Positions 1 through 44,018 are shown, counted from the stretch's first letter. The stretch is DNA of 44,018 nt from Candidatus Hydrogenedentota bacterium (GCA_034669905.1 JAXMOL010000061.1:1-44018); one strand, 5' to 3'. Notes: generated from the letters alone by a model not told the origin. Translations and numbers: made by a program.

Positions 1-112
1 GGACTGCACCGACACTACCCGCGCAAATATTACCATGGCACTGCGTGGCCAACCCGCTTCCGTTGACAAACGACAGGGCAATCGGAAGTCGGGGCTGTCC
101 CCCTCCCCAAGT

Positions 113-1636
113 TTACTCGCCCGCACCGCTCACCTTCCCCGTCACCTGCTTTCCAGTAAACACGCCATAGGCACCTTGGCCCCAGGTCAATTCACCGAGC
201 GCACCGACGGCAATACCATCCAGCTTCGCCGTACCGAGTTCCGTCCCATCCTGAGTAATACGGAGGCCGTCGTCTTTGATGGCGAAGTGCAGCTCCGTCG
301 GCCCATCGGTCCATTTCACGGGCACACTGAGGTGTCCGGGCACCCGAACGTGGGTGATGGTGCCGTACTCTTTCCAGGCTTCCTCGCCCACATAGCCAAA
401 CTTGGGCTCCCATTCACACTGCCATTTGGCGGAGGTGGAGATAAAGAGGGAATCGTTGTGGGGTACCATGCTGGTGACGCGCTGGCCCCATTGGTTCGCC
501 ACACCGCCCAGGGCCGCCGTTTCCGTTTCGTAGGGATGGACCGTGGCCGTGGTGGGTTCGGGATGGGAGAAGACCCGTTGCGCGAGGTCCCACGTGCCTT
601 GGTCGGGCTGATAACGCCAGACCTCGCCCCAGGGCCACACGCCCACGTAAAGTTCACCGCCATAGATCACGATGGTCTGGGCTTCCCGTGCGGAGCCACT
701 GACGCCGTCCATCACGGGCGGCCATCCCGGAAGCTGTTTTACCGTCTCGCCATCAAAGGAAAAAAGTTCGCCCGAGGGGTATTGTCCGAGAAGGAGCTGG
801 TCGTAGTAGGTGAAGCCCGCATAGACCTGGTAACTGGTCTTCATGCTGCCATCTACGAGGGTGCGCCATTGGCCATCGCGGAGGGCATAGACCCCGCCGA
901 TATTGGAACAGGAGATGACCTGATTACCGAGTTGTCCGAAGGCATAGGGAAACTCACCGACGACGGGCACCGTCTCTACGACAGCCTTGCTCACATCAAC
1001 GGCGCCGTCACCGGGTTTCCAGGGGCATGCGAGTAACTTGGAATAGCCTTCCTCATCGGTCGTGTAATCGCGGTAGCCCGTGTCGCCGGGACGATAGATG
1101 TGATAGAAGACAAGATAGCCGTGGGCATAGTAAAAACCGGTGTAATTGCCCTGTGCCGGTGCCTCGAGGACGGTCTCACCGTCCAACACCACCTTGCTGC
1201 CTTCGAAGGACAAGAGGTGTTTGCCCACCCGCGTGTCTACTCGGCTCCGCGTGGGGCTGGGCTTCCAGGCGACGTCACCCTCATTCCACATCCGCACATC
1301 GGGACTGGCGGAATAGACCTGCCCATCGAAGTTAAAGAGATAGGTGCCGGCAAGATCGTTGGGCCGTGACGTTCGGGTCACCTCCAGCGGACGGGTGCCC
1401 TCGGTGGGCCGCACAAAGAAATGGACGGTGTGGCGGTCATGTCGGTAATAGGTGTTATAGGCTCCAGAGAATCCGGCCCCCACCACGTACTTGCCGTCCG
1501 TCGTCTTTGCCTCAAAGAGGGAACCAAAGTTCTGCCCCACATCTTCGCCCCGCTCCAAGTTCACGACGATTTCACTATCCGCCACCGCCCCCATGGCAAC
1601 GAACAAGGCCATCATCAATACCATCACAATACGCAT
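113..1636 (-). CDS. Secreted hypothetical protein, probably beta-propeller/beta-rich
   Basis: 507-aa ORF with an N-terminal signal-like peptide (MRIVMVLMMALFVAMGAVA) and AAAGGA upstream; Trp/Gly/Tyr-rich repeats. Confidence 0.7.
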   Translation of the reverse strand: MRIVMVLMMALFVAMGAVADSEIVVNLERGEDVGQNFGSLFEAKTTDGKYVVGAGFSGAYNTYYRHDRHTVHFFVRPTEGTRPLEVTRTSRPNDLAGTYLFNFDGQVYSASPDVRMWNEGDVAWKPSPTRSRVDTRVGKHLLSFEGSKVVLDGETVLEAPAQGNYTGFYYAHGYLVFYHIYRPGDTGYRDYTTDEEGYSKLLACPWKPGDGAVDVSKAVVETVPVVGEFPYAFGQLGNQVISCSNIGGVYALRDGQWRTLVDGSMKTSYQVYAGFTYYDQLLLGQYPSGELFSFDGETVKQLPGWPPVMDGVSGSAREAQTIVIYGGELYVGVWPWGEVWRYQPDQGTWDLAQRVFSHPEPTTATVHPYETETAALGGVANQWGQRVTSMVPHNDSLFISTSAKWQCEWEPKFGYVGEEAWKEYGTITHVRVPGHLSVPVKWTDGPTELHFAIKDDGLRITQDGTELGTAKLDGIAVGALGELTWGQGAYGVFTGKQVTGKVSGAGE

Positions 1637-1819
1637 GTTTGGGTCCTTTCTACGCGACTCCTGAAGTTACCAAGAATAGCCTATCGCCGGCTCCGATTCC
1701 TACTGGAACGGGCTGGCCCCATGGGCGAGGCGTAGTGATGCACGGGCGGACCACGAAGACCTTGAAGCGAGGCAACAGTGCGTGACATGCTCTTTGAATT
1801 ACTACAAGGAGTCTTTGGC

Positions 1820-3142
1820 ATGTTCATCAGAAGTCGAATCGGTATGGCATTCTTGCTGCTCACGGGTTTTCTCGCCGCTGCAGGGGGACAGATTGGCGCG
1901 GAAACGGCACACCTGGATAGTCCGGCAGACTGGCCCGAGTTTCGCGGGCCGACGGGCAACGGTCTGGTCGACACCTCGGAACGGGGCGCTTTGCCCATCC
2001 TGTGGAGTGAGACCGAGCATATAACGTGGAAAACCGAAATCCCCCACGTCGGCTGGTCAACGCCCGTCGTGGCGGGCAATGACATTTGGCTGACCACGGC
2101 CACTGAAGAAGGCTCTGACTTCTATGCGCTTTGTGTCGACGCGACAACAGGGGCAATCCGGATTAATGAAAGAGTTTTTCATAGTGACAATCCCGAGCCG
2201 CTTGGCAACAATGTGAACTGTTATGCGTCGCCGTCACCCGCCGTGGAGGCTGGAAAGGTCTACGTGCATTTTGGGAGCTACGGCACCGCGTGTCTTGATT
2301 CGGCGTCTGGAGAAACGCTCTGGGCACGAGAAGATCTCCGTTGTCGGCACTACCGTGGTCCTGGATCGTCGGTAATCCTCTTCGAAAACCTGCTCATACT
2401 CACCTTCGATGGCGTCGATGTCCAGTATGTGGTTGCCCTGGACAAAAACACCGGCGACACCGTTTGGAAGACGGACCGCACAACCGAGTGGCACGATCTC
2501 GATGAGCAGGGCCTGCCAAAACGGGAAGGGGATTTTCGCAAGGCCTACAGTACGCCCCTGGTCTTCGAGGTGGATGGTAAGCCCGAGATGATAAGTGTCG
2601 GTTCCTCCACCGCCTTTGCCTACGATCCCCGCACCGGCAAGGAGCTCTGGAAGGTCCGAATCCCGGGTTATACGCCCTCAGCCCGGCCGGTAGTTGGCAA
2701 CGAACTGGTCTATTTCTTGTCTGGGCGCGGCGAACCCGAGCTCACGGCCTATCGACCGGGTAGCGCGGGAGATGTAACTGAATCGGGGCTGGCCTGGAAA
2801 TTCGCCGGGAGAGACGTCCCCCTGGAATCCTCGCCCATACTGGTAGACGACCTTCTCTACATGGTCAGTAGTGCGGGTACCGCCCTTTGTCTCGATGGGA
2901 AAACGGGGACGCCGATTTGGCGTGAGCGCATTGGGGGCAACTACGTCGCGTCGCCCATCTATGCGAACGGAAACCTGTACTTTTGCAGCGTGCAAGGTAA
3001 GACGACGGTGCTGAAGGCAGGGCGCACCGTTGAGGTGGTGGCATCCAACAAACTCGAAGCGGGCTTCATGGCGTCGCCTGCGGTCGCGGACGATGCCCTG
3101 ATACTGCGGACAAAAACACACCTCTATCGCATAGAAAACTGA
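1820..3142 (+). CDS. PQQ-binding-like beta-propeller repeat protein (BamB-like)
   Basis: WPEFRGP, GWSTPVV, ASPSP, TGxxxW repeats and C-terminal ASPAV..LILRT; AAGGAG before ATG 1820. Confidence 0.85.
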   Translation: MFIRSRIGMAFLLLTGFLAAAGGQIGAETAHLDSPADWPEFRGPTGNGLVDTSERGALPILWSETEHITWKTEIPHVGWSTPVVAGNDIWLTTATEEGSDFYALCVDATTGAIRINERVFHSDNPEPLGNNVNCYASPSPAVEAGKVYVHFGSYGTACLDSASGETLWAREDLRCRHYRGPGSSVILFENLLILTFDGVDVQYVVALDKNTGDTVWKTDRTTEWHDLDEQGLPKREGDFRKAYSTPLVFEVDGKPEMISVGSSTAFAYDPRTGKELWKVRIPGYTPSARPVVGNELVYFLSGRGEPELTAYRPGSAGDVTESGLAWKFAGRDVPLESSPILVDDLLYMVSSAGTALCLDGKTGTPIWRERIGGNYVASPIYANGNLYFCSVQGKTTVLKAGRTVEVVASNKLEAGFMASPAVADDALILRTKTHLYRIEN

Positions 3143-3296
3143 CCGCAATCCTTGAAGAATCGTGCAAATTGGATATCCAAGCGTCCAGACGCGGATGTCT
3201 GCTGGACGCCGCACGGTAAAGACGATTCGTGGATCACGATTGGAGTATACTTTCCAATCGTGACCGTTTTTTGTACTGCAACGTGAATAGAGAAAT

Positions 3297-3935
3297 TTGT
3301 TGAACCAGAAAGATACCCATCAAGACGACCTTCCCGCCCGGGAAACGCCGTCGTCGCTCGATCCATCGACCTGGGTTGACCTCCATGGCGACGTACTCTA
3401 TCGATACGCGCTGGCCCGTGTGCGACGGCCTGACGTCGCGGAGGACCTCGTTCAGGAAACGTTTTTATCTGCCTTAAAGTCCAAAGATAGATTTCAGGGG
3501 CGCTCCACGGAGCGTACCTGGCTTACGGGAATATTGCGGCACAAGGTACTTGACCATTATCGATCACGCAGCCGGGGCATACCTGAAGCCGACACCATAA
3601 GTCACGAAGACTGGCTCGGCGAACTGTTTGACGATAAAGGAAACTGGATCAAGCGGCCCGATCCGCAGGTGATTCAGCCGGAGTCTCTCTTGGAGCGGGA
3701 GGAATTCTGGGCCGTCTTCCAAGGCTGTATCGAGCAAATGTCGGAACGGGCGAGGAATGCCTTTGTGCTTCGTGTCGTCGAAAGTGAAGATGTGGAGACG
3801 ATTTGTAAGACCTTGGAAATTTCCGCGACCAACCTGTATGTGATCTTATTCCGGGCACGGACACAAATGCGGCATTGCCTGACGCTCAAATGGTTTCGGG
3901 CACACGATATAGATCCCCCATCCCCAAAAGGTTAG
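3297..3935 (+). CDS. ECF-type RNA polymerase sigma-70 factor
   Basis: AEDLVQETF and RTWLTGILRHK (region 2); ICKTLEISATNLYVILFRAR (region 4); start codon uncertain (TTG). Confidence 0.9.
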   Translation: MLNQKDTHQDDLPARETPSSLDPSTWVDLHGDVLYRYALARVRRPDVAEDLVQETFLSALKSKDRFQGRSTERTWLTGILRHKVLDHYRSRSRGIPEADTISHEDWLGELFDDKGNWIKRPDPQVIQPESLLEREEFWAVFQGCIEQMSERARNAFVLRVVESEDVETICKTLEISATNLYVILFRARTQMRHCLTLKWFRAHDIDPPSPKG

Positions 3936-3950
3936 CCTGTGTTGAGAACA

Positions 3951-4232
3951 ATGATGATAAACTGCAAGCGCGCTGCGGAGTTGTCCTGTGCCAAATTGGA
4001 CCGCCCCCTGACTATTGGGGAAACGATGCAGTTGCGTTTCCATATCTTCATGTGCCGGGCCTGCAAGGGCTTTCAACTACAAAATGAAGCACTGCTACGT
4101 CTGTTTGAACAGCGCTTTCAAGAGCCGCGTGATGGCGCAGACAGCCACCTTCCGGAACTGCCGGAGGACGCCTGTGAACGGCTGAAGCAGTTGCTGCGTG
4201 ACGCATCGTCCGAATCCGGTTCGCCCGAGTAG
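3951..4232 (+). CDS. zf-HC2 zinc-binding anti-sigma factor (soluble)
   Basis: N-terminal NC plus HIFMCRAC (HxxxCxxC) motif, directly downstream of the ECF sigma; no TM segment visible. Confidence 0.85.
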   Translation: MMINCKRAAELSCAKLDRPLTIGETMQLRFHIFMCRACKGFQLQNEALLRLFEQRFQEPRDGADSHLPELPEDACERLKQLLRDASSESGSPE

Positions 4233-4246
4233 CATGCCCGCCTCTT

Positions 4247-4275
4247 TGTAAGAATTCCCGTTTCGATACGACTCA
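4247..4275 (+). promoter_or_regulatory. Putative ECF promoter copy 1 (TGTAAGAA-N13-ACGACTCA)
   Basis: Bipartite motif upstream of the DoxX-like gene; recurs at 5002, 10906 and 19172. Confidence 0.75.
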
Positions 4276-4429
4276 CTCTCCAGATACACCATCGCGGGGG
4301 CATTGTACCCCGCGCACGGTATGTCGCGCAAGCGGAAGGTAAATGGTGCCATTCGGCTACACTGTGGCCTCCTTTCTGCTCGTGGCTGAAGAGCACCTTA
4401 CCGTCCCCTCAATCAAACGGAGAACCCCC

Positions 4430-4897
4430 ATGGAAACAATCGATCGTAAAGGTATGACGACATTCTCACAATTGCAAACCCGGGTCGCACAGTCGCTGTT
4501 ATTGCTCCGCCTGGGTGTTTTTCTGGTCATGCTCATGTGGACATTGGATAAACTAATTAATCCAGCGCATTCCGCGAAGGTGTTTGAGGGGTTCTATGCG
4601 ATTGGTGGCGTGGGCCATGGCCTCTTGATGGCACTCGGCATACTGGAACTGGTTTTGCTCTTGCTGTTTCTGGGGGGAATCTGGCGCCGTTTCAGTTACG
4701 GCTCGGTACTGCTATTGCATGCCATCTCAACGGTTGCCTCATTTGGAAAGTATCTCGACCCCTTTAACAACCTGTTGTTTTTTGCTGCCTGGCCCATGTT
4801 GGCGGCCTGCATAACCCTATATTGGTTACGCGACTGGGATACGTTGGGCGTGCTTGGTCGGCGAGGCCCCACCGAAACGGACCGCGCAGCGCAATAA
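4430..4897 (+). CDS. DoxX-like membrane protein
   Basis: LLLLRLGVFLVMLMWTLDKL, ~4 TM segments, GILELV; GGAG before ATG 4430. Confidence 0.7.
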   Translation: METIDRKGMTTFSQLQTRVAQSLLLLRLGVFLVMLMWTLDKLINPAHSAKVFEGFYAIGGVGHGLLMALGILELVLLLLFLGGIWRRFSYGSVLLLHAISTVASFGKYLDPFNNLLFFAAWPMLAACITLYWLRDWDTLGVLGRRGPTETDRAAQ

Positions 4898-5001
4898 CGA
4901 TAGCCTCTGCGGTCTACACACAACCGACAGGAGTCATTGGGCTTAGATGCGCTCAGTCCCATCGCCGCTCAGCCGTAGCAATCGTATGATTTTCGAATTC
5001 C

Positions 5002-5030
5002 TGTAAGAACTTCCCAATCCGAACGACTCA
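5002..5030 (+). promoter_or_regulatory. Putative ECF promoter copy 2 (TGTAAGAA-N13-ACGACTCA)
   Basis: Exact bipartite motif upstream of the DUF3179-arsM-pst unit. Confidence 0.75.
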
Positions 5031-5105
5031 CCTTTGAGACGCCCCACTACAACGGCAGGGCGAGGAATTGCCGTCTTGGACGGCATGACGTGAAGGAGCT
5101 TGGAA

Positions 5106-6134
5106 ATGCGTTCCGATACCAGGAAGAAATATGTCGCCCTGCTTGTCATCCTTCTATCGGGCCTGGCCCTGTATGTCAACTGGGAGCAGATTGCGCCGCT
5201 GTTTTCGTTTAGAGGGGCTGAAGGGGATAGCGCAAGCCCGGGTGACCGCGGCAAGGCCGCCGCGCTGGGTCTGTTTAATACGTCACACCTGACCGTACCC
5301 GTCGGGGAGATACATAGTGGTGGGCCCGGTAAAGACGGCATCCCATCTCTCAGCCACCCCGAAACCGTGGGCGTTGCTGAGATGGCGTTGCTCGCTCCGG
5401 AAGACCGCGTGGTCGGGGTGGAATTCGATGGGCAATCTCGGGCCTATCCCATTCGCCTGCTGAACTGGCACGAACTCATTAATGACCAGGTAGGCGATAC
5501 GCCGGTGGCCATTGTCTATTGTCCCCTCTGCGACTCGGTATCCGCGTTGGACCGGCGCATCGACAATCGAACGCTGGACTTCGGGATAAGCGGTCTGCTT
5601 CACAACTCAAACGTGTTGTTCTACGACCGCAGCGACAACGCGCTCTGGTCCCAGGTCAGCCTGGAGGCCATTAGCGGTCCACTCGCCGGACGATCCCTCC
5701 GTCATCTGCCCTTCTCCCTCACGACCTTCGCGGCGTGGCGCGAGACCCATCCAGACAGCACGGTAGCGACCTTCGAAACGGATCACCCCCGCGACTATGA
5801 ACGAAACCCCTATGCCCGCTATTTCGAGAGCGATGAACTCATGTTCCCCGTGAAGGGGACCGACCAGTCGCCGTTTCGAAACAAGGAACCGGTAGTGGGC
5901 GTTCGCAACGGGAACGAAGCACGGGCCTATCCGGTTTCCACCATCTCCGACACCGCCTCTGGGCAGGTTGAAGATACCCTTGGGGGTGAAAAGGTCATTC
6001 TGGAAGCCCGGAAAACCGGCACGCACGTTCAAGTCATTTCAGTTCCCGAAGGCGCGCAGGTGGTGCACACCTTCTGGTTCGCCTGGAAGGCATTCCACCC
6101 GGATACGACGATATACACACCCGAGTCAAATTAA
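5106..6134 (+). CDS. DUF3179 family protein with N-terminal membrane anchor
   Basis: SGGPGKDGIP, RAYP..LNWHELIND, YCPLC, FGISGLL.NSN, FWFAWKAFHP; AAGGAG upstream. Confidence 0.85.
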   Translation: MRSDTRKKYVALLVILLSGLALYVNWEQIAPLFSFRGAEGDSASPGDRGKAAALGLFNTSHLTVPVGEIHSGGPGKDGIPSLSHPETVGVAEMALLAPEDRVVGVEFDGQSRAYPIRLLNWHELINDQVGDTPVAIVYCPLCDSVSALDRRIDNRTLDFGISGLLHNSNVLFYDRSDNALWSQVSLEAISGPLAGRSLRHLPFSLTTFAAWRETHPDSTVATFETDHPRDYERNPYARYFESDELMFPVKGTDQSPFRNKEPVVGVRNGNEARAYPVSTISDTASGQVEDTLGGEKVILEARKTGTHVQVISVPEGAQVVHTFWFAWKAFHPDTTIYTPESN

Positions 6135-6148
6135 TAAAGGAAACCCCA

Positions 6149-7201
6149 ATGCCCCTGCAATCGACCACGCTGGACGATGTCAAAGAATATTACGGCACGA
6201 TACTGCAAAGCTCCGCCGACCTGAAAACCAACGCCTGCTGCAGCATTGATAGCGGCCTGTCGCCGCGGATCAAGAAAATCATGGGAGAAATCAACGACGA
6301 GGTCCTCAGCCGCTTCTATGGCTGTGGTTCCCCCCTGCCGCCTCTGCTGGAGGGGCTTACCGTCCTGGATTTGGGATGCGGCAGCGGGCGGGACGCCTTT
6401 GTCGCCTCCCGGCTTGTTGGTCCCTTGGGAACCGTCATCGGCGTAGATATGACCGAGGAGCAACTCGATGTGGCCCGGCGAAATGTGCCATCGCAAATGG
6501 AACGCTTCGAATATACACGGTCCAACGTCGAATTCCTGCATGGGTATATGGAAGACCTGGCATCCCTGGGGATCAAGGACAATTCGATAGACGTGGTCAT
6601 TTCCAACTGTGTTCTCAATCTCTCTCCGGAAAAAGAGGCCGTGTTCTCGGAAATCATCCGCGTCTTAAAGCCGGGCGGAGAGTTGTACTTTTCGGACGTC
6701 TTCTCCGGGTGCCGGGTGCCGGAGGAATTGCAGCGCGATCCCATACTGCATGGCGAATGTCTGTCGGGAGCGCTCTACCGGGAAGACTTCCGCCGGATGC
6801 TGCGCCGGACGGGCTGCCTCGACTACCGGGAATGCGCCAGTCGCCGGATCACCATCGACTCACCGGAAATCGAAGCAAGGATCGGGATGATCGACTTCTA
6901 CTCGGTCACGGTACGGGCCTTTAAGCTTCCCGAACTCGAGGACCTCTGCGAAGACTACGGTCAAATCGCCACGTACCGGGGCGGAATTCCCGACTGTCCA
7001 CACCACTTTGATCTGGACGATCACCATCGTTTCCTTAAAGATAAGCCGATGCTGGTATGTGGCAACACGGCCGCCATGCTCGAAGAGACCCGCTATGGGG
7101 CCTACTTCGACGTCCAGGGAGACCGCTCCCGCCATTTCGGCCCGTTTGACTGCACGCCAGACGGGAACACGTCTGTGGAGCACGGCGGCACGTGCTGCTG
7201 A
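6149..7201 (+). CDS. arsM: Arsenite S-adenosylmethionine methyltransferase (ArsM/AS3MT-like)
   Basis: DLKTNACC, FYGCGSP, VLDLGCGSGRD, SNCVLNL, GECLSGALY; C-terminal CC. Confidence 0.85.
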   Translation: MPLQSTTLDDVKEYYGTILQSSADLKTNACCSIDSGLSPRIKKIMGEINDEVLSRFYGCGSPLPPLLEGLTVLDLGCGSGRDAFVASRLVGPLGTVIGVDMTEEQLDVARRNVPSQMERFEYTRSNVEFLHGYMEDLASLGIKDNSIDVVISNCVLNLSPEKEAVFSEIIRVLKPGGELYFSDVFSGCRVPEELQRDPILHGECLSGALYREDFRRMLRRTGCLDYRECASRRITIDSPEIEARIGMIDFYSVTVRAFKLPELEDLCEDYGQIATYRGGIPDCPHHFDLDDHHRFLKDKPMLVCGNTAAMLEETRYGAYFDVQGDRSRHFGPFDCTPDGNTSVEHGGTCC

Positions 7202-7252
7202 TCACGTGGAGCGTTGGTGGTGCCCTCTAACTCATTGGAGAAGGACCAGAAA

Positions 7253-8107
7253 ATGTTTGATGGAAGTCGTCGTAGAGCGGGCTTAGCCACGGTACTTTTA
7301 ATCCTTGCGGTACTCTCCGGGTGCGGGCAGCCTTCATCCGAAACGCCTGGCCAGGGGACCGGCGAAGCAGGCAAGCTGATACTGACTGGATCCAGCACCG
7401 TCGCGCCGCTGGCGCAAGAAATTGGACAGCGCTTTGAGGTGGCCCATCCCGGCGTTCGCGTGGACGTTCAAACCGGCGGGTCGTCCCGTGGAATCGCCGA
7501 CGCACGCGCGGGAACCGCCACCATCGGCCTGGTCTCGCGACCGTTGAAAGCCGATGAAACGGATTTGACGGCCCACACGATCGCCTTCGACGGTATAGGT
7601 GTGATCCTCCACGCCACCAACCCGATTGATTCGCTCAGTGACGAACAGGTGCGCTCGATCTATCGCGGTGAAACCTCACGATGGAGCGGGGTCGGTGGCA
7701 ACGATGCTGCCATCACCGTAGTCAACAAGGCAGAGGGCCGTTCGACGCTGGAATTGTTCCTGGCCCACTACGGACTCCGGAGCGACGAAATCCAAGCGTC
7801 CGTGGTCATCGGGGATAATGAACAGGGAATCAAGGCCGTATCCACCAATCCCGACGCGATTGGGTATGTAAGTGTCGGCGCTGGGGAATTCGCCGCCCTG
7901 GATGGGGTCCCGATCAAGTTGCTGCCACTCGGGGACGTAACGCCTTCCACGGAAAATATCAAGCGTGGCGTGTATCCGCTGTCCCGCCCGTTGAACCTGG
8001 TCACGAAAGGCGCGCCGGATGACATGGCCCGCCAGTTTATCGACTTCGCCCAGTCCACTTCGGTGAACGACCTGATCACCGGACTTTACTATGTTCCGCT
8101 TACGTAG
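7253..8107 (+). CDS. pstS: Phosphate-type ABC transporter substrate-binding lipoprotein (divergent PstS)
   Basis: Lipobox LSGC, GSSTV, GGSSRG, AIGYVS, YPLSRPL. Confidence 0.85.
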   Translation: MFDGSRRRAGLATVLLILAVLSGCGQPSSETPGQGTGEAGKLILTGSSTVAPLAQEIGQRFEVAHPGVRVDVQTGGSSRGIADARAGTATIGLVSRPLKADETDLTAHTIAFDGIGVILHATNPIDSLSDEQVRSIYRGETSRWSGVGGNDAAITVVNKAEGRSTLELFLAHYGLRSDEIQASVVIGDNEQGIKAVSTNPDAIGYVSVGAGEFAALDGVPIKLLPLGDVTPSTENIKRGVYPLSRPLNLVTKGAPDDMARQFIDFAQSTSVNDLITGLYYVPLT

Positions 8108-8990
8108 GCCCGAGCGTTTGAAAAACAGCGCGCCCGGTTGGAAGGATTTTCTGCTGGCCGGAGGGCTGCGGCTCGGTGCCGTGGCGAGTGGCTCCATTGT
8201 GCTGCTGGTAGGTGCCCTCTTGTTTCGAGAATCGCTGCCGGCATTGGGCTCCGTAGGTTCCGACTTTTTATCGGATCGTAGCTGGCATCCCGCGCCCCTT
8301 TCGAAAGACGGGACGTTCGGACTGTTGCCCATGGCCGCCGGTACGCTCGCGGTTACCATGGGGGCCATCGCCCTGGCGGCACCGTTCGGTGTCATGTCCG
8401 CCGTCGTATGCCACGACTACGTTCCCCCGTGGCTGGGAATCCTGTACAAGCGCATGATCGAACTTATGGCGGGCGTTCCATCGGTGGTTTACGGACTCTG
8501 GGGAATGACGGTGCTGGCTCCTATGATTCTGGCGTGGCGCGCACCCGGGGTGAGTCTGCTGGCGGGCATTATCGTTCTGGCGTTGATGGTGCTCCCTACG
8601 GTGGCGCTACTTTCCGAATCTGCCCTGGCGGGCGTTCCTGAAGAATACGCACGGGGTGCCCGGGCGCTGGGGATGACGCGTGCTCGTATTCTCTGGGGCG
8701 TCTCCATGCCAGCGGCGCGCTCGGGAATCGTTACGGGCGTCATTCTGGCCATTGGTCGGGCCCTTGGTGAGACCATGGCAGTGCTGATGGTCACCGGCAA
8801 CGTCGTACAGTTCCCGTCCAGTCTGCTCGATCCGATTCGCGCACTTACGTCCAATATTGCGCTGGAAATGGCCTATGCCATGGGCGATCACCGGTCCGCG
8901 CTCTTCGTATGCGGACTTGTCCTCACGGCGATGGTTGCGCTACTGGTCGTTGCGGCGGAAGTATTGAGTAAGGGGAATACCCATGCGTAA
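8091..8990 (+). CDS. pstC: Phosphate-type ABC transporter permease PstC
   Basis: ELMAGVPSVVYGLWG, GRALGETMAVLMVTGN; exact start uncertain. Confidence 0.88.
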   Translation: MFRLRRPERLKNSAPGWKDFLLAGGLRLGAVASGSIVLLVGALLFRESLPALGSVGSDFLSDRSWHPAPLSKDGTFGLLPMAAGTLAVTMGAIALAAPFGVMSAVVCHDYVPPWLGILYKRMIELMAGVPSVVYGLWGMTVLAPMILAWRAPGVSLLAGIIVLALMVLPTVALLSESALAGVPEEYARGARALGMTRARILWGVSMPAARSGIVTGVILAIGRALGETMAVLMVTGNVVQFPSSLLDPIRALTSNIALEMAYAMGDHRSALFVCGLVLTAMVALLVVAAEVLSKGNTHA

Positions 8991-9870
8991 GACGGGCCGG
9001 CCCTCCCCCACCCTCCACGCACCGTCGACACGCGACTGGCTGGAGTCCCTGACCTGGTTGGTCGTCTGGGGCACCGTAGTTGTCGTTGGGGGCACCTTTC
9101 TCTGGATCGTATCGGATGTCGTCTGGCGCGGGATGCCGGGCATCGGCTGGGATTTCCTGATAGCGGCCGTGCAGCGCTCGGGGCGGGAAGGCGGAATCGG
9201 CCCAATCCTGGTTTCAACTGGACTTGTGTTGGCCGTCTGTCTCGCGGTCGCCGTGCCGCTTGGGCTTCCGGCGGCGATCCTGCTCTCCGAATACTCGGCG
9301 GAAGCCAACCCCCTCGCCGCCTGGGTGCGGCGCGCCCTCGATGTATTGGCCGGCGTGCCCTCCATCGTTTTCGGCCTATTCGGCAATGCGTTCTTCTGCA
9401 TCTATCTCGGCATGGGATTTTCCATTCTCTCGGGCGGACTGACGCTGGCCTGCATGGTCTTGCCAATCTTTATCCGAAGCGCTGCGGAGGGCTTTCGATC
9501 GGTGCCGGACCACTACCGCCTGGCGGGTCTGGCACTCGGAATGTCCCGCGCGCGGCTCTTGTTCCAAATCCAGTTGCCCGCTGCCCTGCCGGGCCTCGCC
9601 GTCGGCCTGATACTGGGTACGGGTCGTGCGCTCGCCGAGACCGCCGCGTTGATTTTTACCAGTGGCTACGTCACACGAATGCCTTCGTCATTGGGGGATT
9701 CTGGCCGCACGCTCTCGGTACATATTTACGACCTGGCAATGAATGTGCCCGGTGGTGGGACCAATGCCTACGCCACCGCACTCGTGCTGGTTGTGCTACT
9801 GGTGATTATCAATACGATCACCTACTGGATCGCGGAGCATGGACTACGCAAGAGGATTCTATCGGTATGA
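8983..9870 (+). CDS. pstA: Phosphate-type ABC transporter permease PstA
   Basis: LAGVPSIVFGLFG, GRALAETAALIFTSG, TLSVHIY. Confidence 0.88.
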   Translation: MRKTGRPSPTLHAPSTRDWLESLTWLVVWGTVVVVGGTFLWIVSDVVWRGMPGIGWDFLIAAVQRSGREGGIGPILVSTGLVLAVCLAVAVPLGLPAAILLSEYSAEANPLAAWVRRALDVLAGVPSIVFGLFGNAFFCIYLGMGFSILSGGLTLACMVLPIFIRSAAEGFRSVPDHYRLAGLALGMSRARLLFQIQLPAALPGLAVGLILGTGRALAETAALIFTSGYVTRMPSSLGDSGRTLSVHIYDLAMNVPGGGTNAYATALVLVVLLVIINTITYWIAEHGLRKRILSV

Positions 9871-10763
9871 GTGAAATTACCCCGTTTCGGAAGAGAAACA
9901 CGCCCGCACTAAGGTCCCTTCAAGGCTCCTGTGTTCGCAACGCGCCTGCCCGTGTCTGCCACCGGAATTGTGCCCCGGAGGCCCCCCAGACCACGAAACC
10001 GAATAAAATGATGGTCGAGTGCCTGAGCGTCCAATACGGAAGCGCTATCGCACTCTGCGATGTTTCGCTGCCGCTCCCGGAGCGTGAAATTACAGCGCTC
10101 ATTGGGCCGTCGGGCAGCGGTAAGACCAGTTTTCTGGGTGCGCTGAACCGCATGGTGGAACTGGCCCCGCGCTGCCGTGTTACGGGCCGCGTAGTGCTCG
10201 ACGGCGAGGACGTATACTCAGCGTCGGCGAATCTAACGCGACTCCGCCGCCGTGTAGGGATGATATTTCAAAAGCCCAACCCCTTTCCCCTCAGTATTCG
10301 GAAAAACATAACCCTGGCCCTTTCGGAGCAAGGGGTACGGCTCAAAGCCGACCAGGAATGTGTCGTGGAAAAGGTGCTTCGCGGCGTCGGCCTGTGGGAC
10401 GAAGTGAAAGACCGGCTTGGCAAGTCGGCGTTGGATTTGAGCGGTGGCCAGCAGCAGCGACTCTGCATTGCCCGGGCGCTGGCGCTCCAACCCGAAGTAT
10501 TGCTCCTGGACGAGCCATGCAGCGCCCTCGACCCAATTTCCAGCGAAACGATTGAAGACCTCATTGTCGGTCTGCGGGAACGACTCACGATTGTTATCGT
10601 CACCCACAACCTGGGGCAGGCGTGTCGCATAGCCGATACCGTGGCCCTCTTCTGGCAGCAGGACGGCACGGGCCGGTTGGTGGAACACGGCATCTGTTCG
10701 CAGATTTTCGAGGATCCCTGCGAAGATCTGACCGCCAGTTATGTACGCGGCCGCAAAGGGTAA
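9867..10763 (+). CDS. pstB: Phosphate-type ABC transporter ATP-binding protein PstB
   Basis: GPSGSGKT, FQKPNPFP, LSGGQQQRLCIARAL, LLLDEPCSALDP; ATGA overlap with pstA. Confidence 0.9.
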   Translation: MSEITPFRKRNTPALRSLQGSCVRNAPARVCHRNCAPEAPQTTKPNKMMVECLSVQYGSAIALCDVSLPLPEREITALIGPSGSGKTSFLGALNRMVELAPRCRVTGRVVLDGEDVYSASANLTRLRRRVGMIFQKPNPFPLSIRKNITLALSEQGVRLKADQECVVEKVLRGVGLWDEVKDRLGKSALDLSGGQQQRLCIARALALQPEVLLLDEPCSALDPISSETIEDLIVGLRERLTIVIVTHNLGQACRIADTVALFWQQDGTGRLVEHGICSQIFEDPCEDLTASYVRGRKG

Positions 10764-10905
10764 CGTCGGGCTGACGACGGGGTCCAATCGTGGCCGGGAG
10801 CCCAATCGATGGGTGCGAAGCATGGTGAGCGTGGGGCACGTTCGACATGAATCTTTGTGAGTGACGTGCCCCCCCCACTTCTTCTCAATAACTTTTACGA
10901 TTCGG

Positions 10906-10935
10906 TGTAAGAAAGTGACTCCCAGCGACGACTCA
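10906..10935 (+). promoter_or_regulatory. Putative ECF promoter copy 3 (TGTAAGAA-N14-ACGACTCA)
   Basis: Bipartite motif 38 nt upstream of the arsS start. Confidence 0.72.
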
Positions 10936-10972
10936 TAGGCGTAATCAATCGAAACGTCTGAGAGGAGTCACT

Positions 10973-11956
10973 ATGCAAGCTGCGCTGGCCGAAAGAACCA
11001 TCGATGAAGAGCAATCCTTCCTGTGCCGCGTACAGGAGGCCACGGGTGAGGCGCTCAACGGCGCTTCCCTGAATACGGTCCAGGTAAATATCGGGCTGAA
11101 GTGTAACCTGGCCTGCCGGCACTGCCATGTGGAATCCTCGCCCAAGCGCGAAGAGGCCATGTCCTGGAGCACCATGCAGGCGGTCCTCGGAGCCGCACGG
11201 CGCGCGGGCAGCCATACCCTGGACATCACGGGAGGGGCACCGGAAATGCATCCCCACTTTCGGGAATTCGTGGATGGGGCCATTCGCCAGGGACTCCATG
11301 TCATTGTGCGAACGAATCTGACCATCCACTTGCAGCCCGAATACGCTGGTATGACGGACTTCCTCGCGGAGCGCTCCGTCCATCTCGTGGCGTCATTGCC
11401 CTGCTACCTGCCCAATAACGTGGACAAACAACGGGGCCGGCATGTTTACCGAGACAGCATCGCCGTCATTCAACAACTCAACGCATTGGGGTATGGCTCG
11501 CTTCACGGCAAGCAGCTGGATCTCGTGTATAACCCCGGGGGGCCCAGCTTGCCGCCCGAACAGGAAGCCCTCGAATCCGCCTACCGAAAAGCGCTTCATT
11601 CCGAGTTTGGTATCCGATTCAACAAGCTTTACACCATCACCAACATGCCGATTGGCCGATTCATTCAGGATCTGGCCCGGGCAGGCGATGCAGCGCCCTA
11701 TCAGGCGCTCCTACGGAACGCATTTAACCCCGACACCATCGACGGTTTGATGTGTCGGCATCAGCTACACGTCGGCTGGGACGGCAGTCTGTACGACTGC
11801 GATTTTAATTTTGCCCTCGGACTTCCCGCCCATGGCGGCGGCAACGTAGTCGATTTCAATCCGGAGCTATTCCGCACACGGCGCGTGGCCACCGGTGCGC
11901 ACTGCTTCGCCTGTACCGCCGGTTGCGGCTCGTCTTGCAGTGGCGCGATCACCTGA
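10973..11956 (+). CDS. arsS: Arsenosugar biosynthesis radical SAM protein ArsS family (DUF3641 C-terminus)
   Basis: CNLACRHC, DITGGAPE, ASLPCY, YDCDFN, C-terminal HCFACTAGCGSSC; GAGGAG RBS. Confidence 0.88.
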   Translation: MQAALAERTIDEEQSFLCRVQEATGEALNGASLNTVQVNIGLKCNLACRHCHVESSPKREEAMSWSTMQAVLGAARRAGSHTLDITGGAPEMHPHFREFVDGAIRQGLHVIVRTNLTIHLQPEYAGMTDFLAERSVHLVASLPCYLPNNVDKQRGRHVYRDSIAVIQQLNALGYGSLHGKQLDLVYNPGGPSLPPEQEALESAYRKALHSEFGIRFNKLYTITNMPIGRFIQDLARAGDAAPYQALLRNAFNPDTIDGLMCRHQLHVGWDGSLYDCDFNFALGLPAHGGGNVVDFNPELFRTRRVATGAHCFACTAGCGSSCSGAIT

Positions 11957-12007
11957 CGACCACGTCCTTAACAATATTCTCTAATTAACCAGGAGGACTT
12001 TTGCCTA

Positions 12008-13678
12008 ATGAATCTAAACACGGACCGATCAGACAAAAAGGGTGTGGCGGGCCCTGCGACCGACGCCCCATTGGAGCGCGCCCCAGCCGCGACGCTTGTA
12101 AAGCGCCTGTCCCAGGCGGTCATTGTACTTGGAATTCTGGCGTTGCTCCGCCTCCTCCCGGCCGCACAGGCCGTCGAGTCGTTGATAGCCTGGGTGGAGC
12201 AACTCGGGCCCCTCGCCCCCTTCGCATTCATCGGCGCGTATTTCGTGGTCACGGTGTTCATGTTGCCCGCCTCACTGCTCTCGCTGGCCGCCGGTGCTCT
12301 TTTCGGGTTGTTCACGGGAACACTTGTTGTAGCGGCGGGAGCCACGCTGGGAATGGCGGCCACCTTTCTCATTGGCCGCTACCTGGCCCGTCCGGCGGTC
12401 GAGCGGCGCTTTAAGCACAATCCCCGCTTCACGGCAATAGACCGCGCCGTGGGCATGGGCGGTTGGAAGATCGTGGCGCTGTTGCGACTCTCCCCCGCTG
12501 TACCCTTCAATTTACAGAACTATCTCTACGGGCTGACCGCCATTCGTTTCTGGCCCTGCATACTCGCCAGTGCAGTATCGATTCTCCCCGGCACCTTCAT
12601 GTATGTCTATTTTGGCTACGCAAGTCGCGCCAGCCTCGATGCTATCGGCGGCTCGGGTGCCGCCCGGGGTCCGGGCCAGTGGGCACTGTTGATTGTCGGC
12701 CTGGCCGCCACCGTCGCAGTTACGATCTACGTTACGAAACTGGCCCGCGACGCGATCAAGGAGCAGGCCGATTTGGAATCCCCTGCGCCGCCGACAGAAA
12801 CCGAGGACCAGGTAGCACCCACCCAAAATCCATGGCGTGGTGCGCTGACAAGCGCCTTCCTGGCAACCGCAATCCTGGCGGCAGCAGGAGTGCTGCAGTT
12901 TAGGCCCCCATGGCTCATATCGCTCTTCGGGCCGCCGGCCGTAACCCTGAATGAGGCCTATGCAGCCAACGCGGACAGCGCGCACTTCGATCATTCGGCT
13001 TTTGACGTCCTGCTCAAGAAACATGTAAATGGCAACGGCGGGGTTGACTACCGTGCTTTGAAAAACGATGCCGATGCTCTCCATGCCTATGTCGCCTCTC
13101 TGGCCACGGCCCCCTTCAACGAAATGGGGCGCGATGAGAAACTGGCTTTCCTGATAAACGCTTACAACGCGTTTACGCTTAACCTGATTGTGGAGTGGCT
13201 GGACAAAGACATTGATTCCATTCGCGGTATTCCCGCCGACAAGCGCTGGGACGACGTCCGTTGGGAAGTGGCGGGAAACACGTGGAGCTTGAGTCAGCTC
13301 GAGCACGAGCAGATCCGCCCGAAGTTTCAGGAGCCCAATATCCACTTTGCCCTGGTCTGCGCCGCCGTGGGCTGCCCCCCTCTCCGCGCGGAGGCCTATA
13401 CCGCCGCGCACCTTGAAGAGCAACTGGCCGACCAGGCCCGAGTAGTGCACAGAAACGGCTCGCGTTGGTTTCAGCTCGCCCCCGTCAATGACACGCTCCA
13501 ACTGACGTCGCTCTACGAATGGTATGGCGGCGACTTTGAACAGATCGAAAAAAGTATTTTGGACTACGCGGCGCGCTATGCACCTGAACTCGCCGAATTG
13601 CTTCATTCCGGGAAGCGCCCCACTATCAAATGGCTCGACTATGATTGGTCCTTGAACAACCAGGAGAACTTGAATTGA
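12008..13678 (+). CDS. TVP38/TMEM64 (DedA/VTT) membrane domain fused to DUF547 domain
   Basis: LLRLSPAVPFNLQNYLYGLT; then VDY, INAYNA, IHFALVCAAVGCPPL, YDWSLN. Confidence 0.85.
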   Translation: MNLNTDRSDKKGVAGPATDAPLERAPAATLVKRLSQAVIVLGILALLRLLPAAQAVESLIAWVEQLGPLAPFAFIGAYFVVTVFMLPASLLSLAAGALFGLFTGTLVVAAGATLGMAATFLIGRYLARPAVERRFKHNPRFTAIDRAVGMGGWKIVALLRLSPAVPFNLQNYLYGLTAIRFWPCILASAVSILPGTFMYVYFGYASRASLDAIGGSGAARGPGQWALLIVGLAATVAVTIYVTKLARDAIKEQADLESPAPPTETEDQVAPTQNPWRGALTSAFLATAILAAAGVLQFRPPWLISLFGPPAVTLNEAYAANADSAHFDHSAFDVLLKKHVNGNGGVDYRALKNDADALHAYVASLATAPFNEMGRDEKLAFLINAYNAFTLNLIVEWLDKDIDSIRGIPADKRWDDVRWEVAGNTWSLSQLEHEQIRPKFQEPNIHFALVCAAVGCPPLRAEAYTAAHLEEQLADQARVVHRNGSRWFQLAPVNDTLQLTSLYEWYGGDFEQIEKSILDYAARYAPELAELLHSGKRPTIKWLDYDWSLNNQENLN

Positions 13679-15231
13679 GCGAAACGATTTCTACAGAAGC
13701 AACGATTGAACCTCACCTCGAAGCGGCGCTCCAACCGCTGGACGAACACAATCTCACCTTACAGGGCCACACGAAACCGACGGACTGGAAAAACCCCGTC
13801 CCCGCCGGGCGCTATAACCTTGTCGTCATCGGGGCCGGCCCCGCAGGTCTGGTGGCCGCAGCGGGTGCCGCGGGTCTTGGAGCCAAAGTAGCCCTCGTCG
13901 AGCGCTCCCTGATGGGCGGCGACTGCCTGAATGTGGGGTGCGTGCCCAGCAAAGCACTGATCCGTTGCGCCCAGGCCGCGGCAGATGTACGTGATGCCGC
14001 ACAATTTGGCGTCAACGTAGGTGGAGATGTCCAGGTCGATTTTGGCGCAGTGATGGAGCGCATGCGTCGACTGCGGGCCGACTTGAGCCATCACGATTCC
14101 GTCGCCCGTTTCACCGAACTGGGTATCGATGTATTCCAAGGCGATGCCCGTTTTGACGGCAAACATTCGGTCGCCGTGGGCGATGCGCGACTGAGTTTTT
14201 CGAAAGCGCTGATCGCCACGGGCGCCCGCGCCATCGCGCCGCCCATTCCGGGCCTGGAAGAAGCGGGATATCTGACCAATGAGACAGTCTTCTCGCTCAC
14301 GGAACGGCCGTCGCGTCTTGCCGTCGTCGGTGCCGGACCTATCGGGTGCGAGCTGGCCCAGGCCTTCGCCCGGCTCGGCTCCGTTGTCACGCTGGTGGAA
14401 TCGGGTTCTCGGATCCTTCCGCGCGAGGAGACTGAAGCCGCGGAAATCGTTCACCGTGCCCTCGTCCGCGATGGCGTCATGATCGTCTGCGGCGGAAAAG
14501 CCGCGTCCGTCCGAAAGGAGGGCGAGGAGAAGGTGCTCGAACTGCATTGCCACGGAGAAGACCACGAGGTTCGTGTAGATGCCATTGTGATCGGCGTAGG
14601 GCGGGCGCCCAACGTGGAAACACTCAATCTCGAGGAAGCGGGCGTCGAATACGACGAAAAAAAAGGCATTCGCGTAGATGATTTCCTGCGCACCAGCAAT
14701 ACGAACATTTATGCCGCGGGCGATGTTTCATCGGTGTACAAATTCACCCACTCCGCCGATGCTCTCGCACGTATTGTGCTACGTAACGCGCTGTTTTTCG
14801 GGCGTGACAAGGCTAGCGCACTTGTCATTCCGTGGAGCACCTACACCGATCCCGAAGTGGCGCATGTTGGAATGACCGACGAAGACGCCACGCAGCGTGG
14901 AATCGAAACCCATACGATTTCCGTTCCACTGAACGCCGTGGACCGCGCGGTCCTCGACGGGGAAGATGAAGGATACATTCGCATCCTTTTGAAGGCGGGT
15001 TCGGACCAGATGTTGGGCGCGACCCTGGTGGCCCGACACGCAGGAGACATGATTTCCGAAATAACCGCGGTCATGGTCGCCGGAAAAGGCCTGTCGTCCC
15101 TGGCCAAGACCATTCACCCCTATCCCACGCGGGCGGAAGTGATCAAGCGAGCCGCAGACGCCTACAACCGCCAAAAATTGACGCCGCGCGTCAAGAACCT
15201 ATTTGAAAAGCTACTTTCGTGGCGGAGATAG
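13675..15231 (+). CDS. Mercuric reductase-like / dihydrolipoamide dehydrogenase-like FAD-dependent disulfide oxidoreductase
   Basis: GAGPAG, GGDCLNVGCVPSK, GAGPIGCE, YAAGD, HPYPT; TTG start overlaps the upstream stop (TTGA) after AGGAG. Confidence 0.85.
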   Translation: MSETISTEATIEPHLEAALQPLDEHNLTLQGHTKPTDWKNPVPAGRYNLVVIGAGPAGLVAAAGAAGLGAKVALVERSLMGGDCLNVGCVPSKALIRCAQAAADVRDAAQFGVNVGGDVQVDFGAVMERMRRLRADLSHHDSVARFTELGIDVFQGDARFDGKHSVAVGDARLSFSKALIATGARAIAPPIPGLEEAGYLTNETVFSLTERPSRLAVVGAGPIGCELAQAFARLGSVVTLVESGSRILPREETEAAEIVHRALVRDGVMIVCGGKAASVRKEGEEKVLELHCHGEDHEVRVDAIVIGVGRAPNVETLNLEEAGVEYDEKKGIRVDDFLRTSNTNIYAAGDVSSVYKFTHSADALARIVLRNALFFGRDKASALVIPWSTYTDPEVAHVGMTDEDATQRGIETHTISVPLNAVDRAVLDGEDEGYIRILLKAGSDQMLGATLVARHAGDMISEITAVMVAGKGLSSLAKTIHPYPTRAEVIKRAADAYNRQKLTPRVKNLFEKLLSWRR

Positions 15232-15278
15232 CCTACCCCCTGGCTGTATATGAATCGAACAATCGAATGGAGCACGAA

Positions 15279-15719
15279 ATGACTGAAAGCAAATATAACG
15301 TAAAAAGCGAAAACGTCGAAGTACCGTTTGCGCGAAAGCAGTCGGGGACACTGCGGGAGAGACTCCTCATCGGCACGCTGGTCGCCGCTGCCGGCTTGTG
15401 GGGCTTCGGTCAGTATCAACAACGAAGCCTTCAAGCCTCGGCCGCACCACTCGTGGAGCAGGCCCTGAAAGAAAACATCACACCCGATGTGGAGGCCGCA
15501 TCAAATCTCACGGTAGCGCGGAAGACGCCATTATTCGGAACGCCGGTGGCCAAGGTGGAAGTGTTTATCCGAAAGGCCGGTGGCGGTGCCGATGACACTA
15601 TTGGCGGAATTGAGTACGAGTATGCCTTTGAGAATGGGGAATGGCAGTTGAAAAATAGTGGCGGTTGCACAAGTGAGGCGTGCATCGTCCGTGGGAAGGA
15701 TGCGTTTTCGAAACAATGA
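15279..15719 (+). CDS. Hypothetical single-pass membrane protein with C-terminal CxxxxC
   Basis: GGAG before ATG; one TM helix; GGCTSEAC; ATGA overlap with the next gene. Confidence 0.6.
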   Translation: MTESKYNVKSENVEVPFARKQSGTLRERLLIGTLVAAAGLWGFGQYQQRSLQASAAPLVEQALKENITPDVEAASNLTVARKTPLFGTPVAKVEVFIRKAGGGADDTIGGIEYEYAFENGEWQLKNSGGCTSEACIVRGKDAFSKQ

Positions 15720-17584
15720 GCTACAACCACCTGAACAAATTGTGGCGTGCATCATCCCTGCTTCAGGAGTATCTCCTGGGTCGCCTGATCTTCTGGAAAT
15801 TGCGCCGCCAGTTTCAGCCCATATTTGCCGAGGTCGATCCGCTGGCGACCTACCTGGAGTTCGATCTCTTTCCCGACCTGCGGCAAAATAAGGTAGTCCA
15901 AATTTCCGTCGCCTGTGATTCGACGTCCGGTGAACTTCACTTTCAGGGTGCAGGACAGCGGTGTGAGCGGATACCCTACAAGGCCCCCCACCTCGTGGAG
16001 GAGTTCACGCGCCGAGGTATCCACCAGATCGAGCTTGACACCGTGCTGGAGTCGGGGCAGATTGGCGAGGCCATCTCGCTCCTACTCCGGGCACGACTCG
16101 CCCTCGAATTCGCCGAGCCCAGTGATGTTGCATATACCGGCTGGGCACCCGAGAAAATTGCTGCCACACTTCTTGGCCCGAAGGGGTACAAAAAGTTCTG
16201 CGCCATCCTCCGCGTTGACCGCAGTCAACGCAGCCTCTCGGTGGAATACTCCTACTGTCCCCTCTTCTTCAGTCGCCTCGTACAACGGTATACCGCCTCG
16301 GCTGGCCGATTTTCGGACCATCGCGCCTTTTTTCGGCTGGCGCCACGGGCCGCACTCTTCACACTGCTCCTTTTCGCAGCACCGGCCATATTCCTGCTCG
16401 TCGGTCCGAGTTTTTCCGTTGCCGCCACCCTGCTCGTCGGGATTCTCGGCGCAACGCTGGTTTGGCTGGGTATTCACACCATCGGAGCCATCCAATACGA
16501 CAAGGAACATTACGAGAAAGCTCGTGAATCATATCTGGAGGAGACGCGGCATCTGGCGCGTTTTCCCGAAGTAAATCCCGACCCCGTCTTGGAGATCACC
16601 ATGGGCGGCGAGTTTCGCTACGTCAATCTTGCCGCACTGCAATTGCTCGCTACAATGGGTGGGGTGCCTGCGGAAAGAGACGCACTGCTCCCGGAGGACC
16701 GGGTCCAACGAACACAGCGCGCAATGCAGTCACCTGACCGACGCGATACCTTCGAACACACCGTTGGCAATCGGATCTTTCAATACACCGCGACGGCTTT
16801 TCCTGACGAAAAAACGGTAATTGTCTCGGGAAGAGACGTAACCAACTTGAGACACGCAGAATCGGAACTGCGCTCCCTCAATTTCGATCTGGAAAGAAAG
16901 GTCAGCGAGCGCACGCTCGAACTCGCGCTGACCCAGGATGTCACTATCATGTGCCTGGCGGGACTGGCCGAGACGCGCGATCCAGAGACGGGACGTCACC
17001 TCGACCGCACGCGACACTATGTACGTGTCCTAGCGGAGAAGCTCCGTGTCCACCCACGCTTTGAAAAGTTGCTGTCCGACGCTTCGGTGCAAACGGCATT
17101 CAAATCCGCGCCGCTTCACGATATCGGAAAAGTTGGAGTCTCCGATGCCGTGTTACTGAAACCCGGAGAGCTTACCGATGAAGAGTTTGACGAAATTAAA
17201 ACCCATTGTAAACTCGGCGGCGATGCGCTCCGAATCGCGGAAGAGCGCATGGGATTTAACACGTTCCTGACCATGGCCAAAGAGATCGCTTACTACCATC
17301 ATGAACGGTGGGATGGTCGGGGCTATCCATTTGGTAAAAGTGGCGAGGATATTCCGTGGGCGGCACGCCTGATGTCTGTGGCCGATGTATACGACGCTCT
17401 CACCTCGAGGCGGCCCTACAAAGAACCATGGTCCCATAGCGACGCGCGGGCTGAGATTCTCAAGCATCGTGGCTCGCAATTTGACCCTGATGTGGTGGAC
17501 GCATTCATCGCTACGGAGGATGAATTTGTACGACTATCCAAGGAGTACGCCGAGCCCCGGCAACCCGACGCGGAAAGCGCTTGA
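15716..17584 (+). CDS. Membrane-bound HD-GYP domain c-di-GMP phosphodiesterase with PAS-like region
   Basis: RDPETGRH, LHDIGKVG, HHERWDGRGYP, ADVYDAL, RPYK; 2 TM segments; FPEVNPDPV. Confidence 0.88.
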   Translation: MSYNHLNKLWRASSLLQEYLLGRLIFWKLRRQFQPIFAEVDPLATYLEFDLFPDLRQNKVVQISVACDSTSGELHFQGAGQRCERIPYKAPHLVEEFTRRGIHQIELDTVLESGQIGEAISLLLRARLALEFAEPSDVAYTGWAPEKIAATLLGPKGYKKFCAILRVDRSQRSLSVEYSYCPLFFSRLVQRYTASAGRFSDHRAFFRLAPRAALFTLLLFAAPAIFLLVGPSFSVAATLLVGILGATLVWLGIHTIGAIQYDKEHYEKARESYLEETRHLARFPEVNPDPVLEITMGGEFRYVNLAALQLLATMGGVPAERDALLPEDRVQRTQRAMQSPDRRDTFEHTVGNRIFQYTATAFPDEKTVIVSGRDVTNLRHAESELRSLNFDLERKVSERTLELALTQDVTIMCLAGLAETRDPETGRHLDRTRHYVRVLAEKLRVHPRFEKLLSDASVQTAFKSAPLHDIGKVGVSDAVLLKPGELTDEEFDEIKTHCKLGGDALRIAEERMGFNTFLTMAKEIAYYHHERWDGRGYPFGKSGEDIPWAARLMSVADVYDALTSRRPYKEPWSHSDARAEILKHRGSQFDPDVVDAFIATEDEFVRLSKEYAEPRQPDAESA

Positions 17585-17854
17585 CGGCCAGCATGAAGAT
17601 TCCTGTCTTAGACCAGACGCAGGACCGCGGATGGCCAAATTATTCTCCAGGTTTCGAAACGCAGCATTTAAACAAGACCAATCTTAGTCCGCCTAGGGGT
17701 TATCTAAGGTGCCGCCAGCTCATTTTACCGGGAACCAAAAAAAGGCGTAATCGCCACAAATCCTGTGCCGCATTGATATGCAAACCCGCACCCTATGAAT
17801 ACATACCTGCTTTACTAACCAATATCACTATGTTACCAACACAAGGAGTTACCC

Positions 17855-18484
17855 ATGAATAAATCTACTTACATCACGTTTGCGGCGACGCTTTCCATGG
17901 CTGTGGTGTCCACGGTCGCCTACGCCGCCGGAAGTGGCACCAAGAGCGCGAACCCTGAAATGGGGGAAATTGGCGACCCGGCACCCGCACTCAAAATCTC
18001 CAGCTGGGTGAAGGGCGAGCCCGTCAATCTCGCGGAGGGAAAAGGGAAGCGGGCGTACCTGGTTGAGTTTTGGGCAACGTGGTGTCCGCAGTGTGAAAAG
18101 GTGATTCCCCATCTATCGGAAATCCAAGCGAACTATGGGGACAGTGGCCTCTCGGTAGTAGCCGTCTCGATGGAAGAAAAAGAGGTGGTGGAAGACTTCG
18201 TAACGTCGAAGGGGGTGGCGATTGGCTATACCGTCGCGCTTGACAAGGACCAGCAGACCGTTATGGCCTATATGACGAAGTTCGGGCTGAATGGCATCCC
18301 GGCCTCATTTCTGGTCGACAAGCAAGGCAAGATTACGTGGGTAGGTCATCCCGCCGATCCGGAACTTCAGACGCAGCTCGCTAAACTCTTCCCCCAGGCG
18401 GAGAAAAGCGAAGCGCGCGGCAGCGCCACGAAACCTGCGCACGGGAAGAAGAGAACGGCATCTGGGGGCTCCAGCTCGAAATAG
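17855..18484 (+). CDS. TlpA-like thiol:disulfide redoxin, exported
   Basis: Signal peptide, EFWATWCPQC, GIPASFLVD; AAGGAG RBS. Confidence 0.88.
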   Translation: MNKSTYITFAATLSMAVVSTVAYAAGSGTKSANPEMGEIGDPAPALKISSWVKGEPVNLAEGKGKRAYLVEFWATWCPQCEKVIPHLSEIQANYGDSGLSVVAVSMEEKEVVEDFVTSKGVAIGYTVALDKDQQTVMAYMTKFGLNGIPASFLVDKQGKITWVGHPADPELQTQLAKLFPQAEKSEARGSATKPAHGKKRTASGGSSSK

Positions 18485-18563
18485 TGCCACCGCAAATTAC
18501 GCAATGCGCGGAGCTCCACTCGGGCTCCGCGCATTCTCGTGGCTCCGTCTTCATTCTATTCGT

Positions 18564-18959
18564 TCACGCTATGGGAAGACGTTCACCCCGCGCATAGCGC
18601 GCAACGTCCATGATGTCGAGCACCAGGGAAAGGGTATTAGAAAGCACAACCAACCCGAGCCACCAACGATAGGGCGTCTCACCCTCACCCGTCGCCAACA
18701 GAAATACGAAGTATAGGCTGAGCGGAGTCCACGCTACGATATGCCCCAATCCGAGCAGGCGAACGAATCCCCGCCTTGCGTGTATGGCGGCCATGACTCC
18801 GAAGGCAAGCGCCATTGCCATGATGGCCGCCCCCCCTGCTGGTCGGTCAACGTACCAGAAAGCACCACCCAGATTAACCACGCTGAGATGGAACACCCAG
18901 AGGTTCCAGGGGAAGGGCATTCTTATGATCGCCTTCATCAACTTCAGTATGTTGCGCAC
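18564..18959 (-). CDS. Small 4-TM hypothetical membrane protein
   Basis: Hydrophobic ORF with RLLGLGHIVAW and SLVLDIMDV; GTG start after AAAGGGGA. Confidence 0.6.
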   Translation of the reverse strand: MRNILKLMKAIIRMPFPWNLWVFHLSVVNLGGAFWYVDRPAGGAAIMAMALAFGVMAAIHARRGFVRLLGLGHIVAWTPLSLYFVFLLATGEGETPYRWWLGLVVLSNTLSLVLDIMDVARYARGERLPIA

Positions 18960-19171
18960 TTGCTGTTCCCCTTTGAAAAAGTAGGGACCTCCGATTGCAT
19001 ACACCATGCAATTCCAACGCCAGGTAACGTTGAGTGACGAGAGATCGAATGGACGGCTCACGCTCACTCCAAGCTCTGCACCTGGCCCCGTTCAATTCGG
19101 AGCGAGACGTATCCCATGTCATCCCGCTTTTCCTTCCTGCTCACGCGTCGAAACCTTTATTTAAACTTTGG

Positions 19172-19200
19172 TGTAAGAATCGGGCAGCTACGACGACTCA
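19172..19200 (+). promoter_or_regulatory. Putative ECF promoter copy 4 (TGTAAGAA-N13-ACGACTCA)
   Basis: Exact motif upstream of the RiPP precursor; a degenerate copy TGTAATAT-N13-GCGACTAA lies at 19283-19311. Confidence 0.7.
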
Positions 19201-19480
19201 CCAATGTAAGAAGCCTTGGTCAAGATGTGTAATCGCTGGAATCGCAGGGGCTTTGACGCCCCTACACATCCAAAATTGAAGCTGTAATATTTTGATGGAT
19301 TCCGCGACTAATCTGGTGTTGGCTGGATTTCACGGGTTACCACAACTAGAAAGCCTCGCAAACGTTGTCGCGCTGAAAGGCTGGGTATATCGCAATGGAA
19401 TCCACCATCAGTCCGTAGTTCGCCAAACCACAGGTCTGGCGAAAATATTGAAGTCCTAATCAATTAAAAGGAGAATGCAC

Positions 19481-19936
19481 ATGGTTGAAAAGAAAGTTTC
19501 CCGCCGCAGTTTTTCGTCTCTGACCCTTGCCGCCGCCGCCGGTATTGTGGGTGGCTCCCGCATGGCCTCCGCCGCCGACAGGGGCTCTGGCACCAAGAAA
19601 AAAAAGGCGGACGCGGATTTTCCCGTGGATCCTGCGCTGTTGCTCCAAGACCCGAATGTATGTCGCGGGCTGAACAGCTGCAAGGACCACGGTAAGGGCG
19701 ACCACGCCTGTGCGGGCCAAGGTGCCTGCGCCACGGCCAAGGCCCATGCCTGTAATGGGATGAACGAGTGCAAAGGCCAAGGCGGTTGTGGCGGCTATCC
19801 CGGACAGAACAACTGCAAAGAGCACGGGCATTGCGCTGTTCCCCTCAGTAAGGACTCCTGGGAACTCGCCCGCAAACAATATGAACACCTCATGACGAGC
19901 CTCGACAAGAAATTCAGTCCTGCGCCTTCTGTCTAA
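19481..19936 (+). CDS. Tat-exported Cys-rich bufferin-like (BufA2-like) RiPP precursor/metallophore
   Basis: SRRSF twin-arginine signal; 9 Cys in Cx5C repeats (CRGLNSC, CAGQGAC, CNGMNECKGQGGC, CKEHGHC); adjacent to DUF692. Confidence 0.8.
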   Translation: MVEKKVSRRSFSSLTLAAAAGIVGGSRMASAADRGSGTKKKKADADFPVDPALLLQDPNVCRGLNSCKDHGKGDHACAGQGACATAKAHACNGMNECKGQGGCGGYPGQNNCKEHGHCAVPLSKDSWELARKQYEHLMTSLDKKFSPAPSV

Positions 19937-20032
19937 CCTCTTCTCTATGTATCCGGACTCCCCTGGCGGGTCGGCTCTTCCCTTTCCCGCCCCCGCCAGG
20001 GGGAATTCCCCAGGCAACTAAGGAAATGAACC

Positions 20033-20965
20033 ATGCCAGAAACTGCCCGACTTGGATTGCCCAATCTTGGCCTCGGCCTCGGACTTCGATCGGTTCACTT
20101 CAGCCACATACTGGAGCACTGGCCGGAGGTGGACTGGTTTGAGGTGATCAGCGAAAACTTTATGGATTCTCAGGGGCGGCCACGCCGCATCGTGGAGCAA
20201 ATCGCTGAGCGATATCCCGTGGTCATGCATGGCGTTTCCCTATCCATCGGCTCGACCGATCCCCTGAATTTCGACTACCTTCGGAAACTGAAATCACTCG
20301 CGGAAAGCATTGCTCCCAAGTGGGTTTCCGACCATATCTGCTGGACCGGCGTCGCCGCGAAAAACACCCATGACCTCCTCCCTATCCCGTTCACCGAAGA
20401 GACACTGCAACATGTAATCGAGCGCGTTCATGTGGTCCAGGATTACATGGAGCGCCCCCTGGTCCTGGAGAACCCCAGTTCCTACGTCGAATTTCAGGGC
20501 TCCACCATGGGCGAAGCGGAATTCATCTCTCGGCTGGCGGATGAGACGGGCTGCGGATTGCTCCTCGACGTCAATAATGTTTACGTGTCCAGCTTCAACC
20601 ACGACTTGGACCCCGCAGAATTTATTCGCGCTGTTCCCCACGACCGCATCGTCCAATTTCACCTGGCCGGCCACACCAACTACACAACGCACCTTATTGA
20701 CACCCACGACGGGCACGTCATCGACCCGGTCTGGGAGCTCTACCACCTCGCCCACCAACTCACCGGCGGTGTCTCCACACTGCTGGAATGGGACGCGAGC
20801 ATCCCGCCCTTTCCCGAACTGCACGAGGAAGTATTGAAGGCCAAGCATTTTATGAAGAAGCACCTGCCTGCGGCCCGATCAACGGAAAGCACGTCAATGG
20901 CTGCCGACATGGGCGAAGAAAGTTCTCCCCACCCGCTTCACTACGTCTCCGCTGAAGTCGAATGA
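20033..20965 (+). CDS. DUF692 family multinuclear non-heme iron oxidase (MNIO, BufB/MbnB-like)
   Basis: [50 protein letters not shown]. Confidence 0.92.
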
Positions 20966-20972
20966 GCACCCC

Positions 20973-21920
20973 ATGAAGCATAACCTCCCGAACCCCGCTG
21001 CAGTCCAATCGTGGCCTGATCTATCCGTCGTACAGCGATGGTTTCAGTCCGTCGTAACCCACCCCGACGGCGTCGAAGCCGGAGTCGAGTCACCCGAAGC
21101 GTCCGAACTCGTGCCCCTGACCCGGGGTGAACTGGAAGTCATGATCACCCGCTCGAAACGGGTTTCCGCACGAGACCGTATCGCCATCTATGCAAACGCC
21201 TACTACGCCCGTCTACTCGAATGCATTGGCGAATCCTATCCCGTACTCAAGCAGACCCTCGGCGAAGAGGCATTCAATGGACTCGCCTTCGGCTACCTGC
21301 AGCACTACCCGTCACGCTCGTATACGTTGGGGCACCTTGGCGACCGCTTTGCCGACTACCTTAACGAAACCCGGCCTGACAAAACGGACGACGGGGGCGC
21401 TGACGGAGAAAGGGCGCCCGCCTGGCCCGATTTCCTCATCGATCTGGCCAAACTGGAGTGGACCATTGCCCTGGTATACGATGGGCCAGGCATCGAAGAG
21501 ACGCCAACGCTGAGCGCGGAGCAAATAGGTTCCATAACAGCCGATACCTGGCCCCAGATCGGGCTGCGAACAGTCCCTTGCCTCCACCTGCTCAAGCTGA
21601 ACTTCCCACTGAATATCTACTACACTGAAGTCAGGAAAGCCACCGACGGCGCGATACCTCCCTTACCCGCCGCCAAAGAATCCTACATTGCGGTCACCCG
21701 TCGTGACTACATCGTCCGTCGCCACGACCTCAGCCCCCTTCAATATCTTCTGCTACAAGCACTACAAAACGGCGCGACACTGGACGATGCCATTGCGAAC
21801 GCCGCCGCGAACAATGAACTGTCCGAGGAAGCCCTTGTCGTAGCATTGACCCAATCATTCAGCGATTGGACCCGGATGAAATTCTTCGAGACGGTCGTTT
21901 ATCCCGAGTTTATGGGGTAG
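20973..21920 (+). CDS. DUF2063 family MNIO partner protein (BufC/HvfC-like)
   Basis: RIAIYANAYYARL..YP..LGEEAF, YPSRS, DLAKLEW; follows DUF692. Confidence 0.85.
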   Translation: MKHNLPNPAAVQSWPDLSVVQRWFQSVVTHPDGVEAGVESPEASELVPLTRGELEVMITRSKRVSARDRIAIYANAYYARLLECIGESYPVLKQTLGEEAFNGLAFGYLQHYPSRSYTLGHLGDRFADYLNETRPDKTDDGGADGERAPAWPDFLIDLAKLEWTIALVYDGPGIEETPTLSAEQIGSITADTWPQIGLRTVPCLHLLKLNFPLNIYYTEVRKATDGAIPPLPAAKESYIAVTRRDYIVRRHDLSPLQYLLLQALQNGATLDDAIANAAANNELSEEALVVALTQSFSDWTRMKFFETVVYPEFMG

Positions 21921-21987
21921 CGGAAACAGAGTCCGCGTCCTGAAGGACGTCCACGTGTATGAGATTCACTAACCAAACACGTCGACC

Positions 21988-22587
21988 CTACCGATCGTTC
22001 ATCCATCCCGTCTCAGCCGTTACCGCCACATCCCACTGCGGCTTCCAGTCTTCTTTACGGAGGAAGGCCGTATCTTCGTGGGTGGAATAAATCGTGACAC
22101 GGTCGCTGGCGCGGTATTCCCCGGCGCGCAAGATGCCCTCGCAGTGAGGACCGACCCCCTCGATGTCTTCGGGGACGGTCAAAACCATCTCTACGCGGTC
22201 CGTGTTTGCAATGGCGAACCGTTGATCCGAGACAAAGCCGAAATAGATTTCCGTGGGCGACTCTGCGGACGTGCACGAAATCTCCTCCCAACCTTCCGTA
22301 ATGTTCCCATTTTCGAAGACGGTAATCCGTTCGCGTTGATCGTCCCGCACGATGTCGAGGGTCAGCGTTCCCGCAAGAAAGGCGGCGCGCTCCTGGAAAA
22401 CCCAGTGGTAGGTTGTTTGTGCAATCGGCAGTTTGAAGTAGATGGTCCGGGGAGCGGGCTGAGCGAGCCGTTGTTCGGCTTCCAATTCCTCCGCGTTCTG
22501 GGATGGCGGAGATTCATAAGACGCCGAAAAAAACACCTGAAACAGGATACCCACCACGATTGCCGCCCAAAGTACCCTGTTGGCCAT
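21988..22587 (-). CDS. Hypothetical membrane-anchored/exported protein
   Basis: 199-aa ORF with an N-terminal hydrophobic helix; GAGGGGA upstream. Confidence 0.55.
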   Translation of the reverse strand: MANRVLWAAIVVGILFQVFFSASYESPPSQNAEELEAEQRLAQPAPRTIYFKLPIAQTTYHWVFQERAAFLAGTLTLDIVRDDQRERITVFENGNITEGWEEISCTSAESPTEIYFGFVSDQRFAIANTDRVEMVLTVPEDIEGVGPHCEGILRAGEYRASDRVTIYSTHEDTAFLRKEDWKPQWDVAVTAETGWMNDR

Positions 22588-22681
22588 GCTTGTGTTCCCC
22601 TCACCCGATCGGGCAGATGTATGGAGGCTTCGCCCCCATTACCCACTAAGCCCAGCCCCTTGACTGCCGAAAAATTAAAAA

Positions 22682-23041
22682 TGGTGGAGGCGGCGGGAAT
22701 CGAACCCGCGTCCGAAAGTGTGTCCACGAAGGCGTCTACGTGCATAGCCCGTCTTTTGAGATTCGCCGCCTCAGGTCGCGTCAGGCGCGCTACCAAAGGT
22801 CGCTAGTTGGAGACCTACTCTGCCGCTCGTTCCAACAACGGCACGGCGCGAGACCCACTGTGGTGCGTCTTATCCCCCTAGCAGGTGGTCAGAGGTAAGA
22901 CGAGGTCGCTAAATTAAGCGGCCATTGCGAATTCGTGTTGATCGTTCGCAGTTAATTGGGTTCCGGTTTTTTACGAGGCCACCGGAGTCCTCGGCACGCA
23001 ACCAACGTTTCTTTCACCCCCGTCGAGACCATGTCGCCCCC
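22682..23041 (-). ncRNA. ssrA: tmRNA (transfer-messenger RNA), tag peptide (A)ANDQHEFAMAA
   Basis: 5' GGGGGCG pairs with 3' CGCCTCC-ACCA (G3.U Ala identity); T-arm GGTTCGATTCC; tag ORF 22949-22914 ends AMAA-TAA. Confidence 0.95.
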
Positions 23042-23197
23042 ACGAAGTTTGGGATAACGTTGCGCACGACGTGTTTCAACATCACGCCGGGCATTACTTA
23101 TTATGCCACAGATCACACCGTGGGGTCCATCGGTATTTCGACGCCACGGGGCCTGTGTCTATCAATACACCCGGGTATGCACATTTATTCGGAGAAA

Positions 23198-23251
23198 GTG
23201 GGACGAGTGGGACCGGTGGGACGAGTGGGACCGGTGGGACCTGTAGGACGA
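23198..23251. repeat. Degenerate 9-bp tandem repeat (GTGGGACGA/GTGGGACCG)
   Basis: About 6 units read directly. Confidence 0.85.
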
Positions 23252-23285
23252 GCGGAGCAAGGGCCAAATTGGAAATAGCGCGCCC

Positions 23286-23324
23286 ACTGTCAACTGTCAA
23301 CTGTCAACTGTCAACTGTCAACTG
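23286..23324. repeat. Heptamer tandem repeat (ACTGTCA)x5.5
   Basis: Read directly; contains the stop codon of the 23304-23978 ORF. Confidence 0.9.
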
Positions 23325-23978
23325 CTTCCGCGTTTCCGTCTGGCACAGGAAGAAGGCCCACCCGAGGCCTGCACCGAAGCCTGCCCCATAGGCCACGGCC
23401 CAGCTGGCGTGGGCAAGGGCACTGCGGGTTGAAGACGCGACGGGGAGCCCTTCGAGGGCACCTATCCAGCCATCGAGGACGCCGCCCACGAAGTAGCCGA
23501 GGGCGTTCAGGATAAACAGGGCCGCGATGACCTTGAGCGCTTCTCGACGGGCATCAAAGGCCCAGGCCATCATCCCCCCCATCAGCACGGTGCCGGACAG
23601 CAAGCCCACAACACTGCCGCCGTGGCCCTTCCACAGCATCCAACCCACCGTCCAGGCGATGGAATAGGCGGCGAATGCGGGGGTAAAGAGCTTGTAGAAA
23701 CGGGAGAGGGAGCCAGGTCCGATGATGAGGCGGTGCATCAACAGACCGGACGCCGCGATGAAGACCACGGCACACACAGCGTAGAGTCCGGCCTCGCCCA
23801 CATGACGGTAGAACCAGCCTCCCGCCAGGACCCAGGGTGCGAAGCCCAAGAGGCTGACCAAGGTAAAGCCCAACACGCCGCGAAGCAACGAGCCAGAACG
23901 CGACGGCACCGCTGCCGGGCGTCCGCTGGCCTGAATCCGTTCGGCCACCTGTCGGGGGTCCAATTGAAACCAGCTCAT
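23304..23978 (-). CDS. Hypothetical multi-pass membrane protein
   Basis: 224-aa ORF with ~6 Gly-rich TM segments; AAGGAG upstream. Confidence 0.7.
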   Translation of the reverse strand: MSWFQLDPRQVAERIQASGRPAAVPSRSGSLLRGVLGFTLVSLLGFAPWVLAGGWFYRHVGEAGLYAVCAVVFIAASGLLMHRLIIGPGSLSRFYKLFTPAFAAYSIAWTVGWMLWKGHGGSVVGLLSGTVLMGGMMAWAFDARREALKVIAALFILNALGYFVGGVLDGWIGALEGLPVASSTRSALAHASWAVAYGAGFGAGLGWAFFLCQTETRKQLTVDS

Positions 23979-24164
23979 CGGGTGAAAGCTCCTTCTGCCA
24001 ACGGGTAGGGGCCCCCGTCATTGCAGGAAAGGTGGCACCCTATACCCGACCCTCCGAATGGTACGTTAGACAGGTGCCACGCTGCAATGGACACCGTAAA
24101 TCTGAAATGGGAGGCCGGAATGGGGTAGCATGGCGGTCGTACTGTTTACCCAGGAGAACCCCTC

Positions 24165-24809
24165 ATGAGATTTGCACTCCTCTTCTTGAGCGCCGCCGTG
24201 TTGACCATGGCATCCCCACAGGCCGCCGAATCAGACCATGGCTGGAAGCCCCTCTTTGATGGGAAAAGCTTCGCCGGTTGGGAGGGCGACCTCACCAAGT
24301 TCCGCATCGAAGAGGGGGCCATCGTCGCGGGCAACATGACGGACACCCTGAAGCACAACTATTTCCTCTGCACAACCGAGCGCTATGACCATTTCGAGTT
24401 GCGGCTCCAGGTGAAGCTCGTGGGCGAAAACGCCAACGCGGGCATCCAGTTGCGCACGGAGCGCATCCCCAACGACACGGAAGTCATCGGCTACCAGGCG
24501 GACATGGGCCAGCAGTATTGGGGCTGCCTCTATGACGAATCACGCCGGCGTAAAATCCTGCAGCAGCCCGACCCCGAACTCATCAAGAAAACGCTGAAAC
24601 CCGGCGAGTGGAATGACTACCGCATCCGTTGTGATGGGAAGCGTATCCAGCTCTGGCTCAATGGCGTGCAGACCGTGGATTACACGGAAGAAGACGCAGG
24701 CATCGCCGAGACGGGCGTGATTGCCTTGCAGATTCACAGTGGTCCTCCGGCGGAAGCGAGCTATAGAGCCATTCAAATCCGGAAGTTAACGGTACCTTCG
24801 GCAGAGTAA
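24165..24809 (+). CDS. DUF1080 / 3-keto-disaccharide hydrolase family protein, exported
   Basis: WKPLFDGKSFAGW, NAGIQ, GYQAD, GEWNDY, GVIALQIH; AGGAG RBS. Confidence 0.88.
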   Translation: MRFALLFLSAAVLTMASPQAAESDHGWKPLFDGKSFAGWEGDLTKFRIEEGAIVAGNMTDTLKHNYFLCTTERYDHFELRLQVKLVGENANAGIQLRTERIPNDTEVIGYQADMGQQYWGCLYDESRRRKILQQPDPELIKKTLKPGEWNDYRIRCDGKRIQLWLNGVQTVDYTEEDAGIAETGVIALQIHSGPPAEASYRAIQIRKLTVPSAE

Positions 24810-24925
24810 GCGCCAATTCAAAACACGGACAAATCCTTGCGGACCTGTACGTCGCACCCGACGCCCCCCTGGCGGCTGGCCGGGTACCGCCCTAAGCTAC
24901 CGCAACGTGGAACAGGAAAACGCCC

Positions 24926-25843
24926 ATGAAATCACAACGCTGGACCGACGCTGAAATTCCCGATCAGACCGGGCGCATCGCCCTTGTCACGGGTGCCAAC
25001 TCGGGCATCGGCTATGAGGCCGCCCGGGTGCTCGCCGAAAAGGGGGCGACGGTCGTCCTCGCGTGTCGCAGCCAGGCACGGGGCGAAGACGCGGTGGCCC
25101 GCATCGAGGCGCTGAACCCCACGGGGGAAGTCCGTTTTGAGGCGCTCGATCTCGCCTCCCTGAAATCCGTGGCCGACTTCGCCGACCGCATGAAAACGGC
25201 GTTCCCCGCCATCGACCTGCTCATCAACAATGCGGGCGTCATGATACCGCCCTTTTCCCGGACCGAGGAAGGCTTTGAGCTCCAGTTCGGCGTGAACCAC
25301 CTCGGGCACTTCGCCCTCACGGCGCAACTCCTCCCCCACCTCAAGGCCGAAGACGGTAGCCGGGTGGTGGTCCTGAGCAGCGTGGCCAGCCGTATGGGGC
25401 CCATCGACTATGAGGACCCCAATTATGAGCGTAAGCCCTATAAAGCATGGCCCGCCTATTGCCAGAGTAAACTGGCCAACCTGGTCTTCGCCGAACACCT
25501 GGAAGAAAAGCTGAACGCCGCAGGCAGTCCCGTCCACTGTGTGGCCGCCCATCCCGGCTGGACCAATACGGACCTGCAGCGCAGCTGGTTGGCCGCACGA
25601 ATCTTCGGAAAGATCTGCGCCATGGCACCGCCCCAAGGCGCCCTGCCCACCCTCTATGCCGCCACCGCACCCGATGCCCGGGGTGGCTGTTTCTATGGGC
25701 CCGATGGACTCTTCGAAGCCCGTGGCTATCCGGTAGGCGTGAAGAAACAGAACCGCACCAATCGCGCGGCCTTCACGGCGGAGAACAAAGAACGGCTCTG
25801 GACCCTTTCGGAGGAAATGACGGGAATGAAGTTTGAAGTTTGA
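24926..25843 (+). CDS. Short-chain dehydrogenase/reductase (retinol dehydrogenase/WWOX-like)
   Basis: TGANSGIG, NNAG, NHLGHF, YCQSK, HPG. Confidence 0.9.
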   Translation: MKSQRWTDAEIPDQTGRIALVTGANSGIGYEAARVLAEKGATVVLACRSQARGEDAVARIEALNPTGEVRFEALDLASLKSVADFADRMKTAFPAIDLLINNAGVMIPPFSRTEEGFELQFGVNHLGHFALTAQLLPHLKAEDGSRVVVLSSVASRMGPIDYEDPNYERKPYKAWPAYCQSKLANLVFAEHLEEKLNAAGSPVHCVAAHPGWTNTDLQRSWLAARIFGKICAMAPPQGALPTLYAATAPDARGGCFYGPDGLFEARGYPVGVKKQNRTNRAAFTAENKERLWTLSEEMTGMKFEV

Positions 25844-26091
25844 AGAGAGAAGTTTGAAGTTTGAAGTTTGAAGAGAGAAGAGAGAAGAGAGAAGAGAGAA
25901 GAGAGAAGAGAGGAGTTTGAAATCATCTTCAGCCCTCAGCTTTCACCCTTCACCCTTCACCCTTCACCCTTCACCCTTCACCCTTCACCCCTCACCCTTC
26001 ACCCTTCAAACTTCACCCTTCACCCTTCACCCTTCACCCTTCACCCTTCACCCTTCACCCTTCAAACTTCAAACTTCAAACTTCAAACTTC
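25827..26091. repeat. Composite heptamer repeat tract (GAAGTTT, GAAGAGA, CTTCACC, CTTCAAA)
   Basis: Read directly; the GAAGTTT and AAACTTC blocks are reverse complements. Confidence 0.9.
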
Positions 26092-26154
26092 CCATATGCT
26101 ACACTGGCCCCTTTACTTGTCCTCCAAGCGGTCAACCCTTAAGGAAATTGGTAT

Positions 26155-28941
26155 ATGCTGCTTCGTATTATGCTCACAACGCTGCTCGTTGCCCTCGCGA
26201 TTCCATCCGCCCACGGCGAGGAGCCTAAGCCATTCACCTTCGGTACCATTGCCGACTGCCAATACTGTGATGCCGACACGGGCGGTGTTCGCTTCTATCG
26301 CAACTCCCCGGCAAAGCTGGAAGCGGCGGTGAAGCATCTCAACACCCTCGACCTGGAGTTCACGGTCCATCTTGGGGATTTCATCGACAAGGATTGGGAA
26401 AGCTTCGATGTGGTCGGGCCTATCTATCAGAGCCTGAAGATGCCTGCCTACCACGTCCTCGGCAACCACGACTTCTCCGTGGCGGATGACAAGAAGGCCG
26501 ATGTCCACCGTAAGCTCGGCATGCCCGCACGGTACTATGACTTCATGGTCCATGGCTGGCGCTTCGTGGCGCTGGACGGCAACGACGTGAGCTTCCATGG
26601 CTACCCCAAGGATAGCCCTGAATACGCGGCCGCCGAAAAGTACTATGTCGACAACAAGATTGAGTCGCCCAAGTGGAATGGCGCTATCGGCGAAGAGCAG
26701 CTCACTTGGCTGCGGGGCGTTTTGGACGACGCGACCCAGCGGGGCGAATCCGTGGTGCTCATGGCCCACTTCCCCGTCTTCCCGGAAAATGTCCACAACC
26801 TCTGGAATGCCAAGGATATCCTCGCCCTTGCCGATGAGTATTCCTGCATCAAGGCCTATATCAACGGCCACAACCACAAGGGCAACTACGGCGAACGCAA
26901 CGGCGTCCACTACGTGACCTTCAAGGGCATGGTGGACACCGAAGACAACGCCTACTCCACCGTGACCGTCACCCCCACGGAGCTACAGATTACCGGCTTT
27001 GGTCGCCAGGAAGACCAAACCCTGACCATTCGCAAGGATGCCCTGCTGAGCCCTGCGCCCGACCTTATCAGCCTCGTTCCGCCCCTGTGGTCGGATGTCC
27101 ACAAGAGCACGCCGGGAAGCGACGTGAAACTGCCCATTGCCGATACGCCGTTCATGGAGCATGTGTCCTCCCTCGTTCCACCGGAGGAATCACCTCAAAG
27201 CCGCAAGTTGGCAGTCTTCGCGCAGGATCCCTCCAAATGGGTTTCCACGCCTGCTATCGAGCACGCTGGTGAAACGTGGATTGGAACGGAAGACGGACTC
27301 TATCACGGGAGCGAGCCTCCCTACGAGCGGCATGTCAGTTATGGCGTGGATGGCCCGCTTTCAAATCAGATTGCGGACATGGCCGTAGACTCACGCGACA
27401 CACTATGGATAGCAACGCCAGCGGGTCTGAGTTCCAGAGACAGCGAAGGTAACTGGACCGCTATTCGAGGACGACAGGGGCTACCCTGGGAGGAGCTCAC
27501 TTCTATCGCGATCGACGCCCAGGACAGAATATGGGTTGGAAGCACTCGGGGTCTGATACAGTATCGGCCCTATTCGGAGGGACGTCAGTGGTACTATCGC
27601 GCTGGGCGACGATACCTTCCCCTCGACTACGTAAACGGAGTCAGGATCGCGCCCGATGGTACAACGGTACAGGCGCTTGCAGCCGCATGGACCGCTATAA
27701 GAGAAGAACCCCGCACCCTCCACGGCAAAGCAGAACACATGCTCGCCGAACTCCTCGAACGCAAGATGCGCCTCGGCATGCCCTCTCCCCCGCGCTACGA
27801 CGATGCCTACACGCAGACCAATCCCGTATGGGGCCCCCAGCCCAGCGATGGTCTCTGGACCTCCTATCACATTGCCTCCATGGCCATGGCCTACGCCCTC
27901 ACGGGCGAAGAACGCTACAAGGCCGCGGCGAAGGAGAGCATGGAGGCTATGTATCTCCTGCAGAACGTGACGGGCGTCACCGGCCTCGTGGCGCGCACCG
28001 TGGTCACGGCGGACGACCCCTACGTAGAGAAGGCCAAACAACAGGACAACTGGCACGAGACGGCCGACGGGAAATACTGGTGGCGCGATGATGTTTCCAG
28101 CGACCAGATCGACGGCCACTACTTCGCCTTCTACATGTACTACGAGCACATCGCGAAAAACGACCCCGCCGAGAAGGCGCGCCTCGTGAAGCAGCTTCGC
28201 CAGGTGACCGACTATATCGTGGACAACAACTACCAGATTCTCGACTGGGACGGTGAGCGGACCATGTGGGGGTGGTGGGACCCGGTCTCCCTGAACGATG
28301 AGCACATCCACTATCTCGAAAGTGGCATCTACTCGCTGATGATGTTGTCATTTCTGAAGACGACGCACTACATCACGGAAGACCAGAAATACGAAGACCT
28401 TTACGTCGACCTCATCCAGAACCACCACTACCTCGACAACCTGCTCTTGACGAAGAAGCTTTGGCCCGACGAAATGAACCATTCGGACGATCAGCTCGCG
28501 GCCATTTGCTTCTACCCCTTCCTCCAACTGGCGGAAGACCCCACGGTCCGGAATGCCTTGCACCGTGCGCTACGCCGCTATGCCCTCATTGAGCGCGACG
28601 AACGGAACAGCCTCATCGCCATGGTCTATGCCAGTGTCGACCCGGAAGACGCCGATGTGGAAGGGGCGGTGCAGACCCTGCGGGAAATGCCCCAGGACCG
28701 GCGCAATTGGAAGCAGGACAACAGCCACCGCGCCGATGTCATGTTTGACCCGCGGCCGAGCGTGCGGGGCAATGACATTCTGCTGCAACTGCTGCCCGCC
28801 GACGAACGTCTCTTCGAGCGGTGGAATCAGGACCCCTATCGCGCGGATAACGGGGGTGATGGGAAGAGCGATGGCGCGGGCGTGGACTACATGCTGGCCT
28901 ACTGGCTGGGTCGCTATCACGGGGTGATTGCCGCGCCATAG
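26155..28941 (+). CDS. Exported calcineurin-like metallophosphoesterase fused to propeller repeats and a probable (alpha/alpha)-barrel domain
   Basis: ADCQY, HLGDFID, LGNHD, HFP, NGHNH; WIGT/WIAT/WVGS repeats; SSDQIDGH. Confidence 0.75.
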   Translation: MLLRIMLTTLLVALAIPSAHGEEPKPFTFGTIADCQYCDADTGGVRFYRNSPAKLEAAVKHLNTLDLEFTVHLGDFIDKDWESFDVVGPIYQSLKMPAYHVLGNHDFSVADDKKADVHRKLGMPARYYDFMVHGWRFVALDGNDVSFHGYPKDSPEYAAAEKYYVDNKIESPKWNGAIGEEQLTWLRGVLDDATQRGESVVLMAHFPVFPENVHNLWNAKDILALADEYSCIKAYINGHNHKGNYGERNGVHYVTFKGMVDTEDNAYSTVTVTPTELQITGFGRQEDQTLTIRKDALLSPAPDLISLVPPLWSDVHKSTPGSDVKLPIADTPFMEHVSSLVPPEESPQSRKLAVFAQDPSKWVSTPAIEHAGETWIGTEDGLYHGSEPPYERHVSYGVDGPLSNQIADMAVDSRDTLWIATPAGLSSRDSEGNWTAIRGRQGLPWEELTSIAIDAQDRIWVGSTRGLIQYRPYSEGRQWYYRAGRRYLPLDYVNGVRIAPDGTTVQALAAAWTAIREEPRTLHGKAEHMLAELLERKMRLGMPSPPRYDDAYTQTNPVWGPQPSDGLWTSYHIASMAMAYALTGEERYKAAAKESMEAMYLLQNVTGVTGLVARTVVTADDPYVEKAKQQDNWHETADGKYWWRDDVSSDQIDGHYFAFYMYYEHIAKNDPAEKARLVKQLRQVTDYIVDNNYQILDWDGERTMWGWWDPVSLNDEHIHYLESGIYSLMMLSFLKTTHYITEDQKYEDLYVDLIQNHHYLDNLLLTKKLWPDEMNHSDDQLAAICFYPFLQLAEDPTVRNALHRALRRYALIERDERNSLIAMVYASVDPEDADVEGAVQTLREMPQDRRNWKQDNSHRADVMFDPRPSVRGNDILLQLLPADERLFERWNQDPYRADNGGDGKSDGAGVDYMLAYWLGRYHGVIAAP

Positions 28942-29045
28942 GGTGGAATGTGCGACTCCTAACGGATTCTGTTCTCTTAATTCCCGCTCTTCGCGAAAAT
29001 TTGAAACCAGCGGGTATTATCGGGGAACTGGATCAAGATATGGAG

Positions 29046-29251
29046 CGGGCCCTCAGCCCTTTAATTCTTATACGGCACCGTTTCATGGGCCGTTGGCCCA
29101 TGCTGGTATGTTTACGGGCCTTTGGCCCTCCGGAACATCGGCGAGTGTCTCAAGGGCAGCCGTATAAGCGCCAACGGCGCGGTCACATACCAGCCCAGGC
29201 TGAAGGCCTGGGTTAGCGTGATAATCTTTTCTCCATAGGGCTGACAGCCCG
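29046..29251. repeat. Inverted REP-like doublet
   Basis: CGGGC..TCAGCCCT and GCTGGTATG on the left are mirrored by CATACCAGC and AGGGCTGACAGCCCG; internal small palindromes. Confidence 0.55.
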
Positions 29252-29310
29252 TGACATGTTTTCGCGGTACTTGAGAAAGCGAGCGGCCGTGTAACTTGAA
29301 GGTCGTCCCA

Positions 29311-29381
29311 AGCAAAAAAGCTATGGGTCTGATGGGGCCTATGAGTCATATACGGCCCATAGGCCCTATAAGACCCATAGC
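29311..29381 (-). terminator. Putative intrinsic terminator after purE
   Basis: GCTATGGGTCT...AGACCCATAGC long stem followed on the minus strand by TTTTTT. Confidence 0.5.
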
Positions 29382-29452
29382 GTTCTTACAATTGCGTTGC
29401 GTCGCCAAGCTATTCGGCGACAAGCCAATGGCCACACCCCCGCCGCCTGCTA

Positions 29453-29968
29453 TCAGTCCTTGAGGTATTCCGCCCAGCCTTTGGCCTCGAGGCGTTGGGC
29501 CTTGCCGAGCACTTCTTCATTCATCTCAGCGCGCATGACATCCAGGCGCTCACGAACGGCCTTGTCCTTAATACCCAGCATGGCGGCGGCCAGCAGGCCC
29601 GCGTTCTTCGCGCCGTTGATGGCGACGGTGGCCACGGGAATGCCCCCCGGCATCTGGACAATGGACAGCAGGCTGTCGAGTCCCTGCAGATTGGAAGAGC
29701 GCACGGGCACACCAATGACGGGCACGGAGGTCATAGCAGCGACCATCCCCGGAAGGTGGGCGGCGCCACCGGCACCGGCAATGATGACTTCAATACCCCG
29801 GAGAGCGGCCGACTCGGCGTAGTCCACCAAACGGGCCGGCGTCCGGTGGGCAGAGACGATCGTCAGCTCATAAGGAATATCGAGGGCATCCAGGGCTTCG
29901 GCGGCGGCCTTCATGACCGGCAAGTCCGAATCACTTCCCATAATAATACCGACTTCCGGTGCACTCAT
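29453..29968 (-). CDS. purE: N5-carboxyaminoimidazole ribonucleotide mutase
   Basis: [29 protein letters not shown]. Confidence 0.96.
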
Positions 29969-31155
29969 AGTTTGTCCGCTCCATGAAAGGTGACCAGGTC
30001 ACGCAGTTTCTCTGCTTTTTCGAGGGCCGCGTCCATGGAATCATCGACCACGGTAATGTGGCCCATCTTCCGGAAGGGGCGGCACTCGTTCTTACCGTAG
30101 ATGTGGACCGTGGCACCGGGCGTGGCCAGGGCATCGCGCATGCCTTCGATCTGGGCGGCCCCGGTGGAGCCCGGCTCACCGATGAGGTTGATCATGGTGG
30201 CGGGTGCCCAGAGCTTGGTAGAGCCCAGCGGCAGGCCCAGGATAGCCCGGATGTGCTGCTCAAACTGGCAGGTCACGCAGGCATCGAGGGTGTAGTGGCC
30301 GGAGTTGTGGGGCCGGGGCGCGACTTCGTTGATAAGCAACTCCCCTGCCTTATTCAGGAACATCTCCACCCCGAAAATACCCACCCCGTCAAAGGCCGTC
30401 ACAACGTCGGCCGCCAAGGCACGGGCCTGGTCGGCGAGGTCATCGCTGATGCGGGCGGGCACCAGCAGGAGGTCCAGCAGATTCGCCCGGGCGTCAAATT
30501 CCATCTCGGTGACCGGGTAGGTGGCAATTTCGCCGCTCGCATTACGGGCCACCATCACCGCCAGCTCCATATCGATATCGACCAGCTTCTCGAATATTGA
30601 GGGACAATGGAGAATGCTGTCCACGTCGTCCTTCGAGCGAATAACCGAAACGCCCTTGCCGTCGTAGCCGCCCTTACGCGCCTTCTGCACGAGGGGAAAG
30701 CCGAAGGCTTCGGCATCGGCCATGGTCGGTTCGTCCACCGCTACGAAAGGCGAAGTGGGAATGTCATGGGCGACCAGGTGCTCTTTCTGGAGCAGCTTAT
30801 CCTGGATGACGGCCAACAGCGCGGGCCGGGGAAATATTACGTTCCCCTCTGCCTCCAGGGTCGCCAGAATTTCCGCGTCGATATGCTCAATGTCGTAGGT
30901 GGTGACATCGCAGGCCTCGACCACTTCGCGGATTTTCTCCGCATCGTCGAAACGCCCCACGGTCTGATAGGTGGCTACCATACCCGCAGGCGATTGCGGA
31001 TAGGGGTCCAGCACGTGGACTTCACAGCCCAGTTGCTTGGCCTTTTTGGTCATCATGCGGCCCAATTGGCCACCACCGATAATACCTACACGGGCCAATG
31101 GCCCCGCAGGCATGAGACGGGCATCGCCCGAGGTATTTGAGGTAGAAGACGTCAT
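29965..31155 (-). CDS. purK: N5-carboxyaminoimidazole ribonucleotide synthase
   Basis: [31 protein letters not shown]; overlaps purE. Confidence 0.95.
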
Positions 31156-31411
31156 AAATCCACTCGTAAGAATCAGAAAAGAAGGGCACCTTGTGCCAAG
31201 AGGAAAGGGTAATTCTAGCGATGGAAGGGCATTTATTCAAGCCAAAGCCCCCAGAAAATCTCGAATCGGCCCAGGATAGGGTGGCGTGTTCGCCCACGGG
31301 GAGCCACACACACCGATTCATCCCCTTGACCTCCATGTACCTTCTTTGTTGTACTAGGGTTACGTGCCAATGTTTCATTGGGCTGGCCCCCCAGGATATT
31401 GCCGAGGTATT

Positions 31412-33838
31412 ATGAACCCTGTCTTCTACCCATTCTTCCCCTATGCGACCGGCCTCTTACTGCTCGTCGCGACCGTGGGCACTGCGACCGCCGAGCCCAT
31501 GCCCGATCGCGTGGAGTTCAACCGCCATATCCGGCCTATCCTCTCCAACAACTGCTTTTTCTGTCACGGCCCCGATTCGAAGACCCAGGAAGCCGACCTC
31601 CGGCTCGACCAGCGGATACACGCCATCGCGGAGCACGACGGCACGGCGGCTATCGTGCCCGGAAATCCCGACGCGAGCGCCCTTATCCAACGCATTCTCT
31701 CGGAAGATCCCAACACGCAAATGCCCCCGCCCGAATCCAATCGCAGCCTGACGGCCCATGAAAAGGCGTTGCTGCAAGCCTGGGTGGCGCAGGGGGTGGA
31801 ATACCAGGCCCATTGGGCCTATCTCCCGCCGCAACACACCGCGCCCACCTCGAGCGACGCCGAATGGGTAGCCAACCCCGTTGATGCCTATGTGCTCGAC
31901 AACCTGAACCGCCAGGGCCTGACGCCCGCAGATCCTGCGGACCGGGTCACGTTAATCCGGCGGCTCAGCTTCGACCTGATTGGCCTCCCACCGACCCCGG
32001 CGGAAGTGGCCGATTTCCTGGGCGATACCCGTGAGAATGCCTATGAGCAACTCGTCGACCGCCTCCTGGCCTCGCCCCATTTTGGCGAACGGCTGGCCAT
32101 CTATTGGCTGGACCTGGTGCGTTACGCCGACACGGTGGGTTACCACGGGGATCAGGTGCGGGGGGTGGCGCCCTACCGCGACTACGTTATCGCCGCCTTC
32201 AACGACAACATGCCCTTCGACCAATTCACGCGCGAGCAGTTGGCCGGCGACCTGCTGGAATCCCCCACGCAGGAGCAACGTATCGCCACGGCCTACAACC
32301 GCCTGAACATGGTCACCCGGGAGGGCGGTGCCCAGGACAAGGACTATCTCATCCGCTATGCGGCGGACCGGACGCGCACGACGGCGTCGGTCTGGCTGGG
32401 CTCTTCCCTTGGTTGCGCCCAGTGTCATGATCATAAGTTTGACCCGTTCACCTTGAAAGACTTTTACCGTTTCAGCGCCTTCTTCGCCGACATCAACGAG
32501 AAGGGCGTCCAAAGTGAAGGTGGAAATGAGGGCCCCTTCCCGCCCTACCTCCGCTTCCCGACGGAAGAGCAAGCCCAGCAGTTCGCGGCCATCGAAGTCG
32601 ACAAAGCGCGCATTAACACCCAGCTCGCCGCATTGGCCAATGGCACCCCCGCCCCTTCCAGCGAAGGCGAGTCGAGCCCCCCTGATCCCGACGCACTGAA
32701 GAAAGAACTCCGAAAGCTGACCCAGGCCCAGTTCCGCCTGGACCAGGAAACCTACCACGTGGTCGTGACAGAAACCATGGCGCCCCAAGTGACCCGCGTC
32801 CTCCCCCGGGGCAACTGGATGGATGAGTCGGGCGAGATTGTGGGCCCTGCGGTTCCAGAATTCCTCGGTGGATTGTGGATGAACGGCGACCGGCCCACCC
32901 GCCTCGATCTGGCGGCCTGGATTACCGACCCTAAGAACCCGCTCACGGCCCGCACCTTTGTAAACCGCCTCTGGAAACTCTATTTCGGCACGGGCATATC
33001 CAAGGTGCTGGACGACCTGGGCTCTCAGGGCGAATGGCCGACCCACCCTGAGCTGCTCGACCACCTCGCGCTGGAATTCGTGGAGAGTGGCTGGGACATC
33101 AAGCATATGGTGAAGCACCTCGTAATGAGCAACACCTATCGCCAGTCTTCCATGGCTTCCCCCACGCTGAAAGAGCGGGACCCCTACAACCGCTGTCTCG
33201 CCCGTCAGTCCCGCTTTCGTCTGGAAGCCGAACTCGTGCGCGATAACGCCCTCCGGGTAAGTGGTCTGCTCTCCACCGCCATGGGGGGCCCGAGCGCCAA
33301 GCCCTACCAGCCCGCAGGGTACTATCGGGAATTGAACTTCCCCACCCGGGAGTACGAACCGGACACGGGAGAAAACCTCTACCGGCGGGGTGTCTACACC
33401 CACTGGCAACGGACCTTCCTCCATCCCAGCCTCATCGCCTTTGATGCGCCTACACGGGAAGAGTGCACGGCAGAGCGGCCCATCTCGAATTCCCCCTTGC
33501 AGGCACTCGTCTTGCTGAACGACCCGAGTTTCGTGGAAGCCGCACGGGTCTTTGCCCAGCGGATCTTGGAGGAGGGCGGAACAACCGATGACGAACGCAT
33601 CGACTTCGCCTATCGGGAGGCCCTCTCCCGGGCACCCCTGACGTCGGAACGGGAGATCATGCAGTCGCTGGTGGATAGTAATCGGGCCCGCTTCGCAGAC
33701 TCCCCGGAAGATGCCGCCGCCTTTGTGGATGTCGGAGAATCCCCCGTTCCCGAATCGGTCGACACGGTGCAACTGGCCGCCTGGAGCGCCGTGACCCGTG
33801 CCCTGTTTAACACCCACGAAATGATTTATCGCTACTGA
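31412..33838 (+). CDS. Planctomycete-type cytochrome c + DUF1549 + DUF1553 (PSD1) protein
   Basis: CFFCHG, WLDLVRYADT, CAQCHDHKFDP, NPLTARTFVNR, HPELLD, LQALVLLND. Confidence 0.9.
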   Translation: MNPVFYPFFPYATGLLLLVATVGTATAEPMPDRVEFNRHIRPILSNNCFFCHGPDSKTQEADLRLDQRIHAIAEHDGTAAIVPGNPDASALIQRILSEDPNTQMPPPESNRSLTAHEKALLQAWVAQGVEYQAHWAYLPPQHTAPTSSDAEWVANPVDAYVLDNLNRQGLTPADPADRVTLIRRLSFDLIGLPPTPAEVADFLGDTRENAYEQLVDRLLASPHFGERLAIYWLDLVRYADTVGYHGDQVRGVAPYRDYVIAAFNDNMPFDQFTREQLAGDLLESPTQEQRIATAYNRLNMVTREGGAQDKDYLIRYAADRTRTTASVWLGSSLGCAQCHDHKFDPFTLKDFYRFSAFFADINEKGVQSEGGNEGPFPPYLRFPTEEQAQQFAAIEVDKARINTQLAALANGTPAPSSEGESSPPDPDALKKELRKLTQAQFRLDQETYHVVVTETMAPQVTRVLPRGNWMDESGEIVGPAVPEFLGGLWMNGDRPTRLDLAAWITDPKNPLTARTFVNRLWKLYFGTGISKVLDDLGSQGEWPTHPELLDHLALEFVESGWDIKHMVKHLVMSNTYRQSSMASPTLKERDPYNRCLARQSRFRLEAELVRDNALRVSGLLSTAMGGPSAKPYQPAGYYRELNFPTREYEPDTGENLYRRGVYTHWQRTFLHPSLIAFDAPTREECTAERPISNSPLQALVLLNDPSFVEAARVFAQRILEEGGTTDDERIDFAYREALSRAPLTSEREIMQSLVDSNRARFADSPEDAAAFVDVGESPVPESVDTVQLAAWSAVTRALFNTHEMIYRY

Positions 33839-33893
33839 TGCGGGTGGCCAGACGACCCGCCTGCGTTGCCATACGTTTTGAGGAACGAAGCCC

Positions 33894-35330
33894 ATGGACC
33901 CTATCAATAAGTACCTGCTCCAACAGACCCGCCGCCAATTTCTGGGTAACAGCGCCCGGGGTATTGGCTCCATGGCCCTGGCCTCCTTGTTGGGGACGGG
34001 TCAGGCCAACGCCGCAGCACCGGACACCTGGAAGGGCATCACCAACCCGACCCACGGCCTGCCCAAGGCGAAGCGGGTGATCTATCTCTATATGGCGGGC
34101 GGCCCTTCCCACTTGGAGACCTTCGACTATAAACCGGAATTGGCACGCCTCGACGGCAAACCGATGCCCACGTCCTTCACCCAGGGGGAGCAACTGGCCC
34201 AGCTCCAGGGGCAGGCCCTCACCTGTATGGGCTCTCAGTTTGAGTTTGGACGGCACGGTCAGTCGGGACAGGAGATCTCCTCCGTACTCCCCCACACCGC
34301 CTCCATCGCCGATGATATCTGCATCATCCGCTCTATGCGCACCGACCAGATCAACCATGACCCGGCCCACACCTTGATGAACACGGGCACCGCCATCTCG
34401 GGTCGGCCCAGCATGGGGTCCTGGTTGCTCTATGGCCTGGGCAGTGAGTGCGAAAACCTGCCCGGCTTTGTGGTTCTCACCTCCAAAGGTGGACGCAATC
34501 CCCAGCCCCTGGCCTCACGGCAGTGGCACAGCGGTTTCCTCCCCAGTAAATTCCAAGGGGTGCCCTTTCAATCGGTTGGCGACCCGGTCCACTATGTGAG
34601 TAGTCCCCCCGGAATCGACCCGGCCCAGCAGCGCAAACTGGTAGATGCTGTGCAAGCCCTGAACGGGATTCACAACGAGACCGTCGAAGAAGCCGAAATC
34701 GCCACCCGCATCAGCCAATATGAAATGGCCTTTCGGATGCAGACGAGCGTGCCCGATCTGGTTGACATTTCGGACGAGCCGAAACACATCCTCGATATGT
34801 ATGGCACGGAAGGGGCCGACGGCTCCTTCGCCTTCAACTGCCTGCTGGCCCGCCGCATGGCCGAACGGGGCACCCGATTCATCCAGCTCTATCACCGCGG
34901 CTGGGACCACCACAACGACTTGAAAAATTTTATGGAGACCTGTTCCAGCCACGTGGACCAAGCCACGGCGGCTTTGGTCACGGACCTGAAACAACGGGGC
35001 ATGCTCGAGGATACCCTCATTGTCTGGGGCGGCGAGTTTGGACGCACGCCCATGATTCAAGGCAACAAAGGCGGACCCGGCCGGGACCACCACGTCAATG
35101 GCTTCTCCATCTGGATGGCCGGTGGCGGTATCAAGCCCGGCATGACCTATGGCGCGACAGACGACCTCGGCTATAACGCGGTGGAGAACGTGGTTTCCGT
35201 GCACGACTTCCACGCGACCATGCTCCATCAACTGGGCATCGACCACAAGAAGTTAACCTTCCGCTTTCAGGGACGGGATTTCCGTCTGACCGATGTGCAC
35301 GGGAATGTGGTGAAGGATATTTTGGTATAG
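33894..35330 (+). CDS. DUF1501 domain protein (Tat-like signal)
   Basis: TRRQFL, GGPSHLETFD, WDHH, GEFGRTP, GRDH, GRDFRLTDVHG. Confidence 0.9.
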   Translation: MDPINKYLLQQTRRQFLGNSARGIGSMALASLLGTGQANAAAPDTWKGITNPTHGLPKAKRVIYLYMAGGPSHLETFDYKPELARLDGKPMPTSFTQGEQLAQLQGQALTCMGSQFEFGRHGQSGQEISSVLPHTASIADDICIIRSMRTDQINHDPAHTLMNTGTAISGRPSMGSWLLYGLGSECENLPGFVVLTSKGGRNPQPLASRQWHSGFLPSKFQGVPFQSVGDPVHYVSSPPGIDPAQQRKLVDAVQALNGIHNETVEEAEIATRISQYEMAFRMQTSVPDLVDISDEPKHILDMYGTEGADGSFAFNCLLARRMAERGTRFIQLYHRGWDHHNDLKNFMETCSSHVDQATAALVTDLKQRGMLEDTLIVWGGEFGRTPMIQGNKGGPGRDHHVNGFSIWMAGGGIKPGMTYGATDDLGYNAVENVVSVHDFHATMLHQLGIDHKKLTFRFQGRDFRLTDVHGNVVKDILV

Positions 35331-35388
35331 CGACAAATAAAAACTACAACCGCGCTCCAACAAGGAGGACTCCGTATTTTCCACAGAT

Positions 35389-35570
35389 GCCAAAGTGGGT
35401 TAGGCATCTTGCCTGACACGGCGCGCGCCCATGCGCTCAAGGTGACTGTCGGCCTGTGAAAAACACCCACGATCTAGACTTAAATTGTCTCCGCTACCGA
35501 GGAGATCTGAGGTTCACATCGTTGTATCGAGCGCACGCTATGTCAGCCTGGAAGGCTAACCCACTTTGGC
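35389..35570. repeat. REP-like imperfect inverted repeat
   Basis: GCCAAAGTGGGTTAG..CTGACA (35389-35418) vs TGTCAG..CTAACCCACTTTGGC (35541-35570). Confidence 0.65.
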
Positions 35571-35668
35571 GCACGTCATTACCGTCGATGCAGCTCAGAT
35601 CTGACGCGTATCGATTGAGACCTAATCCTCGAATCGAATTGGACTTGGGCTCGATAGGGAGAGTTGCT

Positions 35669-36208
35669 ATGTCAACACGAATCACCTTTATCTTCACACT
35701 GATCCTCCCGCTCTTCGCCTCCGCCGCCACGTTGAACATTGCGGTCACGCCCACCGACCGCACCACCCCGCTCCCCTGCCGCGTCCACCTCGAAAACAGC
35801 GCGGGCGAGGCCATACTCCCCGAGGGTTACCCCGCCTTCAAGACCCACTTCACCTGCGAAGGCAACGCCACTCTCACCCTTCCGCCGGGCTCCTACACCT
35901 ACGCCCTCGAAAAGGGCCCCGAATTCACGCGGGCTACGGGCACAGTGAAAATCGGTGACAACGCCCCGGAAACCATCGCCGCATCGTTGCAGCGCATCGC
36001 CCACATGGCCGCCGAAGGATGGTGGTCCGGCGATCTCCATGTCCATCGTCCGCCGGAGGACATGGAAGTGCTCATGCGGGCAGAGGACCTTCACATCGCG
36101 CCCGTCATCACGTGGTGGAACAAGAAAAATCGGTGGCAAGGAAAGCCCCGTGCTATCGACCACTATTGTGACCGCATTCCAGTTCGACGCCGCCTTGCAA
36201 CACGGTGA
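35669..36208 (+). pseudogene. Probably truncated CehA/McbA-like (PHP-type) metallohydrolase
   Basis: Signal peptide, EKGPE, GWWSGDLHVHR, AEDL, then the frame runs into the opposite-strand ORF at ~36150 and stops at ~180 aa. Confidence 0.6.
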
Positions 36209-36416
36209 ACACGTCCGTCTCCTCGCACCACACCGCAGTATCACCGTTCGACTCGGCCACGATAAACCATGGCATTTCATCGGTATCCGATTCGGCGACC
36301 ACTTCCAACTCTTCACCGGGGAGTAGCGTATAATCGTTACCCCACGGCTCAACCGCTACCAATCGGGAACGCTTGCTACGCGAATCATTTGCGATGACAA
36401 TTCTCGTCTTGGACAT
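36153..36416 (-). CDS. Small acidic hypothetical protein
   Basis: 87 aa, AAGGAG RBS, VEPWGNDYTL. Confidence 0.6.
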   Translation of the reverse strand: MSKTRIVIANDSRSKRSRLVAVEPWGNDYTLLPGEELEVVAESDTDEMPWFIVAESNGDTAVWCEETDVFTVLQGGVELECGHNSGR

Positions 36417-36645
36417 GCCGAACTCCTTGCCTATCTTATGAACGGACACCCAGAACTGAACGAACCGTACGGGCGACTGACGTTATGCTAAATCCCCGCC
36501 TGTATGCGCACCCCATACATGCCAACCCCATCACACAAAAAAAAGAAAGCCGCACGGATCCACTTCTAGCATGAACATCGATCCTCGCTTTTGAGACGTT
36601 ACTTCATATTCAATCCCTGCGTCCCCTCGCGTCTCGCCGCTTTCC

Positions 36646-38076
36646 CTACGCAATAATATCGTGTACCACATTCCCGTGGACATCGGTCAACCGGAAATCG
36701 CGGCCCGCGTATTTGTAGGTCAGGGCCTCGTGGTCGAAGCCGAGCAAGTGCAATATCGTGGCGTGCAAATCGTGCACATGGACCGGCTTCTCCACGGCCT
36801 GATAGCCAAACTCGTCCGTAGCGCCATGTATGTGGCCGCCCTTGACCCCACCGCCCGCCATCCACACGGTGAAACCCGCGCTGTTATGGTCGCGCCCTTT
36901 GGGCTTGTTCCCTTTGAGGTCGGGGTTTTGCATGTCTACCGTGGGGGTCCGGCCGAATTCACCGGCGCACAGCACCAACGTATCTTCCAGCATGCCCCGT
37001 TGCTTCAGGTCGGTCAACAACGCCGCGATGCCCTGGTCGCATTGACCCGCGAGACGCTTGTGGGAGTCGACAATGTCGTCGTGGCTGTCCCATGGCTGCC
37101 CGGGACCGTGCCACAGCTGCACAAAGCGCACGCCGCGCTCCAAGAGACGACGGGTAATAAGACATTGACGGGCCTGCACACTGCTGCCGTAGAGTTCCCG
37201 GATATACTCCGGCTCCTTGCTGATATCGAAAGCATCGGTGGCGTCCAGCTGCATCCGATAGGCCAGCTCAAAGGACTGGATGCGCGCCTCCATGTCGGCG
37301 TCTCGCTGGTGGGCCGCCTGGTGCATGGCATTGAGTTCACTCAAGAGATCAAGCTGTCGCCGCTGTCCCTTGGAGGTCACGTAGTGGTTCTGGATGTTCT
37401 CAATGAGCTTTTCGACTTCCGTGTGCTGAGAATCGATGTAGCTGCCCTGATAGTTGCCGGGCAGGAATCCGGATTGCCAGTTTTGCGCCTCGGCAATGGG
37501 GTAGCCCCCGGGGCACATGGTGATGAAGCCGGGCAGATTCTGATTCTCCGTGCCAAGCCCGTAAGTGACCCAAGACCCCACACTGGGACGGGGCAGTCGG
37601 GCGCTACCGCAATTCATGAGCAGGAGCGATGCGCCGTGTACGGGGGTATCGGTATACATGGAGCGCACGATACACATGTCATCCACGCACTGGGCCGTCT
37701 TGGGAAACAGATTGCTGACAGGGATGCCGCTTTCGCCGTGGCGCGAGAATTCGAACTCTGAGGCCAGGGCTACACCGGGAGGGGCTCCGGTTCCCAACTC
37801 GTCGATGGGCAGTTCCTTCCCGGCATTTTTCGTGAGCGAAGGTTTGGGGTCGAAAGTATCCACGTGCGACATGCCGCCGTTGAAGAAAATGTGAATGACC
37901 CGCTTGGCCTTACCGGGAAAGTGGGACTGAAGAGGGGCCATGGGGCCCGGTGCAGCGATGGCTGCGGGGGAGCCTGCGGTCAGGGCGAGACCGAGTGCGC
38001 CGAAACCCATGCCCGAACGCTGAAGAAAGTCCCTACGATTCAGAATGAAATCGTTAACCGTGCGTTCATGACTCAT
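36646..38076 (-). CDS. DUF1501 domain protein (Tat-like signal)
   Basis: NRRDFL, GGMSHVDTFDPK, WDSH, GEFGRTP, GRDH. Confidence 0.9.
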   Translation of the reverse strand: MSHERTVNDFILNRRDFLQRSGMGFGALGLALTAGSPAAIAAPGPMAPLQSHFPGKAKRVIHIFFNGGMSHVDTFDPKPSLTKNAGKELPIDELGTGAPPGVALASEFEFSRHGESGIPVSNLFPKTAQCVDDMCIVRSMYTDTPVHGASLLLMNCGSARLPRPSVGSWVTYGLGTENQNLPGFITMCPGGYPIAEAQNWQSGFLPGNYQGSYIDSQHTEVEKLIENIQNHYVTSKGQRRQLDLLSELNAMHQAAHQRDADMEARIQSFELAYRMQLDATDAFDISKEPEYIRELYGSSVQARQCLITRRLLERGVRFVQLWHGPGQPWDSHDDIVDSHKRLAGQCDQGIAALLTDLKQRGMLEDTLVLCAGEFGRTPTVDMQNPDLKGNKPKGRDHNSAGFTVWMAGGGVKGGHIHGATDEFGYQAVEKPVHVHDLHATILHLLGFDHEALTYKYAGRDFRLTDVHGNVVHDIIA

Positions 38077-38129
38077 AGCTCTCTCCAGATTTTCATGCGA
38101 CGCGACTATAGACCCTGAGTTTTGATTTC

Positions 38130-38327
38130 TTTAACCACGAATGGACACGAATTAACACGAATTTGAACGACTCAGCAACACGCAGAATCAGGAGATATCG
38201 TCCGACGGCTACCAATTCCTCTCAGGTCTGAATTAGAAACTAACTTTCATACTCACCGACCCTACACCTTCGCAAGTCTCACTGCAATTTCTTCATTCGT
38301 GTTTATTCGTGTCCATTCGTGGTTAAA
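38130..38327. repeat. MITE-like unit 1 with ~33-bp terminal inverted repeats
   Basis: TTTAACCACGAATGGACACGAATTAACACGAAT ... ATTCGTGTTTATTCGTGTCCATTCGTGGTTAAA. Confidence 0.85.
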
Positions 38328-38347
38328 CTCTTTCTAACACCTCACCG

Positions 38348-38767
38348 TCACAGCACCAAACGTTCCCATTCCAAAGCAGGCTTCCGAAAATTTATGATAA
38401 CACCAACCTTGGCACCCGTAACTTTCAAATAATTCAAAATCTGACCACGTTCCCGGTCCGTAATCCGCTCTATCACCTTGGCATCGATGACCACATCGCC
38501 ATAAGCAACCAGGTCGGGAATGTAGGTGCCAACGGAAACGCCTTTGTAGTTAATTGCAAACTCGGGTTGCTGCGAAAACGGGATACCCCGTAGGCCAAAC
38601 TCCACCGCCACTGCATTCTCATAAGGTTTTTCATGAAACCCATGTCCAATTTCATTGACCACCTCCATCGCGCAGCCGACTATCTCATAGACCTCTTTGC
38701 CACGTATTATTCCTCCCCTGCCCATTCTGCGGAACGCCCTCCCTGTTTCGTCTAATAAAACTTCCAT
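38348..38767 (-). CDS. GxxExxY protein (PD-(D/E)xK-like fold), copy 1
   Basis: GFHEKPY, PDL..VVIDAK, QILNYLK, INF. Confidence 0.88.
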   Translation of the reverse strand: MEVLLDETGRAFRRMGRGGIIRGKEVYEIVGCAMEVVNEIGHGFHEKPYENAVAVEFGLRGIPFSQQPEFAINYKGVSVGTYIPDLVAYGDVVIDAKVIERITDRERGQILNYLKVTGAKVGVIINFRKPALEWERLVL

Positions 38768-38787
38768 GATTCCTGGATGAAAACTTG

Positions 38788-38989
38788 TTTAACCACGAAT
38801 GGACACGAACTAACACGAATTCGAATGACTCTCCGACAGTCGGAACCAGTTCAAGTACTTCTACCCAGATCATATTTTTTTCAAAAGGCCGAAAATAACA
38901 AGCAACCGAAATCTCGCCAATCTGACGCCTTCGCAAGTCTCGCTGTTCTTCCTTTTATTCGTGTTTATTCGTGTCCATTCGTGGTTAAA
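38788..38989. repeat. MITE-like unit 2
   Basis: Same inverted repeats as unit 1. Confidence 0.85.
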
Positions 38990-39110
38990 ATCTTTCTACA
39001 ATCCTGACTTCCCTGCTCATTTCACCTCATTTGAACTTCCCAGCTTCACCGGGCTGCGTTTGCCACGAACGATTCGCCTACATGAGATGACTTGACGCAC
39101 GCTTGTTCCT

Positions 39111-39530
39111 TCACAGCACCAAACGCTCCCATTCCAAGGCAGGCTTCTGAAAGTTTATGATAACACCAACCTTGGCACCGGTGACTTTAAGATAATTTAA
39201 AATTTGTCCACGCTCCCGGTCGGTGATCTGCTCTATTACCTTGGCGTCGATGACGACATCCTCATAGGCAACCAGGTCGGGGATGTAGGTGCCAACGGAA
39301 ACGCCTTTGTAGTTAATTGCAAACTCGGGTTGCTGCGAAAACGGGATACCCCGTAGGCCAAACTCCACCGCCAATGCATTCTCATATGGTTTTTCATGAA
39401 ACCCATGTCCAATTTCATTGACCACCTCCATCGCGCAGCCGACTATCTCATAGACCTCTTTGCCACGTATTATCCCTCCCCTGCCCATTCTGCGGAACGC
39501 CCTCCCTGTTTCGTCTAACAGAACTTCCAT
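39111..39530 (-). CDS. GxxExxY protein, copy 2
   Basis: Near-identical paralog of 38348-38767 (4 aa differences in the ORF track). Confidence 0.88.
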   Translation of the reverse strand: MEVLLDETGRAFRRMGRGGIIRGKEVYEIVGCAMEVVNEIGHGFHEKPYENALAVEFGLRGIPFSQQPEFAINYKGVSVGTYIPDLVAYEDVVIDAKVIEQITDRERGQILNYLKVTGAKVGVIINFQKPALEWERLVL

Positions 39531-39550
39531 GAGTCCTGGATTAAAACTTG

Positions 39551-39752
39551 TTTAACCACGAATGGACACGAATTAACACGAATTCGAATGACTCTCCGAC
39601 AGCCGGAACCAGTTCAAGTACTTCTACCCAGATCATATTTTTTTCAAAAGGCCGAAAATAACAAGCAACCGAAATCTCGCCAATCTGACGCCTTCGCAAG
39701 TCTCGCTGTTCTTCCTTTTATTCGTGTTTATTCGTGTCCATTCGTGGTTAAA
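39551..39752. repeat. MITE-like unit 3
   Basis: Almost identical to unit 2, including the interior. Confidence 0.85.
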
Positions 39753-39775
39753 AACTCTTCATACTCAAACCGTCG

Positions 39776-42700
39776 TCAATCCACAAACATAAACTCATTG
39801 CTCATCAACAAGACCTGGGCATACTGTTCCCAGGGTTTCAGTGGCTCCGGCGGCGCAGGGGGCGGCCCTTGGAAGTCGAAACGGGTTATCCAATCCTGGG
39901 TTTCAAACTGTGCGGCGTTCTCTCCCGACAGGTAGAGCCGGGGATGCCAGCGGAAGGCGTCCTCTTCGTCATCGTCGCGGCAACTCACCACCAGGTCCAC
40001 CGTATCCCCCACGCGTACCTCCACGTCATCCATGACGGTGGCAATGACGCCATCTTGCACATCGCCCTGCCAGAGTATGCCGCCACGGCTGGAGATGATG
40101 TAGGCGCGAATGCCGTCGCCGGCCGATGAGTGGTGGAACAACTCCCCGACACAGGAAAGCAGGGAATCCGCTTCGGCGGTCCAGCGGCGCACTACGGCAT
40201 GTTGTGGTCCACCCGGGTGACCGCCGAGACGGTTCAACATGGCCATGCCCAGGGTATCGCCAGGCATTTCCTCGGACTCCTGGAAGGCTTCACCGGTCCA
40301 ATGGGGAAACTCGGTGAATCCCTCAACCCGGCCAGTGGCCTCGTTGACCACGCCATAGCCGTAGCGCCACGTGGTATCCCGGGGTGCCTGGGCCTGCTGA
40401 GGCGCGATGTCCTGTCCCTGCACGAAGAGGGCACCCAGAGCGACTTCTTTCTCGGAAGGCGCACGCTTTAACACGGCGTTGTAGAGTGCCCGTACGCGCT
40501 CGGGGCCTTCCGGGGTGGCCTGCACGTCGTCGCGGGCGGCCGTGAGGCGGGCCTGCTCCACCACGAAGGGGCTGTTCATCAGATAAAGGGCCTGTTGTGG
40601 CACGGTCGTTTCAAAGCGCATGGGCGTGTGTTCGTTGGGCGTGGCGAAGTCGAAAATGCGAAACATGGAAGGCAGCGCGTGGCGATCCACTTCGGCGTAG
40701 ACGGTCCGCCGATTGGTAAAGGGCACTTCGGTGATGTTGGTCGGGTAGCCCCCCACGCTGAGATCTATGTTGTCGGCCGCCGCAAGCAGACTGTCGCGCA
40801 TGGCTTCAAAACCCAATCGCCGACGGTTCTGCCGCCAGAACAACTTATTCTCCGGGTCAATCGCCGCGCAGTCCGCACGAATATCGCTGGCCTGTTGATA
40901 GCTATCCGAGGCCATGATGCGCCGAATGAGGGACTTGGTCGACCAACCCGCTTCCATAAAATGCCAGGCCAGATAGTCCAGCAATTCCGGATGGCTGGGT
41001 GCCGCGCCCTGGGTGCCAAAGTCACTGGGCGTTCCCACCAGAGGCTGGTCAAAGAGCTGTCCCCACACCCGGTTCACAAAGACACGGGCGGTGAGGGGAT
41101 TGTCCCGGCTGGCGATGGCCTCGGCCAAGTCGCTGCGACCACTCCCGTCACGGAAGGGTTCCCGCTCCTCGGACGTCAAAACTGCGAGGAATTGCCGGGG
41201 CACGGCCTCCCCCTTGCTCGTGGCGTCGCCCCGTTTGAACACATAGGGGTCGAAGGGGGTGGCCGCATCGGCCAACGCCATGGCACGGTTGGGACGTCCC
41301 GGGTGGCTGTTCTTAAAGAGTTCAATGGCCTGTTGCCGCTGGTAGATGCGATTACGGTCGGCGGTGGTGCTCATGGCATTCACCTGGCTGCGCGGCACGT
41401 TGACGGGCGATTCTGCCCCATAGAGCACCTGCCGCAAGGCTTCCTGCCGTTCGTCTTTCAAGGCCCGAGGCAAGGCCTCTTCCGACGCATAGGCGGCCTG
41501 CTGCAAGCGGGCAGACAACAGGTCTTGCCAGGTCCCGTCGACGTCCGCGAAGAGCGCCCCATAGGCGGTACTCAGCGCCGCCAGGGTCGAGGGCGGGTTA
41601 TCTTCCAGATAACGGGTGAGGGCACCATTGGCCCCCGCCGCCTTGTGGGATTCGCGCAGGCCTTCAAACTGACGGGGAAAGTCTTCCAGGGTCTGTGCGG
41701 CGCGCCAGATGCCGAAAACGGGCTCCTTTTCGCGCCCTTCTGCTTTCAGGTAGTCGCGCCATCGAATCAGCAGCGCCGGGCGCAATCCCTGCTCCTTCGC
41801 ATAGGCATTCAGCCCTGTATTGTCCGGCTCATCCCAATGAGCCGCCACCCCGCTGAGATAGGCGCCGACGGAGGCCCGTGCGTGACGGAGGAGCTCCACA
41901 TGGAGGGCATCCAGCAAATCCTCCCGCGCGGCCTCCACCTTGGCGAGGCCTTCGCTGTAGTCTTTATAGGCCGGTGCCGACGTGTCAGGCTCTTCGATAA
42001 GGGGTAACTCGGCAGGCTCTACCGAACTGCGGAAGACGCCATAAAGGGAGTAGTAGTCCGCCGTGGGGATGGGGTCAAACTTGTGGTCGTGACAACGGGC
42101 ACAGTTGACAGTAAGCCCCTGAAGGCCCCGGGTCACCACATCGATGCGGTCATCGATACGATCATGTATGTTGGCCCCGAAGGATTTCCCCAGCGTCAGG
42201 AATCCCAGCGCGGCGAGCGGCCGTTTGTCGCCCCCCAAGTCCAGCTTGTCGGCCGCCAGCTGATGGCGGATAAACTGGTCGTAGGGCAGATCTTCATTGA
42301 AGGCGCGGATCACGTAATCGCGATAGGTATGGGAAAAAGGAAAGAGACGATCGGCCCGAAAGCTCGACCCTTTCGTATCGCTGTAGCGGGCTACATCGAG
42401 CCAATGCCGCCCCCAACGCTCCCCGAAATGAGGCGATTGAAGCAGGCCCTCCACCACGGCGGCGAAGGCATCCTCCGCCGGGTCGGCTTCGAATGCCGCG
42501 ATGGCCTCGGCGCTTGGCGGCAGTCCCAGAAGATCGTAATAGGCACGGCGAATCAAATCACGCCGTGGGGCCGGAGCAGCGGGACTTAGCCCCGTCCCGG
42601 AAAGCCGGTCCTGAATATAGGCGTCGATAGGCGATGAGACCTCCGCCCCATCAGGGGGTGTCGGGGGCGTCACCGGCTTGAAGGCCCAATGGCTGGTCTG

Positions 42701-43135
42701 CAATTCCTTTATGTAGTCCGCCATGGGTATATTGCGGTTACCTTCGGGAAGGGCCTTGGGCCAGGGTGCCCCCTGGGCAACCCACGCGCGAATCGCCTCG
42801 CGCTCCTGCACCGTGAAAGAGACCTCGGGGTGACCCGTGGTGTCGCGCTGCTGGAGGAGGGCCATGAGCGAATCGGAAGGACTGTCGGGCAAGGCGTCCA
42901 GGCGCAGGCCACCGGCGCTCATAGTTTGATCGTGACAGGCGTAACAGTGCTGTGCCAGAAGGGGGCGAATCTTGGTCTCAAAAAACGTAACGTCGCCCGC
43001 TGCCGCACGGTTGGTCTCCGAAACGACTCCCATCGCCAGCAGGAAAGCACCGGCCCAAAACCATGTCTTGATGCCCGTCAAAACGTAATGCTTCTGCCCC
43101 TGCCTGGCGTTCTGGATTGCTCTCTCCGTTGCCAT
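39776..43135 (-). CDS. Planctomycete-type cytochrome c + DUF1549 + DUF1553 (PSD1) protein
   Basis: CYACH, WLDVARYSD, CARCHDHKFDP, NPLTARVFVNR, QQALYLMNS, SNEFMFVD; start uncertain. Confidence 0.88.
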   Translation of the reverse strand: MATERAIQNARQGQKHYVLTGIKTWFWAGAFLLAMGVVSETNRAAAGDVTFFETKIRPLLAQHCYACHDQTMSAGGLRLDALPDSPSDSLMALLQQRDTTGHPEVSFTVQEREAIRAWVAQGAPWPKALPEGNRNIPMADYIKELQTSHWAFKPVTPPTPPDGAEVSSPIDAYIQDRLSGTGLSPAAPAPRRDLIRRAYYDLLGLPPSAEAIAAFEADPAEDAFAAVVEGLLQSPHFGERWGRHWLDVARYSDTKGSSFRADRLFPFSHTYRDYVIRAFNEDLPYDQFIRHQLAADKLDLGGDKRPLAALGFLTLGKSFGANIHDRIDDRIDVVTRGLQGLTVNCARCHDHKFDPIPTADYYSLYGVFRSSVEPAELPLIEEPDTSAPAYKDYSEGLAKVEAAREDLLDALHVELLRHARASVGAYLSGVAAHWDEPDNTGLNAYAKEQGLRPALLIRWRDYLKAEGREKEPVFGIWRAAQTLEDFPRQFEGLRESHKAAGANGALTRYLEDNPPSTLAALSTAYGALFADVDGTWQDLLSARLQQAAYASEEALPRALKDERQEALRQVLYGAESPVNVPRSQVNAMSTTADRNRIYQRQQAIELFKNSHPGRPNRAMALADAATPFDPYVFKRGDATSKGEAVPRQFLAVLTSEEREPFRDGSGRSDLAEAIASRDNPLTARVFVNRVWGQLFDQPLVGTPSDFGTQGAAPSHPELLDYLAWHFMEAGWSTKSLIRRIMASDSYQQASDIRADCAAIDPENKLFWRQNRRRLGFEAMRDSLLAAADNIDLSVGGYPTNITEVPFTNRRTVYAEVDRHALPSMFRIFDFATPNEHTPMRFETTVPQQALYLMNSPFVVEQARLTAARDDVQATPEGPERVRALYNAVLKRAPSEKEVALGALFVQGQDIAPQQAQAPRDTTWRYGYGVVNEATGRVEGFTEFPHWTGEAFQESEEMPGDTLGMAMLNRLGGHPGGPQHAVVRRWTAEADSLLSCVGELFHHSSAGDGIRAYIISSRGGILWQGDVQDGVIATVMDDVEVRVGDTVDLVVSCRDDDEEDAFRWHPRLYLSGENAAQFETQDWITRFDFQGPPPAPPEPLKPWEQYAQVLLMSNEFMFVD

Positions 43136-43421
43136 GGTTCTACGATACTGTAAGCCTACCGCAAAATCAACCTGTGATTGCAGGGGAATTACATCTTAAT
43201 TGTACGTTCTCCACAAAGGAATGCTTGGTCGTGCCGCGCGATCCCCAAAAGGCGAGTTTAAACGAGTCCTGACGGGTTCGTGCGCTTGGAGCATGCGCCA
43301 AGTACCCAATCGAGCGTTCTGCAATCAAGACCAGAGTCAGTGACCACCTGCAGAGCAGGTCGCTTGAGGAAGCCCCCTAAAAGGGGCCGAATCATCAAAC
43401 TCATGTACGAAGCCTAAGAAG

Positions 43422-43656
43422 TTAGTCCCGTAGGGACGAAATATCGTAACCCAGCGGTGAAGCGAGGTACGAGCGGAACCCTGGGTTGTCCGCGCCACAA
43501 TGTATTAAACTCCGAAGGAGTGGCATAGGAAAATAAGTGCAAATTTCCAACACTTCTATGCCACCCCTTCGGGGTTAAACATCTCTTGCATTCGAGCGAT
43601 CCCAGGGTTCGCTTCGCTCACGCCCGGGCCACGATATGTCGTCCCTACGGGACTAA
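43422..43656. repeat. Long imperfect palindrome (REP/MITE-like)
   Basis: TTAGTCCCGTAGGGACGA...TCGTCCCTACGGGACTAA termini; AACCCTGGG/CCCAGGGTT and GTGGCATAG/CTATGCCAC inner arms. Confidence 0.8.
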
Positions 43657-43892
43657 AAAAGAACATGGCACACCGCACCGTGTATGAATGCCAACAGCTA
43701 ACGCAGGAACGGCAAAGCCTTATGAATTCTCACCGGCAGAGCCGGTGGTTTAGCTTGGGATAATTAGTTGGGCGCTTTGAGACAAGGAAATTCATCATTC
43801 CGCCTTATCAGTTACGGATAGTGATAATTCGAGCCCTCGACTCGAAAATTCTCTTGACGTATCTTAGACGCGCCCGCTCCAAGCGCACGAAC

Positions 43893-44018
43893 AGAAGTGG
43901 ACCCCGAAAACTGGACAGTGCGTTAAGTGTATCTCCTGACGTATTCTTTGAAGCAAGGAGATAGAACTATGCGACGTAAACGACGTAATCATGCCCCCGC
44001 ATTTAAGGCAAAGGTAGC
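43893..44018 (+). mobile_element. Left end of an IS3-family insertion sequence (IRL and start of OrfA at 43969), truncated by the window edge
   Basis: GAAGTGGACCCCGAAAACTGGACA IR-like end; AAGGAG then MRRKRRNHAPAFKAKV. Confidence 0.75.

Follow-up and report, generated by a model that had tools for sequence, protein, structure and literature searches.

A Candidate ECF Sigma Regulon Linking Arsenic Genes to a Bufferin-Like RiPP Cluster in a Candidatus Hydrogenedentota Bacterium

Introduction

The arsenic genes of ars operons are normally controlled by ArsR-type repressors. Thiol stress may be sensed by an anti-sigma factor, as in the case of RsrA, a soluble protein with a Cys-x25-His-x3-Cys-x2-Cys zinc site, inactivated by thiol-reactive agents; the promoter read by sigmaR has the form GGAAT…GTT.

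The sigmaR-RsrA pair of Streptomyces coelicolor, a thiol-redox switch, is named in PMC7907618, which describes RpoE2/HrsE of Haemophilus influenzae, where a small ZAS anti-sigma peptide is co-transcribed with the sigma factor. RpoE2, studied by a heterologous reporter assay in E. coli, answers to HOCl, H2O2 and paraquat, has msrAB and a DMT transporter as targets, acts on the genes around it as well as on a DoxX gene cluster, and is only weakly autoregulated (PMC7907618). Neisseria sigmaE (NMB2144) is an ECF sigma factor with a small cytoplasmic ZAS anti-sigma, MseR (NMB2145) (PMC2893595, PMC3240639). Its consensus is GTMAGBWTT at -35 and CGTCTAAH at -10 with a spacer of 12–13 nucleotides, a conserved A six nucleotides downstream is the mapped start of msrAB, and a DoxX-DUF692-DUF2063 cluster is under its control (PMC2893595). 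In E. coli, a sigmaE-dependent promoter, rseA P3, lies within the rpoE coding region (PMC8595263).

Caulobacter sigmaF-NrsF controls the bufferin operons buf1 and buf2, and a survey of bufferin clusters, covering five genes on either side, found sigma genes in Buf1 and not in Buf2 clusters (PMC11626156, PMC12452194). Current classification makes DUF2063 a RiPP recognition partner (PMC11626156). The word stem "arsen" is absent from PMC12452194.

The window considered here is a stretch of 44,018 nucleotides, contig C61 of the 102-contig, 7.44-Mb assembly (GCA_034669905.1) of a Candidatus Hydrogenedentota bacterium. An initial annotation, made from the sequence of the window, had called attention to a repeated bipartite motif, TGTAAGAA-N13/14-ACGACTCA, and proposed an adjacent ECF sigma factor as its reader.

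Arrangement of the Locus

Table 1. Positions of the sigma and anti-sigma genes, the motif sites and the transcription units, counted from the first nucleotide of the window. Starts are predicted.
Feature	Position	Strand	Form or evidence
ECF sigma factor, 212 aa, predicted motif reader	3297..3935	+	Pfam Sigma70_r2 60 bits, Sigma70_r4_2 34.4 bits
Internal copy	3804..3832	+	TGTAAGAC-N13-GCGACCAA; in DNA for region 4.2, ~100 nt before anti-sigma start
Small cytoplasmic ZAS anti-sigma, 97 aa	3939..4232	+	Pfam zf-HC2 20.6 bits; NCBIfam NF052368
P1	4247..4275	+	TGTAAGAA-N13-ACGACTCA; start near 4282; exact in G004
Unit 1: DoxX/MauE-like membrane protein	4343..4897	+	Pfam MauE 20.1 bits, cut-off 27 (sub-threshold)
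P2	5002..5030	+	TGTAAGAA-N13-ACGACTCA; start near 5037
Unit 2: DUF3179, arsM, PstS/C/A/B-type phosphate ABC transporter	5100..10763	+	Pfam
DUF3179	5100..6134	+	Pfam
Arsenite methyltransferase ArsM	6149..7201	+	Solved arsenite methyltransferase 5evj, E=1.6e-104, residues 10-339
PstS/C/A/B-type phosphate ABC transporter	7214..10763	+	Pfam
P3	10906..10935	+	TGTAAGAA-N14-ACGACTCA; start near 10942-10943
Unit 3: arsS and eight genes	10973..19037	+	Pfam, TIGR04167; tight packing
Arsenosugar radical-SAM ArsS	10973..11956	+	TIGR04167 407.4, over cut-off 300
P4	19172..19200	+	TGTAAGAA-N13-ACGACTCA; start near 19207-19208
P4'	19283..19311	+	TGTAATAT-N13-GCGACTAA; degenerate second copy
Unit 4: precursor, MNIO, DUF2063	19475..21920	+	Pfam, NCBIfam
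Cys-rich BufA2-like precursor	19475/19481..19936	+	SRRSF…ASA signal-like N-terminus
MNIO BufB-type maturase	20033..20965	+	NF050167 357.7, cut-off 310; Pfam MbnB_TglH_ChrH 363 bits
DUF2063 partner	20973..21920	+	PF09836 70.9 bits, cut-off 27.2; NGO1945_C 27.2

The island covers about 18 kb and consists of four co-directional units, each headed by one exact motif site (Table 1). The initial annotation had placed the sites upstream of doxX, DUF3179-arsM-pst, arsS and a RiPP precursor; these positions hold, and it is only the label doxX that is weak, the protein falling short of the MauE cut-off. That protein is 76% identical to its counterpart in a genome of the same genus (G004). Within unit 2 the genes overlap or are separated by at most 14 nt; ArsM falls below the cut-offs of the NCBIfam ArsM models (193 vs 263), as does PstS with respect to TIGR02136 (169.4, cut-off 206.6). 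In unit 3, arsS is followed by genes for a VTT+DUF547 protein, a MerA-like flavoprotein disulfide reductase, orf166 and an HD-domain protein, and then by orf93, AhpC/redoxin, orf70 and orf98. The precursor of unit 4 has nine Cys in repeated C-x5-C-like units after its signal-like N-terminus and matches the model of the 6/12-Cys BufA2 family (NF050166) weakly, at 23.2 against a cut-off of 60. No Msr domain was found among the island ORFs scanned, and msrAB is not indicated as a target, all copies of the motif in the assembly being those of the island.

Pfam recognizes regions 2 and 4, and only these, in the sigma factor, which exceeds the cut-off of NCBIfam sigma70-ECF TIGR02937 (86.3 vs 42.9) and lies just below that of TIGR02943 (161.3 vs 162.2). 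The anti-sigma gene begins 4 nt past the sigma stop. Its product, the genome's sole match over the cut-off of NF052368 (antisigmaE; 53.6, cut-off 50), is without a hydrophobic segment and has a zinc motif, C9-x25-H35-x3-C39-x2-C42, that fits the ZAS pattern C/H-x23-26-H-x3-C-x2-C. It also carries two extra cysteines, C17 and C79, that are invariant and specific to the clade.

No motif was found upstream of 3297, a weak candidate at 3215–3243 overlapping a terminator-like hairpin. Since the sigma gene has no good upstream copy, the autoregulation usual for ECF sigma factors is not seen in this genome. In another genome (G100), the sigma gene is preceded, at a distance of about 180 nt, by TGTAAGAA-N13-TCGACTAA.

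Distribution of the Motif

The four identical copies on the plus strand that the initial annotation had reported were recovered by a pattern search allowing spacers of N10–18, and are the only exact copies in the window. The remainder of the 7,443,872-base assembly (102 contigs) contains none. With spacers of 12–15, the assembly has no site with one mismatch, 3 with two mismatches and 72 with three. The looser pattern TGTAAG[AG][AT]-N13/14-NCGACT[CA]A returned the same four sites from the assembly and nothing more, and no match in a reversed-sequence control; 100 dinucleotide shuffles gave no match to the motif. The right half of the window, said to be free of complete copies, indeed has none, the sole match, at 41317, bearing 3 mismatches. 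The assembly is 95.7% complete, so further sites may lie on the missing DNA. The exact sites are confined to 15 kb of a single strand. In the plus-strand gene array from 4.2 to 21.9 kb, just four intergenic gaps exceed 100 nt, and each of them contains one of the sites.

Set in the Neisseria frame, the sites read GTAAGAAnn-N12/13-CGACTCAy, with a spacer of 12 at three sites and 13 at one. The GTAAG core of GTMAGBWTT is present at all four; an A stands sixth, where the B of the consensus allows any base but A, and positions 8–9 vary. CGACTCAy matches CGTCTAAH at six of eight positions. Three positions differ from the Neisseria consensus: B is replaced by A in the -35 box, and T by A and A by C in the -10 box. 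The ECF-like layout ascribed to the motif agrees with that consensus (PMC2893595). An A occupies the sixth position past the -10 box at 6 of 10 sites from three genomes and the seventh position at the other four.

Conservation Across Genomes

P2 has a counterpart at the same place in G004, TGTAATAA-N13-ACGACTCA; P3 is exact there, despite a different upstream neighbourhood; and P4 is kept there and also precedes the orthologous precursor in a further genome, G110. The degenerate copy P4' proved real: its G004 counterpart is TGTAAGAT-N13-GCGACTAA, and there is none in the leader of G110, which is shorter. Between the two genomes of the genus, 1 of 64 box positions differs, as against 18 of 53 spacer positions (Fisher p=1.2e-6), a contrast that indicates purifying selection on the boxes and drift in the spacers.

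Of 135 genomes of the phylum, nine have an ortholog of the sigma factor (E<=1e-60). Five of the nine contain the exact motif, against none of the 126 others (reversed control, 0); the nine, drawn from two families, do not count as independent cases. The sigma/anti-sigma pair is kept in all nine, with a motif-like site directly 3' of the anti-sigma gene in each, and in seven such a site lies ahead of DUF3179 and/or arsM. The four without the exact form have GTAAGGTT…GCGACTCA or GCGACCTA instead. In the wider sigma family (30–49% identity, many phyla), GTAAGG…CGACTAA or CGTCTAA appears after the anti-sigma gene or upstream of the sigma gene.

The link that had been proposed between the arsenic genes and a RiPP locus is borne out by G110, where a precursor-MNIO-DUF2063 cluster, at 16.5 kb from the sigma gene, has the exact motif ahead of it; judged from the sequences, the link recurs there independently.

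A Promoter-Like Copy Inside the Sigma Gene

The third-codon positions that overlap the -35 and -10 boxes of the internal copy show the strongest synonymous-site excess in the sigma gene. They are the top 3 of 168 columns among 56 family members, and in another set of 56 they take the first two places out of 171. The copy is predicted to be an internal promoter for the anti-sigma gene, kept by selection on synonymous sites. Such a promoter would lead to sigma-dependent synthesis of the anti-sigma alone, and so to negative feedback.

What Reads the Motif

The four sites are very probably target promoters (-35 GTAAG, -10 CGACT) of the adjacent sigma factor, the four units being switched on when the anti-sigma releases it. 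The initial annotation had taken this sigma as the obvious candidate, and its choice gains from three considerations: the exact motif occurs only in genomes that have an ortholog of the sigma; a site directly follows the anti-sigma gene in every one of the nine; and the motif largely fits the consensus known from characterised relatives of this sigma type, whose family has one member in the genome (no other match at E<=1e-20). The sites could also be promoters with a different ECF-type sigma as reader, for a first look gave 31 ECF-like candidates in the genome, and the adjacent sigma gene has no clear motif copy upstream. The roughly 30 other candidates do count against the adjacent sigma. The three considerations just given speak against any of them, however, and I regard another ECF reader as very improbable.

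It is no more credible that a classical transcription factor, whether repressor or activator, uses the motif as its operator. ArsR-type repressors are what one normally expects at arsenic genes, and identity at 16 of 16 positions is unusually strict for a promoter. Yet the two halves are neither direct nor inverted repeats of each other, a spacer of 13/14 and of free sequence is what one commonly sees between -35 and -10 elements, and every site lies on the strand of its downstream gene, 30–280 nt ahead of it. Furthermore, a Pfam scan for DNA-binding families (26 ORFs of >=40 aa, from 35 to 21920) found no ArsR/SmtB, MerR or other such family apart from the sigma, and DUF2063 is a RiPP recognition partner (PMC11626156). 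Least probable by far is that the copies arose by chance or are what is left of a dispersed repeat or mobile element. Identical 8-mers do recur within 15 kb, but the spacers and flanks are unrelated from copy to copy, the rest of the 7.44 Mb has no copy and the shuffles none, and the boxes are kept across two families in which the surrounding DNA has diverged.

Proposed Mechanism and Significance

If the adjacent sigma is the reader, then by homology with Neisseria sigmaE/MseR and H. influenzae RpoE2/HrsE its region 4.2 would read GTAAG and its region 2 CGACT, and transcription would start about 6–7 nt past the -10 box. On the same grounds, the anti-sigma would hold the sigma by way of its Zn(Cys3His) site and release it upon attack on the thiols. 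The output would be arsenic methylation, organoarsenical synthesis, selective phosphate uptake, thiol-redox repair and a periplasmic Cys-rich peptide.

The thiol-reactive signal is probably arsenite, or the thiol stress that arises from it, to go by the gene content and the two extra clade-specific cysteines. Two more distant family members (L108 and L110), also beside arsM-arsS, lack these cysteines, and the characterised relatives answer to HOCl, H2O2 and paraquat (PMC7907618); both observations weigh against arsenite. The pst genes would fit phosphate stress just as well.

A more tentative reading, which as a whole I consider possible and rather doubtful, is that the pair constitutes a new kind of arsenic sensor. 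Arsenite would attack the ZAS thiols, with their two extra invariant cysteines, and free the sigma. Four identical promoters would then turn on arsM and arsS, arsenate-proof phosphate uptake, thiol repair, and a bufferin-like RiPP that binds metalloid rather than copper, while an internal promoter in the codons of the very helix that reads the -35 box would re-make the anti-sigma.

What would be new is ECF/ZAS control of organoarsenical genes in place of ArsR control, the link of an ECF sigma to a Buf2-type RiPP cluster, the two clade-specific cysteines in the anti-sigma, and the promoter-like copy within the sigma gene, apparently kept by synonymous-site selection. Should the sigma prove to be the reader, arsenic genes would be under a type of switch not described before for such genes.

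Comparison with Known Systems

The internal copy resembles rseA P3 in that a promoter embedded in the sigma gene would have the anti-sigma alone transcribed, with negative feedback (PMC8595263). It differs in belonging to another ECF group and in that the element, recognized here from synonymous-site conservation, falls within the codons for the region-4.2 helix.

Like Caulobacter sigmaF, the ECF sigma here is predicted to control a bufferin-type RiPP cluster with MNIO and DUF2063 genes, and an accessory DoxX gene goes with it in both cases. The anti-sigma there, NrsF, is a membrane protein, however, and here a ZAS peptide, and unlike the clusters of the bufferin survey, the Buf2-like cluster here lies 15 kb from its predicted sigma gene.

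As to the remaining systems, sigmaR-RsrA has the same Cys-x25-His-x3-Cys-x2-Cys zinc site, with a different promoter and ECF group; two more cysteines are invariant in the anti-sigma of the island. Like ArsR-repressed ars operons, the island has regulated arsenic detoxification genes next to a regulator; unlike them, it contains no ArsR-family match, and the predicted control is by promoter recognition by way of sigma and anti-sigma.

The likeness to NMB2144 is one of system type and promoter, and that to RpoE2 one of system type. RpoE2/HrsE shares the small ZAS anti-sigma beside the sigma, the control of nearby genes and of a DoxX-type target, and the weakness of any autoregulation; it differs in its inducers, in its msrAB and DMT-transporter targets and in having no arsenic genes (PMC7907618). 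Neisseria sigmaE/MseR shares the GTAAG -35 core, the CG.CT.A -10 core, the spacer of 12–13 nt, the A about 6 nt downstream, and a small local regulon that includes a DoxX/DUF692/DUF2063-type cluster. In contrast to Neisseria, the sigma and anti-sigma genes come first here, with no visible autoregulation; the boxes are GTAAGAA where Neisseria has GTAAGGTT, and CGACTCA where it has CGTCTAA; and in place of msrAB, the predicted regulon has arsM, arsS, DUF3179 and pst.

Copies of the Motif in the Window and in the Genome

The bipartite pattern TGTAAGAA-N10-18-ACGACTCA, run over the whole window, has exactly four exact matches (P1 to P4), all on the forward strand, and none in 100 shuffles of the sequence. 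The initial annotation had described four identical intergenic copies and a degenerate fifth, and this description holds, the fifth being present as the weaker P4'. It had also proposed a genome-wide check, which was run as a pattern search of the 7.44-Mb assembly (102 contigs, 95.7% complete, with the window as all of contig C61) and returned no exact copy beyond the four. With spacers of 12-15, the assembly contains no site with one mismatch, 3 with two, and 72 with three, so the four sites form a class apart rather than the upper end of a continuum. A relaxed pattern, devised like the others of its kind after the sites were known, finds the same four sites in the genome and nothing on the sequence read backwards. 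A looser one (GTAAG-N16-18-CGAC[TC][AC]A) was rejected: it matches as often in the reversed control as in the genome (10 times each), and outside contig C61 these matches are noise.

All 16 box positions are invariant across the four sites, which is a peculiarity of the system. The spacers and flanks show no mutual similarity, and the four copies are therefore not duplications.

Organization of the Island

In the co-directional gene array that holds the sites, four intergenic gaps exceed 100 nt, and each contains one of the four sites. The motif therefore stands at the head of each transcription unit in a single island of 18 kb.

Features of the island and its surroundings (forward-strand coordinates; scores are given against model cut-offs)
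Feature	Position	Strand	Basis or remark
PQQ/BamB-like gene	1778-3142		
12-bp hairpin and T-run	3234-3263	+	
ECF sigma	3297-3935	+	Pfam/NCBIfam scans, ORF map
Promoter-like copy inside sigma gene	3804-3832	+	
Zinc-finger anti-sigma, 97 aa	3939-4232	+	NF052368, 53.6 against 50; C9-x25-H35-x3-C39-x2-C42
P1	4247-4275	+	exact
DoxX/MauE-like membrane protein	4343-4897	+	weak match
P2	5002-5030	+	exact
DUF3179, ArsM, PstSCAB-like transporter	5100-10763	+	gaps of at most 14 nt or overlaps
P3	10906-10935	+	exact
ArsS unit	10973-19037	+	ArsS TIGR04167, 407 against 300
P4	19172-19200	+	exact
P4'	19283-19311	+	weaker
Cys-rich precursor, BufB-type MNIO, DUF2063 protein	19475-21920	+	MNIO, 357.7 against 310
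tmRNA gene	22682-23041	-	Rfam RF00023, 192 bits

ArsM matches solved arsenite methyltransferases (E = 1.6e-104). The ArsS unit further encodes a VTT+DUF547 protein, a MerA-like flavoprotein, an HD-domain protein, an AhpC/redoxin protein and four unknown ORFs. The VTT and MerA-like flavoprotein reductase functions reside in adjacent, overlapping genes in the window (12008-15231). In a contig of Nitrosomonas aestuarii (L028, 11789-13927), the neighbor of a relative is one protein in which a VTT domain is fused to a MerA-like flavoprotein reductase. The gene of the HD-domain protein, which has 634 aa in the window, is matched in G004, a genome of the same genus, by three short pieces (L017, G004:C167, about 4690-5170) covering residues 1-106 and 567-625, and appears to have suffered a large internal deletion there.

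The precursor contains nine cysteines, arranged in repeated units, and its N-terminus (…KKVSRRSFSSLTLAAAAGIVGG…ASA, encoded at 19475-19570, + strand) resembles a twin-arginine signal; for the bufferin precursors described in PMC11626156, Sec signals are reported. At Rfam gathering thresholds the tmRNA gene, directly beyond the end of the island, is the sole match in the whole window, and the 270-nt precursor leader has none. Folding of the leader (19207-19490, z = -1.98) is not compelling, and only the promoter is conserved when the leader is compared to that of G110, a genome of a second family. An additional GTAAGAA is found at 19205-19212, 5 nt past the -10 box of P4 and at the predicted transcript start, without a -10 partner; it is kept in three genomes (the window genome, G004, and, as GTATGAA, G110 at locus L187). 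Past 21920 the strand switches. The region is contained in nine DNA-type sequencing runs from four studies and in no RNA runs.

The Adjacent Sigma as Probable Reader of the Motif

That the adjacent ECF sigma reads the motif was suggested from the outset, and four independent lines of sequence evidence agree in supporting the four sites as its probable promoters: the match of their cores and spacing to a known consensus (taken up in the last section), the footprint in G004, the co-occurrence of motif and sigma, and the position of a site behind the anti-sigma gene.

The sigma of G004 is 92% identical to that of the window, and its genome has four orthologous sites, three of them exact and one reading TGTAATAA. 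Between the two genomes, 1 of 64 box positions differs, as compared to 18 of 53 in the spacers (Fisher p = 1.2e-6), and 36-54% of positions differ in the 40-nt flanks (ungapped comparison). P3 is retained in G004 despite different DNA upstream of arsS.

An ortholog of the sigma (E <= 1e-60, 60-92% identity) is present in nine of 135 genomes of the phylum. The exact motif occurs in five genomes, all within those nine, and in none of the 126 others (a reversed control pattern occurs in none of the 135), with the proviso that the ortholog-bearing genomes represent two families and counts across relatives are not independent. A motif-like site stands directly behind the anti-sigma gene in all nine; in the four that lack an exact copy it reads GTAAGGTT…GCGACTCA or GCGACCTA, the Neisseria-like -35. 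Distant relatives with 30-49% identity (from Bacteroidota, Verrucomicrobiota, Desulfobacterota, Nitrosomonas, Planctomycetota and others) have GTAAGG…CGACTAA or CGTCTAA after the anti-sigma gene or upstream of the sigma gene, and a scan of metagenome contigs found no sigma ortholog above 49% identity. The adjacent sigma is the sole member of its family in the window genome, and the anti-sigma is the only match there to NF052368 over the cut-off.

Upstream of and Within the Sigma Gene

A degenerate candidate copy in front of the sigma gene, GGTAAAGA-N13-ACGATTGG (3215-3243), was rejected because its second half forms the stem of the 12-bp hairpin with T-run and because it is not conserved in the related genome G057. 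The hairpin resembles a terminator and lies 90 nt past the PQQ/BamB-like gene, with 33 nt between it and the start of the sigma gene. The apparent lack of autoregulation in the window genome would be a peculiarity of the system.

Inside the sigma gene, the codons of region 4.2 (I-C-K-T-L-E-I-S-A-T-N) read TGTAAGAC-N13-GCGACCAA, and many relatives have TGTAAGGA-N13-CCGTCTAA or ACGACTAA in the same place. Third-codon positions were tested against the codon usage of each locus, giving z-scores that ignore phylogeny: in a first set of 56 members (168 columns) the largest excess is at the xCG codon of the -10 box (42 observed, 15.5 expected, z = 8.4), followed by the xAG codon of the -35 box (41 vs 19.4, z = 6.6) and TGT (42 vs 26.3, z = 4.5). 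In a second set of 56, taken from metagenome contigs, the xCG and xAG columns again take the top two places, among 171 columns (z = 6.6 and 5.7); of the 52 members matched in the comparison, only one has a counterpart of 90% identity or more in the first set. The loci were retrieved with peptide patterns that lie outside these codons. In both sets, no synonymous positions of the sigma gene are under stronger constraint than those that match the boxes.

On the simplest reading, the intragenic copy would be an internal promoter, dependent on the sigma and serving the anti-sigma gene only, an arrangement like that of E. coli, where rseA P3 lies inside rpoE (PMC8595263). I found no description of an internal promoter for this sigma family in the literature covered. 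The primary transcriptome of Neisseria places rpoE within a six-gene transcript (PMC5449619). The synonymous-site signal indicates that comparative analysis alone can reveal regulatory DNA within coding sequence.

Gene Neighborhoods in Relatives

The unit behind the anti-sigma gene holds DUF3179 and/or arsM in seven of the nine ortholog genomes. In the window genome (G000) and G004 it comes after the DoxX-like gene. The order in G057 is DUF3179-DsrE-aquaglyceroporin-arsM-rhodanese-fatty-acid hydroxylase-PHO4-arsS, and in G100 arsM-rhodanese-fatty-acid hydroxylase-arsS-VTT/DUF547-flavoprotein-glycosyltransferases. DUF3179 follows the site in G121, G122 and G124, with arsM also in G121 and G122; the contig of G124 stops past DUF3179, and that of G125 past the site itself. 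Behind the site in G110 (L101, G110:C63, about 2625-2653) is a GH15 glucodextranase-like gene.

In G110, an orthologous precursor-MNIO-DUF2063 cluster that lies 16.5 kb from the sigma gene is also preceded by an exact motif, at a distance of about 165 nt. The RiPP link is thus found again in another family, where the genes are ordered differently. The claim that a shared motif ties arsenic genes to a RiPP locus is supported by this recurrence.

A second exact site in G057 (L019, G057:C165, 2191-2219) precedes a gene for a CBM48 protein, behind which come those for a DACNV-domain protein and a GH63-like hydrolase, with genes for MerC and for a flavoprotein reductase adjoining. In family f5 (G057 and G110), the same promoter type is found also ahead of carbohydrate genes. 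Some distant members of the sigma family adjoin arsM and/or arsS homologs (L108, L110, L121, L050, L031) and others MsrAB, AhpC, rhodanese/thioredoxin, DsrE, MerC, DoxX or VTT-flavoprotein genes. Overall, the family has the appearance of a system for thiol and soft-metal stress; the branch of the window is linked to arsenic methylation and the synthesis of organoarsenicals, and phosphate transporters accompany it (Pst in the window, PHO4 in G057).

Cysteines of the Anti-Sigma and the Inducing Signal

The anti-sigma is soluble, with an RsrA/MseR-type zinc site whose four ligands are all kept in the wider family. A PDB sequence search with it gave no match at E <= 1. Two extra cysteines, C17 and C79, are invariant in all nine orthologs (window, G004, G057, G100, G110, G121, G122, G124, G125). 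In two sets of wider-family anti-sigmas (n = 73), C17 is a cysteine in 0/32 and 0/41, and C79 in 1/32 (a doubtful ORF) and 0/41. This pattern is weakly compatible with an additional thiol site of the As(III) type: weakly, because the nine orthologs are one clade, because L108 and L110 neighbor arsM-arsS yet are without both cysteines, and because characterized relatives respond to oxidants. The inducing signal might be arsenite or thiol stress caused by arsenite, a tentative suggestion that I would sooner expect to fail than to hold.

Significance and Comparison with Known Systems

The type of sigma/anti-sigma pair and the class of promoter are already known. ArsR-type repression is the textbook control of arsenic genes, and I found no description of ECF control of arsM/arsS or DUF3179 among the papers listed by a literature search (titles and abstract openings). 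Not found described were arsM/arsS-type genes under an ECF/ZAS pair instead of ArsR, a Buf2-type bufferin-like cluster under an ECF/ZAS-type sigma, and one promoter common to arsenic, phosphate-uptake and RiPP genes. A survey of bufferins reports sigma genes in Buf1 clusters only, with NrsF anti-sigmas and a scope within five genes (PMC12452194).

A sigma/anti-sigma switch by arsM and arsS (seven of nine orthologs, two families, and relatives in other phyla) would add a second regulatory logic and would couple organoarsenical synthesis to thiol-stress sensing. The common promoter would put a Buf2-like RiPP cluster into a regulon with arsenic and phosphate genes, which hints, in a testable way, that some bufferin-like peptides handle metalloids. 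Since the system is compact (a single sigma, its 97-aa anti-sigma and the four predicted natural promoters with invariant boxes), it is directly testable in E. coli reporters, and the set is a candidate orthogonal expression part.

Cupriavidus RpoQ/RsqA-gig was considered as the same system and rejected: RpoQ belongs to ECF16, its anti-sigma is a membrane protein, and its motifs are different (PMC13492112). The Neisseria/SigR type has been named 'ECF group 13', and a second characterized relative is H. influenzae RpoE2/HrsE, whose targets include a DoxX cluster (PMC7907618). Neisseria sigmaE is itself an ECF sigma with a ZAS anti-sigma, MseR, and its operon encodes DoxX, DUF692 and DUF2063 proteins; the consensus from 24 promoters is GTMAGBWTT at -35 and CGTCTAAH at -10, with a spacer of 12-13 nt, and a conserved A six nt downstream falls on the mapped msrAB start (PMC2893595). 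At 10 sites in three of the genomes considered here, an A stands six nt after the box in six cases and seven nt in four. Counted in the same way, the sites of the window are GTAAGAAnn-N12/13-CGACTCAy: three positions differ from the Neisseria consensus, and the GTAAG and CG.CT.A cores and the spacing agree.
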